Shown here: positions 1-64,000 of the stretch, in pieces | Layout: each line of letters starts with the position of its first letter | Position numbering within the stretch: the stretch's first letter is position 1 | Assembly: GCA_025933775.1 (NCBI GenBank) | Contig: JAICZH010000001.1 | Location: 7,237 to 71,236 of the forward strand | Source: Chitinophagaceae bacterium | GTDB taxonomy: Bacteria; Bacteroidota; Bacteroidia; Chitinophagales; Chitinophagaceae | Direction of reading: 5' to 3' | DNA: 64,000 nucleotides | Program-made: the position numbers and the translations under genes | The notes under the pieces: generated by a model | What the model was told of the DNA's origin: nothing | Databases searched by the model: none | Seen by the model: the letters and a program-made list of their open reading frames with translations, nothing else

Positions 1-1
1 G

Positions 2-1264
2 TATGGCATTGGTCAATGGAATGTAAATCATACAGCCGGTTGGGGCTGGGCTATCACTAACTTTGTTTGGTGGATTGGTATCGGGCACGCCGGTACTTTA
101 ATTTCTGCAATTCTTTTACTTTTCAGGCAGGGCTGGAGAACAGGCGTAAACAGGGCTGCGGAAGCGATGACGATATTTGCAGTTATATGCGCTGGCATGT
201 TTCCGGTATTTCACGTAGGCCGTGTATGGGTTGCTTTTTATATGTTTCCTTATCCGAATAGCCGCGGCCCTCTTTGGCCTAATTTTAATTCAGCCTTATT
301 GTGGGATGTATTTGCAGTATCAACTTATTTTACTGTTTCATTATTATTCTGGTACACAGGTTTATTGCCGGATTTGGCAACTGTTCGTGACAGGGCTAAA
401 ACAAAATTCAGGAAATTCTTTTATGGCTTAACTGCTTTTGGATGGACGGGCAGCACCAAACACTGGCAGCGCCTCGAAAGCCTTGCATTGGTTTTAGCAG
501 GCTTAGCCACTCCTCTTGTATTATCTGTGCACACAATAGTATCTATGGATTTTGCCACATCCGTAATTCCCGGATGGCATACAACTATATTCCCGCCTTA
601 TTTTGTTGCCGGGGCTATATTTTCAGGATTTGCTATGGTGCAATCACTTTTGATAATATCCAGAAAAGTGATGCATCTTGAAGATTATATTACTATAGGG
701 CATATTGAAGCCATGAATAAAATAATTGTGCTTACCGGTTCTATTGTTGGTTTTGCATACATATCCGAATTGTTTATTGCCTGGTATAGCCAAAATCCAA
801 ATGAATGGTGGGCTTTTCGCCAAAGCCGCGTAAATATTTTTAGCCCTTATGGGTGGGCATATTATGGTATGATGTTTTGCAATGTTGTTTCACCACAGCT
901 TTTCTGGTCAAGAAAATTAAGAAGGAATGTAACCTTTACCTTCTTTATGGCGGTGCTGGTAAATATTGGTATGTGGTTCGAGCGGTTTGTAATTATTTTT
1001 ACTTCTATATATCGGGATTATGTTCCGGCATCATGGAGCACTTATTACAGCCCTTCCATTTGGGAAGTCGGGTTTTATTTAGGTACATTCGGGCTTTTCT
1101 TTACTCTCTATCTTTTATTTTCGAAATATTTCCCGGTAATTGCTGTGGCAGAAATTAAAGCTATATTAAAAACCAGTGGTGAAAATTATAAAAAGAAAAT
1201 GACACCAATGGAAAAAATGGATACGGAAAAATTTTATATAGAAGAAGTGGAACATGTGCATTAA
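2..1264 (+). CDS. actC: Alternative complex III subunit ActC (NrfD/polysulfide reductase family), 5' truncated by window edge
   Basis: Frame open from base 2 ([56 protein letters not shown]...) continuing into track ORF 167-1264; multi-TM NrfD motifs; followed by actD/E/F. Confidence 0.93.
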
Positions 1265-1265
1265 G

Positions 1266-1392
1266 GCCACCTAATTCCTCCGATGAGAGGACTTTCAAAG
1301 GCTTTAAATATTTATAGTGAAAAAAATAACGGAAATCTTAAATAGTAATAATACACTTTAAAAGTCCCGATGCTTCGGGATTTGAAGGAGGC
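1266..1392. repeat. Inverted pair of degenerate REP-like palindromes (REP doublet) between actC and actD
   Basis: Left 1266-1295 reverse-complements to AAAGTCCTCTCATCGGAGGAATTAGGTGGC; right 1361-1392 reads AAAGTCCCGATGCTTCGGGATTTGAAGGAGGC; AT-rich spacer. Confidence 0.6.
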
Positions 1393-1398
1393 AATTAT

Positions 1399-1983
1399 AT
1401 GAGAAAAAAATTTATTGTAGGCGCTTTTGACGATGAAAAGGTTTTATTTCCTGCTGTAAAAAATGTAAGAAAAGCAGGATATAAAATTCATGACGTTTAT
1501 ACTCCATTCCCGATTCATGGCCTTGATCATGCGTTGGGTTTGCGGGAAACAAGTCTTCATACAATGGGTTTTATTTATGGCATTACCGGAACCAGCATCG
1601 CTTTAGGTGGTATGAGTTGGATATTCACAACAGACTGGCCTTTGAATATTGGCGGTAAACCACATTTTCCGCTACCGGCGTTTATTCCCATTACATTTGA
1701 GCTTACGGTATTATTATCAGCAGTAGGAATGGTGTGGACGTTTTGCTGGCTTTGTAAAATGATGCCCGGAGTAAAAAAGCATCACTTTAACCTTAGATCA
1801 ACTGACGATCTAATGGTAATGGTGATTGAATGTACCTCAAAGACAAATGAAACCGAAGTGCAAAGTTTTTTACATAATAATGGTGCCTTCGATATAAACG
1901 TTCAGGAAGCTGAAGATGGATGGTGGTTTGGAAGATATGACAGAGAACAGAAATTGTATAAAACGGAAGAAGTGGGATACTAA
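1399..1983 (+). CDS. actD: Alternative complex III subunit ActD (DUF3341)
   Basis: DVYTPFPIHGLDHALG, GGKPHFPLPAFIPITFELTVL motifs; operon position. Confidence 0.9.
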   Translation: MRKKFIVGAFDDEKVLFPAVKNVRKAGYKIHDVYTPFPIHGLDHALGLRETSLHTMGFIYGITGTSIALGGMSWIFTTDWPLNIGGKPHFPLPAFIPITFELTVLLSAVGMVWTFCWLCKMMPGVKKHHFNLRSTDDLMVMVIECTSKTNETEVQSFLHNNGAFDINVQEAEDGWWFGRYDREQKLYKTEEVGY

Positions 1984-2067
1984 AAAAAATTGTTTAGAAA
2001 GTTGATAGTGCTTTAAAAGTTTAATTTGTTTACGAGTGAAAAATTTTTGATGAAGTTTATAAATTAT

Positions 2068-2703
2068 ATGAAAAGAATAAAAATTATTTTGGCATTTGTA
2101 TCAATAACAATCGTTGCAATTGTTTTCGAGAGCTGTGGTGGTAAACGTGAGCCCAATTATACTTATATGCCTGATATGGCTTACAGCAGGGCGTTTGAAG
2201 CTTACGACTCTAATAATTTAAAAAATGAAAATATAAATTATATTCCTTATCCTGTGGAAGGAACTATAAGAAGAGGCGATCTGTTTCCATACCCTTTGCC
2301 CAATGATTCCAACGGATATAAGATGAGCGCTCAGATAAAAGATCCTTTACCACCGCTTGATACGATTCAAATGGCGGAAGCGCAAAGGTTATTTAATATT
2401 AATTGCGCCATTTGCCATGGGCCAAAATTGGATGCACAAGGCCCGCTATCAACTGGCGGAAAAATACCGGCAGTAGCCAATCTTACATTGAAGCAGTATG
2501 TGGAAATGCCGGTAGGCACTATGTTTCATGTGGTAACTTATGGTAAAAATAATATGGGAAGCTATGCATCGCAGCTTACACGTGAACAAAGGTGGATGGT
2601 AATACAATATGTAAAATCGCAACAATTAAAAGGCAGCGCAGCCTCAGATTCTACAAAATCTTCTGGCACAGCTGCGAAAGATTCTACAACTATAAAAAAA
2701 TAA
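2068..2703 (+). CDS. actE: Alternative complex III monoheme cytochrome c lipoprotein ActE
   Basis: Lipoprotein signal (FESC), YMPDM motif, single CAICH; ATG 2068 preferred over track start 2026. Confidence 0.88.
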   Translation: MKRIKIILAFVSITIVAIVFESCGGKREPNYTYMPDMAYSRAFEAYDSNNLKNENINYIPYPVEGTIRRGDLFPYPLPNDSNGYKMSAQIKDPLPPLDTIQMAEAQRLFNINCAICHGPKLDAQGPLSTGGKIPAVANLTLKQYVEMPVGTMFHVVTYGKNNMGSYASQLTREQRWMVIQYVKSQQLKGSAASDSTKSSGTAAKDSTTIKK

Positions 2704-2731
2704 AAATTAATTCTAAAAATATTTTTTATTA

Positions 2732-3967
2732 ATGGATAATCAATATACAGTTTCGGCAGGGTATAAAAAATGGTCAACCCTATTTATGGCAATTGGATTG
2801 ATTACTTTAATATTAGGTTTTATTTTTTTAAATCCTTTTGCCGGTGCAAATGGCGAAAATTTAAACAGCACACGTTTTTGGGCTGTGATGATGCAAAACT
2901 GTATGTTCTGGTTATTTTTAGTGAATATTGCCACATTTTTTATTGTTATATCTATATTGGCTATGTCGGGCTGGCAAACTTCTTTCCGCCGTGTAACCGA
3001 AGCGCTTTCATCGGCCGTTCCTATAATAGGAGTTATAACATTTGTTGTAATGTTATGCGTGATATTTGGCCAGCGGGGCGATATTTATCCATGGACAGAT
3101 CCGGGAATTGTAAAAAACAGTAAAGCGCTTCAGGGCAAATCAGGATTTTTAAATCCAACCTTTTATATTATTGCTTCAATTATATGCATTGGTTTCTGGT
3201 CATTAGTAAGTATAAAATTAAGAGCCTTTAGTAAAGAAGCCGACCAAATGGGAACTATGGATTATGCCACCGGCAAAAAATGGTTTAACCGAAATACAAT
3301 ATGGGCGTCATTTTATATTATTATGTTTGGACTTACGGTGGGTTCTATTATTCCGTGGCTATGGATAATGAGCATGGAACCTCTTTGGTTCAGTACAATG
3401 TTTAGCTGGTACACCTTTGGAAGCACTTTTGTTTCGGGCATTGCATTAATTACTATTTTTGTAATTTATTTCAAAAACCAGGGGCAGCTTGAGTTTGTTA
3501 CACAGGAGCATCTACAGGATTTGGGAAAATATATGTTTGCCTTTTCAATTTTCTGGACTTACTTATGGTTTGAACAATTTCTTTTAATATGGTACGGCAA
3601 CCTTCCTGAAGAAACCATTTACTTTAAAATAAGATTACAGGGGCCTTACGAAGGGTTATTTTATTTAAACATTATTTTAAATTTTGTTTGTCCTATTTTA
3701 ATATTTATGAAAAAAGCTACCAAGCGTAATTATACAATTGTAACTTTTATGTGCATACTCATTCTTTTTGGACATTGGATTGATTTTTATATAATGGTAA
3801 TGCCCGGAACAGTAAAGTTTCATCCGCACCTAAGTTGGTTTGAGTTTGGAATTCCGATTGGATTTCTTGGATTAATCATGTGGCGTGTGGGACGCTTTGC
3901 CTCTACAACTCCAATGACAGCCATGAATGACCCTTTCCTGAAAGAAAGCGTTGTACATCACACATAA
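2732..3967 (+). CDS. actF: Alternative complex III subunit ActF
   Basis: Multi-TM; WFSTMFSWY, DLGKYMFAFSIFWTYLWF, IWYGNLPEET motifs. Confidence 0.9.
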   Translation: MDNQYTVSAGYKKWSTLFMAIGLITLILGFIFLNPFAGANGENLNSTRFWAVMMQNCMFWLFLVNIATFFIVISILAMSGWQTSFRRVTEALSSAVPIIGVITFVVMLCVIFGQRGDIYPWTDPGIVKNSKALQGKSGFLNPTFYIIASIICIGFWSLVSIKLRAFSKEADQMGTMDYATGKKWFNRNTIWASFYIIMFGLTVGSIIPWLWIMSMEPLWFSTMFSWYTFGSTFVSGIALITIFVIYFKNQGQLEFVTQEHLQDLGKYMFAFSIFWTYLWFEQFLLIWYGNLPEETIYFKIRLQGPYEGLFYLNIILNFVCPILIFMKKATKRNYTIVTFMCILILFGHWIDFYIMVMPGTVKFHPHLSWFEFGIPIGFLGLIMWRVGRFASTTPMTAMNDPFLKESVVHHT

Positions 3968-4041
3968 TATTGAAAGATAAATTGAATAAAAAAATAAAAT
4001 ATAAACAATAGAATTTTATAAATTTTAAAATAATTCAAAAG

Positions 4042-4049
4042 TACCTTTG
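4042..4049 (+). promoter_or_regulatory. Bacteroidota -7 promoter element upstream of coxB
   Basis: TACCTTTG matches TAnnTTTG, ~40 nt before the coxB ATG. Confidence 0.6.
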
Positions 4050-4089
4050 CGCCTGTGTTTAACGGCTACATTGGAGAAAACAAAGAATC

Positions 4090-5142
4090 ATGACTGACTT
4101 TTTTTTGATAGCGATCATTGTACTTTTTTTTCTGATTATTTTTCAGATATCAAAGGCAAGTGAATATGTAAGCGTATTAAAGGGTGAAGAAAAATCCAGG
4201 AGACAAAATAATAAAGTAAATGGATTTTTTATGATTGCCTTTTTGGTAGCCGGACTTATAGGCGTATGGTATTGCAATAAACTTTATTATCCAAAAACTT
4301 TATTTCCACAGGGCGCCGCTTCCGCCGAAGGAAAAAATATTGATACCATGCTTTGGATAACTATTGCAGTAACTGGCGCAGTTTTTTTTGCAACGCAAAT
4401 ATTATTATTTTGGTTTTCATTTCGCTACCAGGAAAGTGATAAAAAGAAGCCGTTATATTTTACCCATAGTAATAAATTAGAATTGATCTGGACGGGGATT
4501 CCGGCAATTGTATTAACCGTATTAGTAGTGTTTGGTTTAAAGTATTGGTTTCAATTTACATCTGCTGCACCGAAAGGATCTCAACTCATTGAAATAACCG
4601 GCCATCAATTTGGATGGGAAATAAGATATCCGGGTAAAGATGGTATGTTAGGCAGAAAATATTATAAACTTACCGACCCTGCCAAAAACAATCCACTTGG
4701 GGTTGACTGGGCCGATGCGGCCAGCCATGATGATATTCATGTAACAACTACCATGCATGTTGTTGTAAACAGACCTGTAAAGCTGGTAATAAATTCGCAG
4801 GATGTAATACACGATGTAGGGCTACCTGCATTTCGTATGAAAATGGATGCCGTGCCGGGAACGCCCACTACCATGTGGTTTACGCCCATTTATACTACGG
4901 CGCAAATGAAAGAAAAAACCGGTAACCCTGATTTTACTTATGAAATTGCCTGCGATCAATTGTGTGGAAAGGGACATTTTGGTATGCGTGGAGTAATAAT
5001 CGTAGAAACACAAGCTGAGTTTGATGCATACATGGCAACTCAAAAACCCGAATATTATAAAGCTTTTCCCGAATTAGATCCGGATAAAAAACCGGCATCT
5101 GATTCAACTGCTAAAACAGTAGCACAAAATATTAAAAAATAA
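4090..5142 (+). CDS. coxB: Cytochrome c oxidase subunit II
   Basis: ELIWTGIP, DVIH, CuA motif CDQLCGKGHFGM. Confidence 0.95.
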   Translation: MTDFFLIAIIVLFFLIIFQISKASEYVSVLKGEEKSRRQNNKVNGFFMIAFLVAGLIGVWYCNKLYYPKTLFPQGAASAEGKNIDTMLWITIAVTGAVFFATQILLFWFSFRYQESDKKKPLYFTHSNKLELIWTGIPAIVLTVLVVFGLKYWFQFTSAAPKGSQLIEITGHQFGWEIRYPGKDGMLGRKYYKLTDPAKNNPLGVDWADAASHDDIHVTTTMHVVVNRPVKLVINSQDVIHDVGLPAFRMKMDAVPGTPTTMWFTPIYTTAQMKEKTGNPDFTYEIACDQLCGKGHFGMRGVIIVETQAEFDAYMATQKPEYYKAFPELDPDKKPASDSTAKTVAQNIKK

Positions 5143-5174
5143 ATTTCAGCCTTTGGCTATAAAAAAATATCATT

Positions 5175-6983
5175 ATGAATAACGAAGAAGTTTCGCATGA
5201 ACAATCGCTGGTGGTGCACGATTTAGGCCACGCTGCTCATGTGCATCATCACAAACAATCTTTTATTACAAAATATATTTTTAGCCAGGATCATAAAATT
5301 ATCTCCAGGCAATTTCTTATTACCGGAATAATATGGGCTTTGATTGGGGGCTTATTCTCAGTAATATTCCGTTTGCAATTAGGTTATCCCGATTCTACCT
5401 TTCCTTTTTTGCAGGATCTATTAGGCCATTGGGCGCCAGGCGGCAAGCTCGATCCTGAATTTTATTATGCATTAGTTACCATGCACGGAACTATTCTCGT
5501 ATTCTTTGTATTAACCGCAGGATTAAGCGGAACATTTGCCAACTTTTTAATTCCCTTGCAGGTTGGCGCAAGAGATATGGCGTCTCCGTTTTTAAATATG
5601 TTATCGTACTGGTTTTTCTTTTCTGCATCCATTGTTATGTTTTGTTCTTTGTTTTTACAAACGGGACCAGCAAGCGGCGGATGGACGATTTATCCCCCCT
5701 TAAGCGCTTTAGGTGATGCAATGAGTGGCTCCAAAACAGGTATGGATATGTGGCTTGCTTCTATGGGGCTGTTTATCATTTCTCAATTGCTTGCAGGTTT
5801 AAATTATATCACCACTATCCTTAACATGCGTACCAAAGGAATGAGCATGACCCGACTGCCATTAACCATCTGGTCTTTATTTTTTACGGCGGTTCTTGGA
5901 GTATTATCTTTCCCGGTATTATTATCAGCAGTTGTATTATTATTGTTTGATCGTCATCTGGGTACTAGTTTCTTTTTAAGCGATATTGTAATTGGGGGAA
6001 AAATTTTGCCAAATGAAGGAGGAAGCCCTATTTTATTTCAACACTTATTTTGGTTTTTGGGCCATCCTGAAGTGTATATTATTGCTTTACCGGCAATGGG
6101 TATCACTTCAGAAGTTATATCGGTCAATTCAAGAAAGCCCATCTTTGGATATATGGCAATGGTAGGATCCTTTTTTGCAATTGCTGCATTATCATTTATG
6201 GTATGGGCACATCACATGTTTGTAACGGGATTAAATCCTTTCCTGGGTTCATTCTTTGTATTGCTTACTTTATTAATTGCGGTGCCTTCGGCCATTAAAG
6301 TATTTAATTGGCTTACTACATTATGGAAAGGAAGCATTCGGTTTACACCGGGGATGCTTTTTGCAATTGGGTTTGTAAGTTTATTTATATCCGGGGGGCT
6401 TACCGGCATCTGGCTTGGTAATTCTTCATTAGATATTCATTTGCACGACACGTATTTTGTAGTAGCACACTTTCATCTGGTGATGGGCGTAGCATCTATG
6501 TTTGGAATGTTTGCGGGCGTGTATCATTGGTTCCCCAAAATGTTTGGAAGGTATATGAATAATACACTTTCTTATATCCATTTTTGGATAACGATTGCCG
6601 GGGCTTATTGCATCTTTTGGCCAATGCATTATGAAGGGTTAGCAGGCATGCCAAGGCGTTATTATGATTTTAGTAATTGGGAATCTTTCAAGATGTTTGG
6701 AGGGCTTAATGAATTTATAAGTGTGGTAGCTTTGATAGTTTTTGCAACTCAATTATTATTTATTTTCAATTTCTTTTATTCAATATTTAAAGGAAGAAAA
6801 GTTACCACTCCCAATCCCTGGGGCGCCACCACTTTGGAATGGACTACACCCATAAGGCCGGGACATGGAAACTGGATAAGTGAAATTCCTGAAGTGTATC
6901 GCTGGCCGTACGATTACGGCAAAGATGGAAGAGATTTTATTCCACAAACAGAGCCAGTGGGAGAAAATGAGAATCGTCATTAA
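5175..6983 (+). CDS. coxA: Cytochrome c oxidase subunit I (A1-type heme-copper oxidase)
   Basis: HGT, WFLGHPEVY, WAHHMF, HDTYFVVAHFH motifs. Confidence 0.97.
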   Translation: MNNEEVSHEQSLVVHDLGHAAHVHHHKQSFITKYIFSQDHKIISRQFLITGIIWALIGGLFSVIFRLQLGYPDSTFPFLQDLLGHWAPGGKLDPEFYYALVTMHGTILVFFVLTAGLSGTFANFLIPLQVGARDMASPFLNMLSYWFFFSASIVMFCSLFLQTGPASGGWTIYPPLSALGDAMSGSKTGMDMWLASMGLFIISQLLAGLNYITTILNMRTKGMSMTRLPLTIWSLFFTAVLGVLSFPVLLSAVVLLLFDRHLGTSFFLSDIVIGGKILPNEGGSPILFQHLFWFLGHPEVYIIALPAMGITSEVISVNSRKPIFGYMAMVGSFFAIAALSFMVWAHHMFVTGLNPFLGSFFVLLTLLIAVPSAIKVFNWLTTLWKGSIRFTPGMLFAIGFVSLFISGGLTGIWLGNSSLDIHLHDTYFVVAHFHLVMGVASMFGMFAGVYHWFPKMFGRYMNNTLSYIHFWITIAGAYCIFWPMHYEGLAGMPRRYYDFSNWESFKMFGGLNEFISVVALIVFATQLLFIFNFFYSIFKGRKVTTPNPWGATTLEWTTPIRPGHGNWISEIPEVYRWPYDYGKDGRDFIPQTEPVGENENRH

Positions 6984-7028
6984 TTGAAAGGGCATCTTTT
7001 AATGACAAAGAATTGTAAATTATAATAT

Positions 7029-7054
7029 GCCCTGAAGAATATTCAGGGCTTTTT
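7029..7054 (+). terminator. Intrinsic terminator after coxA
   Basis: GCCCTGAA-GAATA-TTCAGGGC followed by T5. Confidence 0.7.
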
Positions 7055-7070
7055 AAAATAGAATTTTTAG

Positions 7071-7973
7071 ATGAACAATGTGGCCACTAGTGTATCAAAT
7101 TCAGCTTCGTTTGCATTGGCAAGTAAGGTGAAAGATTATTTTCAGCTTATAAAATTTACTTTAAGCTTTACAGTTGTGTTTAGCTGCGTAGTTTGTTATT
7201 TGCTTGCGCCCCATATACAATTCAATTTTATTGAAGTTCTTTTATTATTTGTTGCGGGAATGTTGATCACAGGATCGGCAAATGCCATAAATCAAACGGT
7301 TGAGAAAGATACGGATGCATTAATGAAAAGAACGGCAAGCCGACCTGTAGCGGCAGGAAGGATGCATGAAAATGAAGCATGGGCTTTTGCAATTATTACG
7401 GGAATAACAGGAATTCTTTTAATGGGCTTTTATTTTAATTGGCCAAGCGCTGCCTTGGGCTTATGTAGTTTATTATTGTATGCATTTGTATATACACCGC
7501 TAAAAAAAATAAATTCAATTTCCGTTTTAGTTGGTGCATTTCCGGGGGCATTACCATGCCTAATTGGATGGGTGGCAGCAACTGGAAAATTGGGCATGGG
7601 AGGATGGATATTATTCGGCATTCAATTTTTATGGCAGTTTCCACATTTCTGGGCGATAGCATGGGTGGCTCATAAAGATTATGCAAGAGCCGGCTTCAAA
7701 TTATTGCCGGGCACTGAAGGCCCCACGAAATTTACAGCGCTTCAATCAGTTGTTTATTCGATGCTGATGATACCCGTAGGAATGCTCCCTTTTTATGCAC
7801 ATATAAGCGGAGTAACTTCATTTTGGATAATACTTGCCTGTAATCTTTCTATGGTGTACTTAAGCATAAGATTATTTACAAAAACCAATGTACAAGCAGC
7901 TCGCAGAGTAATGTTCGGATCATATTTTTACTTGGTGGTAGTTTTTTTATCTCTTTTATTTGATAAAATATAA
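7071..7973 (+). CDS. cyoE: Heme O synthase (protoheme IX farnesyltransferase)
   Basis: DALMKRTASRP, YTPLKK, WQFPHFWAIAW motifs. Confidence 0.95.
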   Translation: MNNVATSVSNSASFALASKVKDYFQLIKFTLSFTVVFSCVVCYLLAPHIQFNFIEVLLLFVAGMLITGSANAINQTVEKDTDALMKRTASRPVAAGRMHENEAWAFAIITGITGILLMGFYFNWPSAALGLCSLLLYAFVYTPLKKINSISVLVGAFPGALPCLIGWVAATGKLGMGGWILFGIQFLWQFPHFWAIAWVAHKDYARAGFKLLPGTEGPTKFTALQSVVYSMLMIPVGMLPFYAHISGVTSFWIILACNLSMVYLSIRLFTKTNVQAARRVMFGSYFYLVVVFLSLLFDKI

Positions 7974-8034
7974 TTAACAACGCTCTGTAAGTTTTAAAAT
8001 GAATAAAATTAGGTTACTTTAGAAAAGATAATTT

Positions 8035-8601
8035 ATGATAGCTGTGATGAAGGAACAAAAAAACAAAATACATCCACACAAATTCACTTTGTGGGTTGCA
8101 CTGGCAAGTATTGTAATGATGTTTACCGGCTTCACGAGCGCTTACATTGTGAAACGCAATATGGCCAACTGGATTTCATTTCAGTTACCTAAAATTTTCT
8201 GGTATTCAACAGCAGTAATTATTATAAGTAGTATAACAATTATATTAAGTCGTAATTGTTTTCGCAGAAGAGAAATGAAACAATACAGGCTTTGGCTTGC
8301 TTCAACGCTTGTATTGGGAGTGATATTTGTTTGTTTACAATACATTGGCTTTACACAATTATGGCATTCCGGCATTACACTTACCAAAAATGTATCGTTC
8401 TCATTTTTATATATTATTGTAGGGTTGCATGCCGTGCATGTATTAGGTGGCGTGATAGCGCTATTGGTTGTGTTGATAAAGGCATATAACGTAAAGAGAA
8501 AAAATTATAACATCGTTCCTGTTGATCTTATGAATACCTATTGGCATTTTGTAGATCTGCTATGGATTTATTTATTATTATTTTTAGTAATGATACGATA
8601 A
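8035..8601 (+). CDS. Cytochrome c oxidase subunit III-like protein
   Basis: GLHAVHVLGG, YWHFVDLLWIYL. Confidence 0.9.
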   Translation: MIAVMKEQKNKIHPHKFTLWVALASIVMMFTGFTSAYIVKRNMANWISFQLPKIFWYSTAVIIISSITIILSRNCFRRREMKQYRLWLASTLVLGVIFVCLQYIGFTQLWHSGITLTKNVSFSFLYIIVGLHAVHVLGGVIALLVVLIKAYNVKRKNYNIVPVDLMNTYWHFVDLLWIYLLLFLVMIR

Positions 8602-8743
8602 TACAATTTGAAAATTTGAAAATGGCTCAATATGAAAATTATGGATAGAAGAGTTTAAGAATTACCGGAAAGAGGTATTGACAATTAAGCATACAACAAT
8701 TGAGCAATTAATTTATTTTTGTAACCATCTTTAAAAAAAATAA

Positions 8744-9478
8744 ATGGAAACAGCGCTGGCACGAACCAAAACGCACTTGTGGGGCGGCGGAAGAAGCCCT
8801 TTCAATGTTAGCTACGGGAAGCTAATGATGTGGTATTTTTTAATGAGCGACTCATTTACCTTCGGGGCATTTTTAATTTCTTACGGCTCCATTCGGTTCA
8901 GCCTTAATTATTGGGTTAATCATAATTATGTATTTAATGAGTTTCCTTTCACAGAGGCTAACCTACCGCTTGCATTTGTAAGTTTGATGACGTTCATTCT
9001 TATCTTCAGCTCTGTTACAATGGTACTGGCAGTGCATGAAGGGCATAAAATGAACAAGAAAGGAGTAGAAAAATGGTTGGCATTAACGATACTTGGCGGT
9101 CTTTGCTTTTTGGGTTCTCAGGCGTGGGAATGGACGGGGCTTATTACCGGCCATCATAAAGTATTAGTGGATGGAGCTATACAATATTGGGGAACTACCG
9201 TAAGCCACAATCCATGGGGGCCGAAAGTTTTATTTCATGGAGAAATGGTAGCAACGCCCGGGCCTGTGGCGTTTGGAGGGTACTTTTTTGGTATCACCGG
9301 GTTTCATGGTTTTCACGTTTTCACAGGCGTTATCATCAACAGTATTATGCTCACAAAAACAAGACTCGGCCATTTTGAAAAACGCGGCCATTATGAAATG
9401 ATTGAAAAAGCCGGCCTTTACTGGCATTTCGTTGATCTCGTTTGGGTTTTTGTATTCCTTTGTTTTTATTTAATCTAA
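8744..9478 (+). CDS. Cytochrome c oxidase subunit III
   Basis: SDSFTFGAFL, ITGFHGFHV, GLYWHFVDLVWVFVF. Confidence 0.92.
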   Translation: METALARTKTHLWGGGRSPFNVSYGKLMMWYFLMSDSFTFGAFLISYGSIRFSLNYWVNHNYVFNEFPFTEANLPLAFVSLMTFILIFSSVTMVLAVHEGHKMNKKGVEKWLALTILGGLCFLGSQAWEWTGLITGHHKVLVDGAIQYWGTTVSHNPWGPKVLFHGEMVATPGPVAFGGYFFGITGFHGFHVFTGVIINSIMLTKTRLGHFEKRGHYEMIEKAGLYWHFVDLVWVFVFLCFYLI

Positions 9479-9531
9479 AAAGAATTTTTAAAACTTACTC
9501 TACTATTTTTATTAAAAGAAACTGAAAAAAT

Positions 9532-9975
9532 ATGTCTGCAATTACCACAGCCCATGCCATTGATCCGGAACATAACAAGGCACAGGTGAAAAGAATTTGG
9601 AAAGCTTTTTGGATATTACTTGTTCTTACCATCTTAGAGCTAGCACTTGGATTGACGATTTATAACATTGAATTAAACGCCAATTACAATGAGCATTTAG
9701 TATTGGCACTAAAAGGAACCATATGCATTCTCACTTTGGCAAAAGCATTCTATATTATTTCCATTTTTATGCATTTGGGCGATGAAGTACGAAATCTTAT
9801 TATGTCGCTTGCTGTTCCTGCATTGTCTTTTATATGGTTTATCTTTGCATTCATTTATGATGGCAACAGTTTTAAAAATTTGAGAAATACGGATGCAGGA
9901 AGTCATCCCAGTATTGAGAATGTACAACAACATCCTGCAGCTACACCTGCTATAAAAGAAGGAGAAAAAAATTAA
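9532..9975 (+). CDS. Cytochrome c oxidase subunit IV family protein
   Basis: LTLAKAFYIISIFMHLGDE motif, 3 TM, operon position. Confidence 0.85.
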   Translation: MSAITTAHAIDPEHNKAQVKRIWKAFWILLVLTILELALGLTIYNIELNANYNEHLVLALKGTICILTLAKAFYIISIFMHLGDEVRNLIMSLAVPALSFIWFIFAFIYDGNSFKNLRNTDAGSHPSIENVQQHPAATPAIKEGEKN

Positions 9976-10003
9976 TAATAATTTATTGTTCATTTTTTAA
10001 AAA

Positions 10004-10029
10004 TAATTTCGTTTAGCCATCGCCGTTAG
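10004..10029 (-). repeat. Dispersed gene-end motif, copy E (CTAACGGCGATGGCTAAACGAAATTA)
   Basis: Matches the six-copy consensus TAACGGYDAYGSVTAHACG. Confidence 0.75.
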
Positions 10030-10060
10030 TGATGGTTTTTTGTTTTATAAACCTGCGATA

Positions 10061-10777
10061 ATGAAAAGAAAGGCGTTTTTTGCATTAATGCTTGCCATAT
10101 TGCTTCCCGCGGTAGGATACTTGCTGGTAAGCTATTACAGCCAAAGGGATACACAAATGCCCGGGCGATATTTTTATGATAGTGTAAACGTTTCGAAAAA
10201 AAATGGCAAAGATATCTACGATACCGTCTGGCATCATGTAAGTAATATGAAATTTACCAATCAGTTTGGTAAAAAAGTTTCTTTGGCTGATTTAAAAGGA
10301 AAAATTATTGTGCTTGATTTCTTTTTTACACGCTGTCCTTCTATTTGTCCGCGCCTTGCCAAATCAATGAAGCGATTGCAAAATTCTTTCACCGGCGAAA
10401 ATGATTCAATCGTTCAATTCATTTCTATTTCTGTTGATCCCGTTCATGACTCAGTTCCTGAATTACGAAAATGGGCAAAGAAATTTAATGTAGATCCTGA
10501 TAATTGGTGGTTGCTTACCGGCAACAGAGATAGCATTTATAATTTCGGGATTAAAGAAATAAAAGCCAACATTGCTGATGTAAATGTAGATACCGCTTTT
10601 ATACATACAGAAGATTTTTTCCTGCTCGATAAGCAAAGAGTGGTAAGAGGATGGTACAATGGTTTTGATTCCACTGCTCAAAAAAAATTAGTAAGAGATA
10701 TTCCTTTATTAATGCTTGAAAAAAATAATAAGCAAACTTTCGGTCAATTTTTGAAAGGCCTTTTTACAAACAGCTGA
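10061..10777 (+). CDS. SCO1/SenC family copper chaperone
   Basis: FFFTRCPSICP (CxxxC), ISVDPVHDS, HTEDFFLLD; ATG 10061 preferred. Confidence 0.93.
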   Translation: MKRKAFFALMLAILLPAVGYLLVSYYSQRDTQMPGRYFYDSVNVSKKNGKDIYDTVWHHVSNMKFTNQFGKKVSLADLKGKIIVLDFFFTRCPSICPRLAKSMKRLQNSFTGENDSIVQFISISVDPVHDSVPELRKWAKKFNVDPDNWWLLTGNRDSIYNFGIKEIKANIADVNVDTAFIHTEDFFLLDKQRVVRGWYNGFDSTAQKKLVRDIPLLMLEKNNKQTFGQFLKGLFTNS

Positions 10778-10801
10778 AGCCAGAATACATAAATTAAATT
10801 A

Positions 10802-11410
10802 ATGCAATTCATTTCTCCAAACCAGCTACCAGAGCCTGTTCTACAGCCTAATGACAAAAAAGCTACCTTACTGATTTGGATAATTTCTGTACTTGTTTTT
10901 ATTGCCGTTGCATTTCTTGCAGAAATAAAACTCAATATACATTTAGGTTTTGATCCGCACATTTTTGCTACAATAAATGCCATCATCAATTCAATAGTTG
11001 CTCTATTATTAATAGCCGCCTTAATTGCCGTGAAGAATAAAAAATTTTATTTGCATAAAAAAATAATGCTTACTGCCATTGTACTTTCATTTCTTTTTTT
11101 GCTTTCTTACATCTGCCATCATTTATTAAGTGGCGATACAAAATTTGGAGATATTAATCATGATAATATTTTGAGCAGTGCAGAAAAAATTCGGGCAGGT
11201 AACATACGGTATGTTTATTATTGCATTCTTGCCACACATATTCCGCTTGCAGGAATTATTCTTCCGTTTATTTTGTTTACAGCATACCGGGCTTTATCGG
11301 GAAATTATGAAAGGCATAAAAAACTGGCAAAAATTACATGGCCCATCTGGCTGTATGTTGCTATAAGTGGAGTAACGGTTTATTTAATGATAAGGCAGTA
11401 CTACATTTAA
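10802..11410 (+). CDS. DUF420 membrane protein
   Basis: HKKIM, YICHH, ILATHI, HKKLAKITWPIWLYVAISGV; usual companion of cox/SCO genes. Confidence 0.88.
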   Translation: MQFISPNQLPEPVLQPNDKKATLLIWIISVLVFIAVAFLAEIKLNIHLGFDPHIFATINAIINSIVALLLIAALIAVKNKKFYLHKKIMLTAIVLSFLFLLSYICHHLLSGDTKFGDINHDNILSSAEKIRAGNIRYVYYCILATHIPLAGIILPFILFTAYRALSGNYERHKKLAKITWPIWLYVAISGVTVYLMIRQYYI

Positions 11411-11435
11411 TAATTTATTTTTTAAAAAATTTTAT

Positions 11436-11828
11436 TCACAATCCCAATTCCTCATAAGGATCCCAAAATAATTTTTTAAAATTAACAACGGTATCCTTTT
11501 CCACTTTTACCTTTTCTTTTGCTAATAATTCTTCCATAAGTGTAGGCGTTGCAAAATGCGCTTTACCAGTCAGCATTCCATTACGGTTTACCACACGATG
11601 TGCCGGAACTTTGGGCTTTGCAGCACTCGCAGCATTCATCGCCCAGCCCACCATTCGTGCAGAAAGTTTTGTGCCCAGGTAATTGGCAATGGCGCCATAA
11701 GAAGTAACTCTGCCTTTTGGAATTTGCCTTGCCACTGCATACACATCTTCAAAAAAACTGTATTGCTTTGTGATGGTACGAGGCTTTTCATTTTTTGATG
11801 GCCTCTTTTTAGAAATTTTTCCGGTCAT
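11436..11828 (-). CDS. Alkyltransferase-like protein (ATL, MGMT family, non-catalytic)
   Basis: IPKGRVTSYGAIA, ARMVGWAM, VPAHRVV (Ala replaces the PCHR cysteine); ATG 11828 preferred. Confidence 0.9.
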   Translation of the reverse strand: MTGKISKKRPSKNEKPRTITKQYSFFEDVYAVARQIPKGRVTSYGAIANYLGTKLSARMVGWAMNAASAAKPKVPAHRVVNRNGMLTGKAHFATPTLMEELLAKEKVKVEKDTVVNFKKLFWDPYEELGL

Positions 11829-12086
11829 TTTTAATAGAATACTTATTAAAAAAATAAGGAGGGGGGGGTTCATTTTTTCTTATCTGAGAAACAAATTCAA
11901 CAAATTTTTCTACAATTTTTTTACTGATACCCCGCTTTCCCAATTGTATTTTTATTGTACTAAGTTTAAAATTAGATTGTTTTAGTGAGACCACCTGCGC
12001 ACAGAAACAATCTTTTCGCCCCATATAAAATTAGCGGCATAAGAATTGTTTGCGCAACATTATAAAAATATCTAAAATTTAATTTT

Positions 12087-12710
12087 ATGAAAACGCTAAT
12101 CATGTCTTTGTTTTTTTGTTGCATGTATTGCTTTGTATTTGCACAAACGCCCACCGATACTACTAATATGAATAAAAAAAACATGGATACACTTCCGCCA
12201 ACTAATAATACAAACCTGATGGACAGCTCATCCATGATGAACAACAATAACAATAATCGAATGGACAGTTCATCCATGATGAATAATAATTCAATGAATA
12301 ATAATAATAATAGAATGGATAGTTCATCCATGATGAATAATAATTCAATGAATAATAACAATCGAATGGACAGTTCATTCATGAACAACATGCCTGGAAT
12401 GCGCGGATATGCGGCGCTTCCGGTATTGGAAAGCTATGTACCAGCCGATATAGTTTCAAAAGTGAAGGAAAGATATGGAAACACGGTATATGATATTACT
12501 TCCATAAAAGTAATGCCCGATTCATCACTGATGAATCATGATTCAACAATGACTACTCATGATTCTACCATGAATCAAATGGGAACAGGCGCTAATGCAG
12601 CGATGCCACAACAATTTAACTATGCAGTAAGGTTTGAAAAAAACGGAATGATGAATATGGAAGTTTTAAATAATGATGCAAGCGCTTTGGTGCCAGGTAA
12701 GCAATATTAA
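12087..12710 (+). CDS. Secreted Met/Asn/Ser-rich repeat protein, unknown function
   Basis: Signal peptide ending VFA-Q; four MDSS(S/F)M units; ordered C-terminal part; terminator downstream. Confidence 0.8.
   Translation: MKTLIMSLFFCCMYCFVFAQTPTDTTNMNKKNMDTLPPTNNTNLMDSSSMMNNNNNNRMDSSSMMNNNSMNNNNNRMDSSSMMNNNSMNNNNRMDSSFMNNMPGMRGYAALPVLESYVPADIVSKVKERYGNTVYDITSIKVMPDSSLMNHDSTMTTHDSTMNQMGTGANAAMPQQFNYAVRFEKNGMMNMEVLNNDASALVPGKQY
12219..12390 (+). repeat. Imperfect in-frame tandem repeat (42/54/51 nt periods) encoding MDSSSMMNNN units
   Basis: atggacagytcatccatgatgaa units begin at 12219, 12261, 12315 and 12366. Confidence 0.9.
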
Positions 12711-12731
12711 TAGCTATGAAATTTTATTTTT

Positions 12732-12765
12732 AAAGCAGCCGTAATTTTTTTAACGGCTGTTTTTC
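12732..12765. terminator. Probable bidirectional intrinsic terminator
   Basis: CAGCCGT...ACGGCTG stem with A-rich left flank and T-rich right flank between convergent genes. Confidence 0.7.
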
Positions 12766-12944
12766 TTTTTTAATAAATCACTTTTTAACGGCTCTGCCAC
12801 GTTTTTATAATTGTATGGACAATGCCTGCATCCATTTCCACAGCAGTTGCCTCTTTGCAAAAGATACTTTTCTGTAAACACAAGAAAATTATTTTCATCG
12901 TAATAAAAATGAATCCCTTCAATAAAATTTTCCTCACTGCTCAT
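12750..12944 (-). CDS. Small Cys-rich protein (DUF5522-like)
   Basis: VFTEKYLLQRGNCCGNGCRHCPY; start overlaps the trmB stop. Confidence 0.8.
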   Translation of the reverse strand: MSSEENFIEGIHFYYDENNFLVFTEKYLLQRGNCCGNGCRHCPYNYKNVAEPLKSDLLKKKNSR

Positions 12945-13635
12945 AGCTGCTTTTTAAAAAATTATTAAGCTCGTCGGCTGCATTTATTATTTTTTTTGGT
13001 AAAGAAAAACAGAGATAAAAAATTTTTTTGCTTTGCGAAATATCCAGGCTTTCATAATAGGTTTTTATATTCAATTCAGCAGAAATTTTTTGGGATTGAT
13101 ACAAATCATCAACATCATCAATTAAAGTAAGCCCATATAATTCAATAACTTTTTTTGTGAAATTATATAAACCGGGGGAATCTGTTTTTAAATGAATTTT
13201 TCCATCTTCTTTTAAAATATTTTTATATAAATTTAAGTATCGCGGATACGTCAACCTTTTTTTTGCTTTTGAAATTCTTAATTGCGGATCAGGAAAAGTG
13301 ATCCATATTTCTTCTACTTCATCTTTCGAAAAATAAGAATCTATTTTATGAATTTGTGTGCGAAGAAAAGCAACATTGTTGAGTTTATTTTCCAATGCAT
13401 ATTTTGCGCCTACCCACAACCGGTTTCCTTTTATATCAATACCAATAAAGTTTTTTTGAGGATATAATTGCGCCAGCCCTGTTGTGTATTCACCCTTGCC
13501 ACAAGCGAGTTCCAGTACAATAGGAAAATTATTTTTAAAAAAATTATTCCATTTCCCCGCCATACTTTCAGGATATTCTAATACGTTTTGAAATTCTTTT
13601 ATCTCTGCAAATCTTTTTAATTTTTTTTGAGCCAT
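12934..13635 (-). CDS. trmB: tRNA (guanine-N7)-methyltransferase
   Basis: LELACGKGEY, GIDIKGNR, ITFPDPQ; ATG 13635 (MAQKKLKRF). Confidence 0.95.
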   Translation of the reverse strand: MAQKKLKRFAEIKEFQNVLEYPESMAGKWNNFFKNNFPIVLELACGKGEYTTGLAQLYPQKNFIGIDIKGNRLWVGAKYALENKLNNVAFLRTQIHKIDSYFSKDEVEEIWITFPDPQLRISKAKKRLTYPRYLNLYKNILKEDGKIHLKTDSPGLYNFTKKVIELYGLTLIDDVDDLYQSQKISAELNIKTYYESLDISQSKKIFYLCFSLPKKIINAADELNNFLKSSYEQ

Positions 13636-13742
13636 TGCAGCAAAAATAAGCTGATACAATTATTTACCGGCTGTATTCTACCCTTCACCGATTTTTTTCT
13701 TACACAAACCTATTCACTATTTTAAACTTTTTATTTTGATTT

Positions 13743-13750
13743 TACATTTG
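13743..13750 (+). promoter_or_regulatory. -7 promoter element for the liaF-like operon
   Basis: TACATTTG matches TAnnTTTG, 18 nt before the ATG. Confidence 0.6.
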
Positions 13751-13768
13751 TTTTATAAATAAAAAAAT

Positions 13769-14563
13769 ATGGAACAAAATAAAAATGAAATACATCAGTT
13801 TGGCGGCGATAGAAACCCCCGTATATGGGCCGGAGTTTTAATTTTATTAGCAGGCATTTTATTATTGGGCTATAAAATGGGCGTTCCGATTCCCGGCTGG
13901 GTTTTTACATGGCCTGTATTATTAATTGCAATCGGTTTATTGGTTGGGATTAAAAGCAGGTTTCACAATCCCGGTTCTTTTATAATGATTTTGATCGGCT
14001 GTATTTTTTTAATAGACCAAACCAGCCCCGGGCTTAATTTTCACGATTATATTCTTCCTGCAATACTTATTTGCGTAGGGCTGATTTATATTCTTCGGCC
14101 AAAGAGCGCATACAATGCAAGGGGCAATAGAAGATGGCGCAGGTATATTAATGAAAGCCCCGATTACAATTCATCTAAGGAAAATTATTATCCCATTAAA
14201 AACGACACAGGCGTAGAAGATAATTCGGAATATGTAGAAATAAATGCCGTTTTCGGGGGCGTAAAAAAAATTATTCTTTCAAAGAATTTTAAAGGCGGTG
14301 AAATAAATTGTTTTATGGGCGGCGCTGAAATAAATCTTATAAAAGCCGACATTCAAAAAAATATAAAGCTGGAAGTAACCAACATATTCGGAGGAACTAA
14401 ATTGATTGTGCCATCTAACTGGGATGTGAAAAATGAAGTAACTGCTGTATTTGGCGGTATTGAAGATAAAAGAAATGTAGCTGGTTTCGTTGCCGATCCC
14501 GGCAAAGTATTGATATTACATGGCACGTGTGTTTTTGGCGGCATTGAAGTAATTAATTATTGA
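13769..14563 (+). CDS. LiaF-like cell-envelope stress membrane protein
   Basis: N-terminal TM block; C-terminal FGG repeats (AVFGGVKK, NIFGGTKLIVP, AVFGGIED). Confidence 0.85.
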   Translation: MEQNKNEIHQFGGDRNPRIWAGVLILLAGILLLGYKMGVPIPGWVFTWPVLLIAIGLLVGIKSRFHNPGSFIMILIGCIFLIDQTSPGLNFHDYILPAILICVGLIYILRPKSAYNARGNRRWRRYINESPDYNSSKENYYPIKNDTGVEDNSEYVEINAVFGGVKKIILSKNFKGGEINCFMGGAEINLIKADIQKNIKLEVTNIFGGTKLIVPSNWDVKNEVTAVFGGIEDKRNVAGFVADPGKVLILHGTCVFGGIEVINY

Positions 14564-14611
14564 TTTAAATTTTTTATTACAAAATATTATTCAATTATAA
14601 AAATCAATTAT

Positions 14612-14971
14612 ATGAAATGGTATCTTGCAAAACTGGTTTATAGAATTATTTGCGGAGAGGGTACACACACCCCACAGTTTGATGAACAATTGCGGCTGGT
14701 ATATGCCGAAGACGATTTGCATGCTTTTCAAAAAGCACGCATTACCGGCCATAATGAGGAAGATAATTTTTTAAATGATATTCATAAACCAGTTCATTGG
14801 AAATTCATTGATGTTTCGGAGCTGCATCTATTAACAGAGCTTATTGATGGCGCTGAATTATATTCTAAAATTTGCGAAGAAGAAGAAGCAGACCGGTATA
14901 TAAAAGTTACCAAACAACGGGCATCTTATATTCTTGAAAACAGTATGCAAAAAGCATTTCCATTAAATTAA
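14612..14971 (+). CDS. DUF4288 domain protein
   Basis: MKWYLAKLVYRIICG...FDEQLRL...WKFIDV. Confidence 0.75.
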   Translation: MKWYLAKLVYRIICGEGTHTPQFDEQLRLVYAEDDLHAFQKARITGHNEEDNFLNDIHKPVHWKFIDVSELHLLTELIDGAELYSKICEEEEADRYIKVTKQRASYILENSMQKAFPLN

Positions 14972-14976
14972 AGGTT

Positions 14977-16029
14977 TTGCAAAATTCAATTACATCGCAA
15001 AAAAAATTAATTTTTGCCGGTATAATATGCTGGATAATCATAAGTATAGTTTATTCAATCATACTTACGGGCATATTAAAAAATTTTAAACTTACCACAG
15101 CAGAAATAGTTGTTGATGCAATTATTAATAATATTTTTCTTACCGGAAGTTGCCTGCTTGTTCTAAATAATATGCGTTATTATTTGCCAAGAAAAGAAAA
15201 GTATTGGTATGTTTTAACTATCAGTTTAGGCTTAAGTGGTATTTGTGTTTTAATAACAAAAGGATTGCTTTGGACAATATTTAAAAATGATAGCAATTAT
15301 ACACAAGCGCTTTCTCAATCCACAGGTGTGCGTTTCTGGATTTTATTTTTATTAATTGGTTGCATGTCCATGATGTGCCTGCTTTGGTACACGCAGGAAG
15401 AACAACAAATAACGAATGAAAGAAAAACTGATTTAGAAAAATTATCAAGAGAAGCCGAACTATTTAAGTTGCGGCAACAATTACAACCTCATTTTTTATT
15501 CAATAGTTTAAACTCTATCAGCGCGCTAACCGGTGCCCAGCCTGAGAAAGCGAGGCACATGATTCAGCAGCTAAGCGATTTTTTGCGTGGCACATTAAAA
15601 AAAGATGATCAGCAATGGAATACTTTACAAGAAGAAATAGAATACCTGCGGCTTTATCTCGATATAGAAAAAGTGCGCTTTGGGCACCGGTTGCAAACGA
15701 AAATAATTTATACTGATGAAGTTTTATTATTAAAATTACCCTCTTTATTGCTGCAGCCCGTTGTAGAAAATGCAATTAAATTTGGCTTATACGATACTAC
15801 AGGCGAAGTATTAATAAAGCTGGAAGCGGCTAAAGAAAATAATTATTTAAAAATAACCGTGAACAACCCTTACGATCCGGAAACCTCTCAACCATTGAAA
15901 GGCACAGGCTTTGGATTAGCATCTGTTCAGCGAAGATTATATCTTTTATTTGCCCGGCAAGATTTATTACAAACACAAAAAGATGAAACTAATTTTATTA
16001 CAACTATTCTTATACCTCAAATAATATGA
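14977..16029 (+). CDS. LytS/YehU-family sensor histidine kinase
   Basis: QLQPHFLFNSLN, LQPVVENAIKFG, GTGFGLASV; TTG start. Confidence 0.92.
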   Translation: MQNSITSQKKLIFAGIICWIIISIVYSIILTGILKNFKLTTAEIVVDAIINNIFLTGSCLLVLNNMRYYLPRKEKYWYVLTISLGLSGICVLITKGLLWTIFKNDSNYTQALSQSTGVRFWILFLLIGCMSMMCLLWYTQEEQQITNERKTDLEKLSREAELFKLRQQLQPHFLFNSLNSISALTGAQPEKARHMIQQLSDFLRGTLKKDDQQWNTLQEEIEYLRLYLDIEKVRFGHRLQTKIIYTDEVLLLKLPSLLLQPVVENAIKFGLYDTTGEVLIKLEAAKENNYLKITVNNPYDPETSQPLKGTGFGLASVQRRLYLLFARQDLLQTQKDETNFITTILIPQII

Positions 16030-16754
16030 AAGTTATAATTATTGATGATGAGCCATTGGCAAGAAGTATTGTAAAAGAATATTTACAGCCTTACAACGAT
16101 ATTGAAATCGTAGCAGAATGTAACGATGGCTTTGAAGGAATGAAAGCAATTCAGCAATATGAGCCGGAACTCATTTTTCTGGATGTGCAAATGCCAAAGA
16201 TCAATGGCTTTGAAATGCTGGAGCTAATTGAAAATCCTCCGTCGGTAATTTTTACAACTGCGTTTGATGAGTTTGCTATAAAAGCTTTTGAGCTAAATGC
16301 AACTGATTATTTATTAAAACCATTTAGCAAAGAACGTTTCGATAAAGCCGTTCAAAAATATGTAAACAAACCTATTCATTCATCATCCCAACCTGTAATT
16401 GATATGGCTGCACAATCTCCCGGCCAGCAAAATCGTATTGTAGTAAAGGATGGCAGTAAAATAAAAATTATTCCCGTAAATCAAATTCATTATCTCGAAG
16501 CCGCTGATGATTATGTAAAAATTATTACCCACGAGGACTCGTTTTTAAAAAAAAGAACCATGAATTTTTTTGAACAATCGCTGAGCGCCCACCAGTTTGT
16601 ACGGATTCATCGCTCTTATATCGTAAATACCCAATTTATAAGCCGTATTGATATTTATGAAAAAGATAGCCACATAGCGATATTGAGTACCGGAGCAAGA
16701 TTGCCCATAAGTAAATCGGGATATTTCAAATTGAAAGAAATATTGGGGATTTAA
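16026..16754 (+). CDS. LytTR-family response regulator
   Basis: Receiver (IIDDE, FLDVQMP) plus LytTR (FVRIHRSYIVN); ATGA overlap with the kinase. Confidence 0.95.
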   Translation: MKVIIIDDEPLARSIVKEYLQPYNDIEIVAECNDGFEGMKAIQQYEPELIFLDVQMPKINGFEMLELIENPPSVIFTTAFDEFAIKAFELNATDYLLKPFSKERFDKAVQKYVNKPIHSSSQPVIDMAAQSPGQQNRIVVKDGSKIKIIPVNQIHYLEAADDYVKIITHEDSFLKKRTMNFFEQSLSAHQFVRIHRSYIVNTQFISRIDIYEKDSHIAILSTGARLPISKSGYFKLKEILGI

Positions 16755-16990
16755 AAAGCCTTTTTTTATTTCCAGAGATTTTAAATGCGGAATATTCTCC
16801 CCTTTATTTTAATAAATTTTTAAATAGCCGCTACTTTTGGAATTTTTGACGAATAATTTGGAAACCTAACCAGCTAATTAAGCCAATCGTAATAATTTTT
16901 TTGAAAGATTTTCAAAAACCATACGAAAAGTCGTTTCTACAGCCATTATTTGGTTTAATTATTGTTGAAGTAAAAAAACCTGTGGACAAA

Positions 16991-17368
16991 ATGTTACCTA
17001 TGGATAAAATATTAATTGTAGATGACAACTCCGATATACGCTGGGTTGTAGAAACGGTTCTTAAAAGATACGGCTTTGAAGTAATGGCGTTGCCCAGAGG
17101 GGAAGATGTAATTCCCAAAGCCAAATCTTTTTCTCCACAACTTATTTTACTGGATGTTTTTCTTTCGGGTATTGATGGCATTGAAGTATGTAATCGGTTA
17201 AAACAAAATACAAAAACAAAAGACATTCCTGTCATTATGTTTTCGGCACATACCAATTTTACCGATATAAAAAAATTTTGTAAAGCCGATGATTTTATTG
17301 CCAAACCTTTTGATGTAAATGAACTGGTTAGTAAAATTCAATACCAGATTAAAGAAAGCGCTGCATAA
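16991..17368 (+). CDS. Single-domain response regulator
   Basis: ILIVDDN, LLDVFLSGIDG, FIAKPFD; ATG 16991 or 17000. Confidence 0.88.
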   Translation: MLPMDKILIVDDNSDIRWVVETVLKRYGFEVMALPRGEDVIPKAKSFSPQLILLDVFLSGIDGIEVCNRLKQNTKTKDIPVIMFSAHTNFTDIKKFCKADDFIAKPFDVNELVSKIQYQIKESAA

Positions 17369-17421
17369 ATAAAAGGCAAACTTTTTCAAATAAAGCCTGT
17401 GCGGAATCATTTTTTTGCATT

Positions 17422-17826
17422 TTAATCTTCATAATTTCTTATTTTTTTACGGCCATCTTTAATAACACTTTTTTCTTTTTTTCTTTTTTTTCTTTTTGTA
17501 ATTGATGTTTTTGTTGGTTTGGTGGGTTTTCTTTTTTTTCTTTTAATTAAAGCATCGTTTATTGCTTTGTTTATTTTTACAATTACTGCTGCTTTATTTT
17601 CGAGCTGGGTTCGGTGGGTGCTGCTTTTCACCCGAAAGAATCCATCGCCAGTAATTTTATTTGAAAGCTTTTCAAGAATTATTTTTTTTTGTTCATCATT
17701 TAAAATTGCAGATGAAGATATGTGCAATTTTCCCATTACCATCGTTTCTACTTTGTTCACATTTTGGCCGCCTTTTCCGCTGCTGCGGGCTGTGGTAAAT
17801 TCTATTTCTTTTATAACATTTATCAT
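17422..17826 (-). CDS. arfB: Ribosome rescue peptidyl-tRNA hydrolase ArfB
   Basis: ARSSGKGGQNVNKV (GGQ motif), RTQLENK, basic C-terminal tail. Confidence 0.93.
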   Translation of the reverse strand: MINVIKEIEFTTARSSGKGGQNVNKVETMVMGKLHISSSAILNDEQKKIILEKLSNKITGDGFFRVKSSTHRTQLENKAAVIVKINKAINDALIKRKKRKPTKPTKTSITKRKKRKKEKSVIKDGRKKIRNYED

Positions 17827-17958
17827 TTTTTAAAATTACAAAAATTAAAAAGATATGACCCGTGAAAAGAACATTGCAAGAATTAATACGTAATTTGTTA
17901 AAAGGTTAATTTTTATAAGTACAAAAAATTTGACATTTTTGCATTTAACCATCCGTAA

Positions 17959-18717
17959 ATGAAGTTAAAAGGTATATACAGTTCCCTTTGCGACAGAAAA
18001 TATTCAGGCAAAAAATCTTTTGCTGTATTAATTGACCCCGACAAAGTGAACGATGAAAAAGTGCAGCAATTAATTGAATTAAGCGTAACCGCCGGCATTG
18101 ATTATTTTTTAGTGGGCGGCAGCCTCGTTGTTTCCAATTACACTGATGAATGTGTCGGGCTTATTAAGCGGCATTCAAAAATCCCGGTGATACTTTTTCC
18201 GGGAAGTCCGAACCAGGTTTCTAAAAAAGCGGATGCGTTATTGTATCTCTCGCTGATAAGCGGGCGCAATGCGGATTTGCTGATTGGGCAGCATGTTGTA
18301 AGCGCTCCGGTAATAAAGCAAAGCGGGCTTGAAATAATGAGCACCGGCTACATGGTAATTGATGGTGGCGCTCCCACAACGGTTTCTTATATTTCTAATG
18401 CATCGCCTTTGCCTGCCGATAAAAATGAAATAGCCATGTGCACTGCTATGGCTGGTGAAATGCTGGGCATGAAATTAATTTATATGGATGCCGGCAGCGG
18501 CGCCAAAAGAGCCATTACAGAAAGCATGATAGAAAAAGTGGCCGGTTGTATTTCAGTGCCTTTAATAATTGGCGGCGGCATTACCGATCCTGAAAAAGCT
18601 TATATAAATTGCAAAGCCGGTGCTGATGTAATTGTAGTGGGCAATGCAATTGAAAAAGATGAAAACCTGATAATGGAAATTGCTTCGGCAGTGCATTCGG
18701 TGCCGGTGAAAGTATAG
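17959..18717 (+). CDS. Geranylgeranylglyceryl/heptaprenylglyceryl phosphate synthase (PcrB family)
   Basis: LIDPDK, VGGS, SLISGRN, YMDAGSGA, IGGGI, VVGN motifs. Confidence 0.9.
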   Translation: MKLKGIYSSLCDRKYSGKKSFAVLIDPDKVNDEKVQQLIELSVTAGIDYFLVGGSLVVSNYTDECVGLIKRHSKIPVILFPGSPNQVSKKADALLYLSLISGRNADLLIGQHVVSAPVIKQSGLEIMSTGYMVIDGGAPTTVSYISNASPLPADKNEIAMCTAMAGEMLGMKLIYMDAGSGAKRAITESMIEKVAGCISVPLIIGGGITDPEKAYINCKAGADVIVVGNAIEKDENLIMEIASAVHSVPVKV

Positions 18718-18743
18718 CTAACGGTAATGGCTATACGAAGTTT
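18718..18743 (+). repeat. Dispersed gene-end motif, copy A (CTAACGGTAATGGCTATACGAAGTTT)
   Basis: Begins immediately after the GGGP synthase stop codon; consensus match. Confidence 0.75.
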
Positions 18744-18822
18744 AGTTTTTACAAAACAATGTGTACCTCCAAAAAATCTTCAAGATATAACTAGGTTTTA
18801 TTACGCTTGCCTGCAAATGATT

Positions 18823-19500
18823 TTATTGCCCCAATTTGTTTTTATATGCCAGACTCATAACCTGCGAACTGGAATTAACATGCAGCTTTTCATAAATGTT
18901 GGCAATGTGTTTTCTAACAGTGAAGATGCTGATGTAAAGCGTGTCGGCTATTTGTTTTGGGCTAAAGCCTTTGATGGTATATTGCAAAATTTCTTTTTCT
19001 CTTTCTGATAATAAATTATTAAGTGAAGATAATCCACTTTCGGTTGTTGTAGTTTTTACAGAAGCTTTGCTAAGTATATCAAAAGTTTTTCGCGCTATTG
19101 ACGGACTCATAGGAGCGCCTCCCTGTTCTAAAGAATTGGTAATAGCATTTCGAAGAGAAATGGCATTATCATCTTTTAGCAAATACCCGTTGGCGCCTGC
19201 TTTTATGGCTTCAAAAATTCTATCATCATCATCAAACACGGTAAGCACAATCAAATGAATGGAAGGATATAAAACTTTTACAATTTGTATTAACTGTATG
19301 CCACTCATGTTGGGCATCTCAAGGTCAACAAATAAAATCTGTGGCAATTTTTCAGGCGATAATTCTTTTAGCTTTTCAAGACAGGCGTCACCTTTTGGCG
19401 CAACGAAAACCACTTCGAGGTCGTCAAAGCTTTGCACTTTGCGTACAAAAGTGTTTCTGTTTACCATGTTATCATCCACAAAAGCAACTTTAATAAACAT
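18823..19500 (-). CDS. NarL/LuxR-family response regulator
   Basis: FVDD, VDLEMPNMSG, AGANGYLLK, LSEREKEIL...TVRKHIANIYEKLHV. Confidence 0.95.
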   Translation of the reverse strand: MFIKVAFVDDNMVNRNTFVRKVQSFDDLEVVFVAPKGDACLEKLKELSPEKLPQILFVDLEMPNMSGIQLIQIVKVLYPSIHLIVLTVFDDDDRIFEAIKAGANGYLLKDDNAISLRNAITNSLEQGGAPMSPSIARKTFDILSKASVKTTTTESGLSSLNNLLSEREKEILQYTIKGFSPKQIADTLYISIFTVRKHIANIYEKLHVNSSSQVMSLAYKNKLGQ

Positions 19501-19545
19501 AATTATAAAGTTGAGCTATTTAGCTATTGAAGTCAATACTTATTT

Positions 19546-21477
19546 TTAATTATTTTTCTCAGTTTTTGATGTGAGCCGCACAATTGTTCCTTTTGTAGCA
19601 GGTGTTGAAAAAGTTAAAACAAAACCAGCCTCCGAAGCACGGGTTTTCATATTGCTTAAGCCATTGCCTGTATTTATCTTTTCATCAGGATTAAATCCTG
19701 CTCCGTTATCTTCAACACTTATATTTATAATTCCTTTTTTATCCGACACATCAACAATTATTTTATCGCCGCCGCTATGCACCAAAGCATTGTGTATTGC
19801 TTCCTGCACTATCCTGAAAATATGCAATGCCTGTACGGGTGAAAATTTTTTAGTGCCGTTAATATTTTCTTCAAGAAATATTTTAATGTGAGGATATAAC
19901 GGTTGAATTTTTTGAATGTATGTCCTAAGCCTGTCGTTAATACCGGTAATCGTTACCGCCTCTTTGTTAAATGCCCAAATAGTGTCTCTAAGTGAAGAGA
20001 TAATTTCTGCAGCATTTGATTTTAAGCTTTGAAGAAAATAAGTATCAGAAATTAATTTACGGTTTTCTATATCATCAATGCCGTAACTGATAGCAGAAGC
20101 ATAAGCGCCGATGTTATCATGCAAATCTGCCGCAATACGTTTTCTTTCTTTTTCTTCTGCATTATTCAATGCAATTCTTTGCCTGCGCCGGATGTAGCGA
20201 TATATAAAAAAGGCGATCGCTATAATTAATAACGTTATAAGTACAACAGTAGTTATTAAAATATTCTTGTGCAAAAGTTGCAATTGTTGTTTGGCAATAA
20301 AAGCTTCCTTGCTGCTTACTTCATACTGTGCTTCTAATTTTGCGAGGTCCTCGGCTTTACTTTTTTGATACAAAGAATCTTTAAGCATCATTAATGTGTC
20401 CATCGTTTCGCCATAAGCATCGTAGTTCTTCATCAGTTTATAACAATCAGCGAGGTCTTTATAAAAAGATAGTATAAATGGTTCATGATATTTTTTTGAT
20501 AAAGCTTGTGCCTGCCTGATGTATTCTATTGCCTTTAGATAATTTTTTTGTTGTGTATAAAATATTTCAAGGGCTTCCATACCTACCAAAATAAATTGAA
20601 TGTTGCCTATTTGATTTTGAAGCGCTACTGCTTTCTTGAGCATTTGTTCTGCTGAATCAATTTTGTTTCGGTCACTATACATCAAGCCTCCTAATAAAAA
20701 ACAATCAGCTTCGCTTCTGAGGTTTTGGTTTTGCCGGGCAATCTCAAGCGCTTTGTTAAGAAAAATATATGCTGAATCGTATTTTTTTGTATTAAAATAA
20801 GTAGCAGCAAGGTTTGTAAATACCAAAGGAAATTGGTTGTACGTGCTGCTATTTTTAATTGTTGAATATGCCTCATTAAACCACTTCAATGCTTCAACAC
20901 GGTTTCCTAAAATATTATTGTTAACGCCCAAATTATTTAATGCAGTTACTTTTGCAAAAATATCATTGGTACTATCGGCCTCTTGCAATAATGCAAAACA
21001 TATATTGGTGGATTCTTCGATTTTGCGAAGCTTAGTTAATGCTACAATTTTATTCCATGTAAGCCGGCAATAAACGTCAAACATGCTTTTGCCAGCTTTT
21101 ATTTGTTTTAAATCTTCATTACAAATATTGAGGGAACTATCTGCCATTCCTTTATAAGAATAACTTTCCCCTATATAAAAATCAGATAGAAATTGGTCAT
21201 GTAAATTTTTATTTTCAATGCTGATTTTTTTAGCCATTCTTGCAAACTTTGCCAAAGTGTCTGCAGGCATGGATTCTCCATGGCTGCACAATCCAAAGAG
21301 AACCGAAATCCTATCAATATTGGCATTGTTTAGTTCTCTTTTCAGGCTGTCAATTAAGCGGGTTTGTGAATAGGAATTTGTGTTTGAAAAAGCAAACAAA
21401 AAAATCAGCCCAAATAAAATTTTGTAATAGAAATTTTTGAGAGTTGATGTGTTATTATTTATTACGACGCGTAGCAT
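19546..21477 (-). CDS. TPR-containing sensor histidine kinase (HisKA_3)
   Basis: TPR-like N-terminal repeats, one TM, ERKRIAADLHDNIG, EAIHNALVHS, DNGAGF, GNGLSNM. Confidence 0.92.
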   Translation of the reverse strand: MLRVVINNNTSTLKNFYYKILFGLIFLFAFSNTNSYSQTRLIDSLKRELNNANIDRISVLFGLCSHGESMPADTLAKFARMAKKISIENKNLHDQFLSDFYIGESYSYKGMADSSLNICNEDLKQIKAGKSMFDVYCRLTWNKIVALTKLRKIEESTNICFALLQEADSTNDIFAKVTALNNLGVNNNILGNRVEALKWFNEAYSTIKNSSTYNQFPLVFTNLAATYFNTKKYDSAYIFLNKALEIARQNQNLRSEADCFLLGGLMYSDRNKIDSAEQMLKKAVALQNQIGNIQFILVGMEALEIFYTQQKNYLKAIEYIRQAQALSKKYHEPFILSFYKDLADCYKLMKNYDAYGETMDTLMMLKDSLYQKSKAEDLAKLEAQYEVSSKEAFIAKQQLQLLHKNILITTVVLITLLIIAIAFFIYRYIRRRQRIALNNAEEKERKRIAADLHDNIGAYASAISYGIDDIENRKLISDTYFLQSLKSNAAEIISSLRDTIWAFNKEAVTITGINDRLRTYIQKIQPLYPHIKIFLEENINGTKKFSPVQALHIFRIVQEAIHNALVHSGGDKIIVDVSDKKGIINISVEDNGAGFNPDEKINTGNGLSNMKTRASEAGFVLTFSTPATKGTIVRLTSKTEKNN

Positions 21478-21686
21478 ATTTAAAAATTTCTCTAAGCTGT
21501 TTTAAAAAAATTTTCTGTTCACGTTTCAAGCATTAATGAAGTAGCATAAGCAGTTCAAATTATATCTTAAATCAAAGTTGATAAAATTCTTCGGTTTTTA
21601 AAATACTGAAATTTAGTTATTGACTACGCTTCATCGTGAAAGTAATTTCATTTTTCAAAAATTTACTTCATTTTAAAAATAGTATT

Positions 21687-22157
21687 ATGAAAAAGTTACT
21701 GCATTTATCGCCACTCATTATTATTCTGAGTGTATTTATAATTTTAGCCGGATGCTCTAAAAAGAAAAATTCACCGCAAATTAGTGCGGGCGTTGGTACT
21801 TATACTTTCAACGGAACAAATATGTATACCACCAACGATACATTAACCGGTGATTTTTTTAGCGGTGGTAAAGATGTAACTATGTGGCCAACATCAAGTG
21901 TTACGGCTTCCAACCTTGTTTTTGTTGATAACATTCCTGCTCAAAGTTCCGGCTCGGTAAATCTTTCAGATGGAAGCAATCAGTCCTCCACTGCTCCATA
22001 CATATTAGGATATAATGGTCAAATTCATTTTTCTTCTGTAGCCAATAGCGGTTCAGTTACAAAAACAGGCGCCAATTCTTTCAGTTTTTCCTGTACGGTG
22101 AGCGATGATAGTAATCCTTCCAATACGTATTCACTTTCGGGAAGCGGCACGTATTAG
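21687..22157 (+). CDS. Ser/Thr/Gly-rich beta-sheet lipoprotein, unknown function
   Basis: Lipobox LAGC followed by SKKK; ATG 21687 preferred. Confidence 0.75.
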   Translation: MKKLLHLSPLIIILSVFIILAGCSKKKNSPQISAGVGTYTFNGTNMYTTNDTLTGDFFSGGKDVTMWPTSSVTASNLVFVDNIPAQSSGSVNLSDGSNQSSTAPYILGYNGQIHFSSVANSGSVTKTGANSFSFSCTVSDDSNPSNTYSLSGSGTY

Positions 22158-22213
22158 GTTTATAAATAAATCTTTTCTAAAAATCTTTTTTTTATTTTTT
22201 AAAAAACAACATC

Positions 22214-22696
22214 ATGAAAAAAATTTCTCTAATGTTTTTCAGCTTTGTATTAATAATGAATTTAAAAGCACAGGTAAATAATAATCCTGATGCGACTGTA
22301 ACTTCAAAAGCTGTTTATGCAGAATTGGGGGGAAGCGGTATTGGGTTTTCTGCAAATTTTGATTCAAGATTTAAAGGCCATAACGGGCTTGGATACCGCG
22401 CAGGTATTGGTTTTTTGCCAGCAATCGACAAAAAAGTTCTTACTTTTCCACTTGGAATAAACGCACTGATTGGTAAAGGGCCCAACTATCTTGAAGCAGA
22501 AGTTACCGTTACACCTATTACTGCTAAAGTTACTTTTAAGAAAAAAGTTTCTTCCATTTTTATTTTTCCGCATATTGGGTATCGTTATACCAAACCGGCC
22601 AGTAGTTTTAATTTTAGAATTTATGGCGGCCCGCTCATTATTGTGAGTAAAGTTATCCCCTGGGCAGGTTTATCATTTGGTTATACTTTAAAATAA
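22214..22696 (+). CDS. Small outer-membrane beta-barrel-like protein
   Basis: Signal peptide; AVYAELGG, GYRAGIG, GYRY, WAGLSFGYTL amphipathic strands. Confidence 0.7.
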   Translation: MKKISLMFFSFVLIMNLKAQVNNNPDATVTSKAVYAELGGSGIGFSANFDSRFKGHNGLGYRAGIGFLPAIDKKVLTFPLGINALIGKGPNYLEAEVTVTPITAKVTFKKKVSSIFIFPHIGYRYTKPASSFNFRIYGGPLIIVSKVIPWAGLSFGYTLK

Positions 22697-22725
22697 TATA
22701 TCGCAGAAATTTGCATTGAACGAAT

Positions 22726-22751
22726 ATAACGGTGATGGGTACACGAAAATA
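22726..22751 (+). repeat. Dispersed gene-end motif, copy B (ATAACGGTGATGGGTACACGAAAATA)
   Basis: Between convergent genes; consensus match. Confidence 0.75.
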
Positions 22752-22757
22752 TTATTT

Positions 22758-23243
22758 TTATTGCTTCACTTTAAAATCCTGGTTGCTCACCGGCGGCGCT
22801 GTTGGAATGGTAATTACATTAAATTCAAAATTATTAGCGGCATGGCAACTATTGCACGAAGCGGTAAGCAAATGAAATGCTGATTTAAATTGATCCATAT
22901 TTTTATTGTGAATGGCATTGGCAACACTATCAATTGAAGAATACATCATCGGTATCATTTTTACTTCCGGTCTTTCTGTTTCAATTTGCGTAGCCTGAAC
23001 AAATCTTTCTTTTAATTCATCTATTTCGTACTGTGCCAGTTTCCAGTTATTATTAATCCCGGCATACCAAAGTTTGGCATGATGTGTTTGAATGCCACCC
23101 ATAATTTCTCCAAGTCCCGGCGCATATTGAGCCATTATTTTATGCAGGCTGTCAGCAGTTATTTGTGTTTCCGGTTGAGCAGTTTTATTATTGGAGCAGG
23201 ACGTAAACAAAATGAGAGATATCAGTAGTGGAAATAATTTCAT
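22758..23243 (-). CDS. Helical monoheme cytochrome c lipoprotein (cytochrome c'-like architecture)
   Basis: Lipobox FTSC; C-terminal CNSCH; PGLGEIMGGIQTHHAKLWYAG segment; ATG 23243 preferred. Confidence 0.7.
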   Translation of the reverse strand: MKLFPLLISLILFTSCSNNKTAQPETQITADSLHKIMAQYAPGLGEIMGGIQTHHAKLWYAGINNNWKLAQYEIDELKERFVQATQIETERPEVKMIPMMYSSIDSVANAIHNKNMDQFKSAFHLLTASCNSCHAANNFEFNVITIPTAPPVSNQDFKVKQ

Positions 23244-23360
23244 GACGAAAATTTTAATGATCAGATTGGCAGAAGGTACAAAATTTTTTTGACGAACTTT
23301 CACCTGGAAGAAATATTAAAATGTAATGACAATTAAACTATATGTTTTCAGCAAGTTATT

Positions 23361-24644
23361 TTACTCTCTTTTTTCCACTCTTGCAGGAGTGTCTGTTCCA
23401 TCCACAATTGTTTTGCTGCTAATGGCAATGGCTTTAATTATCTCAGCCATATTTTTCATATCTAAAGTAGAAATCTCATCGCTTTGTTTATGATAGTTTG
23501 GCTCATTATCCATTTTAGATGTGCTGATGGTATGCGCCGGAACACCTAATGCTGCAAGGGTTGCATTATCTGACCTGTAAAATAAATTTTGCTTCGGATA
23601 AGGATCGGGTTCAAAATGGAAACCGCTTCCTTTTAGATTCTGCTGTAATATTTTTCCAAAATCAGATTTCTCGTAACCTGTGATATAGGCGCTGTTTTCT
23701 CCCCATTTGCTTTCGGTTCCAATCATTTCTATATTAAACATTGCCATGGTCTTTTCGGGATCTATTTGTTTTGAAAAATATTGCGATCCAAAGCCGCCAA
23801 TTTCTTCAGCGGTAAAAGTTACAAATATTAAAGTGCGCTCATTGTTATTTAGCTTACTGAAATATCTGGCCAGCATAATAACGGCTGTAGTGCCCGCTGC
23901 ATCATCGTTAGCGCCATTGTAAATAGAATCGCCATTTGCATCAGGCTTGCCAACCCCTAAATGATCGTAATGCGCCGAAAAAATTACATACTCATTCTTC
24001 CTGCTTTTTCCGGGTAAAACGCCAACAATATTTGCCAATGCGGAAGATGTGATTTTATTTTTAATTTCAAAATGCCAGCTTGCAGGTTTTTCATCTGTAA
24101 GAACAAAAACCACAGGCGGCTGATGATCGAAAGAAGGCCTGTTCAAAAACTTTAGGCGACTAAAATTTTTATCGTTTAAGCTGCTTACAAGCACCAAATA
24201 TTTTTTATGATCTGTTATCAATTTATAAGCGCTTCGCAAAAGATTAGGAGTACTATCAATAACAACAATTGTATAGCCGGATTTATCATCAATATTTAGG
24301 TCTTCATCAGTTGTAATGGCAACTATATTGTTTGAGTCTATGTTGATGTTATTTATTTTGCCTGATGCTGAAACTGTTTCTGATTGCAGCATAGTAAACG
24401 GCTGGCGGTAACTTTGCAAATCACCAAAATATTGCAAGCCTGCTTTTTTAAACTCTGCAGAAATAAAATCGGCTGCTTTATCTATAGAAGGCGTAAAAGT
24501 TTTTCGGCCTTGCATACTATCGGATGCAAGCACACTTTCGATGCGTTCTGCCTCGCCTGCATTAATTATTTTACCAATATTCTGCGCAAAAGAAAATGAA
24601 AAGGTTCCAAATAAAAGTAAGAAGACAAGAACTGATTTTTTCAT
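23361..24644 (-). CDS. M28 family metallopeptidase
   Basis: SAHYDHLG, GANDDAAG, FTAEEIG, NIEMIG, YH; signal peptide. Confidence 0.92.
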   Translation of the reverse strand: MKKSVLVFLLLFGTFSFSFAQNIGKIINAGEAERIESVLASDSMQGRKTFTPSIDKAADFISAEFKKAGLQYFGDLQSYRQPFTMLQSETVSASGKINNINIDSNNIVAITTDEDLNIDDKSGYTIVVIDSTPNLLRSAYKLITDHKKYLVLVSSLNDKNFSRLKFLNRPSFDHQPPVVFVLTDEKPASWHFEIKNKITSSALANIVGVLPGKSRKNEYVIFSAHYDHLGVGKPDANGDSIYNGANDDAAGTTAVIMLARYFSKLNNNERTLIFVTFTAEEIGGFGSQYFSKQIDPEKTMAMFNIEMIGTESKWGENSAYITGYEKSDFGKILQQNLKGSGFHFEPDPYPKQNLFYRSDNATLAALGVPAHTISTSKMDNEPNYHKQSDEISTLDMKNMAEIIKAIAISSKTIVDGTDTPARVEKRE

Positions 24645-24654
24645 TAAATTATTT

Positions 24655-25377
24655 TTACAAACTCATCATTTCTTTAAACTTTACAGCCTGCCTGCGGCTT
24701 ACTTCAATCTTTTCACCGCCAATTAAGTCAAGCAACAATCCTCCATTGAAATAAGGTTCTATTTTATCGATCTTGCGCAGGTTGATAATATGCTTTCTGT
24801 TTGCCCTGAAAAAAACTTTATCATCCAGGCGTTCTTCCAAAGCATTTAAAGATTTTAAAATAAGCGGTTTGTTATTTCCAAAAAAAACTTTTGCATAATT
24901 GCCCACGCTTTCAAAAAGTCGCACATCGGATAATTTTACAAACCAGCAGCGCTCTCCGTCTTTTACAAATACCTGGTCATTTTCATGCAGTATGCCACGG
25001 TTGGTGTATGAAAGCATTTCTTCTTCATCTTTTTGACGAACTTTCAATAAAGCATCAGCAAGTCTTTTCGGTTCTACGGGTTTCATTAAATAATCCAATG
25101 CATTTACTTCAAAAGCTTTCAAAGCATATTCATCGTATGCGGTTACAAAAATTACGTGGGGCGCTTTTTCAATTTGCGTAAGCATGTCAAAGCCAGATTT
25201 TCCGGGCATTTGAATATCAAGAAAAACAAGATCAGGATTAAGGCTTTCAATTTTTTCGATTCCTTCATTGGCATTGGCTGCTTCACCAATTACTTCCACT
25301 TCGGGAAATTCCTGCAAAAGCTTTTTGAGTTCGTTGCGGGCAAGCCGTTCATCATCAATAATGATTGCTCGTTGCAT
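24655..25377 (-). CDS. LytTR-family response regulator
   Basis: IIDDE, FLDIQMPG, FFRANRKHIIN. Confidence 0.95.
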   Translation of the reverse strand: MQRAIIIDDERLARNELKKLLQEFPEVEVIGEAANANEGIEKIESLNPDLVFLDIQMPGKSGFDMLTQIEKAPHVIFVTAYDEYALKAFEVNALDYLMKPVEPKRLADALLKVRQKDEEEMLSYTNRGILHENDQVFVKDGERCWFVKLSDVRLFESVGNYAKVFFGNNKPLILKSLNALEERLDDKVFFRANRKHIINLRKIDKIEPYFNGGLLLDLIGGEKIEVSRRQAVKFKEMMSL

Positions 25378-25467
25378 AGTTTTAAAAAATTTACAATGTT
25401 GAAAGAAATTTTCTCAATAGCAAAGTAAGTAGTTTTTGCTTTTGAAGGAGGTTTTAGTAAAAAAAAA

Positions 25468-26706
25468 TTAAAAAGATATGGGCATTACAATTCTCGCTTC
25501 CACTTCATTGCCGTTTATTTTTTTAATTTGAAAATCGGCTTTGCCCTGAAATAAAAATTTCAGCCTGTCGCGGGTGCTTTTTAATCCAAAGCCTTCGGGG
25601 GCCATTTCCTGGCCGAGCGAGCCGGTATTTTGCACTATTAGTTCAAAATGATGATCGGTAAATCTTGAAATTACTTTAATAACGCCACCTTTAATTTTTT
25701 TGCTGATGCCATGCTTTATTGCGTTTTCAACAAGGGTTTGCAACATCATTGGTGGTACAGGTTGTTCCAGGGTATCATCGTCAATATCCATTTCTATTTT
25801 TAATCTTTCTTCAAAACGCATGTGTTCCAAAGCAAGGTAATCTTTTACAATATCGAGTTCTTTTTGCAAAGGAACTGTTTCCATTTTTTCTACCTGCATG
25901 CTGCTTCGCAAAATGTTAGAAAGCTCTGTGATAGCGGTTCGGGCACGCGGGGGATTTTCATCTACCAACGCGCGAATACTGTTTAATGAATTAAAAATAA
26001 AATGCGGATTAATGTGCGATTTAATTGTATTCAGCTCAAGGTCCTTCACCGTTTTTTCAAGGCTGAGTTTATCTACTTCGTCTTTGCGGTTACGTTCCAG
26101 ATAATGCCAAACCATATACAATAAAAGCCACAAGGCCATTAAGATAAAGGTTAAAATAATATCCCACCAAAAGCGGCCTTTATTTTGATCTTCGTATTGC
26201 CATTTGCCATGGGTGTCTCTGAACCAGCCCGTACTTTTTTTAATATTTTCTGCAGCTGCATAATTATCCGGATTTTTTTGCAGATTGGCATAATAATCCG
26301 TTCCGGCAATATTTAACGCCTGCTCTTTGGCAATTGCCGCTTTGAGATCCTCATTTTTTTCGTATTCAACCAAAGAATAACCCGTAAGTACTGCTGTAGA
26401 TTTTGCTCCGTAAAAACTTACCAGGCCGGTTATTATTACACCGATAATAAATAATACAATCACACGGTTGAAAGATAATTTTATCCAATGAATTTTTATT
26501 AAAACATATCGCAGCCCGTGAGTAGCGATAATGTTCCAAATAAATTCGATGAGAAGTATTGCATAAAAAACATTTCGTTTTTCTTTTGGCTTCAGATACA
26601 TATCATTAGCATAAAAATAAACGATAAACAAAGTAAGCAAAGGCCATATTCCCCACCCTAAAATCTGGCACAGCCAATAACGTAGAGTTGTTTTTCGCAT
26701 AAGCAA
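25468..26706 (-). CDS. LytS-family sensor histidine kinase
   Basis: HINPHFIFNSLN, LQTLVENAIKHG, GFGLKST. Confidence 0.92.
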   Translation of the reverse strand: MLMRKTTLRYWLCQILGWGIWPLLTLFIVYFYANDMYLKPKEKRNVFYAILLIEFIWNIIATHGLRYVLIKIHWIKLSFNRVIVLFIIGVIITGLVSFYGAKSTAVLTGYSLVEYEKNEDLKAAIAKEQALNIAGTDYYANLQKNPDNYAAAENIKKSTGWFRDTHGKWQYEDQNKGRFWWDIILTFILMALWLLLYMVWHYLERNRKDEVDKLSLEKTVKDLELNTIKSHINPHFIFNSLNSIRALVDENPPRARTAITELSNILRSSMQVEKMETVPLQKELDIVKDYLALEHMRFEERLKIEMDIDDDTLEQPVPPMMLQTLVENAIKHGISKKIKGGVIKVISRFTDHHFELIVQNTGSLGQEMAPEGFGLKSTRDRLKFLFQGKADFQIKKINGNEVEARIVMPISF

Positions 26707-26919
26707 ATTTAATTTCTAATTGAATGACGCAAATGCCTATTTTTATTAATGGCGAAATGGATTGGTGAAAGGCTTGGGCTTTTGTTTTTTAAATTTTTAT
26801 ATTAACGATTCCTAAATTTTATGTAGAAACTATAAATAAAACGTAAGCGTTTTGCAATTTTACAAAGGTTAAAGACAGGAACATTAAAAATTTTTTTTAG
26901 ATAATTGTACCGCTATTAT

Positions 26920-28050
26920 TTATCGTTTTTGAGAAAGAATTAAATCTGCAATTATAGGAAAGTGATCGCTTAATAATTTTTTAATTCTTATAAATTGTGT
27001 TACGGTAAAATTTTTATCTGCAAAAATATTATCAATGCGCAACGTGGGAGAAATAGTGCTGAAAGTTCTTGCAATGCCTGCGCCTTTTTCTACAAAAGCA
27101 TTTTGTAAACCCTTTCCTATTGTTTCATAAGCATAAGAATTAGGAACATCATTAAAATCGCCGCAAACGATTACCGGGTAAGGGCTGTGATTGATCTCAT
27201 CTTTAATAAAATTGGCTTGCACGCTTCTTTTAATAAAACCTTTTTTTATTTTTGAAATAATACTTTTTGATTCTGGAATGGTACTATCGCTGTTCAAACT
27301 TGCATTATTGAGATAATTAAGATTCGCTTTTGAAAATTTTAATGATTGCAAATGAATATTAAAAACACGAATGGTATCATTGCCTTTGAGCACATCAATA
27401 TATTGAAACGTTGCATTATAATCGTTAGGATAATTTACCACAGTTTGTTTATTAATAACAGGAAGTTTTGAAAAAATAATTCTTCCAAAATGATGGTCTT
27501 TATCAAAATCGTCTTTAACGCTGTACGAATAAAAATAATCAACAAAGCGCAAGGCTTTTTTAATATCCGGAAAATAATTAATGCCGCCTTTTTTATCTCC
27601 CGCAACTACCTCCTGAAAACAAGCAATATCGGGATCGTATTTATTTATTAAGTCAAACATTTCCTGCTTTACTTCCGGGCGGTCTTTATGATGCAGGATA
27701 TTGAACTGCTCTACATTCCAGCTCATCACGCGAATGCTTTGCGGATTTTTTTGCATTACAAAAGAAGAAGAAAAATTAACAGGGAAAATATTGATAACGG
27801 CTTGCCATCCTACTATAATTATAATTAGCGAAAGACAACACCAAAGCGATTTATTAAATAGCCAAAATATAAAAAAGAAAATTAAAATAATTAGAAGATA
27901 GGCAAGTATAAATGTAAATAAGCCTAAGAACCACCAGCCTGCTGGGTTAAAATATTTTACGTAAGCGCCGGCAAGAAAAAATAAAGCAGTAATGCAATTC
28001 AGGATAATAAAAATTTTTTTTATAATCCTGCGCAAAAATGGTTTTTCCAT
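26920..28050 (-). CDS. Endonuclease/exonuclease/phosphatase family membrane protein
   Basis: SWNV, ACFQE, NIHLQS, CGDFND, RIDNIF, SDHFP. Confidence 0.92.
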   Translation of the reverse strand: MEKPFLRRIIKKIFIILNCITALFFLAGAYVKYFNPAGWWFLGLFTFILAYLLIILIFFFIFWLFNKSLWCCLSLIIIIVGWQAVINIFPVNFSSSFVMQKNPQSIRVMSWNVEQFNILHHKDRPEVKQEMFDLINKYDPDIACFQEVVAGDKKGGINYFPDIKKALRFVDYFYSYSVKDDFDKDHHFGRIIFSKLPVINKQTVVNYPNDYNATFQYIDVLKGNDTIRVFNIHLQSLKFSKANLNYLNNASLNSDSTIPESKSIISKIKKGFIKRSVQANFIKDEINHSPYPVIVCGDFNDVPNSYAYETIGKGLQNAFVEKGAGIARTFSTISPTLRIDNIFADKNFTVTQFIRIKKLLSDHFPIIADLILSQKR

Positions 28051-28095
28051 TTAGATTATAACGCTTTAATAAATCGGGTTGAAAATTATAAACAG

Positions 28096-29034
28096 TTAAT
28101 ATAAATCACTCTCACCGGCTCTTTTCAAAATATTCTTTTCTTCCTCCGATAATAAATGAAATCCTTTTTGATTTATTTTATCCAGAATTTCATCAACACG
28201 CTGCTGGGTAATGATGGAGTGTTTTTCAAAAGGTTTTTTGCCACCGGTTTTATAAAATATTTTTTCTCTTGTTCTTTCGTGGGCTATTATTTTTTTATCG
28301 GGATTGCATAGATTCATAAACCATTCGTAACAATTAATCATCCATGCGCCGCCATCTCGTCCATGCCGAAGGGCTACAATAAAAAGAAATCCTGCAAGGC
28401 CTCCGGCTAAATTAGCCAAAAGGAGCGCGGGTGCGCCGGTACCAATACTTACAAAATTAATAACAACAAATAAAATAGTAAGCACCCAAAGCGGAATACC
28501 CCCGTTCAGCATTCTGAAAATACGATAATCAGGAGCAAGTGCGGTGGTAGCAATTGCTATTGCCATTATCGCCGGATTGGCGCCTTCAAGATAAGCGGAA
28601 TGTATTAAAGGCCTTAGTTGAGGAATAGCATAATTTGCCGATATAAAAACAATGGCTCCCGCAACTCCTCCATATAAATACACGGGAATTAATTTTTTAT
28701 TACCCGCCATATCCTGCAAAATAGAGCCGAAAGCCCACAACCAAAGTATGTTTGTAAATGCATTAATAATATGCGTGTGCACAAACATATAACTCAAAAC
28801 GGTCCATGGCGCCTGAGCGAGGCCATGAAGATTGGCAGGCAAAATAAACCAGGGCAATACGTGGCTTGAAAAAACATCGCCGGAAGAATTGACAATAAGA
28901 TAAATAATTCTTATTAAACCCGGAATAATAAACCCAATTGCATTGATACTGATTAGTGCAATCAATGCATTATTATCTTCACCCAAAGTTATTTTCTTTA
29001 TCCGGCGGTCAATATATCTTTCAGATTCTCCCAA
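28096..29034 (-). CDS. Rhomboid-family protein, predicted catalytically inactive
   Basis: Rhomboid layout (PWTVLSYMFVH, LYGGVAG) but GANP instead of GAS(G/A) and ANLAGG instead of AHLGG; C-terminal RVDEILDKINQKG helix. Confidence 0.85.
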   Translation of the reverse strand: MGESERYIDRRIKKITLGEDNNALIALISINAIGFIIPGLIRIIYLIVNSSGDVFSSHVLPWFILPANLHGLAQAPWTVLSYMFVHTHIINAFTNILWLWAFGSILQDMAGNKKLIPVYLYGGVAGAIVFISANYAIPQLRPLIHSAYLEGANPAIMAIAIATTALAPDYRIFRMLNGGIPLWVLTILFVVINFVSIGTGAPALLLANLAGGLAGFLFIVALRHGRDGGAWMINCYEWFMNLCNPDKKIIAHERTREKIFYKTGGKKPFEKHSIITQQRVDEILDKINQKGFHLLSEEEKNILKRAGESDLY

Positions 29035-29112
29035 TGTATAAATTAAATTTTCGTGTAAAAAAGCGATTATAAAATTACAATTTTCTTGCCACTAAAATCA
29101 TGCTACATAATT

Positions 29113-29721
29113 TTAGTAAAACGTTTTCTTATTGGTTTTATTCCAAAGAATAACTAAAATAAAACCCATTGCTAGGCCGCCGAGATGAGCAAAATGAGCA
29201 ATATCATCTCCGCCGGCGAAGCCTCCGAAAATATCAAATGCTGCAAAAATTGCTGCCATCCATTTTGCTTTTATGGGAAAAGGAAACGGAATAATAAAAA
29301 ATTCTGTATTGGGAAAAGTATAAGCGAATGCAGCCAGCAAACCCATAATAGCGCCCGATGCGCCGATGGCCGGGCCCCCATTTACCAAAAGCATTTCGGC
29401 AACACCGGCGGCGAGGCCGCAAATCAAATAAAAAATTAAAAATCTTTTTGGCCCCCATATTCGCTCGAGCACTGCGCCAAAAAGCCAAAGCGCATACATA
29501 TTAAAAAGAATATGAAAAAAGCCCCCATGCAAAAACATGTGGGTCACCAATTGATATGGCTGAAACAAACCACTATTTATTGAGTACAACCCAAACCTGT
29601 ATGTGATGTGCATCGTACTGTCTAATACATACTGTGCAATAAATACAATTACGTTTATGATAATAAGATTTAAAACAACAGGCGGAATCTTTTGCGAAGG
29701 CCTGTAATTATTATATGCCAT
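29113..29721 (-). CDS. Rhomboid intramembrane serine protease
   Basis: THMFLHGGFFHILFNM, GASGAIMG, AHFAHLGG intact. Confidence 0.95.
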   Translation of the reverse strand: MAYNNYRPSQKIPPVVLNLIIINVIVFIAQYVLDSTMHITYRFGLYSINSGLFQPYQLVTHMFLHGGFFHILFNMYALWLFGAVLERIWGPKRFLIFYLICGLAAGVAEMLLVNGGPAIGASGAIMGLLAAFAYTFPNTEFFIIPFPFPIKAKWMAAIFAAFDIFGGFAGGDDIAHFAHLGGLAMGFILVILWNKTNKKTFY

Positions 29722-29832
29722 TCAATTGTGGGTTTAGCGTGCAAAATTCGTGAATAGTTGCCGGAATAAAATTAATAAAGAAAAGACATTAACATTTTTA
29801 TTTTTTTAAATAAAAGATGATAAAACAAAATA

Positions 29833-29858
29833 CTAACGGTTACGCATACACGAAAATA
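29833..29858 (+). repeat. Dispersed gene-end motif, copy C (CTAACGGTTACGCATACACGAAAATA)
   Basis: Abuts the stop codon of the minus-strand GT2 gene; consensus match. Confidence 0.8.
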
Positions 29859-29860
29859 AA

Positions 29861-31033
29861 TTATTTTGTTTCTAAAAAATTTTGATACGCCACATTAAAA
29901 AAATAGATGGTGAAATGATGTTGCAAATTTTCTATAGCCTGAATGATTTCTTTGTATGTCAAGCGGCCTTCACAAAAAATAATTTCATCTATGGAATATA
30001 ATTGTACACTTTCATTAATAGCAGCAGAAAGATTTGTAGCCGATTGTAATAATCGCATTTGTTTGCGAGAATTATTTTTTTTAAAATAAATCTCCACTTC
30101 TTCAAACTCTTGCGGGGAACCAATTACAAGGATTTGATTTGTATTGTTAGTCTTTTTTTTAATATTATTAAATGGAACCAATATAAACCTTCCCATAACT
30201 GATAAAGCTGCGCGTAAGTAAATACCTGTATGAATAAAAAAATTAAAAATGCCGGCTTCTGCTCCGCCATAATGTTTTTTTACAAAAATGCTCATGGCTT
30301 TATAAAACATTTGTACGTATTTGATACTTTCTTTTTGCGTACTTTCTCCTTTGAAATGTATGATGGTTGTTTCGGCAAAATAAAAATTTTTATACCCCGC
30401 TTTTTGAATCCTATAGCTCAGGTCAATATCCTCGCCATACATAAAAAAATTTTCATCAAAGGCGCCGACTTTTTCTATAATTTTTTTTGGAACCATCATA
30501 AATGCGCCCGAGAGCACATCCACTTCATGATTGCTGGTTTTATCTAAAAACCCAAGATGATATTTTGAAAAAATTTTTGATCGTGGAAAAAATAGCGCTA
30601 ATCCCGAAAGTTTATAGAAAGAAGTTGCAGGCGAAGGAAACGATCGCTTACTTTCTTTTAAAAAATTGCCGCTGCCGTCAATCATTTTTACTCCACATGC
30701 AATGGAATTATTTTTTGATTGAATAAAAGTAATGCAATTTTCAAAACAATCTTCCGGCACAATTGTATCCGGATTTAAAAAAAGAATATAATCGCCGGAA
30801 GCCTGTTGTAAGGCTTTGTTACAGGCTTTTGCGAAACCTTCATTTTCATTATTCCATATAAATTTTACCTGTAGAAATTTGTCGTAAAAAAAATTTTTGC
30901 TATCATCAGCTGAATTATTATCAACAACAAAAATTTCACCATCAATATTTTTCATTGCTTTTTCAACGGAGCAAAGACAGTGCGTTAAAAAATTTTTTAC
31001 ATTATAATTTACTATGATGACTGAAAGATGCAA
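29861..31033 (-). CDS. Glycosyltransferase family 2
   Basis: LSVIIVNYN, VVDNNSAD, LFLNPDT, FFMYGEDIDLSYRI; TTG start. Confidence 0.92.
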   Translation of the reverse strand: MHLSVIIVNYNVKNFLTHCLCSVEKAMKNIDGEIFVVDNNSADDSKNFFYDKFLQVKFIWNNENEGFAKACNKALQQASGDYILFLNPDTIVPEDCFENCITFIQSKNNSIACGVKMIDGSGNFLKESKRSFPSPATSFYKLSGLALFFPRSKIFSKYHLGFLDKTSNHEVDVLSGAFMMVPKKIIEKVGAFDENFFMYGEDIDLSYRIQKAGYKNFYFAETTIIHFKGESTQKESIKYVQMFYKAMSIFVKKHYGGAEAGIFNFFIHTGIYLRAALSVMGRFILVPFNNIKKKTNNTNQILVIGSPQEFEEVEIYFKKNNSRKQMRLLQSATNLSAAINESVQLYSIDEIIFCEGRLTYKEIIQAIENLQHHFTIYFFNVAYQNFLETK

Positions 31034-31165
31034 TGATGGTTGATTAGATGATTAGTTGATTAGTTAATTGGTTAAATAGAATAGTTAATACTAATAAATC
31101 AATTAACCAATAAATTCTTAAAAAACAATCCCGCAAAATAAATAAACATTTATAATCTTTGCGGA

Positions 31166-31942
31166 ATGTATAAGCAAACTCTCATTGACGCAACAAAAGC
31201 GGGAGCCGCAGAATTGATGCGTTTTTTCAACGGAACATTTACCATAAGTAATAAAGAAGGGATTAATAATTTAGTTACAGAAGCCGATCACGCTTCGGAT
31301 AAAGCAATTCACTCGGTGATAAAAAAAGTTTTTCCTGATCATGGAATTGTAAGTGAAGAAGCGGCAGAAATAATTTCGGACAGCGAATATAAATGGATTA
31401 TTGACCCGATTGACGGAACGGTGAATTTTGCCAACGGCATTCCCATTTGTTGCGTAAGCATCGGTGTGGAATATAATGGGAAAATGTTGATGGGCGCGGT
31501 TTATAATCCAATATTAAATGAATTTTATTTTGCTGAAAAAGGAAAAGGAGCAACACTGAATGATAAAAAAATTTTGGTAAGCAGTAAAACAGAAGTATTA
31601 AAAAGTTGTTTAGTTACCGGGTTTCCTTATACTTATTTAGACATGCCTAATGGCCCGCTCGAAGTATTTTCAAGATTAATAAGAAAAGGAATTCCTGTTC
31701 GCAGGTTGGGTAGTGCAGCGATTGATTTGTGTTGGGTGGCAGCAGGTCGCTTCGATGGATTTTATGAACATCAATTGAATGCATGGGACAGCGCAGCAGG
31801 TTTTATAATTGTAGAAGAAGCCGGCGGAAAAGTTACCAATTTAAATGGCGATGTGTATTCGCCTTATCAACCGGGAATCGTTGCAACAAATAGTTTAATT
31901 CATAATGAGCTTGTAGAATGGGTGAAAGGGAATGTTAGTTAA
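31166..31942 (+). CDS. suhB: Inositol monophosphatase family protein
   Basis: VSEE, WIIDPIDGTVNF, RRLGSAAIDL, WDSAAG. Confidence 0.92.
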   Translation: MYKQTLIDATKAGAAELMRFFNGTFTISNKEGINNLVTEADHASDKAIHSVIKKVFPDHGIVSEEAAEIISDSEYKWIIDPIDGTVNFANGIPICCVSIGVEYNGKMLMGAVYNPILNEFYFAEKGKGATLNDKKILVSSKTEVLKSCLVTGFPYTYLDMPNGPLEVFSRLIRKGIPVRRLGSAAIDLCWVAAGRFDGFYEHQLNAWDSAAGFIIVEEAGGKVTNLNGDVYSPYQPGIVATNSLIHNELVEWVKGNVS

Positions 31943-32016
31943 TTACAATAGAAAATTTTGAATTTATTTTTTTAATAAAATATGAATAATCAAAAATAAT
32001 TTTGTCTTACAAGTTA

Positions 32017-32064
32017 GTTCCCTCTCCTTTTGGAGATCCCGATTATTATCGGGAGGGGTGAGGC
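32017..32064 (+). repeat. REP-like palindrome with a second palindrome nested inside
   Basis: CCCTCTCCTTTTGGAGA + TCCCGAT-TATT-ATCGGGA (32037-32054) + GGGGTGAGGC. Confidence 0.75.
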
Positions 32065-32085
32065 TAAACATCGTAAATCGTACAT

Positions 32086-33117
32086 ATGAATCATGAACGC
32101 ACAGAAATATCCACCCTTGGCGAGTTTGGCCTCATTGATCATCTCACAAAAAATAATGAAATAAAAAATGCATCTACCATTGTGAGCGTTGGTGATGATG
32201 CTGCTGTGCTTGATCATTTGGGAAAACAAATCGTGGTAACAACAGATATGCTGGTGGAAGGAATTCATTTTGATATGATGTACACCCCGCTAAAACATTT
32301 GGGTTATAAAAGTGTAATTGTAAACCTTAGCGATGTGTATGCCATGAATGCAATGCCGCAGCAAATAACGATGAGCATTGCATTCAGTAACCGTTTTAGT
32401 GTAGAAGCCCTGGATGAATTTTATGAAGGTGTATATGCTGCGTGTAACCGGTACAATGTTGATTTGATTGGTGGCGACACTACTTCTTCTCAAAAAGGAT
32501 TTATTATTTCTGTTACTGCAATTGGCGAAGTAGCGCCCGATAAATTTGTAAAAAGAAGTGGAGCAAAAATAAATGATCTCATTTGTGTGAGCGGGGACCT
32601 GGGCGCGGCATTTCTTGGATTAACTATTTTGGAAAGAGAGAAAAAAATTTTTCTTGAAACAAAAGGCGTGCAACCCAATTTGGAAAACCAGGATTACATC
32701 ATTGGCCGTTTTTTAAAACCCGAAGCAAGAAAAGATATTATTGAATTTTTTGCAACCAATGAAATAATTCCTACTTCGATGATTGACATAAGTGATGGAT
32801 TGAGCAGTGAATTATTGCACATTTGCAGGCAAAGTGAAAAAGGCTGTGTATTGTATGAAGAAAAAATTCCGGTGAATGACATGGCGCGCCAGTTTGCATA
32901 CAAATTAGAGATAGACCCTACCGCTTGTGCACTTAGCGGAGGCGAAGATTATGAATTACTTTTTACAATCAATCAAAAAGATTATGATAAGATTGTTGCC
33001 AAAAGCGATATAACTGTTGTTGGTCACATTACCGAAAAAGATGCAGGAGCATTATTAATTACAAAAGGTGGCAATAAACATAAGCTCACTGCGCAGGGAT
33101 GGAATGCGTTTGTATAA
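32086..33117 (+). CDS. thiL: Thiamine-monophosphate kinase
   Basis: LGEFGLI, VGDDAAV, NLSDVYAM, IGGDTT, IDISDGLSSEL, GGEDYELLFT. Confidence 0.96.
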   Translation: MNHERTEISTLGEFGLIDHLTKNNEIKNASTIVSVGDDAAVLDHLGKQIVVTTDMLVEGIHFDMMYTPLKHLGYKSVIVNLSDVYAMNAMPQQITMSIAFSNRFSVEALDEFYEGVYAACNRYNVDLIGGDTTSSQKGFIISVTAIGEVAPDKFVKRSGAKINDLICVSGDLGAAFLGLTILEREKKIFLETKGVQPNLENQDYIIGRFLKPEARKDIIEFFATNEIIPTSMIDISDGLSSELLHICRQSEKGCVLYEEKIPVNDMARQFAYKLEIDPTACALSGGEDYELLFTINQKDYDKIVAKSDITVVGHITEKDAGALLITKGGNKHKLTAQGWNAFV

Positions 33118-33122
33118 AATAT

Positions 33123-33257
33123 TTAATAACCTGAATAGCCGCGATTGCTCACTCCACGATTATGCCTGGCTCCCGTAGCGTATTTTGAGCCATTGCAACT
33201 TGATATAAATAATATCAGCGCCATTATGAATGCAATAAGTTTTAAGCTGTTTTTCAT
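33123..33257 (-). CDS. 44-aa small lipoprotein (absent from ORF track)
   Basis: MKNSLKLIAFIMALILFISSCNGSKYATGARHNRGVSNRGYSGY*; basic N-terminus, hydrophobic core, lipobox ISSC. Confidence 0.7.
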   Translation of the reverse strand: MKNSLKLIAFIMALILFISSCNGSKYATGARHNRGVSNRGYSGY

Positions 33258-33379
33258 AAATTATTTATTATCGGTAAAATAATAATTTTTTATCATTATT
33301 CAAACATCAAACGTTGTTGAGCGTTGTTGTATTGCATAAAATTTTTTCTTTTACTTTTAAGAGCCTCATTGAGATTGTT

Positions 33380-33387
33380 TATTTTTG
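33380..33387 (+). promoter_or_regulatory. -7 promoter element for tRNA-Pro
   Basis: TATTTTTG matches TAnnTTTG, 18 nt before the tRNA. Confidence 0.6.
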
Positions 33388-33405
33388 CAATGAATGTTTT
33401 TTTTG

Positions 33406-33479
33406 CGGGATGTAGCGCAGCCCGGTAGCGTGCTTCGTTCGGGACGAAGAGGCCGCTGGTTCGAATCCAGTCATCCCGA
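33406..33479 (+). tRNA. tRNA-Pro (CGG)
   Basis: Acceptor CGGGATG/CATCCCG, anticodon arm CTTCG-TTCGGGA-CGAAG, T loop TTCGAAT; CCA not encoded. Confidence 0.97.
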
Positions 33480-33537
33480 CTGACGTGTGTTTATTTTTTT
33501 TTAGAAACAATTTTAAAAAAATTATTGAATTTAATTA

Positions 33538-33563
33538 CTAACGGTAATGCATACACGAAAATA
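33538..33563 (+). repeat. Dispersed gene-end motif, copy D (CTAACGGTAATGCATACACGAAAATA)
   Basis: Between tRNA-Pro and the convergent acyl-CoA dehydrogenase; consensus match. Confidence 0.8.
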
Positions 33564-33584
33564 GGTGATGCCTGAATGTTGCTC

Positions 33585-35375
33585 TTATAAAAAATATTTT
33601 CCTTCTTCAATCAGTTTATTAGCTATCAATCTTCTTGCATCTTTACTATTAAAAGGCGCTGCTTTTGTAAACCGTTTTAAACCGAGCAACATCATTCTTT
33701 GTTCATCACCTTCGGTAAATGCATTGATCGCTTCTTTACCGCTTTTGGCAACTTTATCCACCGCATCATTCAAATAACAACGCATCATCGCAATAGGCAC
33801 TTTAGAATTTTCTTCGCTCTTTTTATCAGATAATTTTATTACGCGAAGCAAAGTGCTTTCAGCAACAAAAGTTTCAATAGCCATATTAGCAATGTTCATT
33901 ATTATTTCTTCTTCAGTAGAAAGTTTGTTCATTAGTTTTTGCGCTGCAGCTCCTGCAATCATCAATATACATTTTTTTAAATTGGAAATTATTTTTTGTT
34001 CTTTTGCATAAGCGCCATTTTCATTATCATCAAAAGAAGGAATACTCATTAATTCTTTTTGTACATTCATTGCATGGCCCATCAGGTCAAGCTTTCCCTT
34101 CATGGCACGTTTCAGCATCATGTCAACAGTAAGCAAACGATTAATTTCATTGGTGCCTTCATAAATGCGATTGATGCGACTATCGCGATACGCTTTGCTG
34201 ATAAGATATTCATCGCTATATCCATTGCCTCCATGAATCTGCACGCCTTCATCCACTACAAAATCGAGCATCTCACTTCCATGAACTTTAAGTATGGCGC
34301 ATTCAATTGCAAATTCTTCTGCTGCTCCTAACATCGCCTCATTAAAAGGCATTCCGGATGATAACAATTCTGCTTCCTTTTCATCAATCCATTTTGCCGT
34401 TCTGTATAAAGCGCTTTCATCTGCATAAATTTTTATTGCCATTTCTGCAAGCTTATGTTTTATAGCACCGAAATTTGCAATAGCAGTTTTAAATTGTTCG
34501 CGTGTTTTTGCATACTGAATGCTGTCTGTTAAAGCAAGCTTAGCCCCGCCAACCGCAGCAGCAGCGAGTTTCAGCCTTCCAATGTTTAATATATTGAATG
34601 CAATGATGTGGCCTTTGCCTATTTGGCCCAACAAATTTTCTACCGGCACTTTACAATCCTGAAAATATAATTGAACAGTGGATGAACCTTTAATTCCCAT
34701 TTTGTGTTCTTCGGGCCCGCGTGTAAAGCCGGCTAACTCACGATCCAGAATAAACGCAGAAAAATCTTTCCCATCAATTTTTGCAAACACGGTATAAACA
34801 TCTGCAAAGCCGCCATTGGTGATCCAGCATTTTTGTCCGTTAAGCAAATAATATTTTCCATCGGGCGAAAGTGTTGCAGTTGTTTTAGCGCCTAATGCAT
34901 CGCTGCCGCTGCCGGGTTCTGTTAATCCATAAGAGCCTTTCCATTCGCCGGTTGCAAGCTTGGGTACGTATTTCTTTTTTTGTTCTTCTGTTCCAAAATA
35001 TAAAATGGGTAACGTGCCAATTCCTGCATGTGCGCTCACTGCTACGCTAAATGAATAACCGCCGCCGAGTCCTTCACTTACTAAAGTTGCGGTAACAAAA
35101 TCCTTTCCCAATCCACCTAAATCTTCGGGAACTGATGCGCCTAAAAGCCCCTGTGCGCCTGCCTTTTCCATAAGTGAAGGCATAAGCCCTGGTTCCATTT
35201 TATCAATACGATCAGCAATAGGTATCACTTCAGTTTGTAAAAAATTAAGGCACATATCTTTTACCATTATTTGCTCTTCGGTATAATCTTCGGGAGTAAA
35301 TGTTTCAAAAGCATTGCTTTGTTTTATCAGCCATTCACCTCCTTTCAAAATTTTATTAGATGTTGCGATGCTCAT
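33585..35375 (-). CDS. Acyl-CoA dehydrogenase family protein
   Basis: YGLTEPGSGSDA, NGQKCWITNG, KMGIKGSST, QIHGGNGY, RINRIYEGTNEINR. Confidence 0.96.
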   Translation of the reverse strand: MSIATSNKILKGGEWLIKQSNAFETFTPEDYTEEQIMVKDMCLNFLQTEVIPIADRIDKMEPGLMPSLMEKAGAQGLLGASVPEDLGGLGKDFVTATLVSEGLGGGYSFSVAVSAHAGIGTLPILYFGTEEQKKKYVPKLATGEWKGSYGLTEPGSGSDALGAKTTATLSPDGKYYLLNGQKCWITNGGFADVYTVFAKIDGKDFSAFILDRELAGFTRGPEEHKMGIKGSSTVQLYFQDCKVPVENLLGQIGKGHIIAFNILNIGRLKLAAAAVGGAKLALTDSIQYAKTREQFKTAIANFGAIKHKLAEMAIKIYADESALYRTAKWIDEKEAELLSSGMPFNEAMLGAAEEFAIECAILKVHGSEMLDFVVDEGVQIHGGNGYSDEYLISKAYRDSRINRIYEGTNEINRLLTVDMMLKRAMKGKLDLMGHAMNVQKELMSIPSFDDNENGAYAKEQKIISNLKKCILMIAGAAAQKLMNKLSTEEEIIMNIANMAIETFVAESTLLRVIKLSDKKSEENSKVPIAMMRCYLNDAVDKVAKSGKEAINAFTEGDEQRMMLLGLKRFTKAAPFNSKDARRLIANKLIEEGKYFL

Positions 35376-35517
35376 AGTTTATATTCTTTAAGTTTATAAA
35401 ATGAGATAAAGAAAATAAAAGAATTACTCAATCATCTCTTTAACTTTATCTTGTTATTTTTTAAATCCTTTCATGGTTGCTTTTTAGTATTAGCGCCTCA
35501 AAAAGAAAATTTTGTAT

Positions 35518-35538
35518 TTCCCCTTCGGGGTTAGGGGC
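35518..35538 (+). repeat. REP-like palindrome overlapping the MarR stop codon
   Basis: TTCCCCTTCGGGGTTAGGGGC; same family as 40096-40119. Confidence 0.75.
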
Positions 35539-35974
35539 TAAGATTCTCATACACTTTTTGTAAAACTTCTTTAGCCATATCAATCTGTGCAATCGTTACG
35601 CCAGTCAATGCTTCATTTAAAGTTTTATTTGCCAAAGCCATTGTTTTTTCCTGAAGGGTTAATGCTTCTTTGGTTAAATAAATCAGGTTGATTCTTCTGT
35701 CATCTTTTGATGGAATTCTTTTTACTAATTTTTGTTTTTCAAGATTATCAACCAACCGTGTTATGCTGGGTTTATCACGAAACGTAGCATCGCACAACTG
35801 TTGCTGGCTCTGGCCTTCCTGCTTCCATAAATGATATAGTACACTCCATTGCTCAATGGTAATATCAATGCCGGCTCGCTTAAAATTTTTTTGCAATCTG
35901 CGTGCAACGGCTGTAGAAGCCTTGCCTGTAATAAAGCTGTACAGTTCGCCTTTCTTAAATTGGTTGTTTGGCAT
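35531..35974 (-). CDS. MarR-family transcriptional regulator
   Basis: ITIEQWSVL, DKPSITRLVDNLEKQKLVKR, DDRR. Confidence 0.95.
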   Translation of the reverse strand: MPNNQFKKGELYSFITGKASTAVARRLQKNFKRAGIDITIEQWSVLYHLWKQEGQSQQQLCDATFRDKPSITRLVDNLEKQKLVKRIPSKDDRRINLIYLTKEALTLQEKTMALANKTLNEALTGVTIAQIDMAKEVLQKVYENLSP

Positions 35975-35975
35975 A

Positions 35976-35993
35976 TAGTTGTTTATGCAACTA
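35976..35993. promoter_or_regulatory. Candidate MarR autoregulatory operator
   Basis: Palindrome TAGTTG-TTTATG-CAACTA 2 nt upstream of the marR ATG. Confidence 0.65.
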
Positions 35994-36076
35994 CGAATTT
36001 AATAAATATTTTGAGTTGCTAAAATTATTTTTTTGCTAATTAATTTTTAATTGTAAATCTGCACAAATAATTTTAA

Positions 36077-37240
36077 ATGATTTTTTGGCTGATAACAATT
36101 TTTCTTTTATTGCCATATCTTTTTTTGCTGCTGTATTACAGGCAAGGATGGGTTGAGATGAAAAATTATGTTCCTTCCAAACCATTTACAGAAGCGGGGC
36201 TTCCATTTGTTTCTATAATTATTGCTGCGCGTGATGAAGAAAAAAATATTGGCAATTGCATTCGCTCAATTATTAATCAAACTTATCCGCAAACAAAATT
36301 TGAAATTATAATTATTAATGACCATTCCACGGATAATACCGTTTCAATTATTAATTCATTTCAAAAAGAAAATATTTTGATTTTAAACCTTGCTGATTAT
36401 ACCAAAAACGAAATTTTAAATTCATACAAAAAAAAATCCATAGAAACTGCCATGCAATTTGCAAAAGGAAATTTAATTGTAACTACAGATGCAGATTGCA
36501 TGGTTCCTGAAAGATGGCTGGAAACAATTGCATTTTTTTATAAAGAAAAAAAACCGGTTTTTATTGCGGCTCCTGTTATTTTTTCCCCCTCTCCCCCCGG
36601 GGAGGGGTTAGGGGTTCGGCTTTTAAAAATTTTTCAGTCACTCGATTTTATAACGTTGCAGGGAATTACAGGCTCATCGGTTCATAAAAAATTTCACAGC
36701 ATGTGCAATGGCGCTAACCTGGCCTATGAAAAAAAAATTTTTTATGAAGTAAACGGTTTTGAAAATATAGATACGATTGCCAGCGGCGATGATATGCTGC
36801 TGATGTATAAAATTCAAAAAATTTATCCTCACAAAATAGAATATATAAAATCGTCAAACGTAATAGTACAAACGCAACCGGCACAGAATATTAAAGAATT
36901 TATAAGCCAAAGAATACGCTGGGCAAGCAAAGCAGATAAGTACAGTGATAAAAAAATAACTGCGGCTCTTTTACTGGTGTATCTTTTAAATGCATGGATT
37001 TTTATTTTAGGTATTTCATCTTTTTTTGTGAGCCAAATTTTTTATTTGTTTTTAATCGCATTGATTATAAAAATTTTTATGGAATTAATTTTTCTTTTTC
37101 CAATTGCTATCTTTTTTAAAAAACAAAAACTACTTTGGTGGTTTGTACCTTCGCAACCTTTTCATATCATTTATATTTTAATTGCAGGATGGTTGGGAAG
37201 ATTTGGAAGTTATAAATGGAAAGGCAGGAAGGTGAAATAA
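36077..37240 (+). CDS. Membrane glycosyltransferase family 2
   Basis: SIIIAARDEE, INDHSTD, TTDADC, SGDDMLL, QRIRWASK; TM helices at both ends. Confidence 0.9.
   Translation: MIFWLITIFLLLPYLFLLLYYRQGWVEMKNYVPSKPFTEAGLPFVSIIIAARDEEKNIGNCIRSIINQTYPQTKFEIIIINDHSTDNTVSIINSFQKENILILNLADYTKNEILNSYKKKSIETAMQFAKGNLIVTTDADCMVPERWLETIAFFYKEKKPVFIAAPVIFSPSPPGEGLGVRLLKIFQSLDFITLQGITGSSVHKKFHSMCNGANLAYEKKIFYEVNGFENIDTIASGDDMLLMYKIQKIYPHKIEYIKSSNVIVQTQPAQNIKEFISQRIRWASKADKYSDKKITAALLLVYLLNAWIFILGISSFFVSQIFYLFLIALIIKIFMELIFLFPIAIFFKKQKLLWWFVPSQPFHIIYILIAGWLGRFGSYKWKGRKVK
36584..36618 (+). repeat. REP-like palindrome translated in frame inside the GT2 gene
   Basis: TCCCCCTCTCCCCCCGGGGAGGGGTTAGGGGTTCGG encodes SPSPPGEGLGVR. 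Confidence 0.8.
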
Positions 37241-37258
37241 ACAAGCAGACAAAAGTAA

Positions 37259-38338
37259 ATGGCTCAATCTTTTTCTTTCTCTCAAAATATATGGCGGCGG
37301 CTCAAAAAAAATAAAGGCGCCATGATTGGATTAATTATTATTTGCCTTTCTGTGCTTATCGGAATTTTCGCTTACTTTCTTGGTATAGATAATTCACCGA
37401 ATGCTAACAGGCAGGTTGTGGAAATACAGGCGCGAAAGCCAGGATTTAAACAAATGTTTCTTTTGAAAAAGAAAGAAAAAAAAATTGCATCAACCGGTTT
37501 TTTTGAACAGTTATTATTTGGCAAAGAAGATAAAAATATTTATATCCCTGTCAATTCATATCACGAAAATGTTGATTCGATTATTGTTGAAAAATATATT
37601 GATGAAGGAATTGAAGAACGACAATCATTTGCAAAAAATCAATTACCTGAAAAATTTATTGTAAAAAAAACTTTCTGGCTCGGCACCGATACATTTGGCC
37701 GCGATATTTTAAGCCGCCTAATTGTTGGTGTTCGTGTGAGCCTTGCCGTGGGCTTTATTACTGTTTTAATTTCTTTAAGCATTGGAATTATTCTGGGCGC
37801 AGCTGCAGGTTTTTTTGGAGGAAGAACCGATAATATTATTATGTGGTTCATCAATGTAATTTGGAGCATGCCCACATTGCTTTTAGTTTTTGGGATAACG
37901 CTTGCACTCGGAAAAGGTTTCTGGCAAATATTTATTGCGGTAGGTTTGACGATGTGGGTAAATGTGGCGCGAACCATACGCGGACAAGTTTTCGCTATTC
38001 GCGAAATGGAATATATTCAGGCAGCAAAAGCGCTGGGCTTAAAAAATATTAGAATTATTATGCGTCATATTTTACCAAATGTAATGGGGCCGGTAATTGT
38101 AATTGCCGCTTCTAATTTTGCAAGCGCTATTATTATTGAAGCGGGATTAAGTTTTTTAGGAGTTGGCGTACAACCTCCAACACCGAGCTGGGGATTGATG
38201 CTAAAAGAAAATTATAATTTTATCATTACCCATAATCCGGCGCTGGCACTGGCTCCGGGCATAACCATTATGATATTGGTTCTTGCATTTAATCTTTTTG
38301 GAAATGGATTGCGCGATGCGTTGGATGTGAGAGGATGA
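37259..38338 (+). CDS. ABC transporter permease (OppC/DppC family)
   Basis: LGTDTFGRDILSRL, EYIQAAKALG, HILPN, LSFLGVGVQPPTPSWG. Confidence 0.93.
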   Translation: MAQSFSFSQNIWRRLKKNKGAMIGLIIICLSVLIGIFAYFLGIDNSPNANRQVVEIQARKPGFKQMFLLKKKEKKIASTGFFEQLLFGKEDKNIYIPVNSYHENVDSIIVEKYIDEGIEERQSFAKNQLPEKFIVKKTFWLGTDTFGRDILSRLIVGVRVSLAVGFITVLISLSIGIILGAAAGFFGGRTDNIIMWFINVIWSMPTLLLVFGITLALGKGFWQIFIAVGLTMWVNVARTIRGQVFAIREMEYIQAAKALGLKNIRIIMRHILPNVMGPVIVIAASNFASAIIIEAGLSFLGVGVQPPTPSWGLMLKENYNFIITHNPALALAPGITIMILVLAFNLFGNGLRDALDVRG

Positions 38339-38392
38339 ATGTTGAATTCATTTTTATTATGAATATATTTTTGATCAAAAATCAATTATGCT

Positions 38393-38869
38393 TTAGCTGA
38401 CATCTTTTGCTACCAACACACTGCGGTTAAAACTTTCTTCAAGTGAAATAAGTGTTTCGGTGCGTTCTATTCCTTTTATTTTTTGAAGGTCATCATGCAA
38501 AACGGTTCTAAGTTGATTAATATCTTTGCAAACTATTTCAATGTACATGCTATAATTCCCGGTGGTATAATTGAGTCGTACAATTTCAGGAATTTTTTCA
38601 AGCTCTTTTGCAACCGAATCGTACATGGAACTTTTTTCGAGAAAGATGCCGACGAATGCAGTAATATCGTAACCCAATTGTTTTAAATTTACCCGTAATT
38701 TTTTACCTTTAACGATGCCGAACTCTTCAAGTTTTTTTATGCGAACATGAATCGTTCCGCCGCTTACAAAAAGTTTTTTGCCCAGTTCGGCATAAGGAGT
38801 TTCGGCATTTTGCAGCATCTCCTGGATGATCTGCAAATCGAGTTTGTCAAGATTTAACTTTGAAGCCAT
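38393..38869 (-). CDS. Lrp/AsnC-family transcriptional regulator
   Basis: LDKLDLQII, TIHVRIKKLEEFGIVKG, TTGNYS. Confidence 0.95.
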   Translation of the reverse strand: MASKLNLDKLDLQIIQEMLQNAETPYAELGKKLFVSGGTIHVRIKKLEEFGIVKGKKLRVNLKQLGYDITAFVGIFLEKSSMYDSVAKELEKIPEIVRLNYTTGNYSMYIEIVCKDINQLRTVLHDDLQKIKGIERTETLISLEESFNRSVLVAKDVS

Positions 38870-38976
38870 AAAATTTATTGATTTAAATATTTTTCATAAA
38901 AATAATAATTTTATTGAACATTTTCTATATTTTAAATAATTTATTTAAAATATTTTTTTTATAAAGTGATAAATAT

Positions 38977-38997
38977 TAGATTTGTGTTATAAATTTG
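38977..38997 (+). promoter_or_regulatory. Tandem -7 promoter elements upstream of the tRNA-like gene
   Basis: TAGATTTG (38977-38984) and TAAATTTG (38990-38997) both match TAnnTTTG. Confidence 0.6.
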
Positions 38998-39022
38998 CTG
39001 CAGCAGATAAGTTCTTAAAAAT

Positions 39023-39192
39023 TGTGGGGTGATGAAATTTTTGGCAGACATGCCCTCTTGTCTCGGGGGTGAGGATAACAGGATAAACATAGCATAGAGC
39101 CGTTTCGATGAAAATCGGGACGACCAGGGTCGACCACTGAACTTTGTGCTACGGCTAACTGCCTCGTGGAGGTTCGACCCCTCCCCCTACAG
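39023..39192 (+). tRNA. Atypical tRNA-like gene: Asp (GUC) anticodon and 98-nt structured variable arm
   Basis: Acceptor TGTGGGG/CCCTACA + G discriminator; D stem ATG/CAT; anticodon arm CCCTC-TTGTCTC-GGGGG; T arm GGAGG-TTCGACC-CCTCC; 170 nt total. Confidence 0.75.
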
Positions 39193-39540
39193 CAAATTAT
39201 AAGCTAACTTGTTTTAAAGTTAATAGTTTTTGTCAAATTTCATTAACCCCCTTTCTTTTATATTATTATTTATTTCTATCTCTTCTTACTTATAATTTGT
39301 ATTTTGCAAATATGTGAAGTAAATGATAACTATCGAATACAACATTATTTCCCTCTATTTATCCGTCCGTATTGGAAATAAAATACAAAACTCAAACTAA
39401 TAATAATTATCAAAGTTCCTGTTCGTTCACAAGTCCATAAATTGAGAGTTAGCTATAACTGATCAAACCAAAATTGATGGGATATATTTTAGCAAATAAG
39501 TTTTTACGGAAAATCAGATCTTGGGCTGCTGTCATAAATT

Positions 39541-39568
39541 TTTAGCATATATTTGCTAAATAATTTAG
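39541..39568. promoter_or_regulatory. umuD promoter with overlapping palindromic operators (candidate SOS box)
   Basis: TTTAGCA-N6-TGCTAAA (39541-39560) covers the -7 element TATATTTG (39548-39555); CTAA-ATAAT-TTAG at 39556-39568. Confidence 0.65.
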
Positions 39569-39581
39569 TTAAATTTATTTT

Positions 39582-40016
39582 ATGCGTACCGATAAATTTC
39601 TTTCTTCAAAATATACGGGCAGTAAAGCGATGACTCAGCTTGACATTCATTCCGCAAATGCAACCGGCTTCGGCGCTGCAGCCGATGATTACATGGAAAG
39701 AGGAATTGACCTTAATGAAGAGCTCATCCGAAACAAACCGGCAACTTTTTTTATGCGGGTAAGCAGCGATGCCATGAAAGAAGCAGGAATTTATAAAGGC
39801 GATGTAGTAATCGTTGACCGCTCCATAAAAGCAACGAATGGGAAAGTAATTATTGCCATGTTAAATGGAGATATGTTGATCCGTCGTTTTGAAAAAACAA
39901 ATAATAATATCAGGCTGGTTATTGATTCAAATAAATTGTCGCCGATAAATATTGACGCTACTTGCGAAGATTTCGCTATCTGGGGAGTAGTAACTTATGT
40001 GATTCATACGCCATGA
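39582..40016 (+). CDS. umuD: UmuD-like S24 family protein, catalytic dyad substituted
   Basis: TGFGAAADDY, LIRNKPATFFMRV, GDVVIVDRS, WGVVTYVIH; SDAM for GDSM and LIRR for TVKK. Confidence 0.85.
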   Translation: MRTDKFLSSKYTGSKAMTQLDIHSANATGFGAAADDYMERGIDLNEELIRNKPATFFMRVSSDAMKEAGIYKGDVVIVDRSIKATNGKVIIAMLNGDMLIRRFEKTNNNIRLVIDSNKLSPINIDATCEDFAIWGVVTYVIHTP

Positions 40017-40060
40017 CCCTATCCCCTGAAGAGAATAATTTTAAATGTATTCAATTATGA
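40013..40060 (+). other. 15-codon bridging ORF between umuD and umuC
   Basis: MTLSPEENNFKCIQL*; starts in an ATGA overlap with the umuD stop and ends in an ATGA overlap with umuC ATG 40057. Confidence 0.4.
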
Positions 40061-40122
40061 TTACTGACAGCCAACCAGATAAGACAGCTCTGAAATTCCC
40101 CCTTCAGGGGGTTAGGGGGTTT
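40016..40122. repeat. Inverted REP-like doublet at the umuD/umuC junction
   Basis: Degenerate reverse copy ACCCTATCCCCTGAAGAG (40016-40033) and forward copy TTCCCCCTTCAGGGGGTTAGGGGG (40096-40119). Confidence 0.65.
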
Positions 40123-41400
40123 AAAGCAATTGTTGATTGCAATAGTTTTTACTGTTCGTGCGAACGGGTTTTCAGGCCCGACCTGAAAAATAGGCCTGTA
40201 GTGGTTTTGAGCAATAATGATGGTTGTATTATTTCGCGAAGTGATGAAGCAAAGCTCCTCGGCGTGGAAATGGCAGGCCCGTATTTTAAAGCAAAAAATT
40301 TAATTGAAAAAAATAAAGTAGCTACGTTTTCATCCAACTACAATTTATACGGCGATATGAGCCGGCGGGTAATGGACACTTTAAAAATATTAATTGGCGA
40401 AAATAATGTAGAGGTGTATTCTGTAGATGAATGTTTTTTAGATGTAAGCATGATTGAGAAAAATTTGCTTTATGCGTGCGCATTGCAAATGAGAGAAACA
40501 GTAGAGCAATGGACGGGAGTGTCGGTTTCGGTAGGAATAGCGGCAACAAAAACTTTAGCAAAAATTGCCAATCATCTTGCTAAAAAAAATAAAGCAGCAA
40601 CAAAATGTATAGCAACAATTATTACCGAAGATGATGTAAGAAGCGTATTAAAAAAAACTCACGTAAAAGAAATATGGGGCGTAGGAACAGCTTATGCTGA
40701 AAAATTAATTAACTGGGGAATTACTACTGCATGGGACCTTTGCAATATGCCCGAAGAATGGATACATAAGCATATGGGAGGAGTGGTGGGCGTAAGGCTT
40801 GTGAAAGAATTAAAAGGAATACCGTGCATTGAGATGAAAGATGAATTGAAAGTAAAAAAAATGATTGCTACCACCCGTATGTTTGGCAAAAATATTACAG
40901 AGCTGGATGATATTAAAGAGGCCATTGCCACCTATGCCACAAGGGCAGCAGAAAAATTAAGAAGGCAAAAATGTGCTGCTTCTGTGGTAAGTATTTTTAT
41001 AGTGGCGAAAGAAGAAACCCATTCTGTAAATTTTAGCCATGGCACTACATTAAGCACTCATACTATTCTGCCTTTTGCCACATCTGTTACCAACGAACTT
41101 ATTGCGCCTGCGCTGCAATTGGCAGAACAAATATTTAAACCGGGCCGCGAATATAAAAAAGCAGGTGTGATGTTAAGCGGCCTTGTTCCGGATACGTCTA
41201 TTCAAAGTAATTTATTTACACCTTTATCTGAAAACAATAAACGTTTTTTAATGGAAACCCTTGACAATATTAATTTCAGCATGAGAAATGACATAGTAAA
41301 ATTTGCATCCTCCGGGCTTAGCCGCGATTGGAAAATGAGAAAAGAATTTCGTTCTCCGAGATATACTTCAAGATGGAATGAATTAAAACAAGTAGGATGA
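40045..41400 (+). CDS. umuC: Y-family DNA polymerase (UmuC-like)
   Basis: IVDCNSFYCSCE, VLSNNDGC, YSVDE, VSVGIAATKTLAKIAN, SPRYTSRWNEL; start 40045 or 40057. Confidence 0.93.
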   Translation: MYSIMITDSQPDKTALKFPLQGVRGFKAIVDCNSFYCSCERVFRPDLKNRPVVVLSNNDGCIISRSDEAKLLGVEMAGPYFKAKNLIEKNKVATFSSNYNLYGDMSRRVMDTLKILIGENNVEVYSVDECFLDVSMIEKNLLYACALQMRETVEQWTGVSVSVGIAATKTLAKIANHLAKKNKAATKCIATIITEDDVRSVLKKTHVKEIWGVGTAYAEKLINWGITTAWDLCNMPEEWIHKHMGGVVGVRLVKELKGIPCIEMKDELKVKKMIATTRMFGKNITELDDIKEAIATYATRAAEKLRRQKCAASVVSIFIVAKEETHSVNFSHGTTLSTHTILPFATSVTNELIAPALQLAEQIFKPGREYKKAGVMLSGLVPDTSIQSNLFTPLSENNKRFLMETLDNINFSMRNDIVKFASSGLSRDWKMRKEFRSPRYTSRWNELKQVG

Positions 41401-41465
41401 ACACAAGTTAAAAACAATTTAAAAACTGTGCATAAAAAACTAAATCAGAGCCAGTATCTTTACAA

Positions 41466-44400
41466 ATGTCCCGCAATAATTATCAAGTAGAAAAGTTTAA
41501 TAAAGAATACAGTCGCTTAAACGAAGAACAGAAAAAAGCAGTTGATACCATCGAAGGTCCGGTAATGGTTATCGCCGGGCCCGGCACCGGCAAAACACAA
41601 ATTCTGGCAGCACGCATTGGAAAAATTTTATTGGAAACGGATACACTTCCGCAAAATATTTTATGCCTTACTTATACTGACGCGGGCTCGCTTGCCATGA
41701 GAAAAAGATTGCTGCACTTCATCGGGCCTGATGCGTATAAAGTAAACATTTATACTTTTCATGCTTTTTGCAACGACATCATTCAGGATAATTTATCTCT
41801 CTTTGAAAAAACTTCTTTGAACCCTATTTCCGAACTGGAAAAAATTCAATTGTATAAAATACTTATTGATCGTCTTCCAAAAAATAATCTTTTAAAAAGA
41901 TATCGCGGCGATGTGTATTACGAAATAAATAATCTCGCTCATTTATTTTCAGCAATGAAACGGGAAGGCTGGTCGCCGGCATTTATTACAAGCCGTATTG
42001 ACGTATATCTTGAAAGAATAAAAGACGATGAAAATTTTAAATATAAACGATCAGGAAAAGATTTTAATAAAGGCGATTACAATCCCGGGTATGAAGTGGA
42101 AATAAATAAGATGGAAAAGCTTTGCGCAGCAGTGAATGAGTTTAATAATTTTCAGGCATTAATGAAAGAGCGCAATCTTTATGATTTTGATGATATGATA
42201 AATTGGGTGATAAATGTGTTTAAAGAAAATAAAAATATTCTTGCCAATTACCAGGAAAGATTTCAATACATACTTGTGGATGAATACCAGGATACGAGCG
42301 GAACGCAAAACCAAATCGTTCAATTGCTGATTAGTTTTTGGGAATCGCCAAACATTTTTGTTGTTGGCGATGACGATCAAAGCATCTTTCGTTTTCAGGG
42401 AGCCAATATTGAAAACATGGAAAACTTTGCTTTCGGTTATGAAGATCTTTTGAAGATTGTGCTTACTGATAATTATCGTTCTACTCAACCAATACTCGAT
42501 GTTTCAAAATCATTGATTGATAAAAATAAGGAAAGGCTTATTAATAAATTTGAAGGGCTTACCAAAAATCTTATTTCGGCAAATGAATTGGTAAAACATT
42601 TAAAACATCAGCCGGTAATTGTAGAATATAATACTTCTAAAGATGAAATGGCGGACATTGTCAACAAAATTGAAAGCCTTGTTGAGAGCGGGGTTGAGCC
42701 TGCAAGAATTTCCGTTATCTACAAAGAAAATGTGTATGGCGAACAACTTATAAGATATTTCAGGCTTAAAAACATTCCAGTTTACTCCAGGCGAAGCATT
42801 GATATTTTGCAAGATCCTTTTGCAAAAAAAATATTGCAAATTTTGCGCTACCTCGCTGCGGAGCATGATATTCCTTACGGCGGCGATGAATTACTTTTTG
42901 AAATAATGCATTTTGATTTTTATACAATTCCTCCTATTGAAATTGCAAAACTAACGGTAGCCGTAAACGAAAAAAAACATAGCGGCCAATCCACTTCAAT
43001 AAGAAAATTATTGTACGATAAAGCCAATGCAGTTGCAAAAGATTTATTTGATACAGGAATAAATCCCGCTATGAAAGGATTCAGTAAAAGAATAGAGCAG
43101 TTGATTGCTGATGTGAGCAACTGTACTTTACAAAAGCTTTTTGAAAATATTATAACTAATGCAGGTGTATTAAATTATATCATGAAGAACGATGAAAAAA
43201 TTCGTTTGCTGCAAATACTCACTGCACTCTTTGATTTTATAAAAGAAGAAACATCCAGAAATCCTTCGCTCGATATACAAGGGCTTGTTGGTGTTTTTGA
43301 ATTAATGTATAACGAAAAAATTCCTTTGCCGCTCATGCAGGTTTCAGGAAGTGATAAAGGAGTAAATCTCTTAACGGCTCATAGTTCCAAAGGATTGGAA
43401 TTTGAATATGTTTTCATCACCGGCGTTAATGCTTATTTGTGGGAAAAGAAACCGAAGAGAAGTAATGGATATAAGTTGCCCGATACATTATTTGCGAGTA
43501 TGCCTACCGGTGATGCTGATGAAGAATTGCGCCGTTTATTTTATGTAGCGCTCACGAGAGCCGAAAAAAATTTACAGGTTTCATACATAAGATTAAGGCC
43601 CGATGGTAAAGAAGCAGAACATTCCATGTTCATTGCAGAGATAGTGCTGGCAAGGGATTTGGCCATTCAGCGCATTGCTTTGCCCGAAGAAGAATTGATG
43701 GAATTTGAAATGCTCAACTTCAGCGAGCTGGCTCCTGAAATAGAAAAAACCGAAGAAGAATTTATAAATTCTTTGCTCGATAAATATGTAATGAATGTAA
43801 CATCGCTTAATAATTATTTGAATTGCCCGTTAGAATTTTATTTTAAAAATTTATTGAGGATTCCCTCCGGAAAATCGGAGAATACTGAGTTTGGAAGCGC
43901 CATTCATTTTGCTGTTCAAAAACTTTTTGAAGACATGCAAAAAAATGATGATCAAAAATTTCCTGCAAAAGAAATTATGATTGGTTATTTTAATTGGTAT
44001 ATGAACCGGCATCGTGAAAATTTTACTAAAGAAGCTTTTGCAAGAAGAATGGAATATGGTGAAAAAGTATTGGCAGATTATTATGAAAATTATATTCATA
44101 CATGGAATAAAATAGTTTCGGTAGAAAGAAATATAAAAAATGTAATTGTAAACGGCGTGCCATTAAAAGGCAAGATTGATAAGCTGGAATTTAATGGCAA
44201 AGAAGTGAATGTGATTGATTATAAAACCGGTAATGTAACCAGTAAATATACCAACCAAAAACTAACCCCGCCAAATGAAGATAATCCTAATGGTGGCGAT
44301 TACTGGCGGCAGGCCGTGTTTTATAAAATGCTTGTTGATAATTTAGATGGCAAAGGATGGCAGGTTATCAGCACCGAATTTGATTTTATTGAACCTGATA

Positions 44401-44615
44401 AAAGAAAAAATTATCAAAAAAGAAAAATTTATATAACGCCCGAAGATATTGCGATTGTTACCGAACAACTAACAATGGTTTGGAAAAAAATTCAGGCGCA
44501 TGATTTTTATACCGGCTGCGGAAAACAAGATTGCCACTGGTGCAACTTTGTAAAAGATAATAAGCTTGAAATTGCTTTGCACGAAATTTCAGAAAATGCT
44601 GAAGCAGAGATTTAA
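41466..44615 (+). CDS. UvrD/Rep-family helicase fused to a PD-(D/E)xK nuclease domain
   Basis: AGPGTGKT, VDEYQD, VGDDDQSIFRFQGA, EELRRLFYVALTRAE; C-terminal GKIDKL...IDYKTG; Cys in LNCP and GCGKQDCHWC. Confidence 0.92.
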   Translation: MSRNNYQVEKFNKEYSRLNEEQKKAVDTIEGPVMVIAGPGTGKTQILAARIGKILLETDTLPQNILCLTYTDAGSLAMRKRLLHFIGPDAYKVNIYTFHAFCNDIIQDNLSLFEKTSLNPISELEKIQLYKILIDRLPKNNLLKRYRGDVYYEINNLAHLFSAMKREGWSPAFITSRIDVYLERIKDDENFKYKRSGKDFNKGDYNPGYEVEINKMEKLCAAVNEFNNFQALMKERNLYDFDDMINWVINVFKENKNILANYQERFQYILVDEYQDTSGTQNQIVQLLISFWESPNIFVVGDDDQSIFRFQGANIENMENFAFGYEDLLKIVLTDNYRSTQPILDVSKSLIDKNKERLINKFEGLTKNLISANELVKHLKHQPVIVEYNTSKDEMADIVNKIESLVESGVEPARISVIYKENVYGEQLIRYFRLKNIPVYSRRSIDILQDPFAKKILQILRYLAAEHDIPYGGDELLFEIMHFDFYTIPPIEIAKLTVAVNEKKHSGQSTSIRKLLYDKANAVAKDLFDTGINPAMKGFSKRIEQLIADVSNCTLQKLFENIITNAGVLNYIMKNDEKIRLLQILTALFDFIKEETSRNPSLDIQGLVGVFELMYNEKIPLPLMQVSGSDKGVNLLTAHSSKGLEFEYVFITGVNAYLWEKKPKRSNGYKLPDTLFASMPTGDADEELRRLFYVALTRAEKNLQVSYIRLRPDGKEAEHSMFIAEIVLARDLAIQRIALPEEELMEFEMLNFSELAPEIEKTEEEFINSLLDKYVMNVTSLNNYLNCPLEFYFKNLLRIPSGKSENTEFGSAIHFAVQKLFEDMQKNDDQKFPAKEIMIGYFNWYMNRHRENFTKEAFARRMEYGEKVLADYYENYIHTWNKIVSVERNIKNVIVNGVPLKGKIDKLEFNGKEVNVIDYKTGNVTSKYTNQKLTPPNEDNPNGGDYWRQAVFYKMLVDNLDGKGWQVISTEFDFIEPDKRKNYQKRKIYITPEDIAIVTEQLTMVWKKIQAHDFYTGCGKQDCHWCNFVKDNKLEIALHEISENAEAEI

Positions 44616-44679
44616 ATTTAATTTAGGGAATAGAAAAATTATTATAATCACAAAGCAATTATGTTTGTCTTTTACAAAA

Positions 44680-46068
44680 ATGAATTTTAGAAATTGTACA
44701 TTTTTTATTGTTGTATGTTTTGCCTTTTATGCAATTTCAATTTTAGGAAATAGCTGCGCGCAAATAGGCGCCCCAACGGGCGGCCCGAAAGATTCTATCC
44801 CACCGGTGCTCTTAAATGCCAATCCGCCAAATGGAACCATTCATTTTAAAGGCAATCGCATTACGCTTACTTATGATGAATATGTGCAATTGCAGAAATT
44901 ACAAGATAATTTGTTAGTAAATCCTACTCCGAAAATTACGCCCAATGTAGATTCTAAATTAAAAATCGTTACCATTAAAATACGCGATACCCTGCAACCC
45001 AATACCACCTATCGTTTCGACTTTGGAAATGCCATAGCAGATATCAATGAAGGAAATGTTGTAAAAAATTTTTCATACATTTTTTCTACCGGCTCTTATA
45101 TTGATTCACTTCAATTTTCAGGAAATGTGTTGCTGGCTGAAACAGGCAAACCCGATTCTACTTTATTAGTTTTTTTGTACAAAGACCTTGATGATTCTGC
45201 AGTAATGAAACATAAGCCGCAATACACAACCCGGCTGGATAGCGCCGGTAATTTTACTTTTCATAATCTTGCTCCCGGCATCTATAATGTGTTTGCTTTA
45301 AAAGATGAAAGCGGCCAAAAAATATATAATAATGCCGATGAATTATTTGCATTTGCCGATAGCGCAATTCATGTAAATAACAACACACCATCCGTAAAAT
45401 TATTTGCGTATGCAGAAGAAAAACCTAAACCAAAAAGTTCTTCAACCACATCTTCTTCCGATAAAAAATTAAAATATAAAACTTCTATTGAAAATGGGCG
45501 ACAGGATTTATTAACGCCGCTAACAATAGAATTTAATCACAAGCTAAAAAATTTTGATAGCCTGAAAATTCAATTAACCGATACGCTTTTGAATCCTTAT
45601 AAATCAGCAACGGTAAGCATTGACAGTACCAAAGAAAAAATAACTATTCAAAATACATGGGTTGATAATGCTGATTACAGGTTGCTGATCGAAAAAGATT
45701 TTGCAACCGATACACTTGGCGCGGGGTTATCCAAAAATGATACAATTCATTTTAAAACAAAAAAAGAAAGCGATTATGGAAGCATTACTATTAATTTTAA
45801 AAACTTAGAAAAATTTAAAAATCCTGTTTTGGAATTTGTATCAAATCATGAAGTGGTAAATGCTTTCCCATTAACTTCACCCACATGGAACGCGAAACTT
45901 TTTAATCCCGGAGACTATGAATTAAGAATTCTGGACGATACTAATAAAAACGGAATTTGGGACCCCGGAAATTATCATTTAAAACTTCAGCCAGAAAAAG
46001 TTTTTGCTATTAAGCAAAAATTAAACATCCGCGTAGATTGGGATAATGAAAGAGATATAATTTTGTAA
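44680..46068 (+). CDS. Ig-like (Big_5) domain lipoprotein
   Basis: Lipobox-like GNSC followed by AQIGAPTGGPKD, FGNAIADINEGN; ATG 44680 preferred. Confidence 0.8.
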   Translation: MNFRNCTFFIVVCFAFYAISILGNSCAQIGAPTGGPKDSIPPVLLNANPPNGTIHFKGNRITLTYDEYVQLQKLQDNLLVNPTPKITPNVDSKLKIVTIKIRDTLQPNTTYRFDFGNAIADINEGNVVKNFSYIFSTGSYIDSLQFSGNVLLAETGKPDSTLLVFLYKDLDDSAVMKHKPQYTTRLDSAGNFTFHNLAPGIYNVFALKDESGQKIYNNADELFAFADSAIHVNNNTPSVKLFAYAEEKPKPKSSSTTSSSDKKLKYKTSIENGRQDLLTPLTIEFNHKLKNFDSLKIQLTDTLLNPYKSATVSIDSTKEKITIQNTWVDNADYRLLIEKDFATDTLGAGLSKNDTIHFKTKKESDYGSITINFKNLEKFKNPVLEFVSNHEVVNAFPLTSPTWNAKLFNPGDYELRILDDTNKNGIWDPGNYHLKLQPEKVFAIKQKLNIRVDWDNERDIIL

Positions 46069-46107
46069 TTGGCTAATTCATAAAATCAAAATTCATAATT
46101 TTATTCA

Positions 46108-46731
46108 ATGATCTTTTCTTCAGCACTTTTAGAAAATGCCGTGAATGAATTTGCAAAACTGCCGGGCATAGGAAAAAAAACCGCGCTACGGCTGGTGCTT
46201 CATTTAATGAAAAAAGATATAAGCGATGTAAAAAATTTCAGCGATGCGATTTTAAAAATGCGTGAAGAAATTATTTTTTGCAATCGCTGCTATAATATTT
46301 CTGATAAATCATTATGCAACATTTGCAATGATAGATTGCGTCAGCAACATATCATTTGCGTGGTAGAAAACATTCGTGATGTAATTGCAATAGAAAGCAC
46401 GCAACAATATAACGGGCTGTATCATGTTTTAGGTGGAATTATTTCACCGCTTGATGGAGTAGGCCCGGATCAATTGCAAATTGATTCGCTTATAAAAAGA
46501 GTAACGGAAGAAAAAACTGAAGAGCTTATTTTTGCTTTAAGCCCCAACATACAAGGCGATACCACTATTTTTTATATAAGTAAAAAATTAAAACTGCAAC
46601 CCATAAAAATTACTACGATAGCTCGCGGAATTGCTTTTGGCGGCGAGTTGGAATATGCAGATGAAATGACTTTAGCGCGCAGCATTTTCAACCGCATTCC
46701 GGTAGAAAATTATGTAAAGAATAATGAATAA
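46108..46731 (+). CDS. recR: Recombination mediator RecR
   Basis: [16 protein letters not shown]...CNIC zinc finger, [21 protein letters not shown]. Confidence 0.96.
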
Positions 46732-46896
46732 AATAAAACTTTACAGTAAATATTTTTTTATGAAACAAATAAAAAATATTGAACATAGAATAAGAATGAT
46801 AAATTATTTTTCCAATAAATTTCATTCTGTTTATTACCTGTTGTAAAGAAAATTTTAATTGACTAACTTGCATCCGATCAATTTAATTGTTTTAGT

Positions 46897-47991
46897 TTGA
46901 GTAATAGTTCAACAGAAAATAAACCAATAATAGGATTTACCTGCGGCGATCTTAATGGAATTGGAATTGAACTGATATTAAAAACACTGTCCGATAATCG
47001 TATCCTCGATTTTTGCACCCCCGTAATTTTTGCAAGCAACAAGGTTATCAATTTTTATAGAAAAATTATTGGCGATATTAATTTTAGTTTTACCAGCATT
47101 AAAGACCTTAGCAAATTAAACCCGCGCCAGGCAAATATTTTCAATTGCTGGGAAGAAGAAGTGGCCATTAACCCTGCCACATTAAATGAAACCGGCGGCC
47201 AGTATGCTGTGAAAAGTTTGTTGGCAGCAACCCTGGCTTTAAAAGAAAAAAAAATTAATGCTTTAGTTACTGCACCCCTTCATAAAAAAAATGTACAAAG
47301 CTCAAATTTTTCATACACGGGCCATACTCCTTTTCTCAAAAATTTTTTTGAAGTAAAAGATGTATTGATGCTGCTTACTGCAGAAAATTTAAGAGTAGGA
47401 TTGGTTACTGAACACTTGCCTGTAAAAGAAATTGTGAACCATATTACAAAAGAAAATATTATCAGCAAGCTTTCTATATTATATGCTTCATTAAAAAAAG
47501 ATTTTAATATTGATAAACCTAAAATTGCAGTGCTTGCTTTAAACCCACATGCAGGCGATGAAGGATTAATAGGCAATGAAGAAGAAGAAATTATTAAACC
47601 CGCCATTAAGGAAGCCAGGCAAAAAAATATATTAGCAATGGGGCCTTTTAGCGCAGATGCTTTTTTTGCAAGAGGCCAGTACAATAAATTTGATGCTGTT
47701 TTAGCCATGTATCACGACCAGGGGTTAATTCCATTTAAATCATTGGCATTGGGCGATGGAGTAAATTTTACGGCAGGATTACCTGCCGTGCGCACCAGTC
47801 CCGATCATGGAACTGCTTTCGACATTGCCGGCAAAAATAAAGCCGACCCTTCTTCATTTAGCGCTGCAATATTTACCGCTATTGAAATTTTAAATAACCA
47901 AAAACGATATGAAGATAATCGGCGTAACCCTATAAATAAGCTGAGCAATAATATAGTTGCAAGTGCAGTTGATGAAAAAATAACTGAATAA
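46897..47991 (+). CDS. pdxA: 4-hydroxythreonine-4-phosphate dehydrogenase
   Basis: GDLNGIGIE, GHT, LNPHAGD, AMYHDQGLIPFK, RTSPDHGTAFDIAG. Confidence 0.96.
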   Translation: MSNSSTENKPIIGFTCGDLNGIGIELILKTLSDNRILDFCTPVIFASNKVINFYRKIIGDINFSFTSIKDLSKLNPRQANIFNCWEEEVAINPATLNETGGQYAVKSLLAATLALKEKKINALVTAPLHKKNVQSSNFSYTGHTPFLKNFFEVKDVLMLLTAENLRVGLVTEHLPVKEIVNHITKENIISKLSILYASLKKDFNIDKPKIAVLALNPHAGDEGLIGNEEEEIIKPAIKEARQKNILAMGPFSADAFFARGQYNKFDAVLAMYHDQGLIPFKSLALGDGVNFTAGLPAVRTSPDHGTAFDIAGKNKADPSSFSAAIFTAIEILNNQKRYEDNRRNPINKLSNNIVASAVDEKITE

Positions 47992-48183
47992 AATTAATAG
48001 GTTAGCGGTTTCTGTATGAAATAAATGAGCTGCTAAAGCGTTATAATCTCGTTCCACAAAAAATGAAAGAATAAAATTTCTTTTTTACTTACAAAAAACA
48101 AGTGGATAATTTTAATAGAATATAGTTTTACTTGAAACTAAATTATATTTTTGTAACCGGATTGCTTATTTTAAAATTGAGGC

Positions 48184-49326
48184 ATGGACAATATTTTACT
48201 AAGCGGGGGATTAGCATTTTTAATAACCTTTTTTTCAATCCCGGTAATAATTGAAGTGGCCAAAAGTAAAAAGCTTTTCGACGAACCTGATGAAAGAAAA
48301 GTGCATAAAGCGGTAACGCCCACTCTTGGCGGCTTGGGAATTTTCGCTGGTTTTATAGTGGCATCATTATTAGGTGTTCCTTCTTCCATTCCGCCGGTTT
48401 TTCATTATTTTATTGCAGCCATAATGATTATATTTTTTATGGGAATAAAAGATGATATTTTAGTTCTTTCCGCTACAAAAAAGTTTATTGGCCAACTGGT
48501 CGCCGCAGCCATTCTCATTAAGTTTGGAGGTATTCAAATAAATAATATGCATGGCTTTTTAGGAATGCATGCCATTCCTCACACTGCAAGTATTTTGCTT
48601 ACCCTATTTACAATTGTTGTAATTACCAATTCATTCAATCTTATTGACGGAGTAGATGGGCTGGCAGGTTCTTTAGGATTATTAACTTCTACACTTTTTG
48701 GCGCTTATTTTATTGCTACTTCTCAATGGATGTATGCGGTGATGGCTTTTTCACTGGCTGGCAGTTTAGTTGCATTTCTTATTTATAATTTTTCACCTGC
48801 CAAAATTTTTATGGGCGATACAGGATCGCTTATCATTGGAATTTTAAATGCCGTTTTTGTTATAAAATTTATAGCCCTGGCAGCAGATCCATCTTATGGA
48901 GTTCCTTTGCAATCTGCGCCTGCAATTGGTTTTGCAATTTTAATTGTTCCGCTTTTTGATACCTTGCGGGTAGTAACTATTCGCATTATAAGCCGCCGGT
49001 CTCCTTTCAGTCCGGATAGAAATCATATTCATCATTTTTTATTAGAACTTGGTTACAGCCATAGCAAGATCACCTTCACTTGTGTATGCTGCAATATTGC
49101 ATTTATAGTTTTTGCATACCTGCTTCGTTCTACAGGTACTACTATGGTAATAGTTGCACTTTCGGGAGTATCGCTGTGTATAGTAAGCGTGGTATATTAT
49201 AGCCGGCCGAAAACCAAACCGAAAAACAAACCTATTATCCTGCCTGGCTTTAATAATAAAGAATCCATTCTTACATCTTCTCACAAAATACTTACGCTCA
49301 CGGGTGATCCGGTGGAACAGAATTGA
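48184..49326 (+). CDS. MraY/WecA family polyprenyl-phosphate sugar-phosphate transferase
   Basis: PTLGGLGIF, GIKDD, NSFNLIDGVDGL, FMGDTGS, DRNHIHH. Confidence 0.92.
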   Translation: MDNILLSGGLAFLITFFSIPVIIEVAKSKKLFDEPDERKVHKAVTPTLGGLGIFAGFIVASLLGVPSSIPPVFHYFIAAIMIIFFMGIKDDILVLSATKKFIGQLVAAAILIKFGGIQINNMHGFLGMHAIPHTASILLTLFTIVVITNSFNLIDGVDGLAGSLGLLTSTLFGAYFIATSQWMYAVMAFSLAGSLVAFLIYNFSPAKIFMGDTGSLIIGILNAVFVIKFIALAADPSYGVPLQSAPAIGFAILIVPLFDTLRVVTIRIISRRSPFSPDRNHIHHFLLELGYSHSKITFTCVCCNIAFIVFAYLLRSTGTTMVIVALSGVSLCIVSVVYYSRPKTKPKNKPIILPGFNNKESILTSSHKILTLTGDPVEQN

Positions 49327-49429
49327 GTGGTATTAACTTTTTTATCAAAACGATTTTATTAATTTTGGTCTCTTTTAAAAAAATTATATTTTTTTTAGAT
49401 GAGATACATTTTTATAAACTTGATTTAAA

Positions 49430-49993
49430 ATGGCAGATGATTTATCGGAGATATTAAATTACGGCAAAGCTTCTATGAAAAAAGCAATTGACTTTTTTGA
49501 AGCGGAACTTACCAGAATAAGAGCAGGGAAAGCAAGCCCCAACATGCTTGATGGAATAGTAGTTGATTATTACGGAAACCCCACTCCCATTGGCCAGGTG
49601 GGCAATGTAAGCATTATGGATGCACGCACGCTCACTATACAGCCATGGGAAAAAAATATGTTGCAGCCAATTGAGCGATCCATCATTGCCGCCAACATAG
49701 GAATTAATCCACAAAATGATGGCAACATTATTCGTTTGTTTCTTCCACCACTTACCGAAGAAAGAAGAAAAGAATTAGTAAAACGAAGTAATACGGAAGG
49801 TGAACATGCAAAAGTTGCCGTAAGAAATATACGCCGCGAAGCAATTGAACAAATTAAAAAATTGCAAAAAGATGGACTGAGCGAAGATGCGGCAAAGGAT
49901 GGAGAAAATGATATGCAGGAAATTACCAACAACTATATTTCTTTGGTAGATAAACATCTTGAAGCAAAAGAAAAAGAAATTATGGCTGTATAA
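49430..49993 (+). CDS. frr: Ribosome recycling factor
   Basis: IRAGKASP, YYGNPTP, PPLTEERRKEL, KEKEIM. Confidence 0.97.
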   Translation: MADDLSEILNYGKASMKKAIDFFEAELTRIRAGKASPNMLDGIVVDYYGNPTPIGQVGNVSIMDARTLTIQPWEKNMLQPIERSIIAANIGINPQNDGNIIRLFLPPLTEERRKELVKRSNTEGEHAKVAVRNIRREAIEQIKKLQKDGLSEDAAKDGENDMQEITNNYISLVDKHLEAKEKEIMAV

Positions 49994-49999
49994 ATTTTT

Positions 50000-50896
50000 T
50001 TGAAACTTTTTTTGAAAGAGCAATTACTCATATTAATAACTACTCCGCTATATATTGTTGTAATAGGAGTGGAGATGATATTAAGCCATCTTCATGTAAA
50101 AAAATATTATACCCTTAAAGATACTTTTGTAAATATTTATTTATGTGCCATCAATGGCGGTATTGATCTTTTGTTCAGAACCGTGTATCTTTTTATATTG
50201 GTTTCCATTTATCATTTTCATGTTATAGATTTTTCTTTTAATCCATGGCTGTATTGGCCTTTGCTTTTTATTTTAGAAGATTTTGCTTTTTATATTGAGC
50301 ATCGGGTGGACCATTTTTGTAGAATCTTTTGGGCAGTGCATGTTACGCATCATTCGTCAGAAGAATTTAATTTAACAACAGGCTTTCGTTCTTCGGTATT
50401 GCAACCGTTATACAGATTCATTTATTTTTTACCGCTTGTATTGCTGGGGTTTAAGCCCATTGATATTGTGTTCATGTATTCGCTCACTCAGATTTATGGA
50501 ATACTGGTGCACACACAATACATTCATAAAATGCCCCGATGGTTTGATGCTGTTTTTGTGAGTCCTTCCCATCACAGGGTTCATCATGCAAGCAACATTC
50601 GATACCTCGACAGAAATATGGGAATGGTATTGATAATATGGGACAGGCTTTTTAAAACTTTTCAGGCAGAACTGGACGAAGACCCGGTAAAATATGGGCT
50701 TACCAAACAATTGGAAAATCCGCACCATCTCACAAAAATAATTTTTCACGAATGGCAAAATATCGGAAAAGATTTAAAAAGAAAATTGCCCCTTATTATT
50801 AAAATTAAATATCTCATTAAACCACCCGGCTGGAGCCACGATGGAAGCACCAAAACTGCAAAGGAATTACGAAAAGAATTTTATTACCTCGAATAA
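50000..50896 (+). CDS. Sterol desaturase/fatty acid hydroxylase family protein
   Basis: His boxes HRVDH, HVTHHSS, HHRVHH; TTG start. Confidence 0.9.
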   Translation: MKLFLKEQLLILITTPLYIVVIGVEMILSHLHVKKYYTLKDTFVNIYLCAINGGIDLLFRTVYLFILVSIYHFHVIDFSFNPWLYWPLLFILEDFAFYIEHRVDHFCRIFWAVHVTHHSSEEFNLTTGFRSSVLQPLYRFIYFLPLVLLGFKPIDIVFMYSLTQIYGILVHTQYIHKMPRWFDAVFVSPSHHRVHHASNIRYLDRNMGMVLIIWDRLFKTFQAELDEDPVKYGLTKQLENPHHLTKIIFHEWQNIGKDLKRKLPLIIKIKYLIKPPGWSHDGSTKTAKELRKEFYYLE

Positions 50897-51119
50897 TTTT
50901 TTTAAACTAATCAGAAATTGTATTACTTTAACTGTTGATTGAGGTTAAAGAAACCGTATTTATTAAGAAATAAAAAAACTCAGGTTTAAAAACTTTGAAA
51001 CTTATTTAGAACTCCAAAATCTTTTATTTATAAAAATCAATATCCATGTGTTTATATAAATAAAAATATCCGCGCCTTAAAAAATAATATCAATTTTATC
51101 ATCATTAAAAACAAACACT

Positions 51120-51494
51120 ATGAGTTTCATAAAAGATTTCAAAGCCTTCGCAGTGAAAGGCAATGTTATGGATCTGGCCGTAGCAGTAATTATCGGCGCA
51201 GCCTTTACAGCTATTGTATCTTCATTAGTAACAGACATTATCACTCCGGCAATACTGGCGCCTGTTTTAGACAAGCTCGGGTTGAAAGATATTGCAGAAC
51301 TAAAATGGGGAGCGGTTACTTATGGAAAATTTTTAGCAGCAGTAATTAATTTTATTGTAATTGCGCTTGTTATTTTTTTACTGATTCGCTCTATTGCAAA
51401 ATTTCAAAGAAAAGTGGAAGCAGAGCCGGCAGGCCCGTCTTCCACCGATACGCTTTTAATGGAAATAAGAGATGAACTGAAACGAAAATCTTAA
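51120..51494 (+). CDS. mscL: Large-conductance mechanosensitive channel
   Basis: FKAFAVKGNVMDLAVAVIIGAAF, LLMEIRDEL. Confidence 0.97.
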   Translation: MSFIKDFKAFAVKGNVMDLAVAVIIGAAFTAIVSSLVTDIITPAILAPVLDKLGLKDIAELKWGAVTYGKFLAAVINFIVIALVIFLLIRSIAKFQRKVEAEPAGPSSTDTLLMEIRDELKRKS

Positions 51495-51537
51495 TTTAAA
51501 AATTGATGCACAAAAAGCATTTTTCATTTTTCAAAGT

Positions 51538-51571
51538 ATCCCGTTGGCAACACCCCAACGGGATTTTTTTT
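51538..51571 (+). terminator. Intrinsic terminator after mscL
   Basis: ATCCCGTTGG / CCAACGGGAT 10-bp stem followed by a T run. Confidence 0.85.
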
Positions 51572-51755
51572 GTTTAATTTGCAAAATGAAAAATAATATT
51601 ATCGTTTTCTTAGTAACGCGAACAACGCTAAGGTGTCGCAAAGATCGCTGAGAAACGTTAAAATAAAGAGATACAAATTTTTATAACAAGTTTATAAAAA
51701 CTGATATTAGTTTGAGAAAAAATACTTAATCTTATTAGCCTGAATAAAAAATAAA

Positions 51756-52556
51756 ATGAATACAGAAACTTACCAGATAAAGTTACCGCAGTTTGAAGGG
51801 CCATTCGATCTGTTGCTTTTTTTTATTGAAAGAGATGAACTGGATGTTTACAATATTCCGATTACAAAAATTACCAACGAATTTCTTGATTACATTCATA
51901 AAAGCGAATCTTTAAATATAGAATTGAGCAGTGAATTTATATTATTCATTAGTACGCTTATGCGCATCAAAGCAAAAATGCTTTTGCCCAGAAAAGAAAT
52001 AGATGCCGAAGGAAATGAAATAGATCCGCGTCGGGAGTTAGTAGATAAAATTTTAGAATATAAAAAGTTTAAAGAGGCCGCTGTAAAAATGAGCGAGCTG
52101 GAGGCCTTGCGCATGTTGATGGTGAAGCGGGGAAATATTCAGGAAGAACTTTCTAAAATTGGAGAAGAAGCAGGAGAGGGCACAGAAATACAAGCTGTTT
52201 CTTTATTCAAATTGATGAAGGCGTTTGAAAGAGTAGCCAGCCGGCTTCATGCAAAAAGGCATCAACTGGTGCATACGGTAGTACAGTATAATTATACCAT
52301 GGAAGGTACCCGCGAATACATGCTAAGCCTGGTTCAAAAAGAACAAGCCTTGTCTTTTGAAAAAATATTTGATATAGCAGAAAATCGCATTCATGCTATT
52401 TTTCTTTTTTTAAACATGCTTGAACTTATTCAGCAAAAATATTTTTTAATAACAATGGGAACGGGTATCAATAATTTTATAATTGAATATAATCAAGAAC
52501 GACCCGATGATGCATTAACGCTGCCTGCAACCATTGTGGATGCTACGCTTAATTAA
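51756..52556 (+). CDS. scpA: Segregation and condensation protein A
   Basis: FEGPFDLLLFFI, SEFILFISTLMRIKAKMLLP, DPRRELV. Confidence 0.92.
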   Translation: MNTETYQIKLPQFEGPFDLLLFFIERDELDVYNIPITKITNEFLDYIHKSESLNIELSSEFILFISTLMRIKAKMLLPRKEIDAEGNEIDPRRELVDKILEYKKFKEAAVKMSELEALRMLMVKRGNIQEELSKIGEEAGEGTEIQAVSLFKLMKAFERVASRLHAKRHQLVHTVVQYNYTMEGTREYMLSLVQKEQALSFEKIFDIAENRIHAIFLFLNMLELIQQKYFLITMGTGINNFIIEYNQERPDDALTLPATIVDATLN

Positions 52557-52588
52557 TATTTAATAAGATTTCTGAAAATAAAAGGCGG

Positions 52589-54523
52589 TTAATTATTTCC
52601 TTCAATTAATTTATTCACTTCTATTGAAGCCATATCACGTATCGCTTCTGCGATATGATTTGCGTCTATGCCTATTTCATTATACAATTCTTTCGGAGTT
52701 CCATGTTCTATAACAATATCAGGTATTCCTAATATTTTCGTATAGGCGTGGTAGTTATGTTCCGCCATAAATTCTAAAATGGCAGAACCAAATCCGCCTT
52801 TTACTGTTCCGTCTTCTACAGTAATTATTTTAGAATAATTTTTAAAAACTTCATGAAGTATTTTTTCATCCAAAGGTTTTACAAAACGCATATCATAATG
52901 CGCCGGATTGATGCCTTCATTTTTTACTTCTCGTATGGCTGCGGCAGCAAAATTTCCCGGATGGCCATAAGAAAGAATCGCAATCTCTTCACCATCTTTT
53001 AATTTTCTTCCGGTACCGATTTTTATTTCTTTCATTTCTGTTTTCCAATCGGCCTTTACCGCTTCGCCGCGTGGGTAACGGATTACAAAAGGATTTTTTA
53101 TTTTTTCTAATTGAGATGTAAACATAAGATTGCGCAATTCACTTTCATTCATCGGAGCGCTTACAATCATGTTGGGTATGCAACGCATGTACGCAATATC
53201 ATAAGCGCCGTGATGCGTTGGGCCATCTTCGCCCACAAGCCCTGCCCTATCTAAGCAAAACACTACTGGTAAATTTTGTATCGCAACATCGTGCACTACC
53301 TGGTCGTAACCGCGCTGCATAAACGAAGAATAAATATTGCAGAAAACTTTCATTCCTTGCGTGGCAAGCCCTGCGCTTAGTGTAACGGCGTGTTGCTCGC
53401 AAATGCCCACATCAAAAGCACGATCGGGCATTTGCTCCATCATATACTTTAATGAACTTCCACTCGGCATCGCAGGAGTAATGCCCATAATCTTTTTATT
53501 TTTTTCTGCCAGTTCAATAATAGTATATCCAAATACATCCTGGTATTTCGGCGGTTGCGGAAGATCAAATTTTTTCTTATAAATTTCGCCGGTTATTTTA
53601 TCAAACAATCCCGGTGCATGCCATTTGGTTTGATCTTTTTCTGCCAGCTCATACCCTTTTCCTTTTATTGTTTTTATATGCAAAAGTTTTGGACCAGGAA
53701 TATCTTTAATGTCTTTTAAAGTATCAACCAACTTTGTAATATTATGTCCGTCAATTGGCCCAAAGTACCGTAGATTAAGGGCTTCAAACAAATTACTGCT
53801 GTTGCTTACAATTCCTTTTAAGCTGGCTTCAATTTTTGAAACAATTTTTCTTGATAATGTTTTCGCAGGAAGTTTGCCTAACGCTTTCCAGAAATCATCG
53901 CGAAATTTATTATACGAATGAGAAGTAGTAATATCAGTAAGATATTCTTTTAATGCACCCACATTCGGGTCAATGCTCATGCAGTTATCATTTAGAATAA
54001 TAAGCAAATTACTTTTTTCAATGCCGGCATGATTCAATGCTTCGAAAGCCATTCCCGCCGTCATTGCGCCATCCCCGATGATGGCAACGTGCTGCCGGTT
54101 AATTTCACCTTTATAATGTGAAGCCATCGCCATTCCCAGCGCAGCAGAAATAGAAGTAGATGAATGGCCCACACCGAAAGTGTCATATTCGCTTTCTGCT
54201 CTTTTAGGAAAACCGCTAAGCCCTTTATATTTTCTGTTGGTTTTAAAATTATCTTTTCTGCCAGTAAGAATTTTATGACCATAGGCCTGGTGACCCACAT
54301 CCCACACCAATTGATCGTAAGGAGTATTGAATACATAATGCAATGCAACGGTAAGTTCCACTACGCCGAGGCTGGCTCCAAAGTGGCCGCCATACACGCT
54401 TACAACATCTACAATATATTGGCGCAATTCTTTACACACCTGGTGCAGTTGCTCCTTGCTAAGTTTTTTTAAATCGTCCGGGCTATTTATATTTTGCAAT
54501 AATTTGCCGGGTGTAATTTCCAT
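52589..54523 (-). CDS. dxs: 1-deoxy-D-xylulose-5-phosphate synthase
   Basis: WDVGHQAY, GHSSTSISA, GDGAMTAG, LNDN, DVGICEQH, DRAGLVGEDGPTHHG; ATG 54523 preferred. Confidence 0.97.
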   Translation of the reverse strand: MEITPGKLLQNINSPDDLKKLSKEQLHQVCKELRQYIVDVVSVYGGHFGASLGVVELTVALHYVFNTPYDQLVWDVGHQAYGHKILTGRKDNFKTNRKYKGLSGFPKRAESEYDTFGVGHSSTSISAALGMAMASHYKGEINRQHVAIIGDGAMTAGMAFEALNHAGIEKSNLLIILNDNCMSIDPNVGALKEYLTDITTSHSYNKFRDDFWKALGKLPAKTLSRKIVSKIEASLKGIVSNSSNLFEALNLRYFGPIDGHNITKLVDTLKDIKDIPGPKLLHIKTIKGKGYELAEKDQTKWHAPGLFDKITGEIYKKKFDLPQPPKYQDVFGYTIIELAEKNKKIMGITPAMPSGSSLKYMMEQMPDRAFDVGICEQHAVTLSAGLATQGMKVFCNIYSSFMQRGYDQVVHDVAIQNLPVVFCLDRAGLVGEDGPTHHGAYDIAYMRCIPNMIVSAPMNESELRNLMFTSQLEKIKNPFVIRYPRGEAVKADWKTEMKEIKIGTGRKLKDGEEIAILSYGHPGNFAAAAIREVKNEGINPAHYDMRFVKPLDEKILHEVFKNYSKIITVEDGTVKGGFGSAILEFMAEHNYHAYTKILGIPDIVIEHGTPKELYNEIGIDANHIAEAIRDMASIEVNKLIEGNN

Positions 54524-54694
54524 TTTGTATTTTTTATTTGGCAAAGTTAAGTTATTGGATTTTTATGGATTTTAAACAGTTTTAGAAAATATAAGATTTT
54601 AAAAATTAAGAAATCTGAAAATGTGCGGAAAGATTTCTATAATATTTTATATACGAAAAAAAGAATACAATAGTATTTGAAATAAGATAAATAT

Positions 54695-55402
54695 TTACAT
54701 CATTTTCAAAATCAAATTTGGGTCAGGGCAATTTGCCAAATATTTTTTTCTTTCACTTATTTTACAAACTCCGGGATAATCTCCTTTATAATTTTCAATA
54801 TCATGAATGATTTGAAAATGCAGGTGTGGCGGCCAGTTTCCATTTTCTTCAACAGAACCAAAGTGTGCAAATAATTGTCCGGCTTTTATAAAATCACCTT
54901 CATGAATTTGCTGCAGATCTGCAAAGCTTAAATGGCCATACAAAGTATAAAAAGAAATTTCATAAAACACATGCTTTAAAATAATGGTAGCGCCATAATC
55001 GCCAAAATTATTATTGAATGCAAAGCTGTGAACCGTTGCATCGCACGGAGCAAAAATTTCAGTTCCTTCTTTCCCGGAAATGTCCACGCCAATATGTAAT
55101 CTTCGCGGCTCTTCATTTGAAGAATTTGTATTAATATCATTATTGAAAAGTTTACTTCGCGAATACATCGGCCTTTTTTCATTGTAACCGCCAATGCCAT
55201 ATTTGGCCCCCGATTGCTTCAATAAATTATTTATATATTCAGATAAAAGAATGGTATTTGTAAAATCAATATTGTTCAGCGCTTTGTTATTTTGCGATGA
55301 ATCAACATGAATTATTTTTTCATGTTCAGGATTAAATGATACAACCGGATGAAAGATGTTTTTATTTCTTTTCAACCATTCATGTAAAATATTTTTATTC
55401 AA
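54695..55402 (-). CDS. M23 family metallopeptidase
   Basis: HIGVD, GDYG, LYGHLS, PPHLHFQI. Confidence 0.88.
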   Translation of the reverse strand: MNKNILHEWLKRNKNIFHPVVSFNPEHEKIIHVDSSQNNKALNNIDFTNTILLSEYINNLLKQSGAKYGIGGYNEKRPMYSRSKLFNNDINTNSSNEEPRRLHIGVDISGKEGTEIFAPCDATVHSFAFNNNFGDYGATIILKHVFYEISFYTLYGHLSFADLQQIHEGDFIKAGQLFAHFGSVEENGNWPPHLHFQIIHDIENYKGDYPGVCKISERKKYLANCPDPNLILKMM

Positions 55403-55464
55403 GATTAAATTTTGTTTTATTTGATAAATTGCAAGTTCATTATTTTTTATAAATTAATTGCTTT

Positions 55465-58400
55465 ATGAAACCATATAAAATACTTTTCATTTTTCTTATT
55501 ATTTCATTTCAAACTATTGCTCAAAAAACACCGTTATGGTTACGCTATCCTGCCATTTCCCCTGATGGAAAAAGTATTGTTTTTAGTTTTAAAGGAGATT
55601 TATATAAAGTAAGTGCTTCAGGCGGAACTGCCTATCCGCTTACATTGCACGAGGCGCATGATTTTATGCCGGTATGGAGCCATGATGGAAAAAAAATTGC
55701 TTTTGCAAGCGATCGCTTTGGAAATTTTGATGTATTTGTAATTGATGCAAATGGCGGAGAACCGACAAGACTTACTTATAATTCTGCACAAGATTATCCG
55801 TATGATTTTTCTCCTGATGATAGTAAAGTTATTTTCGGAACCAATAGAAATGATATTGCATCTTCAGCTCGGTTTCCTGTGTTATCTGTTTTCAAAAAAT
55901 TGTATGAAGCGTCCGTGAATGGAGGCCGCAGCATTATGGTCAACAGCGCCGGAATGGAAAATGCACATTACAATTCAAAAGGAAGTGAAATTATTTTTCA
56001 GGATAATAAAGGCTTTGAAGACCCCTGGCGCAAACATCATACTTCATCAATCACCCGCGACATCTGGTTGTACAATATAAAAAATGATTCTTATAAAAAA
56101 CTTAGTTCTTTTAATGGCGAAGATCGTGAACCCATCTTTTCTTCCGATGATCAAAAATATTTTTATTTAAATGAAAAAAGCGGCTCATTAAATGTGTATG
56201 AAGCCGAAACTAACCTGCCTACCGGACAGGCAGGCGGTGATGATGAAACGCAGTTAACCCATTTTAAAAATAACCCGGTTCGTTTTTTAAGTCGGGCAAA
56301 TGATAACACGCTTTGCTTTACTTATGATGGCGAAATTTACACCATGAAACCCGGCGGTTCACCTGAAAAATTAAATGTTATTATTAATTCAGAAAATAAA
56401 GACAATACACAAACAGTAATGCCTGTAAATGGAGGCGCCACTGAGTTTGAGCTATCGCCCAATGGAAAAGAAATTGCTTTTGTATTTCGCGGTGAAATAT
56501 TTGTAACCTCTGTTGATGGCGGAATTACCAAGCGTATTACCAACACGCCTTTCCAGGAAAGAACGGTAACATTTTCTCCAGACGGAAGAAGTCTTTATTA
56601 TGCAGCCGAGCATGAAGACAAAGGATGGGACATAATGAAAACATCTATTGCAAGAAAAGAAGAGCCTTATTTTTTTACTTCAACTGTTTTAAAAACTGAA
56701 CCGGTGATTGCAACTGATAAAGATGAATTTCAGCCCGAAGTTTCTCCTGATGGAAAAGAAATCGCTTATCTCGAAGAAAGAAATATTTTGAAAGTTTTTA
56801 ATCTCGATAAAAAAACATCACGCACCATAATTCCCGAAGGACAAAATTTTTCTTATGAAGACGGTGATCAAAATTACAAATGGAGCCCGGACAGTAAATG
56901 GATTGCTGCCAACAGTTCGAAAGGTTATTATGACGCAAACGAAATAATGCTTTATAATGTAACAAAAAATGATAACGGAACAGATGTAACCCAATCCGGT
57001 TTTGCAACCGAAGGCATGCAATGGGCGCTTAATGGTAAAGCGCTGCTTTGGGTTACAGACAGAAATGGGAAAAGGCCTCTGGCCATGCAAGGCGCAAGAG
57101 AGGTTGATATTTATGCCATGTTCTTTGATAAAGAAACGTATGATCAGTTTCAGCTAAGCAAAGAAGAATATTCTCTCTTAAAAGAAAAAGAAGATTCGAG
57201 CGGAAAAAAAGAAAAAGAAAAAAATGATACGGCGCTTGCTAAAAAAATAAAAGAACCATTCAAAATGGATCTAACGGACCTCGATATACGAAGAGTGCGG
57301 TTAACCACAAGTTCTGTAAATCTTAGCAGCTATCGTATTTCACCAAAAGGAGATCAGCTTTATTTTACAGCCAGGTTTGAGAAAGGATTTGATCTTTGGC
57401 AAATAGATACACGCACGCATGAACAGAAACTATTAGCAAAACTTGGCGACAACAGAGCATCGCTTGAAATGAGTAAAGATGGTAAAATGCTTTATGTTTT
57501 ATCAAACGGGAAAATATCACAGGTAAGCACTGCTGATGGAAAAATAACTCCGATAAGTATAAACAGTGAAATGGTTGTGGACCATGCAGCGGAAAGAGAA
57601 TATATTTTTAACCATGCATGGAGGCAGGTAAAGAAAAAATTAATATATCCCGATATGCATGGAGTGGATTGGGAAATGTATAAAAAAACTTATGCAAAAT
57701 TTTTGCCCTTTATTGCTGATAATTACGACTTCCGCGAATTGCTGAGTGAAATGCTGGGTGAACTAAATGTTTCGCATACGGGTGGTCGTTATATACCCAA
57801 TGTTGAAAATGGGGATGAAACAGCTTCACTTGGTTTATTATACGATGAAATGCAAGGTGGCAAAGGATTAAAGATAGATGAAGTAATTTCCGGCGGGCCA
57901 CTTGATAAGGCAAAAAGCAAAATAAGAGCAGGGCAAATTCTTGAAAAAATTGATGGCAATGAAATTGATAATTCACAGGACTGGGCAATATTTTTAAACA
58001 GGAAAAATAGCGTGAATGTTTTGCTTACTGTTTATGATCCATCAACAAAAAATACATTTGATGAAGTGGTTAAGCCCATCAAACCTTCTGATGAAGGAAG
58101 TTTAATGTATAGAAGGTGGACTAAAAAAATGGAAGCAATGGTTGATAAATTAAGCAATGGTAAAGTAGGATATGTGCATGTACAGGCTATGAATGATAAC
58201 AGTTACAGAAGTGTGTTCGACGAAGTGTTGGGGAAAAATCTTACTAAAAAAGCATTGATTGTTGATACCCGCTTTAATGGAGGCGGAAATCTTCATGAAG
58301 AGTTATCAAATTTTTTGGATGGTAAACAATATACACGTAATGAGCCTTACGGGTTAAAACCAATTGGTGGTGGCGATCCCGAGGGGAAATGGTATAAACC

Positions 58401-58725
58401 AAGTTGTGTGGTAATGAATGAAGCTAATTACAGCGATGCCCATATTTTTCCTTATGCATATCGTGCAAAAGGAATAGGAAAGTTAATTGGAATGCCTGTA
58501 CCCGGCACGGGCACTTCAGTTTGGTGGGAAAGACAAATTGATCCTACCATGATTTTTGGAATTCCGATGATAGCTTTTATAGGCGTCAAAGAAGGAAAGC
58601 CACTTGAAAATATGCAGCTGGAACCTGATATTAAAGTGCAGAATGATTATAATAAAATTTTAAAAGGAGAAGACCAACAGATAGAAGCTGCGGTAAAAGA
58701 AATGTTGAAAGAAGTTGGCGATTAA
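55465..58725 (+). CDS. Tricorn-like S41 peptidase with beta-propeller and PDZ domains
   Basis: Signal peptide, PD40-like repeats (PAISPDGK, WSHDGK), ELNVSHTG, DTRFNGGG, NYSDAH. Confidence 0.92.
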   Translation: MKPYKILFIFLIISFQTIAQKTPLWLRYPAISPDGKSIVFSFKGDLYKVSASGGTAYPLTLHEAHDFMPVWSHDGKKIAFASDRFGNFDVFVIDANGGEPTRLTYNSAQDYPYDFSPDDSKVIFGTNRNDIASSARFPVLSVFKKLYEASVNGGRSIMVNSAGMENAHYNSKGSEIIFQDNKGFEDPWRKHHTSSITRDIWLYNIKNDSYKKLSSFNGEDREPIFSSDDQKYFYLNEKSGSLNVYEAETNLPTGQAGGDDETQLTHFKNNPVRFLSRANDNTLCFTYDGEIYTMKPGGSPEKLNVIINSENKDNTQTVMPVNGGATEFELSPNGKEIAFVFRGEIFVTSVDGGITKRITNTPFQERTVTFSPDGRSLYYAAEHEDKGWDIMKTSIARKEEPYFFTSTVLKTEPVIATDKDEFQPEVSPDGKEIAYLEERNILKVFNLDKKTSRTIIPEGQNFSYEDGDQNYKWSPDSKWIAANSSKGYYDANEIMLYNVTKNDNGTDVTQSGFATEGMQWALNGKALLWVTDRNGKRPLAMQGAREVDIYAMFFDKETYDQFQLSKEEYSLLKEKEDSSGKKEKEKNDTALAKKIKEPFKMDLTDLDIRRVRLTTSSVNLSSYRISPKGDQLYFTARFEKGFDLWQIDTRTHEQKLLAKLGDNRASLEMSKDGKMLYVLSNGKISQVSTADGKITPISINSEMVVDHAAEREYIFNHAWRQVKKKLIYPDMHGVDWEMYKKTYAKFLPFIADNYDFRELLSEMLGELNVSHTGGRYIPNVENGDETASLGLLYDEMQGGKGLKIDEVISGGPLDKAKSKIRAGQILEKIDGNEIDNSQDWAIFLNRKNSVNVLLTVYDPSTKNTFDEVVKPIKPSDEGSLMYRRWTKKMEAMVDKLSNGKVGYVHVQAMNDNSYRSVFDEVLGKNLTKKALIVDTRFNGGGNLHEELSNFLDGKQYTRNEPYGLKPIGGGDPEGKWYKPSCVVMNEANYSDAHIFPYAYRAKGIGKLIGMPVPGTGTSVWWERQIDPTMIFGIPMIAFIGVKEGKPLENMQLEPDIKVQNDYNKILKGEDQQIEAAVKEMLKEVGD
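56214..56234. repeat. 21-nt palindrome translated in frame inside the S41 gene
   Basis: CCTGCCT-ACCGGAC-AGGCAGG, within the codons for NLPTGQAG. Confidence 0.7.
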
Positions 58726-58773
58726 AAATAATTCGGATCAGGTATAACATCAGAATAATTTATTTAAACAAGA

Positions 58774-59616
58774 CTATAAAATATCTTTCAGCAAAAAAGT
58801 TTCATTACTGCGTATACCCCTGTCCGTTAGTTGCAGGTTGCAGCATTCAATCAGCGGGTCATGTTCAAAAAATAATATGTAATCGTTTTGTTGCGCTTCT
58901 CTCAGAAATTCTTTTTTTTCTGCAAGTGTTTCCAAAGGCCTTGTATCATAAGCCATTATGTAAGGAACGGGAATGTGCGCTACAGAAGGCAACAAATCTG
59001 CCATATAAACAATGGTTTTATTTTTATATTTTATTTGTGGCAGCATCATGGATTCGGTATGGCCGCTTACAAAACGCACTTGTATATTTTGTATAAATTC
59101 AATTCCTTGTTTTGTTTCAATAAATTTTAATTGGCCGCTTTCTTTTATGGGTAAAATATTTTCTTTTAAAAAACTTGCCTTCTCCCTTTCATTAGGGTGG
59201 GTAGCCCATTCCCAGTGTTTTTCATTGCTCCAATAAGTTGCGTTTTTAAAAGCGGGTACTAATTTATCGTTTATTTTTTCTATTGAGCCACCGCAATGAT
59301 CAAAATGAAGATGGGTTAAAAAAACATCCGTAATATCATCTTTTGTAAACCCATATTTTGATAAAGATTTTTCGAGCGTATCATTTCCATGCAAATAATA
59401 ATAACCAAAAAATTTTTCGCCCTGCTTATTGCCCATTCCATTATCAATAAGAATAAGATGATTATTATCTTCAATCAACAAACAGCGCATTGCCCAACTA
59501 CACATATTATTTTCATCAGGTGGATTGAGTTTTGCCCAGATACTTTTTGGCACTACGCCAAACATGGCGCCACCATCCAGTTTGAAATGTCCTGCATTTA
59601 TGGAATATAATTTCAT
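58774..59616 (-). CDS. MBL-fold metallo-hydrolase
   Basis: LDGGAMFGVVPK, THLHFDHCGG, GHT, FEHD. Confidence 0.93.
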   Translation of the reverse strand: MKLYSINAGHFKLDGGAMFGVVPKSIWAKLNPPDENNMCSWAMRCLLIEDNNHLILIDNGMGNKQGEKFFGYYYLHGNDTLEKSLSKYGFTKDDITDVFLTHLHFDHCGGSIEKINDKLVPAFKNATYWSNEKHWEWATHPNEREKASFLKENILPIKESGQLKFIETKQGIEFIQNIQVRFVSGHTESMMLPQIKYKNKTIVYMADLLPSVAHIPVPYIMAYDTRPLETLAEKKEFLREAQQNDYILFFEHDPLIECCNLQLTDRGIRSNETFLLKDIL

Positions 59617-59695
59617 CTACAATATTTTTAAGCAAAGATATATAAGATAAAAAGCAGTGAAGGAAAGGGTTTTGTTGATCCGGAAATTTTATTTT

Positions 59696-61042
59696 TTATT
59701 CTGCTACATTAATATCATTGGATAATCCAAGTTGTTTTTCTTTCGCTAAAGCAAAATATAAAATAATAAAACCCACAATAAAAAAACACATCACTACTAA
59801 TACAGAATTTTTCATACTTCCGGTAAGTTCTTCTATTAATCCGAAACTAAACATGCCAATTACAATTCCTATTTTTTCGGTAACGTCATAAAAGCTGAAG
59901 AATGATGTAGTATCTTTTGTAACGGGCATCAGCTTTGAATAACTGGATCTGCTAAGCGATTGTATGCCGCCCATCACAAGGCCAACCACTGCAGCCAAAA
60001 TATAAAAATACATCTCTGCATTGGCGCCGCTTTCGCTGATGTTGGCAATTTCATAAGCGCCGATGCAAATCAATATCCAGATGATTACTACGCTTAATAA
60101 AGTTTGAAAATTTCCAAACTTTTCAGAAAGCTTTGCCATCATGTGAGCGCCGGCAATAGCCACAATTTGTATAATCAAAATGGTAATGATTAATTTTTCA
60201 GTAGGCAATTTTAATTGCTTGCTTCCAAATAAAGCTGCCACAAGCATAATCGTTTGCACACCCATATTGTAAAAGAAAAATGCTAATAAAAATCTTTTCA
60301 GTATTAATAAAGTTTTCAGTTGATTAAAAACTTTTTTAAGTTCAATAAACCCATTTATAAAAATATTATTCTCCGGCCTGAAGGCTGCCGGCGTGCCTTT
60401 CGGCATTCTGTTTAAAGTTATTTGCGCAAAGCCAAACCACCAGGCGCCCACCAGTAAAAAAGAAAAACGTGCAGGCATTGTTGCGTCGTTTTGCATACCA
60501 AACCAATCGGGCTTAAAAACAAAAACAAAACATACTAATTGTAAAATAACACTACCCACATATCCTCTTGCAAAACCTTTGGCGCTTACACGGTCTCTGT
60601 CTTCGGGCGCTGCTATTTCCGGCAAATAAGAATTATAAAAAACAAGGCTGTTCCAAAAACCAATACATGCAATCATGCTGCAAACAATAGCCACCCAAAG
60701 GTTTCCGCTTCCTTTAAAAAAGAAAAGCAAGCTGCATGAAACACTGCCCAAAAAACAGAAGAAACGAAGGAAACTTTTTTTGTTTCCTTTGTAATCTGCA
60801 ATGGATGAAAGCACGGGGGACATGATAGCTACAATAAGAAATGCAATGCCTAAAGCATAATTATATAAAGCCGTATTTACAAAATGCCGTCCCAAAAAAG
60901 TTACTTCATTATTGGTATTATTTTTTGTTACAGTTTCATAATAAGCCGGAAAAATAGTGGAAGTAATTACGAGACTATACACCGAATTGGCCCAGTCGTA
61001 CATCGCCCATCCGTTTATAATTTTTTTGGAAGCAGTTTGCAT
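59696..61042 (-). CDS. MFS transporter (BtlA/YxiO-like)
   Basis: GWAMYDWANS, FYNSYLPEIA, GGIQSLSRS. Confidence 0.9.
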   Translation of the reverse strand: MQTASKKIINGWAMYDWANSVYSLVITSTIFPAYYETVTKNNTNNEVTFLGRHFVNTALYNYALGIAFLIVAIMSPVLSSIADYKGNKKSFLRFFCFLGSVSCSLLFFFKGSGNLWVAIVCSMIACIGFWNSLVFYNSYLPEIAAPEDRDRVSAKGFARGYVGSVILQLVCFVFVFKPDWFGMQNDATMPARFSFLLVGAWWFGFAQITLNRMPKGTPAAFRPENNIFINGFIELKKVFNQLKTLLILKRFLLAFFFYNMGVQTIMLVAALFGSKQLKLPTEKLIITILIIQIVAIAGAHMMAKLSEKFGNFQTLLSVVIIWILICIGAYEIANISESGANAEMYFYILAAVVGLVMGGIQSLSRSSYSKLMPVTKDTTSFFSFYDVTEKIGIVIGMFSFGLIEELTGSMKNSVLVVMCFFIVGFIILYFALAKEKQLGLSNDINVAE

Positions 61043-61104
61043 TTGTAAATAAATGATTGCTCAAATTAGCAAAATATCGGTAAGAAAAAGAAATCATTTT
61101 TTGT

Positions 61105-61130
61105 GAAAAGCGTTTATGCGTTACCGTTAT
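61105..61130 (-). repeat. Dispersed gene-end motif, copy F (ATAACGGTAACGCATAAACGCTTTTC)
   Basis: The TAA of the motif is the uppP stop codon; consensus match. Confidence 0.75.
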
Positions 61131-61921
61131 CTATTTAAAAACCCGGTATAAATCATGATGAGCAATGCGATGCCAACAATCGTTCTATAAATTCCCCAAA
61201 TGCGGAAACCATGTTTTTTTAGCATATTGATAAAAAATTTAATAGCTAATAGCGCAACAACAAATGCAACTATATTTCCAATGGTAAGAATTTTTATTTG
61301 CTCTGAAGTAAAGCTGCCGTTTTCTTTCATGTAAGAAAAAATTTTGTATCCCGTTGCTGCCAGCATGGTTGGCACTGCCAAAAAAAATGAAAATTCCGCA
61401 GCGGCGCTCCTGGTAAGCTTTTGCTGCATTCCGCCAATAATGGAAGAAGCGCTGCGGCTTGCTCCCGGTATCATAGCAAGGCATTGCCATATTCCTATTA
61501 TAAAACCTTTTGTATAGGATACTTCTTTTTCATTGTGCACGACTGGTCTTTTAAAAATATTGTCAACAAATAAAAGAACTATGCCCCCTGCAAGCATAGC
61601 TACTGCGACTACAATTGAACTTTTAAGTAACGTATCAATTTGCTTAGAGAATATTAAACCCAGAATTAATGCAGGAATAACAGCCACTATAAGTTTTACA
61701 TAAAATTGCCAGCGCGAAAAATCTAAAAATTTTCTCCAATATAAAACTACTACCGATAAGATGGCGCCCAATTGCACAGCCACCGTAAACACGCTATTAA
61801 AAGCATCATCTTTTACATTTAATAATTTTTCTGCAATAATCATGTGGCCGGTAGAAGAAATGGGAATAAATTCTGTAATGCCTTCTACGATACCCATGAT
61901 GATGGATTGAAATACGGTCAT
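61127..61921 (-). CDS. uppP: Undecaprenyl-diphosphate phosphatase
   Basis: GIVEGITEFIPISSTGH, QLGAILSV, PGASRS, AEFSFFLAVPT. Confidence 0.96.
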   Translation of the reverse strand: MTVFQSIIMGIVEGITEFIPISSTGHMIIAEKLLNVKDDAFNSVFTVAVQLGAILSVVVLYWRKFLDFSRWQFYVKLIVAVIPALILGLIFSKQIDTLLKSSIVVAVAMLAGGIVLLFVDNIFKRPVVHNEKEVSYTKGFIIGIWQCLAMIPGASRSASSIIGGMQQKLTRSAAAEFSFFLAVPTMLAATGYKIFSYMKENGSFTSEQIKILTIGNIVAFVVALLAIKFFINMLKKHGFRIWGIYRTIVGIALLIMIYTGFLNR

Positions 61922-62052
61922 TTATAATGGTTAAAAAAATTTGGCAAACCTACAAAGTGAATCTGATGAGAATTTGAAGATTGAAAAAACCCGATTGAAT
62001 GTAAGTCATCGCATGGTACAACTTAAAAATATGTGTATTATTTTATAATTAA

Positions 62053-62343
62053 TTATTTTGGGTTTTTCATTATAGCAAAAATTTCAACTATAAATCCTGC
62101 AACAATTAATATAGGAGCAATGGTTATACGCACGGGACTGTAAATGGCTTTATCATTAAATACATTGGGATCGGCGCTTTTGCCGCCAGCCATTAAAAAA
62201 AATCCAAGCGCCAATATTATTATTCCTATCAGCATCCATTTATAATTCTCTTTGGTAAAGAGCACATTTCCCGCTGATGAATTCTGCACAGGCGCAGTTT
62301 TTACAGGACGATTTGTTTTTTTGATTGGTTGTGGTGTTGCCAT
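62053..62343 (-). CDS. DUF3098 membrane protein
   Basis: KENYKWMLIG, GGKSADPNVFN, RITIAPIL; usual neighbour of ftsX and uppP. Confidence 0.85.
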   Translation of the reverse strand: MATPQPIKKTNRPVKTAPVQNSSAGNVLFTKENYKWMLIGIIILALGFFLMAGGKSADPNVFNDKAIYSPVRITIAPILIVAGFIVEIFAIMKNPK

Positions 62344-62392
62344 TTCTAAATTTAAGTTTACAAAATTACTGTATAAAAAAAATAATATTGAA

Positions 62393-63271
62393 TTAATACA
62401 AATCGTCCAGTTTCATTTTTAAATATTTTACTACGGAGCGATGCGTGCTGAAAAGCGTGATGAATAACCCAAGAACAATAATGCCTGTAAAAATCAGCAA
62501 CATATTTTCGGTATCGTGAAGTACGCGCAAATAAGGTATAAATTTTTCGGAAAGCTCAATAAATGCAAGCATTAGGCCAATAGCAATGCCCGATGCTATT
62601 AAACCATTTACAATAGCGCGCCCATCCAAAGGCCGGGCTATAAAGCCTCTTGTAGCGCCCACCATTTGCATCGTTTTAATTAAAAAACGATTGCTGTACA
62701 TAGCCAGCCGTATGGTATTATCAATAGAAATAATTACCAGCAACGATAAAATGATGGCAACAATAAGTAACACGAGCGTTGTATTTTTTACAAACTGGCT
62801 TACGCTCGCAACCGTTTCTTTAGGGGTTTGAAATTCTGAAACGGTTGTTGGAAAATTGGTAAGCAAATAATTTTCAATATTGGCAAGGCTGTCTTTTTCA
62901 ATATAATTTGCTTTTACATAAAAATCTATACTTTCAGGCAAAGGATTATTTATTGCCAGTTTTTTCCAAAGCGTATCATTCTCTTTATTATATTTTTCAA
63001 TTGCCTTTTCCCGTGTAATGTATTCAACGTTTACAGCATAAGGCAATCCTTCAATATAATTTTTTACAGAATCAATTTGTTTGGCATTTGCTGTACGATA
63101 CAGGTACGCATGGAGTTGAATATTTTCTTTAAAATAATCGCCGGTTTTTTTTATGTTTAAAAAAATCCAGCCTACTACTCCAAATAAAAATAACACCATT
63201 GAAACGCCAATGATTGCATACACATAAGATGGCTTTCCTCTTTTAGCAGATCCTTTACCTACTTGCGACAT
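62393..63271 (-). CDS. ftsX: Cell division permease FtsX
   Basis: NPLP, IDNTIRLAMYSNRFLIKTMQMVGAT. Confidence 0.93.
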   Translation of the reverse strand: MSQVGKGSAKRGKPSYVYAIIGVSMVLFLFGVVGWIFLNIKKTGDYFKENIQLHAYLYRTANAKQIDSVKNYIEGLPYAVNVEYITREKAIEKYNKENDTLWKKLAINNPLPESIDFYVKANYIEKDSLANIENYLLTNFPTTVSEFQTPKETVASVSQFVKNTTLVLLIVAIILSLLVIISIDNTIRLAMYSNRFLIKTMQMVGATRGFIARPLDGRAIVNGLIASGIAIGLMLAFIELSEKFIPYLRVLHDTENMLLIFTGIIVLGLFITLFSTHRSVVKYLKMKLDDLY

Positions 63272-63539
63272 AAGATATTTGATAATTTAATTGAATGATC
63301 TTATAAATAGCAGCTGCAAATTAAATGTTTTTAAACAGTTTAGTATTTTTGCAGATTACAATGCTAATGTAATTTACATCCGGCATTAGCTATAACAATC
63401 ATTTAATGAATAACATTTCTTTCACAAAAATTAATCGCAGCATATAAATTCTTTTAAAACATTTGTTTTAGAAAAAAATAAAATAATGAATGAAAATTTG
63501 TGTGCATGATAAAAAAAATTAAGATCATCGTTTTTAAAA

Positions 63540-64000
63540 ATGGAATATAATTTCAGAGAGATAGAAAAAAAATGGCAAGAGAAATGGAAAGAATCCGGTG
63601 TATATAAAGTAAGCAATACATCGGATAAGCCAAAGTTTTATGTACTGGATATGTTTCCGTATCCCAGCGGCGCTGGATTACATGTAGGCCATCCGTTAGG
63701 TTATATTGCGAGCGATATTTATGCTCGTTATAAAAGACTGAAAGGCTTTAACGTGCTGCATCCTATGGGTTATGACAGCTTTGGCTTGCCTGCTGAACAA
63801 TATGCTTTGGAAACGGGGCAACATCCTGCAGTTACTACTGAAAAAAATATTGAAACTTTCAGGGAGCAGTTAGATAATATCGGTTTTTGTTTCGACTGGA
63901 GCCGGGAAATAAGAACGAGCGATCCAAATTATTATAAATGGACACAATGGATATTTCTTCAAATATTTAATAGCTGGTACGATGTGAATCAAAACAAAGC
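63540..64000 (+). CDS. leuS: Leucine--tRNA ligase, 3' truncated by window edge
   Basis: [48 protein letters not shown]; missing from the ORF track because it runs off the end. Confidence 0.97.

Follow-up and report, generated by a model that had tools for sequence, protein, structure and literature searches.

A proposed REP-like extragenic repeat with a putative protein-binding core at gene ends of Chitinophagaceae

A 64-kb stretch of DNA (hereafter the window) from a Ginsengibacter-like soil MAG repeats a short motif behind its genes, which raises the question of what this sequence is and how its copies came to be there. The six copies listed in a sequence-only reading were all confirmed in position and strand, as were their 13 invariant positions, which hold in all six without gaps, and a seventh copy (G) was added (Table 1). 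The recurrence is not random, as TAACGGNNANGNNTANACG has seven exact matches in the window where none is expected, and none was found in any of 100 dinucleotide-preserving shuffles. When the 15 specified bases TAACGG..A.G..TA.ACGAA were scored, the mismatch distribution in the window was bimodal, with five matches free of mismatches, one with a single mismatch (copy G, in the AA tail) and four with two mismatches, against 0.2 expected, namely copy F (tail CT in place of AA) and the three last entries of Table 1.

Table 1. Motif copies and associated features in the window
Feature	Position	Core	Strand	Context
Copy E	10004..10029	10010-10028	-	85-bp co-directional spacer from COX4 stop (9975) to SCO1 start (10061); antisense to both genes
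Copy A	18718..18743	18719-18737	+	Convergent spacer, PcrB versus LuxR-type response regulator gene
Lineage-specific 4-kb segment	18744..22725			Flanked by copies A and B (both +); LuxR-type response regulator, TPR histidine kinase, ORFs of 156 and 160 aa
Copy B	22726..22751	22727-22745	+	61-bp convergent spacer near p181, whose stop codon (22758-22760) is 6 nt from the motif end (22751) and 12 nt from the core end
Copy C	29833..29858	29834-29852	+	Co-directional spacer, GT2 gene stop to rhomboid gene start; antisense to both genes
Copy D	33538..33563	33539-33557	+	Convergent spacer, tRNA-Pro(CGG) versus acyl-CoA dehydrogenase gene
Copy G	58804..58830	58811-58829	-	Within the last 18 codons of a metallo-beta-lactamase (MBL)-fold ORF, 58774-59616(-), convergent with the tricorn-like protease gene
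Copy F	61105..61130	61111-61129	-	TAA of motif is the BacA/UppP stop codon; upstream of Atg22-like MFS gene
Possible decayed or embedded copy	52737..52757		-	Two mismatches, ACGAAAATAT tail kept; 3' part of dxs
Two-mismatch match	53307..53327		+	Inside dxs, antisense; chance or decayed copy
Two-mismatch match	57272..57292		+	Inside tricorn-like protease gene; chance or decayed copy

The repeat unit is about 26-33 bp long and has the core M-TAACGG-T-N-A-K-G-S-A-TA-M-ACGAA-A-W-T. In a logo of 44 intergenic copies from many genera, conservation is confined to position 0 through about +25, where positions 8, 10, 12/13 and 16 are free to vary without covariation. One population SNP was seen in copy E (10022, G>A), at motif position 7, which is a variable position. 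The copies have neither RNA nor DNA structure: no shared hairpin was found in single-stranded DNA folds of 55 nt to either side of the window copies (z-scores -1.6 to +1.4), and no Rfam family matched the motif; an RNA reading was rejected. A terminator was likewise rejected, in agreement with the sequence-only reading, as the copies share no common hairpin and terminator-like sites are at chance level; hairpin terminators are not in excess at gene ends. The suggested likeness to an integron attC site, which consists in TAAC as in the R'' box and in the placement at gene 3' ends, did not stand, as the motif has no R'/L' partner box, no hairpin and no intI, the window encodes no integrase, and the copies lie on both strands with flanking genes in mixed orientation.

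All seven window copies lie at gene 3' ends, each at most 86 nt from one, which bears out the closeness originally claimed; copy A begins 2 nt past the stop codon of PcrB, copy C ends 2 nt from the GT2 stop on the other strand, and copy F does contain a stop codon. Convergent spacers are preferred, the motif being present in 4/9 convergent, 3/44 co-directional and 0/8 divergent spacers of the window (p=0.007), while the spacers with the motif in other genomes comprise 14 convergent, 18 co-directional and 5 divergent ones. Copy strand is unlinked to gene direction, and sense and antisense copies in other genomes (10 vs 8) show no bias. It is highly improbable that the motif serves as operator in the regulon of an ordinary transcription factor, or that an alternative sigma factor or RNA-guided activator uses it as a promoter. 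Its long asymmetric form does recall the 20-bp boxes to which monomeric two-helix-turn-helix regulators bind, and three window copies (E, C and F) lie upstream of a gene start, but most copies lie between convergent genes and none in a divergent spacer of the window, the neighbouring genes share no common function, and sites are not retained at orthologous genes in relatives (site A). A promoter was rejected, as no TTTG or TAnnTTTG box (the latter already discounted by the sequence-only reading) occurs at the copies, whose distance and orientation to start codons are not fixed. The spaced variable positions are also a poor fit to the targets of dCas12f-sigmaE, which must lie upstream of genes, carry a 5'-G motif and be complementary without interruption (PMC13472631).

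Outside Chitinophagaceae and some of their phages the motif hardly occurs. A scan of 185,579 species genomes gave at least 99 matches; among the 99 listed, about 70 are named Chitinophagaceae or Chitinophagales and 10 belong to other clades, 9 of the latter inside ORFs and one (L013) intergenic. Density depends on lineage: L115 and L162 are motif-rich like the window's species, most relatives are near zero, and no exact copy was found in 677 kb from about 80 relatives. The proposed frequency of about one copy per 10 kb thus holds in the window's lineage and fails across the family, just as the term genome-wide site suits some lineages and not most relatives.

Copies come and go between close relatives when orthologous loci are compared, as the sequence-only reading had proposed, yet no clean pair of an empty and a filled site was demonstrated, nor was any target-site duplication. 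About 70 relatives have no copy at the position of site A, and the site is missing in relatives with 77-92% PcrB identity; L115 carries there a decayed copy, together with an intact copy in the same spacer. In five orthologous spacer pairs the motif has been retained between species; the L115 ortholog of copy B beside p181 has 14/15 specified bases despite a diverged spacer, and the L098 ortholog of the MBL-fold ORF has the same motif at the same codons as copy G. Sister copies occur within the same genome: for copy C, each of four metagenomes holds 3-5 further contigs at equal depth, matched over 33-41 nt with 2-5 differences, the variable positions and the A/T tail included, while copy D has 1-2 sister copies on further contigs in metagenomes. 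Near-identical sisters elsewhere in the same genome, alike even at "N" positions, point to copy-and-paste.

The 4-kb segment between copies A and B is missing in at least 8 relatives, in which PcrB and the p181 gene face each other directly. This arrangement would suit a recombination or attachment site, i.e. the simple site of a tyrosine, serine or Piv/IS110-like recombinase through which segments or phages enter, with the integrated segments bounded by direct copies as in Neisseria dRS3 and filamentous prophages. The left breakpoint of the segment in L115 falls where the decayed A copy has its right edge, the motif is present in several phage groups, and head-to-head pairs in phages (0-8 bp apart) resemble recombinase core sites. 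Nevertheless, such a site appears quite unlikely. The copies bound this one indel only, so that the tie of the motif to the segment would rest on a single case, and neither edge of a larger synteny break (26.9-41.4 kb) has a copy. Simple integration predicts one copy in the empty state, which in fact has two in L115 and none in L117, L110 and L273. No recombinase is encoded in the window or the 4-kb segment, and neither a transposase nor an integrase recurs beside about 40 intergenic copies. The REP-like reading set out below also expects a copy in both convergent spacers created by the insertion.

The motif also forms arrays in one phage family (9 contigs with GroEL-like proteins 73-100% identical), each with 4-9 copies, direct or head-to-head via their TAAC ends, at periods of 21-33 bp; motif counts are 5-10 per contig against 0.2-0.5 in shuffles. 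All arrays lie in the same conserved divergent intergenic spacer, internal to the contigs, and adjoin CTAAC..GTTAG palindromes, AT-rich sequence and a point where the GC skew flips, although divergent transcription confounds this last feature. The genes beside the arrays include no recognisable initiator and have no homologs in the 64-kb window. The pattern of invariant and variable positions is identical in the arrays and in some 40 intergenic copies drawn from many genera, which is a signature of sequence-specific protein recognition. The arrays are origin-like or operator-like, and the motif might be an iteron or operator of a phage-type protein, with the chromosomal copies as decoys (titration), tethers or self-marks, whose amplification in particular lineages an arms race would predict. 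This is very doubtful, as the confounded skew flip weakens the likeness and the array-bearing phage family is rare (a word-indexed search with limited sensitivity found 6 homologs of the adjacent gene in 5.8 billion proteins) whereas the motif occurs in many genera.

The phage invariant positions are fixed although the adjoining gene (about 200 aa) has diverged to 23-34% identity across phages, which speaks for a conserved binder that may be a host protein. The motif could be a host-beneficial architectural or insulating site, where a Chitinophagaceae protein behind genes, above all convergent ones, would block read-through in both directions or anchor the chromosome, and phages would borrow it for their origin or early control region. 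The strong preference for convergent spacers, the avoidance of divergent (promoter) ones and the lack of an excess of hairpin terminators agree with such a role, as do the orthologous copies retained between species and the PcrB-p181 spacer of L115, which keeps a working copy though its neighbour decayed. However, 5/9 convergent spacers in the window have no copy, and a general housekeeping role is unlikely because most relatives are near copy-free and some have convergent spacers too short for a copy (13 bp in L273); an insulating site is on balance judged unlikely.

Among known systems, REP/BIME elements, including the GTAG- and CGTC-tagged families, are among the closest: they too are short extragenic repeats, occasionally inside genes and sometimes clustered. 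REP families occupy chiefly the spacers of convergent and unidirectional genes, near 3' ends, and vary about 50-fold in size between related species (PMC3733652), so that niche, 3'-end proximity and lineage-variable copy number are common to both. In contrast, REPs are imperfect palindromes with stems of 5-13 bp and their dimers are mostly head-to-head, whereas the motif has no stem, its chromosomal tandem copies are all direct, and no link to RAYT was seen. REPs are not known to form phage arrays. As the repeat unit has neither inverted repeat nor hairpin, no known route of REP or MITE movement obviously applies.

Plasmid and phage iterons and operators resemble the phage arrays, where 4-9 asymmetric sites, each about 21 bp long, stand in direct and inverted orientation at periods of 21-33 bp within a divergent control region beside an AT-rich stretch, but iterons are private to one replicon, while the motif is also scattered singly through the chromosomes of a whole bacterial family. 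Neisseria dRS3/NIME and Correia-type repeats, some of which bound inserted segments or serve phages, are family-restricted, short and in spacers like the motif, and the bounding by dRS3 would parallel the A-B segment; dRS3 and Correia repeats have terminal inverted repeats, however, and the motif bounds one insertion with no associated recombinase. The dRS3 repeat has been classed as CGTC-1 (PMC3733652). DNA uptake sequences (DUS/USS) are likewise non-palindromic, family-specific, over-represented and often behind genes, but the motif is about 10 times rarer even in a rich lineage, is nearly absent from most relatives, and has spaced invariant positions in place of a contiguous core. The end-binding sites of MuA/TnsB-type transposases and the marbox-type sites of monomeric two-HTH regulators are asymmetric, about 20-22 bp long and read by two DNA-binding subdomains, and those in transposons form arrays of direct and inverted sites; neither a transposase nor a regulator of these types was found for the motif, and the phage arrays are not at contig ends.

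Taken together, the motif is, with a probability of about one half, a REP-like extragenic repeat whose 21-bp core is a putative protein-binding site, most likely the docking site of a candidate DNA-binding protein. The original proposal of a protein-bound site or retained end of a recombination or mobile element is in outline supported by the invariant pattern, the turnover and the sister copies. The core would be recognised by one sequence-specific protein reading duplex DNA, most likely with two reading heads, on TAACGG and TA.ACGAA, and contacts at A9 and G11 between them. Spread would resemble that of a mobile element, where new copies may arise by duplication (copy-and-paste or local tandem duplication) rather than by point mutation. 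The retention of individual sites (B and several orthologous copies) could mean host benefit and not selfishness. In the family as a whole, copies would persist where they are least harmful, in spacers behind stop codons and above all between convergent genes, which is the survival niche of REP/BIME elements, and their number is raised in some lineages (the window's species, L115 and L162) and stays near zero in most relatives.

In the window, TAACGGNNANGNNTANACG is matched exactly seven times, against none in any of 100 dinucleotide-preserving shuffles. Six of them are the copies listed by the sequence-only reading, whose coordinates and strands were reproduced by a pattern scan of the window, and whose statements on stop codons (A directly follows one, C abuts one and F contains one as its TAA) are correct; the seventh is copy G. 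With the AA tail added, the motif has 15 specified bases (TAACGG..A.G..TA.ACGAA), for which the window contains five perfect, one one-mismatch and four two-mismatch matches (0.2 two-mismatch matches expected), and this split into groups indicates a sharply defined motif. The copies are all single, without arrays, at a density of about one per 9 kb. Polar chromosome motifs such as Chi, KOPS and Ter have a strand bias which follows the direction of replication; four copies of the present motif are on the plus strand and three on the minus strand, in a window without a clear GC-skew switch. The motif is real, and no annotated feature explains it.

Motif copies and other located features (positions in the window, except for the last line)
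Feature	Position	Strand	Remarks
Copy E	10004-10029	-	subtype GGCTA
Copy A	18718	+	subtype GGCTA
4-kb segment	18744-22725		LuxR-type response regulator, TPR histidine kinase, two small ORFs without Pfam match
Copy B	22726	+	
Second synteny break	26900-41450		
Copy C	29833	+	subtype GCATA
Poly-T run after tRNA-Pro(CGG)	33481-33500		length differs among metagenome populations (1-2 extra T behind 33493)
Copy D	33538	+	subtype GCATA
UmuD-like (Peptidase_S24) and UmuC-like (IMS, Y-family polymerase) pair	39582-41400		just upstream of AddA-like helicase-nuclease gene
MBL-fold ORF	58774-59616		weak precomputed match to the Anti-Pycsar Apyc1 family
Copy G	58811-58829	-	within the last 18 codons of the MBL-fold ORF
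Copy F	61105-61130	-	subtype GCATA
About 100-bp unit, 3-4 times head-to-tail	6600-6870 of locus L035	-	convergent spacer of an uncultured Chitinophagaceae MAG; each unit has one motif copy, preceded by AAAAAATCTTCAAAAAAAG..GCCTGCTA

Contigs of the MAG GCA_025934795.1, which end near the window, match it, as do many soil-metagenome contigs; this genome was found in no RNA run. The PcrB of the window shares 83-92% identity with proteins under the names Ginsengibacter, Hanamia or Chitinophagaceae. Those ORFs that were examined belong to the ordinary gene content of a chromosome (cytochrome oxidase, PcrB, two-component systems, AddA-like helicase, RecR, PdxA, RRF, ScpA, Dxs, UppP and others); neither an integrase nor a transposase was found among the window ORFs, and no RAYT transposase in the window. 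A regulon was rejected, as the genes beside the window copies are unrelated housekeeping genes.

The motif occupies four of the nine convergent spacers of the window, 3 of the 44 co-directional ones and none of the eight divergent ones (Fisher p = 0.007 for convergent against all other spacers), the last of which make up a quarter of the intergenic DNA; this avoidance of divergent spacers counts against an ordinary operator. Several convergent gene pairs in the window are just 25-54 bp apart. Intergenic copies in other genomes comprise 14 in convergent, 18 in co-directional and five in divergent spacers, and in the co-directional ones the motif is sense ten times and antisense eight times, a lack of strand preference which counts against both a role at the RNA level and a promoter. 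A structured RNA was rejected on this ground, and because there is neither conserved pairing nor any Rfam match at the copies (gathering thresholds and E<=10). Bacteroidota sigma-A promoters contain TTTG at -33 and TAnnTTTG at -7 and lie upstream of genes. The motif is no such promoter, as its reverse complement (AWTTTCG) lacks a conserved TA and has an invariant C in place of the required G; most copies face gene 3' ends, and promoter-like sites occur in the window at chance level. An intrinsic terminator consists of a G+C-rich hairpin followed by a U tract, and was rejected because neither folds nor terminator scans revealed a stem; a T-rich run often follows the motif, and hairpin-plus-T-run terminators are no commoner than in shuffled sequence in the 28 kb covered (18000-34000 and 52000-64000).

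About 100 matches from other genomes were aligned, and the 44 intergenic ones also on their own, giving the consensus M-TAACGG-T-N-A-K-G-S-A-TA-M-ACGAA-A-W-T. Conservation is confined to position 0 to about +25, with a non-palindromic recognition core of about 30 bits, in which six variable positions are interspersed and position 8 accepts all four bases. A longer element was rejected, as nothing is conserved within 60 nt on either side; the 10-bp inverted flanks around copies C and B are each private to their own copy and absent from its sister copies. The would-be paired positions (7/16 and 8/15) show no covariation, and single-stranded folds around the seven window copies have z-scores of -1.6 to +1.4 against shuffles, with no common structure. 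From these limits of conservation, the missing covariation, fold and Rfam match, and the chance frequency of terminators and promoters, it follows that the motif is a linear and asymmetric signal in the sequence, spanning about two turns of the helix. Integron attC sites are imperfect inverted repeats (R''-L'' ... L'-R') folding into a hairpin of 57-141 nt, and their cassettes form an array in one orientation beside intI and attI. The likeness to the R''-L'' half of attC proposed from the sequence alone did not hold, as there is no second conserved box within 60 nt and no common single-stranded fold, and no window ORF has an integrase domain. An integron array was likewise rejected, as the copies lie on both strands among genes of mixed orientation.

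A scan with TAACGGHNABGSVTAHACGAA of one genome per species (185,579 species) points to a restricted distribution. Among the 99 matches listed, about 70 are from Chitinophagaceae or Chitinophagales by name (Hanamia, Ginsengibacter, Ferruginibacter, Chitinophaga, Segetibacter, Agriterribacter, Flavihumibacter, Huijunlia and Edaphocola), about 20 from Bacteroidota or bacteria without further name, and ten from other clades, all but one of these ten within ORFs. About 40% of the 99 are intergenic, a proportion several times that of intergenic DNA in a bacterial genome. In a DPP-IV-like gene at four comparison loci (L018, L031, L082 and L097), a conserved stretch (...LTVTGTRKFINGTFDWVYEEE) contains the pattern in frame, and a stretch of atpD matches the motif with 1-2 mismatches at three others (L115, L273 and L276), so that raw motif counts are inflated by coding look-alikes. 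In practice, the motif provides a sharp taxonomic marker for DNA of Chitinophagaceae and their phages in metagenomes.

Motif density is not a family-wide property. In 677 kb from 80 PcrB-centred metagenome loci of relatives, picked independently of the motif, there are no exact copies and five with one mismatch (four in L115 and one in L162), and a second copy is rare in 8-kb loci found through the motif. The suggested density of about one copy per 10 kb thus applies to the lineage of the window and is no trait of the family. DNA uptake sequences occur about once per kb, also in genes and throughout a family, and were rejected on the same densities.

Individual sites differ between relatives. 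Site A, downstream of PcrB, is without a copy in about 70 relatives (PcrB 77-89% identical) and in one relative at 92%, in which two direct variant copies (TAACAG...) fill an 83-bp convergent spacer elsewhere. The relative L115 (87% identity) has a decayed copy precisely at site A, with 11 of the 15 specified bases kept, and about 31 nt beyond it an intact copy orthologous to B (14 of 15), which despite the diverged spacer adjoins the same p181 gene, the gene convergent with PcrB in relatives. The motif is also kept between species in five other orthologous spacer pairs, and the sole population SNP seen within a window copy is at a variable position. These gains, decays and retentions indicate that copies come and go over the time in which genera diverge, and individual ones can persist for some time. 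The proposed comparison of orthologous loci showed absence at site A; no clean pair of empty and filled sites was found in L273 against L276 or in the window against L115.

The motif may alternatively be a repeated site for the integration of DNA segments, as the earlier suggestion of a recombination or mobile element implied, and this has partial support. Copies A and B flank, in direct orientation, a 4-kb segment absent in at least eight relatives, in which PcrB directly faces the p181 gene, and such a copy-bounded segment is what integration at a repeated site would produce. However, this is a single case, the empty state in relatives has two copies or none rather than one, no recombinase is near the segment, and the second synteny break of the window has no motif copies at its edges. 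This break shows in several relatives (L127, L138, L151 and L187), in which the AddA-like helicase gene comes no more than about 1.3 kb after the LytTR/kinase pair, whereas 14.5 kb of other genes separate them in the window.

Sister copies were searched with a 71-nt stretch around C in four soil metagenomes holding this genome. Besides the cognate contig, each metagenome has 3-5 other contigs at the same depth, which match 33-41 nt around the motif with 2-5 differences, the variable positions and a AAAATAAATTAT tail included; copy D has 1-2 sister copies in metagenomes and copy E none. Independent origin is impossible for sequences that have at least 15 fixed bases together with common variable bases, so that new copies must derive from existing ones. 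Chromosomal tandem copies are always direct (four in L035, two each in L090, L115 and L273), and no transposase or integrase recurs beside motif copies.

The same 21-bp site occurs in arrays of phages of these bacteria. The core pattern was found at 73 IMG/VR loci, nine of which (L192, L205, L209, L213, L221, L227, L241, L248 and L262; up to 62 kb) belong to a single phage family, whose GroEL-like proteins share 73-100% identity. The gene order is GroES/GroEL-like, a 78-aa gene, the array and a gene for a protein of about 200 aa; each array comprises 4-9 copies within about 250 bp of a divergent spacer, direct or head-to-head via the TAAC ends, with linkers of 0-12 bp. Each contig has 5-10 matches, against 0.2-0.5 in shuffles, and the invariant and free positions are the same as in chromosomes. 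Beside the arrays are CTAAC..GTTAG palindromes, a GGGGTGGGGG box and a stretch rich in AT, and GC skew flips there, which divergent transcription could explain equally well. Several close copies beside an initiator or regulated gene, as in iteron or operator arrays, are thus seen in the nine phage contigs, whereas the window copies are single; this layout is typical of iterons and operators and predicts repeated binding of one protein.

The protein of about 200 aa has an HTH-like centre, a poor AlphaFold model (pLDDT 48), and 23-34% identity between these phages. This protein is an improbable candidate for the conserved reader of the motif, given an evolution too rapid for such a specificity to be kept and only six homologs in 5.8 billion proteins. 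The genes beside the arrays have no Pfam or PHROG name and no homologs in the window or host loci, and annotated relatives of the arrays were found in neither PLSDB nor INPHARED; a tandem-motif pattern gave chance-level hits only among the IMG/VR matches listed. These phages have distant protein matches to Cellulophaga phages and nothing closer, among them a protein of 424-434 aa with a distant relationship to hypothetical proteins of phages phi38:1 and Calle_1; the 78-aa protein is conserved and has a Cys/Met-rich tail at its end. Three other viral groups carry one intergenic copy each, conserved within the group (L190/L193/L256, L242/L243/L255 and L206/L225/L253), with a terminator-like hairpin directly 3' of the copy in the first.

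Dispersed extragenic repeats of Proteobacteria are well studied, palindromic and moved by RAYT transposases; those of Bacteroidota have to our knowledge hardly been studied. REP/BIME elements have a terminal GTAG or CGTC tag, and the RAYT transposase is flanked by repeats. The reverse complement of the present motif begins TTCGTN, and reads CGTC in some phage copies only. Like REP/BIME, which are extragenic and occupy spacers between convergent or unidirectional genes, at the 3' ends (PMC3733652), the motif is extragenic and found at 3' ends in spacers of the same two kinds. Unlike the REP unit, a palindromic stem-loop, it has no hairpin and no covarying pair positions. The readings as attC, terminator, promoter, regulon, RNA or uptake sequence are each contradicted by a tested feature. 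The interpretation with most support is a non-palindromic extragenic repeat, restricted to one family and REP-like in niche and dynamics, with the 21-bp core best interpreted as the putative recognition site of one DNA-binding protein.

LytTR operators contain two 9-bp direct repeats ([TA][AC][CA]GTTN[AG][TG]) with a 12-13 bp spacer. The reverse complement of the motif has similar 9-mers (TTCGTKTAT and ACCGTTAKN), but with a 5-bp spacer which does not agree with such an operator, and the resemblance is a lead only. The Myb site YAACGG, the DnaA box, the XerC arm, the Spo0A box, ECF -35/-10 elements and sigma-54 spacing each fail the invariant positions or spacing of the motif. Targets of dCas12f-sigmaE have a contiguous guide match of 13-16 nt and a 5'-G motif, and lie upstream of the activated gene (PMC13472631); such a target was rejected, as the core is interrupted by six variable positions and the copies are at gene ends. 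No description of the motif was found in the literature, and the TAACTGA-repeat described there does not fit it.

A single conserved protein might read the site both in chromosomes and in the origin- or operator-like phage arrays, either because phages recruit an architectural or insulating protein of the host, or because chromosomal copies were amplified as decoys or self-marks against a protein of phages or mobile elements; this is considered rather improbable. If true, the motif would be a non-palindromic, REP-like repeat tied to the interplay of phage and host, of a kind not yet described. The features combined here are a long, non-palindromic core (about 30 bits), a distribution confined to one bacterial family, amplification limited to some lineages and tandem reuse by phages. 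The binder, if found, would reveal either a new spreading mechanism for a hairpin-free repeat, or a new chromosomal protein which labels where transcription units end and which phages exploit.

Follow-up and report, generated by a model that had tools for sequence, protein, structure and literature searches.

Several described classes of RNA are built on a tRNA body, and the gene that we report here, from a 64,000-nucleotide stretch of Chitinophagaceae DNA (hereafter the window), shows likeness to each of the following. The class II tRNAs (Leu, Ser and Tyr): these combine a cloverleaf with a helical variable arm between positions 45 and 48, a canonical T loop and maturation at the tRNA ends, features that recur in the present RNA (the maturation probably so), with a D arm closest to that of tRNA-Leu. 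Variable arms of class II tRNAs, however, measure 11-21 nt as against 40-135 nt here, where there is also an AUAAA/CUAA loop with optional branches; further, G73 replaces the A73 of tRNA-Leu, the loop is of the Asp type with U37, and tRNA models miss the RNA. Canonical tRNA-Asp (GUC): this shares C/U32, U33, G34, U35, C36, C38, G73 and G2-C71, i.e. most of the AspRS identity elements, but has A37 where our RNA has U37, G1-C72 where it has U1-A72 and G10 where it has A10; the class-II D arm and the giant variable arm set the two further apart. The GatCAB substrates tRNA-Asn and tRNA-Gln: these have the same combination of U1-A72 with G73, and our RNA occurs in lineages that, by a genus-level match, keep gatCAB, and shows an AsnC-type linkage. 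Relative to the tRNA-Asn route, the anticodon here is GUC and not GUU, and a discriminating rather than a non-discriminating AspRS would be needed. Systems of tRNA-dependent asparagine synthesis are known from Deinococcus, Thermus, Bdellovibrio and S. aureus; unlike in these, the product here would need to be kept away from the ribosome.

Other comparable molecules act as scaffolds or outside decoding. tRNA-Sec, with an enlarged class-II-like body and G73, acts as the scaffold for conversion of its amino acid and avoids normal EF-Tu use, and we propose a like role here; it differs in having an 8/5 acceptor/T arrangement (7/5 in our RNA), another anticodon and a much smaller arm, and the present locus has no SelA, SelB or SECIS context. 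The non-proteinogenic tRNA-Gly of staphylococci, used in cell-wall synthesis, is similarly an extra isoacceptor that avoids the ribosome and whose amino acid is donated elsewhere; it is of normal size and found by standard tools, whereas our RNA has an added domain and the AsnC linkage. tmRNA is likewise abundant and phage-carried with a tRNA-like acceptor and T arm, and owes its maturation to RNase P and the CCA-adding enzyme, as our RNA probably does. In contrast to tmRNA, the latter has a full D stem and anticodon arm and an invariant U3-A70 in place of G3-U70, has neither a tag reading frame nor pseudoknots, and is negative with ARAGORN -m. YrlA, mascRNA and the viral tRNA-like structures also use a tRNA-like fold outside decoding. 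YrlA, however, ends at the would-be anticodon stem (Ro-binding) and is rsr-linked, whereas our RNA ends at the acceptor stem, has asnC and variable genes as neighbours and gives no Rfam YrlA match.

Table 1. Features of the giant-arm RNA gene and its flanks (positions in the window)
Feature	Position	Strand	Details
AsnC-type (Lrp/AsnC family) regulator	38393..38869	-	Divergent; NCBIfam AsnC 166.6 bits vs Lrp 53.7; Pfam match
Perfect 13+13 inverted repeat ATATTTTAAATAA-T-TTATTTAAAATAT	38927..38953	.	In the gap separating the two divergent genes; candidate operator for AsnC
Pair of -7 promoter boxes of Bacteroidota type, TAGATTTG and TAAATTTG	38977-84, 38990-97	+	TAnnTTTG
5' leader, GTTCTT box, presumed RNase P context	39011..39022	+	Conserved A-4, A-2, Y-1
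Mature tRNA-like RNA (U1 to discriminator G73), 170 nt	39023..39192	+	Own covariance model (R1), 198 bits; RNA-seq contig depth limited to 39024-39193
Acceptor 5' strand UGUGGGG	39023..39029	+	Pairs with CCCUACA 39185-39191; G39192 is the discriminator
D arm, class-II (tRNA-Leu) type	39032..39051	+	3-bp stem AUG/CAU; 14-nt loop with G18G19
Anticodon-like arm	39053..39069	+	Stem CCCUC/GGGGG; loop UUGUCUC 39058-39064; GUC 39060-39062
Variable-arm domain	39071..39165	+	Branched, 95-98 nt; compensatory changes in each helix
T arm GGAGG-UUCGACC-CCUCC	39168..39184	+	Canonical T loop UUCGANN
Templated C74	39193..39193	+	Next genomic base A; RNA contigs have C75
Possible weak AT-rich terminator hairpin and T run	39204..39231	+	Read from sequence

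The RNA is a cloverleaf with a 7-bp acceptor and D, anticodon and T arms, every helix of which covaries. The coordinates and pairings named in the original prediction, from the acceptor, D, anticodon and T arms to the variable-arm helices, are all present in the sequence (Table 1), and its central claim, a tRNA-shaped gene that combines an Asp-type loop with a D arm of class II and a variable arm that folds, is upheld by covarying homologues. The prediction left two options for such an RNA, a tRNA that can be aminoacylated and bears an extra domain, or a tRNA mimic. The minimum free energy z-score of the gene is only -2.3. In an alignment of 99 unique homologues, 98% of cells are paired and compensatory changes occur at 15 pairs; the observed values were not attained in any of 500 shuffles, and the value of 0.204 compares with at most 0.081 in slid controls. 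With paralogues added, double changes are seen at 24 of 42 pairs, including the acceptor, D and T stems, and covarying stems extend over hundreds of genomes. In the family alignments, acceptor pairs 4, 6 and 7 change in a compensatory manner, the D stem covaries to ACG/CGU, the anticodon stem has CCUCC/GGAGG and CCUUC/GAAGG variants, and G50-C64 of the T arm becomes A-U in paralogues. The nucleotides of the tRNA tertiary interactions (U8, A14, G18G19, T54-Psi55-C56 and A58) are present, with U8G9 in 301 of 305 sequences and the D-loop GG and T-loop UUCGANN conserved. The D arm (3-bp stem, loop ..AA..GG.AGA) is essentially that of canonical tRNA-Leu genes, and some family members have hairpin insertions in the D loop.

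Two regions of the body combine marks of different tRNAs. The UGU...ACAG acceptor end (U1-A72, G2-C71, U3-A70 and G73) is found in 303-304 of 305 sequences; this U1-A72 plus G73 pattern is of the tRNA-Asn/tRNA-Gln type and not of the tRNA-Asp type. The anticodon loop reads YYGUCUC in 289 of 305 sequences with an invariant GUC. The Asp-type loop of this kind of RNA, CUGUCUC, is set apart from the CUGUCAC of canonical tRNA-Asp by the change of A37 to U, and position 37 is throughout an invariant pyrimidine (U in every member), never a purine. Position 33 is U or C, with C in 17/305 (~6%), and the family thus departs from the tRNA norm of U33 and purine 37. The identity set of E. coli AspRS comprises G34, U35, C36, C38, G73 and G2-C71, and also G10. 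The prediction that all Asp identity elements are present holds for the six that it listed, which are invariant in the family (6/7 of the set), and fails at position 10, which is A. This A10 in place of G10 counts against charging by AspRS.

The variable arm has a constant base and a variable periphery. The base stem GAGG/CCUC is followed by a 4-nt bulge and then a 3-bp stem; an internal loop, GAUAAAC/GGCUAA, separates the latter from a 10-bp helix (39090-99/39142-51), beyond which lie a GAAA-capped hairpin (39101-22) and a second one at 39125-39 with the loop GGUCGACCA. The AUAAA/CUAA internal loop is conserved in all sampled orders and the base stem is always present, with the distal hairpins as optional modules in arms that range from 40 to 135 nt across the family. 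The GAC of the GGUYGACCA hairpin and the anticodon GUC are both invariant, and loop-loop pairing between them is hence without a covariation signal; this hairpin is missing in 76 of 305 members and therefore is not essential. An alternative pairing, AGCCGT with ACGGCT, had been thought to compete with the 10-bp helix; it is possible in just 5 of the 99 homologues and is not a conserved feature.

Standard finders do not recover the gene. ARAGORN in tRNA, tmRNA and intron modes did not call it in the window, and Rfam 15 gave no relevant match there at the gathering score or at E<=10, including to RF00005, tmRNA and YrlA. A natural mini-version of 113 nt and six loci from other orders likewise had no relevant ARAGORN or Rfam match, and family versions of 108-125 nt also remain without a tRNA call; ARAGORN calls a tRNA-Asp solely when the arm is deleted and the threshold lowered. 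That no characterisation was known, as originally stated, agrees with the lack of an Rfam match and of any description in Rfam or the literature searched. The covariance model would allow annotation of the family.

At the same time, this is an abundant and stable tRNA-derived RNA, with ends at the acceptor ends. In metatranscriptome contigs, word depth over the gene rises to 95,654, 129,388 and 160,202 and is zero in both flanks. RNA depth in the assembled contigs begins at 39023-27 and ends at 39192-93, with adapters abutting 39025/39027, and the RNA contigs have no depth upstream of 39023; the transcript thus ends where the acceptor had been predicted to end. C74 is templated in 121/121 and 76/76 copies, CC in just 7/197. 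The RNA contigs with the terminal sequence ...ACAGCC represent at least two sequence variants, and one of these contigs runs on into adapter: C75 is seen at the 3' end and A76 is not, A76 being indistinguishable from an adapter A. C75 is non-templated, and the CCA-adding enzyme therefore probably acts on the RNA. If confirmed, the RNA would rank among the most abundant of those still lacking an assignment in the metatranscriptomes covered here, which come from soil, freshwater and ice.

The gene is transcribed from its own promoter. The two TAnnTTTG boxes noted at the outset are present upstream of it, and 98 of 130 unique upstream regions have boxes of this kind at a distance of 25-70 nt; the boxes alone are weak evidence because the window shows no enrichment of the motif (76 found versus 115 expected). 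In the leader, A-4 is conserved in 113/130, A-2 in 124/130 and a pyrimidine at -1 in 128/130 regions. In homologues the gene is followed at 5-15 nt by a clear GC-rich terminator; a terminator scan did not call the hairpin downstream of the present copy.

Homologues of 108-208 nt are found at more than 300 Bacteroidota loci, in Chitinophagaceae, Cyclobacteriaceae, Cytophagales, Saprospiraceae and Cryomorphaceae, with multi-copy tandem arrays among them. Among the matches listed, which come from pattern-based sampling, the RNA was not found in Flavobacteriaceae or Bacteroidales. At least 13 phage contigs have their own copies, placed inside tRNA arrays; a looser viral pattern matched mostly by chance, and its matches were filtered. 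With more than 300 genomes sharing a conserved locus on the chromosome, a purely phage or mobile element is rejected. If confirmed, this would be a large, highly expressed RNA family of Bacteroidota orders and their phages that standard annotation has missed, and would indicate that a tRNA body can gain a structured domain of 40-135 nt and a non-decoding anticodon loop while its maturation remains tRNA-like.

The most constant neighbour is a divergent AsnC-type regulator, which adjoins the RNA gene in 104/113 and 74/80 Chitinophagaceae loci and, with a protein identity of 43-61%, in 61/120 loci of other orders. It is absent from all phage copies and about half of the other-order loci, which counts against an asparagine-based model. 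In E. coli it is asnA that adjoins asnC. Neither asnA nor asnB was found beside the RNA in the flanks of the sampled loci, to which these approximate queries were confined. AT-rich palindromes similar to the inverted repeat of Table 1 occur at other loci, which is weak evidence for an operator.

We tentatively favour the reading, at less than even confidence, that this is a tRNA-processed RNA that would be charged with Asp and used off the ribosome, possibly as a GatCAB substrate for conversion of Asp to Asn under AsnC control. Its more specific form, a dedicated non-translational tRNA that would serve as a scaffold for asparagine biosynthesis, loaded by AspRS, amidated by GatCAB and induced through AsnC, we regard as a lesser possibility. 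Maturation of the RNA would fall to RNase P and the CCA-adding enzyme, and AspRS would load Asp via G34, U35, C36, C38, G73 and G2-C71. U37, the C33 variants, the D-loop hairpins and the large variable arm would exclude the RNA from normal decoding, and it would therefore be an aminoacyl carrier off the ribosome. Thanks to U1-A72, GatCAB would accept the RNA and amidate its Asp, which would give Asn; the amidated product would then be kept from EF-Tu and the ribosome by U37 and the large arm. When asparagine is low, AsnC would switch on the RNA gene, which would stand in the position that asnA has in E. coli. The AsnC linkage makes it testable whether some bacteria carry out an amino-acid conversion, or generate a signal, on a dedicated off-ribosome tRNA.

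GatCAB rejects the G1-C72 of tRNA-Asp. It recognises and requires U1-A72 as the first pair (PMC4206432), which the RNA family has. Chitinophaga and Niastella have kept gatCAB despite the presence of asnS and glnS, and are without asnA (PMC4206432). If the asparagine-scaffold reading is true, it would explain why Chitinophagaceae keep GatCAB despite AsnRS and GlnRS, and could explain the RNA copy among the tRNAs of AT-rich phages rich in Asn codons; the RNA would, if confirmed, bear both on GatCAB retention beside these synthetases and on the true content of phage 'tRNA' arrays. The same genera have asnB homologues and a tRNA-Asn with U1-A72 (PMC4206432), and a dedicated carrier is therefore not strictly needed. 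In the published table, gatCAB is present in Niastella, Chitinophaga, Cyclobacterium, Belliella and Cryomorphaceae relatives and absent from representative Bacteroidales and Flavobacteriaceae genomes (PMC4206432). The co-distribution of the RNA with gatCAB matches this table at the genus level, a match confounded by phylogeny as well as by the pattern-based sampling. Two structural considerations bear on the charging and amidation steps. AspRS is a class II enzyme that approaches the tRNA from the variable-loop side; the large arm may therefore clash with it, which counts against Asp charging. GatCAB also reads the size of the D loop through the tail domain of GatB, and a D loop of at least 14 nt may work against recognition.

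A possible though doubtful alternative is that the RNA remains uncharged and acts as a tRNA mimic, i.e. a regulator that would use its Asp-type loop and acceptor end to bind AspRS, GatCAB, TGT, a stringent factor or another tRNA-binding protein, and would titrate or signal at a level set by AsnC. U37, the C33 variants, the D-loop insertions and the failure of tRNA detectors argue against ordinary decoding and thereby for such a mimic, as does the AsnC linkage, and the very high abundance fits a titrating RNA. The invariant acceptor end, the templated C74 and the added C75, however, are expected of a chargeable tRNA, as is the place inside phage tRNA arrays, and this alternative is without a candidate target.

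That the RNA is a true elongator tRNA-Asp isoacceptor decoding GAY, its big arm a passenger or stabilising module, we consider rather improbable. The invariant GUC anticodon, the tandem and phage tRNA arrays and the tRNA-like maturation would suit an elongator, but the pyrimidine at 37 is invariant, C33 occurs in ~6% of members and D-loop hairpins are inserted, while the branched arm, at 40-135 nt, would probably not fit the ribosome without a clash; the specific AsnC linkage would also be unexpected of a housekeeping isoacceptor. Moreover, a normal tRNA-Asp coexists with the giant-arm RNA in hosts, namely in a Parafilimonas isolate (run X49) and a Pseudoflavitalea assembly (loci L199 and L316), as well as in one phage (contig L324). 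Whether these genomes have a separate canonical tRNA-Asp gene, a point raised with the original prediction, is thus answered in the affirmative, and the idea that the RNA is the organism's sole tRNA-Asp is rejected by the presence of that canonical gene in the same isolate genome and the same assembly.

Charging by SerRS, as for tRNA-Sec, with the serine then converted or transferred, is unlikely. The anticodon plays no part in recognition by SerRS, which relies on the long arm and G73, and in some systems a change of A73 to G shifts Leu identity towards Ser; the tRNA-Leu-derived class-II body, the invariant G73 and G2-C71 and the constant variable-arm stem are in line with this. It leaves the invariant tRNA-Asp loop (G34, U35, C36 and C38) unexplained, however, the variable-arm stem has just 4 bp before the bulge, and no serine-related genes are linked to the RNA gene.

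Very unlikely is a decoy or replacement in phage-host conflict that would absorb or resist an anticodon nuclease or other defence acting on GUC-loop tRNAs: the phage copies, at least 13 in number, and the further giant tRNA-like genes of one phage contig (L322) speak for it, but conservation over several orders, the single conserved asnC-side locus and the lack of defence genes near the RNA at the loci examined point to housekeeping metabolism. That the gene is a decaying pseudo-tRNA, or its fold a product of chance, can be practically discounted, given the covariation in all helices, more than 300 conserved homologues and very high expression; the sole point for it is that neither ARAGORN nor Rfam calls the gene. 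Excision of the arm as an intron is likewise rejected, as RNA contigs span the arm at high depth, and the single 65-nt 'skip' in these contigs is a match to naturally shorter homologues.

The RNA at 39023-39192 is a tRNA-derived RNA: it is conserved, structured and abundant, has tRNA ends with an added C75, is linked to asnC and lies in phage tRNA arrays. Its abundance, its regulator linkage and its occurrence in several orders of Bacteroidota and in their phages make it notable. The family has no Rfam 15 entry, tRNA and tmRNA detectors are silent on it, and a full-text literature search found no description of it. All pairings of the original prediction are found in the sequence, with the D loop read as AAAUUUUUGGCAGA between AUG and CAU; the alternative pairing it offered is possible in just 5 of 99 homologues. 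Rfam 15 gives no match across the gene at gathering score or at E<=10, and ARAGORN does not call it in the window.

Coordinates of the RNA gene and other features (L-numbers: compared loci from bacterial genomes or phage contigs)
Feature	Locus	Position	Strand	Remarks
Whole RNA	window	39023-39192	+	UGUGGGG-UG-AUG-AAAUUUUUGGCAGA-CAU-G-CCCUC-[UUGUCUC]-GGGGG-UG-[95-nt arm]-GU-GGAGG-[UUCGACC]-CCUCC-CCCUACA-G
Lrp/AsnC family regulator	window	38393-38869	-	upstream of RNA, divergent
tRNA-Pro(CGG)	window	33406-33480		sole ARAGORN call; only window gene called by standard tRNA tools; TAnnTTTG box ends 19 nt upstream (33380-33480)
S24 peptidase (UmuD-like), Y-family polymerase (UmuC/ImuB-like), 1049-aa UvrD-helicase/PD-(D/E)XK nuclease	window	39582-44615		downstream of RNA
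Cytochrome c oxidase subunits II and I, Dxs, PdxA, ThiL	window	4090-6983; 52589-54544; 46897-47991; 32086-33117		housekeeping genes
Oversized tRNA-like genes (two)	L322	4370-4706	-	upstream of its RNA copy
Phage tRNA, anticodon UCA	L323	5575-5661		labelled SeC by ARAGORN
tmRNA, tag GEEKSSFTFEDALAFVGADYAVAA	L421	2331-2708		within phage tRNA array
Tandem array	L460	6437-7247
Tandem array	L493	3688-4630
Truncated copy	L273	1983-2171
Truncated copy	L282	1954-2141
Truncated copies	L283	1736-1896; 1961-2145
Truncated copy	L293	1929-2106
Truncated copy	L277	2020-2112
Truncated copies	L060	2151-2296; 2337-2495
Truncated copy	L079	2258-2397
Trailer element UUUUGGGUUAAUGUUGUUUAUUUGA	L443, L446, L447, L449, L454, L456, L458, L464, L466, L467, L476

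The single-sequence fold gains only modestly over shuffles (z = -2.3), and hence the case for structure depends on comparative evidence. A 24-mer spanning the T arm and 3' acceptor strand matches at least 119 species-level genomes, nearly all Chitinophagaceae, and the 145-208 nt upstream of it are homologous in every one. A cloverleaf-plus-arm model on 99 unique sequences has 98% of cells paired and 15 pairs in which both bases change; no shuffle out of 500 attained the observed values, and slid controls reached at most 0.081 versus 0.204. R1, our covariance model of the RNA, also picks up tandem paralogues with compensatory acceptor and T stem changes (UGUGGAG/UUCCACA, GAAGG/CCUUC). With these included, double changes occur at 24 of 42 pairs, spread over all nine helices: the covarying homologues on which the original prediction hinged are present.

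Across 305 unique sequences the family signature comprises: 5' UGU and 3' ACAG (303-304), giving U1-A72, G2-C71, U3-A70 and G73; U8G9 (301); the anticodon loops UUGUCUC (164), CUGUCUC (108) and UCGUCUC (17); a UUCGANN T loop; and, in nearly all, CUAA on the arm's 3' side, with an AUAAA-type motif displayed opposite it, on the 5' side, in the alignments. Natural variants indicate which arm parts are optional: the GGUYGACCA hairpin, found in 229/305, is one such module, L109, L281 and L308 have a mini arm of ~45 nt, and others carry additional arm hairpins. A hairpin is inserted in the D loop of L017, L045 and L060; in these three lineages it is 8-10 nt, GNRA-capped and directly before G18G19 (UGCGCAAGCA, GGCGUAAGCC). 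The CUGUCUC loop equals that of canonical tRNA-Asp (CUGUCAC) with A37 changed to U. The D arm is that of tRNA-Leu (UG-AUG-AAA..GGCAGA-CAU-G), which indicates that the RNA is derived from a class II tRNA.

The neighboring regulator is by far best matched by NCBIfam AsnC (166.6 bits full length, versus 53.7 for Lrp), and its homologues carry the JGI name 'regulator for asnA, asnC and gidA'. In 104 of 113 pattern-derived loci it is found in divergent orientation 140-350 nt away from the RNA; the genes downstream of the RNA differ among the loci. A reverse search from the regulator yielded 80 Chitinophagaceae loci (Ginsengibacter, Hanamia, Ferruginibacter, Puia, Niastella, Filimonas, Flavitalea, Lacibacter and others), and R1 detects the RNA in 74. 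A perfect 13+13 palindrome separates the two promoters in the window; comparable AT-rich palindromes at other loci lend it weak support. By AsnC identity (97%) the closest relative is L241, a MAG from an uncultured soil member of the Chitinophagaceae. The genes downstream of the RNA in the window resemble an SOS-type cluster for mutagenesis and repair, with no synteny with the RNA in other genomes.

Outside the Chitinophagaceae form, a pattern with the phage-type loop (C32) matched at least 120 genomes; the matches listed include Saprospiraceae, Cyclobacteriaceae (Cyclobacterium, Belliella, Algoriphagus, Mariniradius), Cytophagaceae, Flammeovirgaceae, Roseivirgaceae, Ohtaekwangia, Marinoscillum, Persicobacter (five tandem copies), Portibacter and Cryomorphaceae. 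Among 240 genome matches listed, none is from Flavobacteriaceae or Bacteroidales. In the first 100 of the 120 loci, R1 detects 140 copies, 108-199 nt in length, and Rfam gives no match on six loci from these orders. An AsnC homologue, 43-61% identical, is divergently adjacent in 61 of 120 listed loci. The retention of this adjacency across orders, with all other synteny lost, argues for a functional link between the RNA and the AsnC-type regulator.

A 23-nt pattern (D arm to anticodon arm) matches four IMG/VR contigs, and a looser viral pattern, filtered, at least nine additional phage contigs. UGU...ACA-G-C is retained in these copies (R1 101-113 bits, 141-171 nt), as is the loop YYGUCUC, and their acceptor stems show compensatory changes, for example UGUAAGG/CCUUACA; asnC was not found near them on the contigs examined. 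A DNA polymerase and an endolysin mark L322 as a genuine phage contig. In L324 the RNA gene follows the array tRNA-Leu-Glu-Thr-Asp(GUC)-Ser, and in L421 and L422 it sits between tRNA-Met and tRNA-Thr, 25 and 5 nt off, in an array that includes tmRNA. This placement indicates that phages carry the RNA as one of their tRNAs, beside a normal tRNA-Asp. The two oversized genes of L322, neither called by ARAGORN, have the acceptor AGUCAGG/CCUGACU, discriminator A, a tRNA-Leu-type D arm and odd anticodon arms with large inserts; the UCA tRNA of L323 may be a UGA suppressor.

Conserved 31-mers of the RNA are present in many metatranscriptomes (soil, rhizosphere, plant, ice, freshwater). As taken from assembled contigs, word depth on the window reaches 95,654, 17,090, 8,612 and 129,388-160,202 in sequencing runs X33, X31, X25 and X42, respectively, and is limited to 39024-39193, with zero upstream of 39023 and past 39195: the transcript exists, is abundant and is bounded by the predicted ends. 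Adapter sequence adjoins 39025 and 39027, and one low-depth contig extends into the 3' trailer, indicating that precursors exist. The 5' end would be generated by RNase P; A-4, A-2 and pyrimidine -1 of the leader are near-invariant (window 39011-39022 and the equivalent region of 130 loci). In the same region roughly half of the copies, internal members of tandem arrays among them, have a GTTCTT box 11-14 nt upstream; box and leader bases may act in processing. G73 is followed by C in 197/197 gene copies and by a second C in just 7/197. Contigs from two runs, with at least two arm variants, stop exactly at ...ACAG-CC (reference L009, which encodes GCCA by chance), one running straight into Illumina adapter. 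Hence, C75 is added post-transcriptionally, and we infer that the CCA-adding enzyme handles the RNA as a tRNA, C75 being seen and A76 indistinguishable from the adapter's A.

Chitinophagaceae also have a canonical tRNA-Asp with loop CUGUCAC and G1-C72. Both genes are present in an isolate run that has 100% of the Parafilimonas terrae locus and, on a 76.8-kb contig, an identical canonical tRNA-Asp, and in one Pseudoflavitalea rhizosphaerae assembly (L199, L316); this rules out the RNA as the cell's only tRNA-Asp.

AspRS recognition would best account for the invariance of G34, U35, C36, C38, G73 and G2-C71, and the RNA is probably aspartylated. We tentatively favor a charged carrier working off the ribosome. 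G1-C72 is an antideterminant for GatCAB. The E. coli asnC and asnA genes are divergently arranged, and AsnC activates asnA at low Asn. U1-A72, which bacterial GatCAB requires (PMC4206432), is invariant in the RNA; the first pair of the canonical tRNA-Asp here is G1-C72. In Chitinophaga and Niastella gatCAB is retained despite asnS and glnS, with no asnA; it is also in Cyclobacterium, Belliella, Owenweeksia and Fluviicola, and the listed Bacteroidales and Flavobacteriaceae genomes are without it (table, PMC4206432). From the pair, this distribution and the E. coli parallel, we propose that the RNA could be an AsnC-controlled carrier for Asp to Asn conversion off the ribosome. This specific pathway is doubtful: GatCAB may be hampered by the large D loop, these genomes also possess asnB homologues and a U1-A72 tRNA-Asn, a nearby asnC is missing from half of the other-order loci, and the gatCAB co-distribution is confounded by phylogeny. 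A10 in place of G10, and an arm that may clash with AspRS, count against charging. An uncharged tRNA mimic or regulator is rather unlikely. A true tRNA-Asp isoacceptor would share the GUC anticodon, but the invariant pyrimidine 37, C33 variants, D-loop insertions and large arm argue against routine decoding, and we regard it as unlikely. A SerRS-charged scaffold like tRNA-Sec is improbable, and a decoy in phage conflict is highly improbable. A pseudogene can practically be dismissed for a transcribed RNA with covarying helices.

Tandem arrays have 2-5 copies at 170-340 nt spacing (downstream copies in L002, L014, L016, L023, L024, L026, L028, L033, L037, L062, L065, L077, L078 and L095), with compensatory acceptor and T stem changes in second copies; Persicobacter and Flammeovirga have five near-identical copies. 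Truncated copies, in which the 5' acceptor strand and the D stem are missing, are located directly downstream of intact ones in several genera; they share one start junction (..GGCAGCGACCC..) and in some cases have CCCGA..UCGGG hairpins replacing the arm. Decay of duplicates may account for them, or they may represent a truncated form in its own right. In Cytophagales copies a conserved 3'-trailer element (..UUUUGGGUUAAUGUUGUUUAUUUGA..), not present in the window's family, precedes the terminator 20-60 nt past the RNA 3' end.

Follow-up and report, generated by a model that had tools for sequence, protein, structure and literature searches.

The umuD stop codon and the umuC start codon of E. 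coli umuDC share one base (ATGA). The corresponding genes in the window (the whole 64-kb stretch of Chitinophagaceae DNA analyzed here) are 106 nt apart and this direct overlap coupling is gone, which raises the question of what lies between them and where translation of the polymerase now begins. The original prediction was that a REP doublet had separated umuC from its ATG, and that coupling had been rescued by a short bridge ORF. Comparison with related loci gave a partly different picture. Positions 40017-40122 are probably the decayed, gene-less remnant of a hairpin-bounded cassette that encoded a DUF559 protein (Vsr-like PD-(D/E)XK nuclease), UmuC would start at 40057, and the relay through the bridge ORF is not conserved.

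Layout of the umuD/umuC junction in the window

The features of the junction are collected in Table 1. With its IMS, IMS_C and DUF4113 domains and an S24 UmuD-like gene upstream, the polymerase belongs to the UmuC class. The umuC frame is open from 40045, while the gene-caller start and the conserved start coincide at 40057. Position 1 of the IMS domain profile corresponds to IVDC, and the UmuC core runs from 40123. The local elements that had been described are indeed present: ATG 40013-40015 overlaps the umuD stop 40014-40016 (ATGA 40013-16), the 15-codon ORF ends with a TGA at 40058-40060 that overlaps ATG 40057 (second ATGA, 40057-60), and deletion of 40016-40122 (107 nt) gives ATG-AAA-GCA-ATT. 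The leader contains another in-frame ATG at 40045, but its counterpart in the nearest relative is not in frame. A search of RNA runs found none containing the locus; conservation points to 40057 as the start used in vivo, rather than 40045 or a rare non-AUG codon near 40129.

Table 1. Features of the umuDC locus, with positions in the window
Feature	Position	Strand	Remarks
Candidate SOS operator CTAA-ATAAT-TTAG of the umuDC operon	39556..39568	+	within longer palindrome TTAGCAtatattTGCTAA
umuD homologue, 144 aa	39582..40016	+	Peptidase_S24 (PF00717, E 1.9e-22); alignable to E. coli UmuD'; 3' end CCA TGA
Bridge ORF, 15 codons, MTLSPEENNFKCIQL*	40013..40060	+	present in window sequence; lineage-specific; absent or disrupted in L081, L084, L089, L095, L108 and others
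Whole putative remnant, 106 nt, gene-less miniature of hairpin-bounded DUF559 cassette	40017..40122	+	ends align with full cassettes L009, L024, L175, L176, L182 and miniatures L081, L084, L089
Left terminal inverted repeat, decayed, CCCTATCCCCTGAAGAG	40017..40033	.	relatives: CCCCCTnnCCCCCTGAAGGGG
A+T-rich leader of remnant, AATAATTTTAAATGTATTCAATT	40034..40056	+	resembles stretch 3' of left repeat in relatives
Start codon now used by umuC (predicted)	40057..40059	+	ATGA context; probable descent from DUF559 gene start
umuC, 447 aa	40057..41400	+	IMS, IMS_HHH, IMS_C, DUF4113 domains; 447-aa product also the public-data call
N-terminal extension of UmuC, 22 codons, MITDSQPDKTALKFPLQGVRGF	40057..40122	+	final 8 to 9 codons translated from right repeat
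Right terminal inverted repeat, CCCCCTTCAGGGGGTTAGGGGG	40098..40119	.	intact cassettes: loop TTTAG containing DUF559 stop; window: TAG to CAG
Fusion joint TTT	40120..40122	+	umuC ATG at same place in intact cassettes and short-form relatives; 1 nt shorter than L024, L176, L182

A candidate SOS operator precedes the umuD ATG by 14 nt, and it is conserved upstream of umuD in at least 20 relatives. It matches CTAA-N5-TTAG, the motif bound by the non-canonical LexA of Bacteroidetes (PMC8565304).

Two inverted copies of one repeat had been proposed in the spacer. The copy at 40098-40119 is exact, but that at 40017-40033 is degenerate, and the two arms share a perfect 9-nt core (CCCCTGAAG/CTTCAGGGG). 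Within the 64-kb window there is a single occurrence of the 21-mer CCCCCTTCAGGGGGTTAGGGG, even with 3 mismatches allowed (0 expected). Just two further related copies were found there (35520-35539 and 36585-36616), so that the census over 64 kb amounts to one exact copy plus three degenerate or related ones, and the window alone does not demonstrate a high-copy REP family. The copy at 36585-36616 lies in a glycosyltransferase ORF; a recent in-frame insertion there was considered and found unsupported, since homologues have an unrelated loop of equal length.

Empty sites and DUF559 cassettes in relatives

Relatives were collected in several ways. A scan of genome contigs reached a best identity of 67% among the matches listed, with the closest genera not among them; close relatives were gathered protein by protein and through a umuD scan of metagenomes. 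In distant relatives, the empty junction is gtATGAAAGCAATTGTTGA, and 15 of 118 Chitinophagaceae-type junctions read ..tATGAa/c.., with the umuD stop overlapping the umuC start. The junctions of L004 and L160 read gcagtATGAAAGCAATTGTTGA (empty junction sequence ..GTATGAAAGCAAT..), which is the empty site that had been predicted for relatives, and the spacer of the window thus holds up as an insertion into an ancestral ATGA overlap. The ancestral junction of this family would have been a one-base overlap, ..tATGAaagc.., the same as in E. coli umuDC.

Eleven related loci (six distinct sequences) carry the same inverted repeats around a DUF559 gene placed between the umuD stop and the umuC ATG. 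Full cassettes (L009, L024, L175, L176-181 and L182, with L183 as a rearranged variant) have the order umuD stop, CCCCCTnnCCCCCTGAAGGGG, DUF559 ORF, CCCCCTTTAGGGGGnTAGGGGG, ATG of umuC. The Vsr-like endonucleases encoded at the junction have 108-144 aa and were assigned by PF04480 (E 2e-26 and 1.5e-34) and PDB 3hrl (E 2e-23). Each of the G/C-rich, inverted repeats of about 22 bp contains a CCCCCT..AGGGGG hairpin, and the intact cassette has its own stop codon, TAG, inside the loop of the right hairpin. Outside umuDC, the same hairpin-DUF559-hairpin layout was found between nuoJ and nuoK in L184, and hairpin-encoded C-terminal tails are present in 44 of 120 DUF559 homologues. The pairing of the two arms in the window is not a matter of chance; the same inverted pair is present at the same place in relatives. 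A target-site duplication was sought at the cassette ends and none was consistent; ATG stands on both sides in L024, but not in the others.

The cassette may be, or may have been, mobile. Identity between DUF559 proteins mostly varies with that of UmuC, in line with vertical descent, with one outlier pair (L176 and L024; DUF559 58% vs UmuC 65% identity), and the cassette-bearing loci fall into two separate UmuC clades. A junction hit independently many times was considered and dropped, since shared synteny and co-varying identities favor descent that was mainly vertical, accompanied by some gain and loss. Over 39900-40250, contigs from four soil metagenomes were identical to the window, and no joint skipping the element and no presence/absence polymorphism were seen among them.

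Origin of the umuC start codon and N-terminal extension

Both ends of the spacer are homologous to those of the cassettes. The left end and leader of the window align with L081, L084, L089, L099 and L176, the leader counterparts being GGGGAATAAT... in the miniatures and L099 and GGGGGAATCAAT... in L176. The right end, AAATTCCCCCTTCAGGGGGTTAGGGGGT, differs from that of L024 by a single base, that of the stop codon, the right repeats of the two loci reading AAATTCCCCCTT(C/T)AGGGGGTTAGGGGGT. In addition, KFPL-Q-GVRG in the extension corresponds to the DUF559 C-terminus, ..KSKFPL*, followed by the repeat. Instead of a private REP doublet, the arms are the terminal inverted repeats of the DUF559 cassette found at this junction in relatives. 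A similar spacer and extension do occur in those relatives, which contradicts the supposed privacy of the insert, but such relatives also carry the repeats.

The right joint bears on the fate of the old start codon. It is GGGGGT ATG AAG in full cassettes, GGGGG TTT AAA (1 nt fewer) in the window and L081, and GGGGG TAT GCA (4 nt fewer) in the sister type of L084 and L089. The insertion itself was supposed to have parted umuC from its ATG; intact cassettes, however, retain GGGGGT-ATG-AAG after the right repeat, where the window has GGGGGT-TT-AAA. Since the window has one base fewer at this joint, the ATG would have been lost later, and since intact cassettes keep the umuC ATG 3' of the right repeat, ATG 40013 would not be the old umuC start.

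These comparisons are best explained by the following course of events. An intact cassette would have been placed between a new umuD stop and the intact umuC ATG in several Chitinophagaceae lineages. The window lineage would then have undergone three changes, with no order implied among them: deletion in the DUF559 ORF, conversion of TAG to CAG and loss of 1 nt. Deletion of most of the endonuclease ORF would have left the leader, the start codon and about 13 codons, while the 1-nt loss at the right joint would have destroyed the umuC ATG and brought the remnant ORF in frame with umuC. Translation from ATG 40057 through the right repeat would give a UmuC of 447 aa with a leader of 21-22 aa, whose frame may have been kept open because the sole start codon now lies in it. 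The umuC start codon is probably descended from that of the DUF559 gene; most DUF559 genes examined start with ATGA..

About a third of the best UmuC homologues (39/120) have an extension of 19-26 aa with the pattern MNxxxQ......K.PLQG.RG, in agreement with the expectation that it is partly encoded by the repeat, and miniatures with a homologous extension are widespread among relatives. The umuC frame is free of stops over the last 21 codons in all 17 distinct extension-bearing loci, while the other two frames contain stops in 11/17 and 16/17 of them. Decay of the repeat does not close the umuC frame (ISLQSGKGL, ISSQSDKSL). Most of the extension-bearing relatives examined have an in-frame ATG 20-21 codons 5' of the canonical start; in a few the start is 24-25 codons upstream, and in one it is GTG. 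A neighbor-joining tree placed the window within a clade in which the extension is present in all basal members. Short-form relatives with the canonical ATG (L092, L098, L103) are nested inside this clade, and their position indicates a history with reversals or recombination, beyond the simple scenario.

Alternative explanations and known systems

A selected two-step termination-reinitiation relay, with ATG parted from AAA by a REP doublet, 40013 as the orphaned start and the bridge ORF leading to 40057, is very unlikely. Both ATGA overlaps exist and excision of 40016-40122 restores the empty-site sequence of L004 and L160; all miniatures examined begin with ATGA, so that a TGA is always present at that start, and in L107, too, the umuD stop is part of an ATGA, which there is directly in frame with a 40-codon extension. 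On the other hand, given the umuC ATG kept in intact cassettes, 40013 is not a relic of it, and ATGA occurs at the umuD stop in just 2 of the 17 distinct extension-bearing junctions, the other 15 ending umuD with CCN plus TAA, TAG or TGA and no ATG. In L084 and L089 the stop is TAA without an upstream ATG, and most other relatives have TAA or TAG. Among relatives with the same spacer, the bridge ORF was seen in the window only; the closest one (87% UmuC identity) reads CCGTGA and has two 1-nt indels that break it. Given a Pro codon and a stop, CCATGA is expected by chance in roughly 1/10 lineages. ATG 40013 and the bridge ORF would be by-products of local bases (CCA for Pro, then TGA) rather than a conserved means of coupling. 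It is also quite improbable that selection maintains the extension as a functional peptide of UmuC, contacting for example DNA, UmuD or the clamp. Its length stays at 20-24 codons down to about 67% UmuC identity, position 6 is a nearly invariant Gln, and the 17 open frames fit; but conservation of the sequence is otherwise poor, the same clade contains nested forms whose extension is 5-7 aa long or absent, and the frame must be open regardless, because the only ATG is upstream. An AlphaFold model of the 447-aa protein was poor (mean pLDDT 54, 24-row alignment), which makes the pLDDT <50 of residues 1-20 weak evidence against such a peptide.

Two further explanations concern the repeats. If these had been retained as a structure of the umuDC mRNA, an intercistronic stabilizer or attenuator that sets the UmuD:UmuC ratio, coding effects would be secondary. 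The predicted fold has the two arms paired (−33.2 kcal/mol, z −2.1, 7/200 shuffles as good), and the repeats flanking DUF559 are nearly unchanged while UmuC identity drops to 65%. However, the z-score is modest, descent alone predicts pairing of terminal repeats, and one or both arms are decayed or replaced in L085, L086, L095, L107 and L108 with the frame still open. A search of Rfam gave nothing above noise (best, Listeria rli26, 22.6 bits; gathering score 100, E 0.42), and an RNA role as the main cause is of low probability. An independent non-autonomous element of the REPIN or MITE type, mobilized in trans by, for example, a RAYT and not derived from DUF559 by deletion, is unlikely, if somewhat less so. 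Arms inverted and about 65 nt apart fit the REPIN layout of a repeat pair with short separation (PMC3116915), and, as in a MITE, there are terminal inverted repeats, no transposase and a putative derivation from a longer element. Solo repeats related to the arms are present at other places in the window, and two tandem miniature units stand beside the full gene in L183, which suggests that miniatures can multiply on their own. Moreover, the 40-60 nt between the repeats are too short, and too diverged in sequence, for descent from a DUF559 ORF to be proven against that from an independent miniature. Y1_Tnp/RAYT genes with their own hairpins are present at the umuD/umuC junction of L001, L006, L035, L102 and L173, and RAYT-like ORFs at that of L015, L021, L031 and L036. 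But the hairpins of these genes differ from the repeats of the window, which are those of the DUF559 cassette; site and orientation are the same as in full cassettes, and the KFPL match lies just 5' of the right repeat. No RAYT was found within the 64-kb window and none with the same repeats among the loci compared, where the gene between them is DUF559. The GTAG or CGTC tag conserved at one end of REP palindromes (PMC3733652) was not found either, the sequence adjoining the hairpin being GTTAG, GCTAG or GCAGG in the copies compared.

A decayed DUF559 cassette recalls several known systems. Free-standing homing endonuclease genes follow a cycle of invasion, degeneration and loss (Goddard-Burt), and the seg and mob genes of phage T4 provide examples of intronless homing. 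Similarly, relatives of the window have a small endonuclease gene exactly between two conserved neighbors, whose ORF is gone in the window; the cassette is patchy across lineages with intact empty sites, and stages of decay are visible (a frameshifted gene in L024, a gene-less remnant in the window). Unlike homing endonuclease genes, the cassette has hairpin inverted repeats, normally absent from them, and DUF559 identity mostly tracks that of the host gene. Cleavage or homing is not known for any DUF559 protein of this kind. A homing endonuclease of a group I intron does belong to the Vsr/DUF559 group (PMC3424549).

REPINs and REP-associated tyrosine transposases (Bertels and Rainey 2011, PMC3116915; PMC3733652) are comparable in having two inverted palindromic repeats separated by some tens of nt, one single-copy gene flanked by the same inverted repeats, solo repeats scattered in the genome and persistence apparently through vertical descent. 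They differ in that the cassette gene is a PD-(D/E)XK nuclease instead of a Y1/HUH transposase, and in the tag. The extension itself resembles a third system, in that a palindromic repeat is tolerated as a translated part of a host protein. Ogata et al. reportedly described in 2000 such repeats translated inside genes, the Rickettsia palindromic elements. Unlike those, the umuC repeat lay outside the pre-existing ORF, would have become coding only once the host start was lost, and would also supply the new start.

The remnant would account for a systematic split in annotated UmuC length (426 vs ~447 aa) across this soil-bacterial family, and bears on which start to trust. The loci may also form a stage-by-stage record of how a start codon and leader can pass from a selfish insert, located at a translationally coupled junction, to an essential partner gene. 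DUF559, a large family without an assigned role in these bacteria, gains a concrete and testable context: conserved hairpin bounds, a stop codon in the hairpin loop and a location within operons, one of which is predicted to be under SOS control. The umuD/umuC junction appears to have served repeatedly as a landing site, for three kinds of genes flanked by hairpins. As a tentative generalization, less likely to be right than wrong, DUF559 proteins of Bacteroidota might be the nucleases of unrecognized hairpin-bounded selfish cassettes at operon stop/start junctions (SOS-controlled umuD/umuC, nuoJ/nuoK), largely vertical with occasional re-invasion, whose decay provides the host gene downstream with start codons and N-terminal peptides, the window being an end stage.

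Sequence of the umuD-umuC junction

The region holds a umuD homologue followed by umuC, and its features are collected in the table. Since umuD ends in CCA TGA, ATG 40013 overlaps its stop codon; this ATG opens a bridge ORF of 15 codons (MTLSPEENNFKCIQL, then stop). The original description of the junction (ATGA overlaps, bridge ORF, repeat, core) was accurate, and both inverted repeat copies are present, the left one being degenerate. With 3 mismatches allowed, the 21-mer of the right repeat had no further match, and the high copy number of a REP family was not visible within the 64-kb window.

Features of the umuD-umuC region and related repeats in the window
Feature	Position	Content
Solo repeat copy CCCCTTCGGGGTTAGGGGC	35520-35539	3' end of minus-strand MarR-like gene
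G/C hairpin repeat CCCCCTCTCCCCCCGGGGAGGGGTTAGGGGTT	36585-36616	in GT2 glycosyltransferase ORF, read as SPSPPGEGLGVR
Palindrome TTAGCAtatattTGCTAA	39542-39568	overlaps CTAA-ATAAT-TTAG just upstream of umuD
umuD homologue, 144 aa	39582-40016 (within 39582-41400)	Peptidase_S24 domain
Left repeat CCCTATCCCCTGAAGAG	40017-40033	imperfect inverted copy; 9 bases perfectly complementary
Upstream ATG	40045	umuC frame open from here
umuC ATG	40057	overlapped by bridge ORF stop
Bridge ORF stop	40058-60	TGA
21-mer CCCCCTTCAGGGGGTTAGGGG	40098-40118	right repeat
UmuC core	from 40123	(K)AIVDCNSFY
umuC, Y-family polymerase	to 41400	IMS, IMS_C, DUF4113 domains

In silico excision of 40016-40122 gave ATGAAAGCAATT. 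The empty site predicted from the sequence, gcagtATGAAAGCAATTGTTGA, was found as an exact match in two relatives (loci L004 and L160). In a survey of 140 umuD-umuC junctions from genomes and metagenomes, 118 of them of the Chitinophagaceae type, umuD and umuC overlap as ..tATGAa.. in 15. By these overlaps and empty sites, the window spacer was inserted where umuD and umuC ancestrally overlapped as ATGA.

A DUF559 cassette in relatives and its probable miniature

In L009 (Sediminibacterium), L024, L175, L176-181 and L182, CCCCCTnnCCCCCTGAAGGGG directly follows the umuD stop, and then come an ORF of 108-134 aa, CCCCCTTTAGGGGGnTAGGGGG and, a few bases on, the umuC ATG. The ORF encodes a DUF559 domain protein (PF04480, E 2e-26 and 1.5e-34; NCBIfam 'DUF559 domain-containing protein'; PDB 3hrl match, E 2e-23). 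DUF559 belongs to the PD-(D/E)XK nucleases, in their Vsr-like branch, of which a group I intron homing endonuclease is also a member (PMC3424549). The cassette flanks are inverted copies of each other, and the right hairpin carries the DUF559 stop, a TAG, in its loop. The gene is frameshifted in L024. L183 has a rearranged variant with an ORF of 144 aa. No cassette of such layout was described in the searched literature that mentions DUF559.

At 2376-3200 of L183, the 3' end of the full DUF559 gene runs into a further left-type repeat, and two tandem miniature units (left repeat, then ATG and about 20 codons, the last of them within the right repeat) precede the canonical umuC ATG; the annotated 445-aa UmuC is probably over-extended. 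Among the DUF559 homologues P0128-P0233, many of the proteins of about 125 aa were named 'cyclase' or 'imidazole glycerol-phosphate synthase subunit HisF' by JGI, probably a propagated misannotation, which may hint at copies beside hisF.

The window right end, AAATTCCCCCTTCAGGGGGTTAGGGGGT, differs from L024 by 1 base (TAG to CAG), and the left end with its A+T-rich leader aligns with gene-less miniatures and the solo left repeat of L099, and resembles L176. The peptide ..KFPL-Q-GVRG corresponds to the DUF559 C-terminus (..KSKFPL, then stop) continued into the repeat. Since both ends match the cassette, the window is read as holding a miniature of it, with both terminal repeats, leader, start codon and about 13 codons, without the endonuclease.

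The cassette and the window remnant resemble the decay cycle of a free-standing homing endonuclease gene; to our knowledge, no homing activity is known for DUF559 proteins of the cassette type. The layout of a single gene between inverted palindromes, together with gene-less doublets, also resembles that of REPIN/RAYT, but the cassette repeats lack the GTAG or CGTC tag of REPs and the gene between them encodes no Y1 transposase. The doublet originally proposed thus has real inverted repeats but lacks these two REP features; the underlying structure exists and is of greater interest than a simple REP insertion. The two arms are paired with each other in a structure prediction (-33.2 kcal/mol, z -2.1). 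A selected RNA structure formed by them is a minor possibility, since such pairing is expected of terminal repeats anyway, the arms have decayed in many relatives while the open frame was kept, and an Rfam search gave no match.

The CTAA-ATAAT-TTAG upstream of umuD is conserved in 20 or more relatives and matches CTAA-N5-TTAG, the published operator of the non-canonical LexA of Bacteroidetes; on these grounds, SOS induction is predicted for the umuDC operon and for any cassette gene inside it. When the window UmuD homologue is aligned to E. coli UmuD', Ala (SSDAM) stands in place of the nucleophile Ser60, Arg (LIRRF) in place of Lys97, and Thr-Gly in place of the Cys-Gly at which UmuD is cleaved. 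L009 and L024 UmuD have the same substitutions (GDAM/EAM, RR), suggesting that UmuD of this family is non-self-cleaving.

Start codon and N-terminal extension of UmuC

The best 120 UmuC homologues (72-87% identity), found in Ginsengibacter, Hanamia and other Chitinophagaceae, form two length classes: 64 begin MKAIVDC, and 39 have an extension of 19-26 aa plainly homologous to that of the window (e.g., MNNNYQSNEVAQKHPLQGFRGY-AIVDC and MITTNQLNMMAQKFPLQGVRGAF-AIVDC), which is thus not private to it. Most loci without the canonical start retain an in-frame ATG 20-25 codons upstream, with GTG in one and shorter extensions (5-7 or about 18 codons) in a few. In 17 distinct loci, the 21 codons directly upstream of AIVDC are free of stops in the umuC frame, and the other two frames have stops in 11 and 16 loci; the umuC frame stays open even at loci whose repeat is no longer recognizable (ISLQSGKGL, ISSQSDKSL). 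A search of RNA runs gave none that covers the locus; the comparative evidence for translation of the extension is strong. Of the two in-frame ATGs of the window, the one at 40057 is the conserved start, since the nearest relative has the 40045 ATG in another frame. In L107, the ATG at the umuD stop lies directly in the umuC frame, giving a potential 40-codon extension (P0086, 465 aa).

The right joint reads GGGGGT ATG AAG GCA in intact cassettes, GGGGG TTT AAA GCA in the window and its nearest relative (1 base shorter) and GGGGG TAT GCA in a sister type (L084, L089, L095, L108; 4 bases shorter). With either loss, the umuC ATG is gone and the remnant ORF continues in frame with umuC. Intact cassettes retain this ATG, and therefore, contrary to what had been proposed, the insertion itself did not split the polymerase from its start. 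A small deletion after insertion would have removed the ATG and put the remnant ORF in frame, so that ATG 40013 would not be an orphaned umuC start.

Both overlaps of the proposed relay from umuD through the bridge ORF to umuC exist in the window, but ATGA at the umuD stop occurs in only 2 of the 17 distinct extension-bearing junctions (window and L107), umuD ending elsewhere in CCN or GCN plus TAA, TAG or TGA. In the nearest relative, L081 (87% UmuC identity; aligned junction 84% identical), umuD ends in CCGTGA and two 1-nt indels break the bridge ORF; in L084 and L089 the upstream ATG is missing altogether. All miniatures examined start with ATGA, and therefore a TGA is always there to end any ORF entering in that frame. 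The bridge ORF would result by chance from CCA before TGA and 14 A+T-rich codons without a stop. By this comparison the relay is an accident, not a conserved device; the bridge ORF may aid translation in the window organism.

History of the cassette and other sites

In a neighbor-joining tree of the UmuC core, the window falls in a clade in which every basal member has the extension and short forms are nested; full cassettes belong to two further clades, and overlapping junctions turn up all over the tree. DUF559/UmuC identities (%) mostly co-vary (82/95, 62-64/83, 51-58/76-77, 44-46/65-69), with one outlier, and the loci have a common gene order (Radical_SAM, two 2_5_RNA_ligase2 genes, then umuD). 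Such a pattern agrees with a long residence by vertical descent in which the cassette was lost repeatedly and sometimes regained.

Several observations concern the mobility of the cassette, among them the frameshifted L024 gene and the tandem miniature units of L183. The same layout, with a DUF559 gene, was found between nuoJ and nuoK at 2430-2920 of L184, with the nuoJ stop TAA in the loop of the left hairpin CCCCTAAAGGGG and the right repeat read as MDVKSPFRGWGN in the annotated NuoK N-terminus, before the likely true NuoK start. Hairpin-encoded C-terminal tails, such as PPLGG or PLQGARGL, are present in 44 of 120 DUF559 homologues.

The umuD-umuC junction attracts three kinds of hairpin-flanked genes. 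IS200-like Y1 transposase genes occupy the spacers of L001/L155, L006, L035, L102 and L173 (PF01797 in the scanned L006 and L102 ORFs, E ~1e-28; L001, L035 and L173 ORFs alike by sequence); in L001, L006 and L035 these genes come with REP-type palindromes of their own. The L015, L021, L031 and L036 spacers hold a RAYT-like ORF of 197-199 aa between CCGCCGACGGG hairpins (below-threshold NF047646 match in L021, E 7e-13).

In the L085, L086/87 and L092-94 spacers, the place of the left arm is taken by a repeat of another type, CCTCACCCCAACCCTCTCCAAAGGAGAGGG, in some cases present as an inverted doublet; this repeat also lies upstream of umuD in L005. In L029, a Chitinophagaceae MAG, 8 tandem copies of ACCTCCCAA fill the spacer. 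For the related repeat in the GT2 ORF of the window, simple insertion is not supported, since homologues carry an unrelated loop of equal length, a few sharing GEGLGVR. The MarR-like gene has its stop codon within the solo repeat copy.
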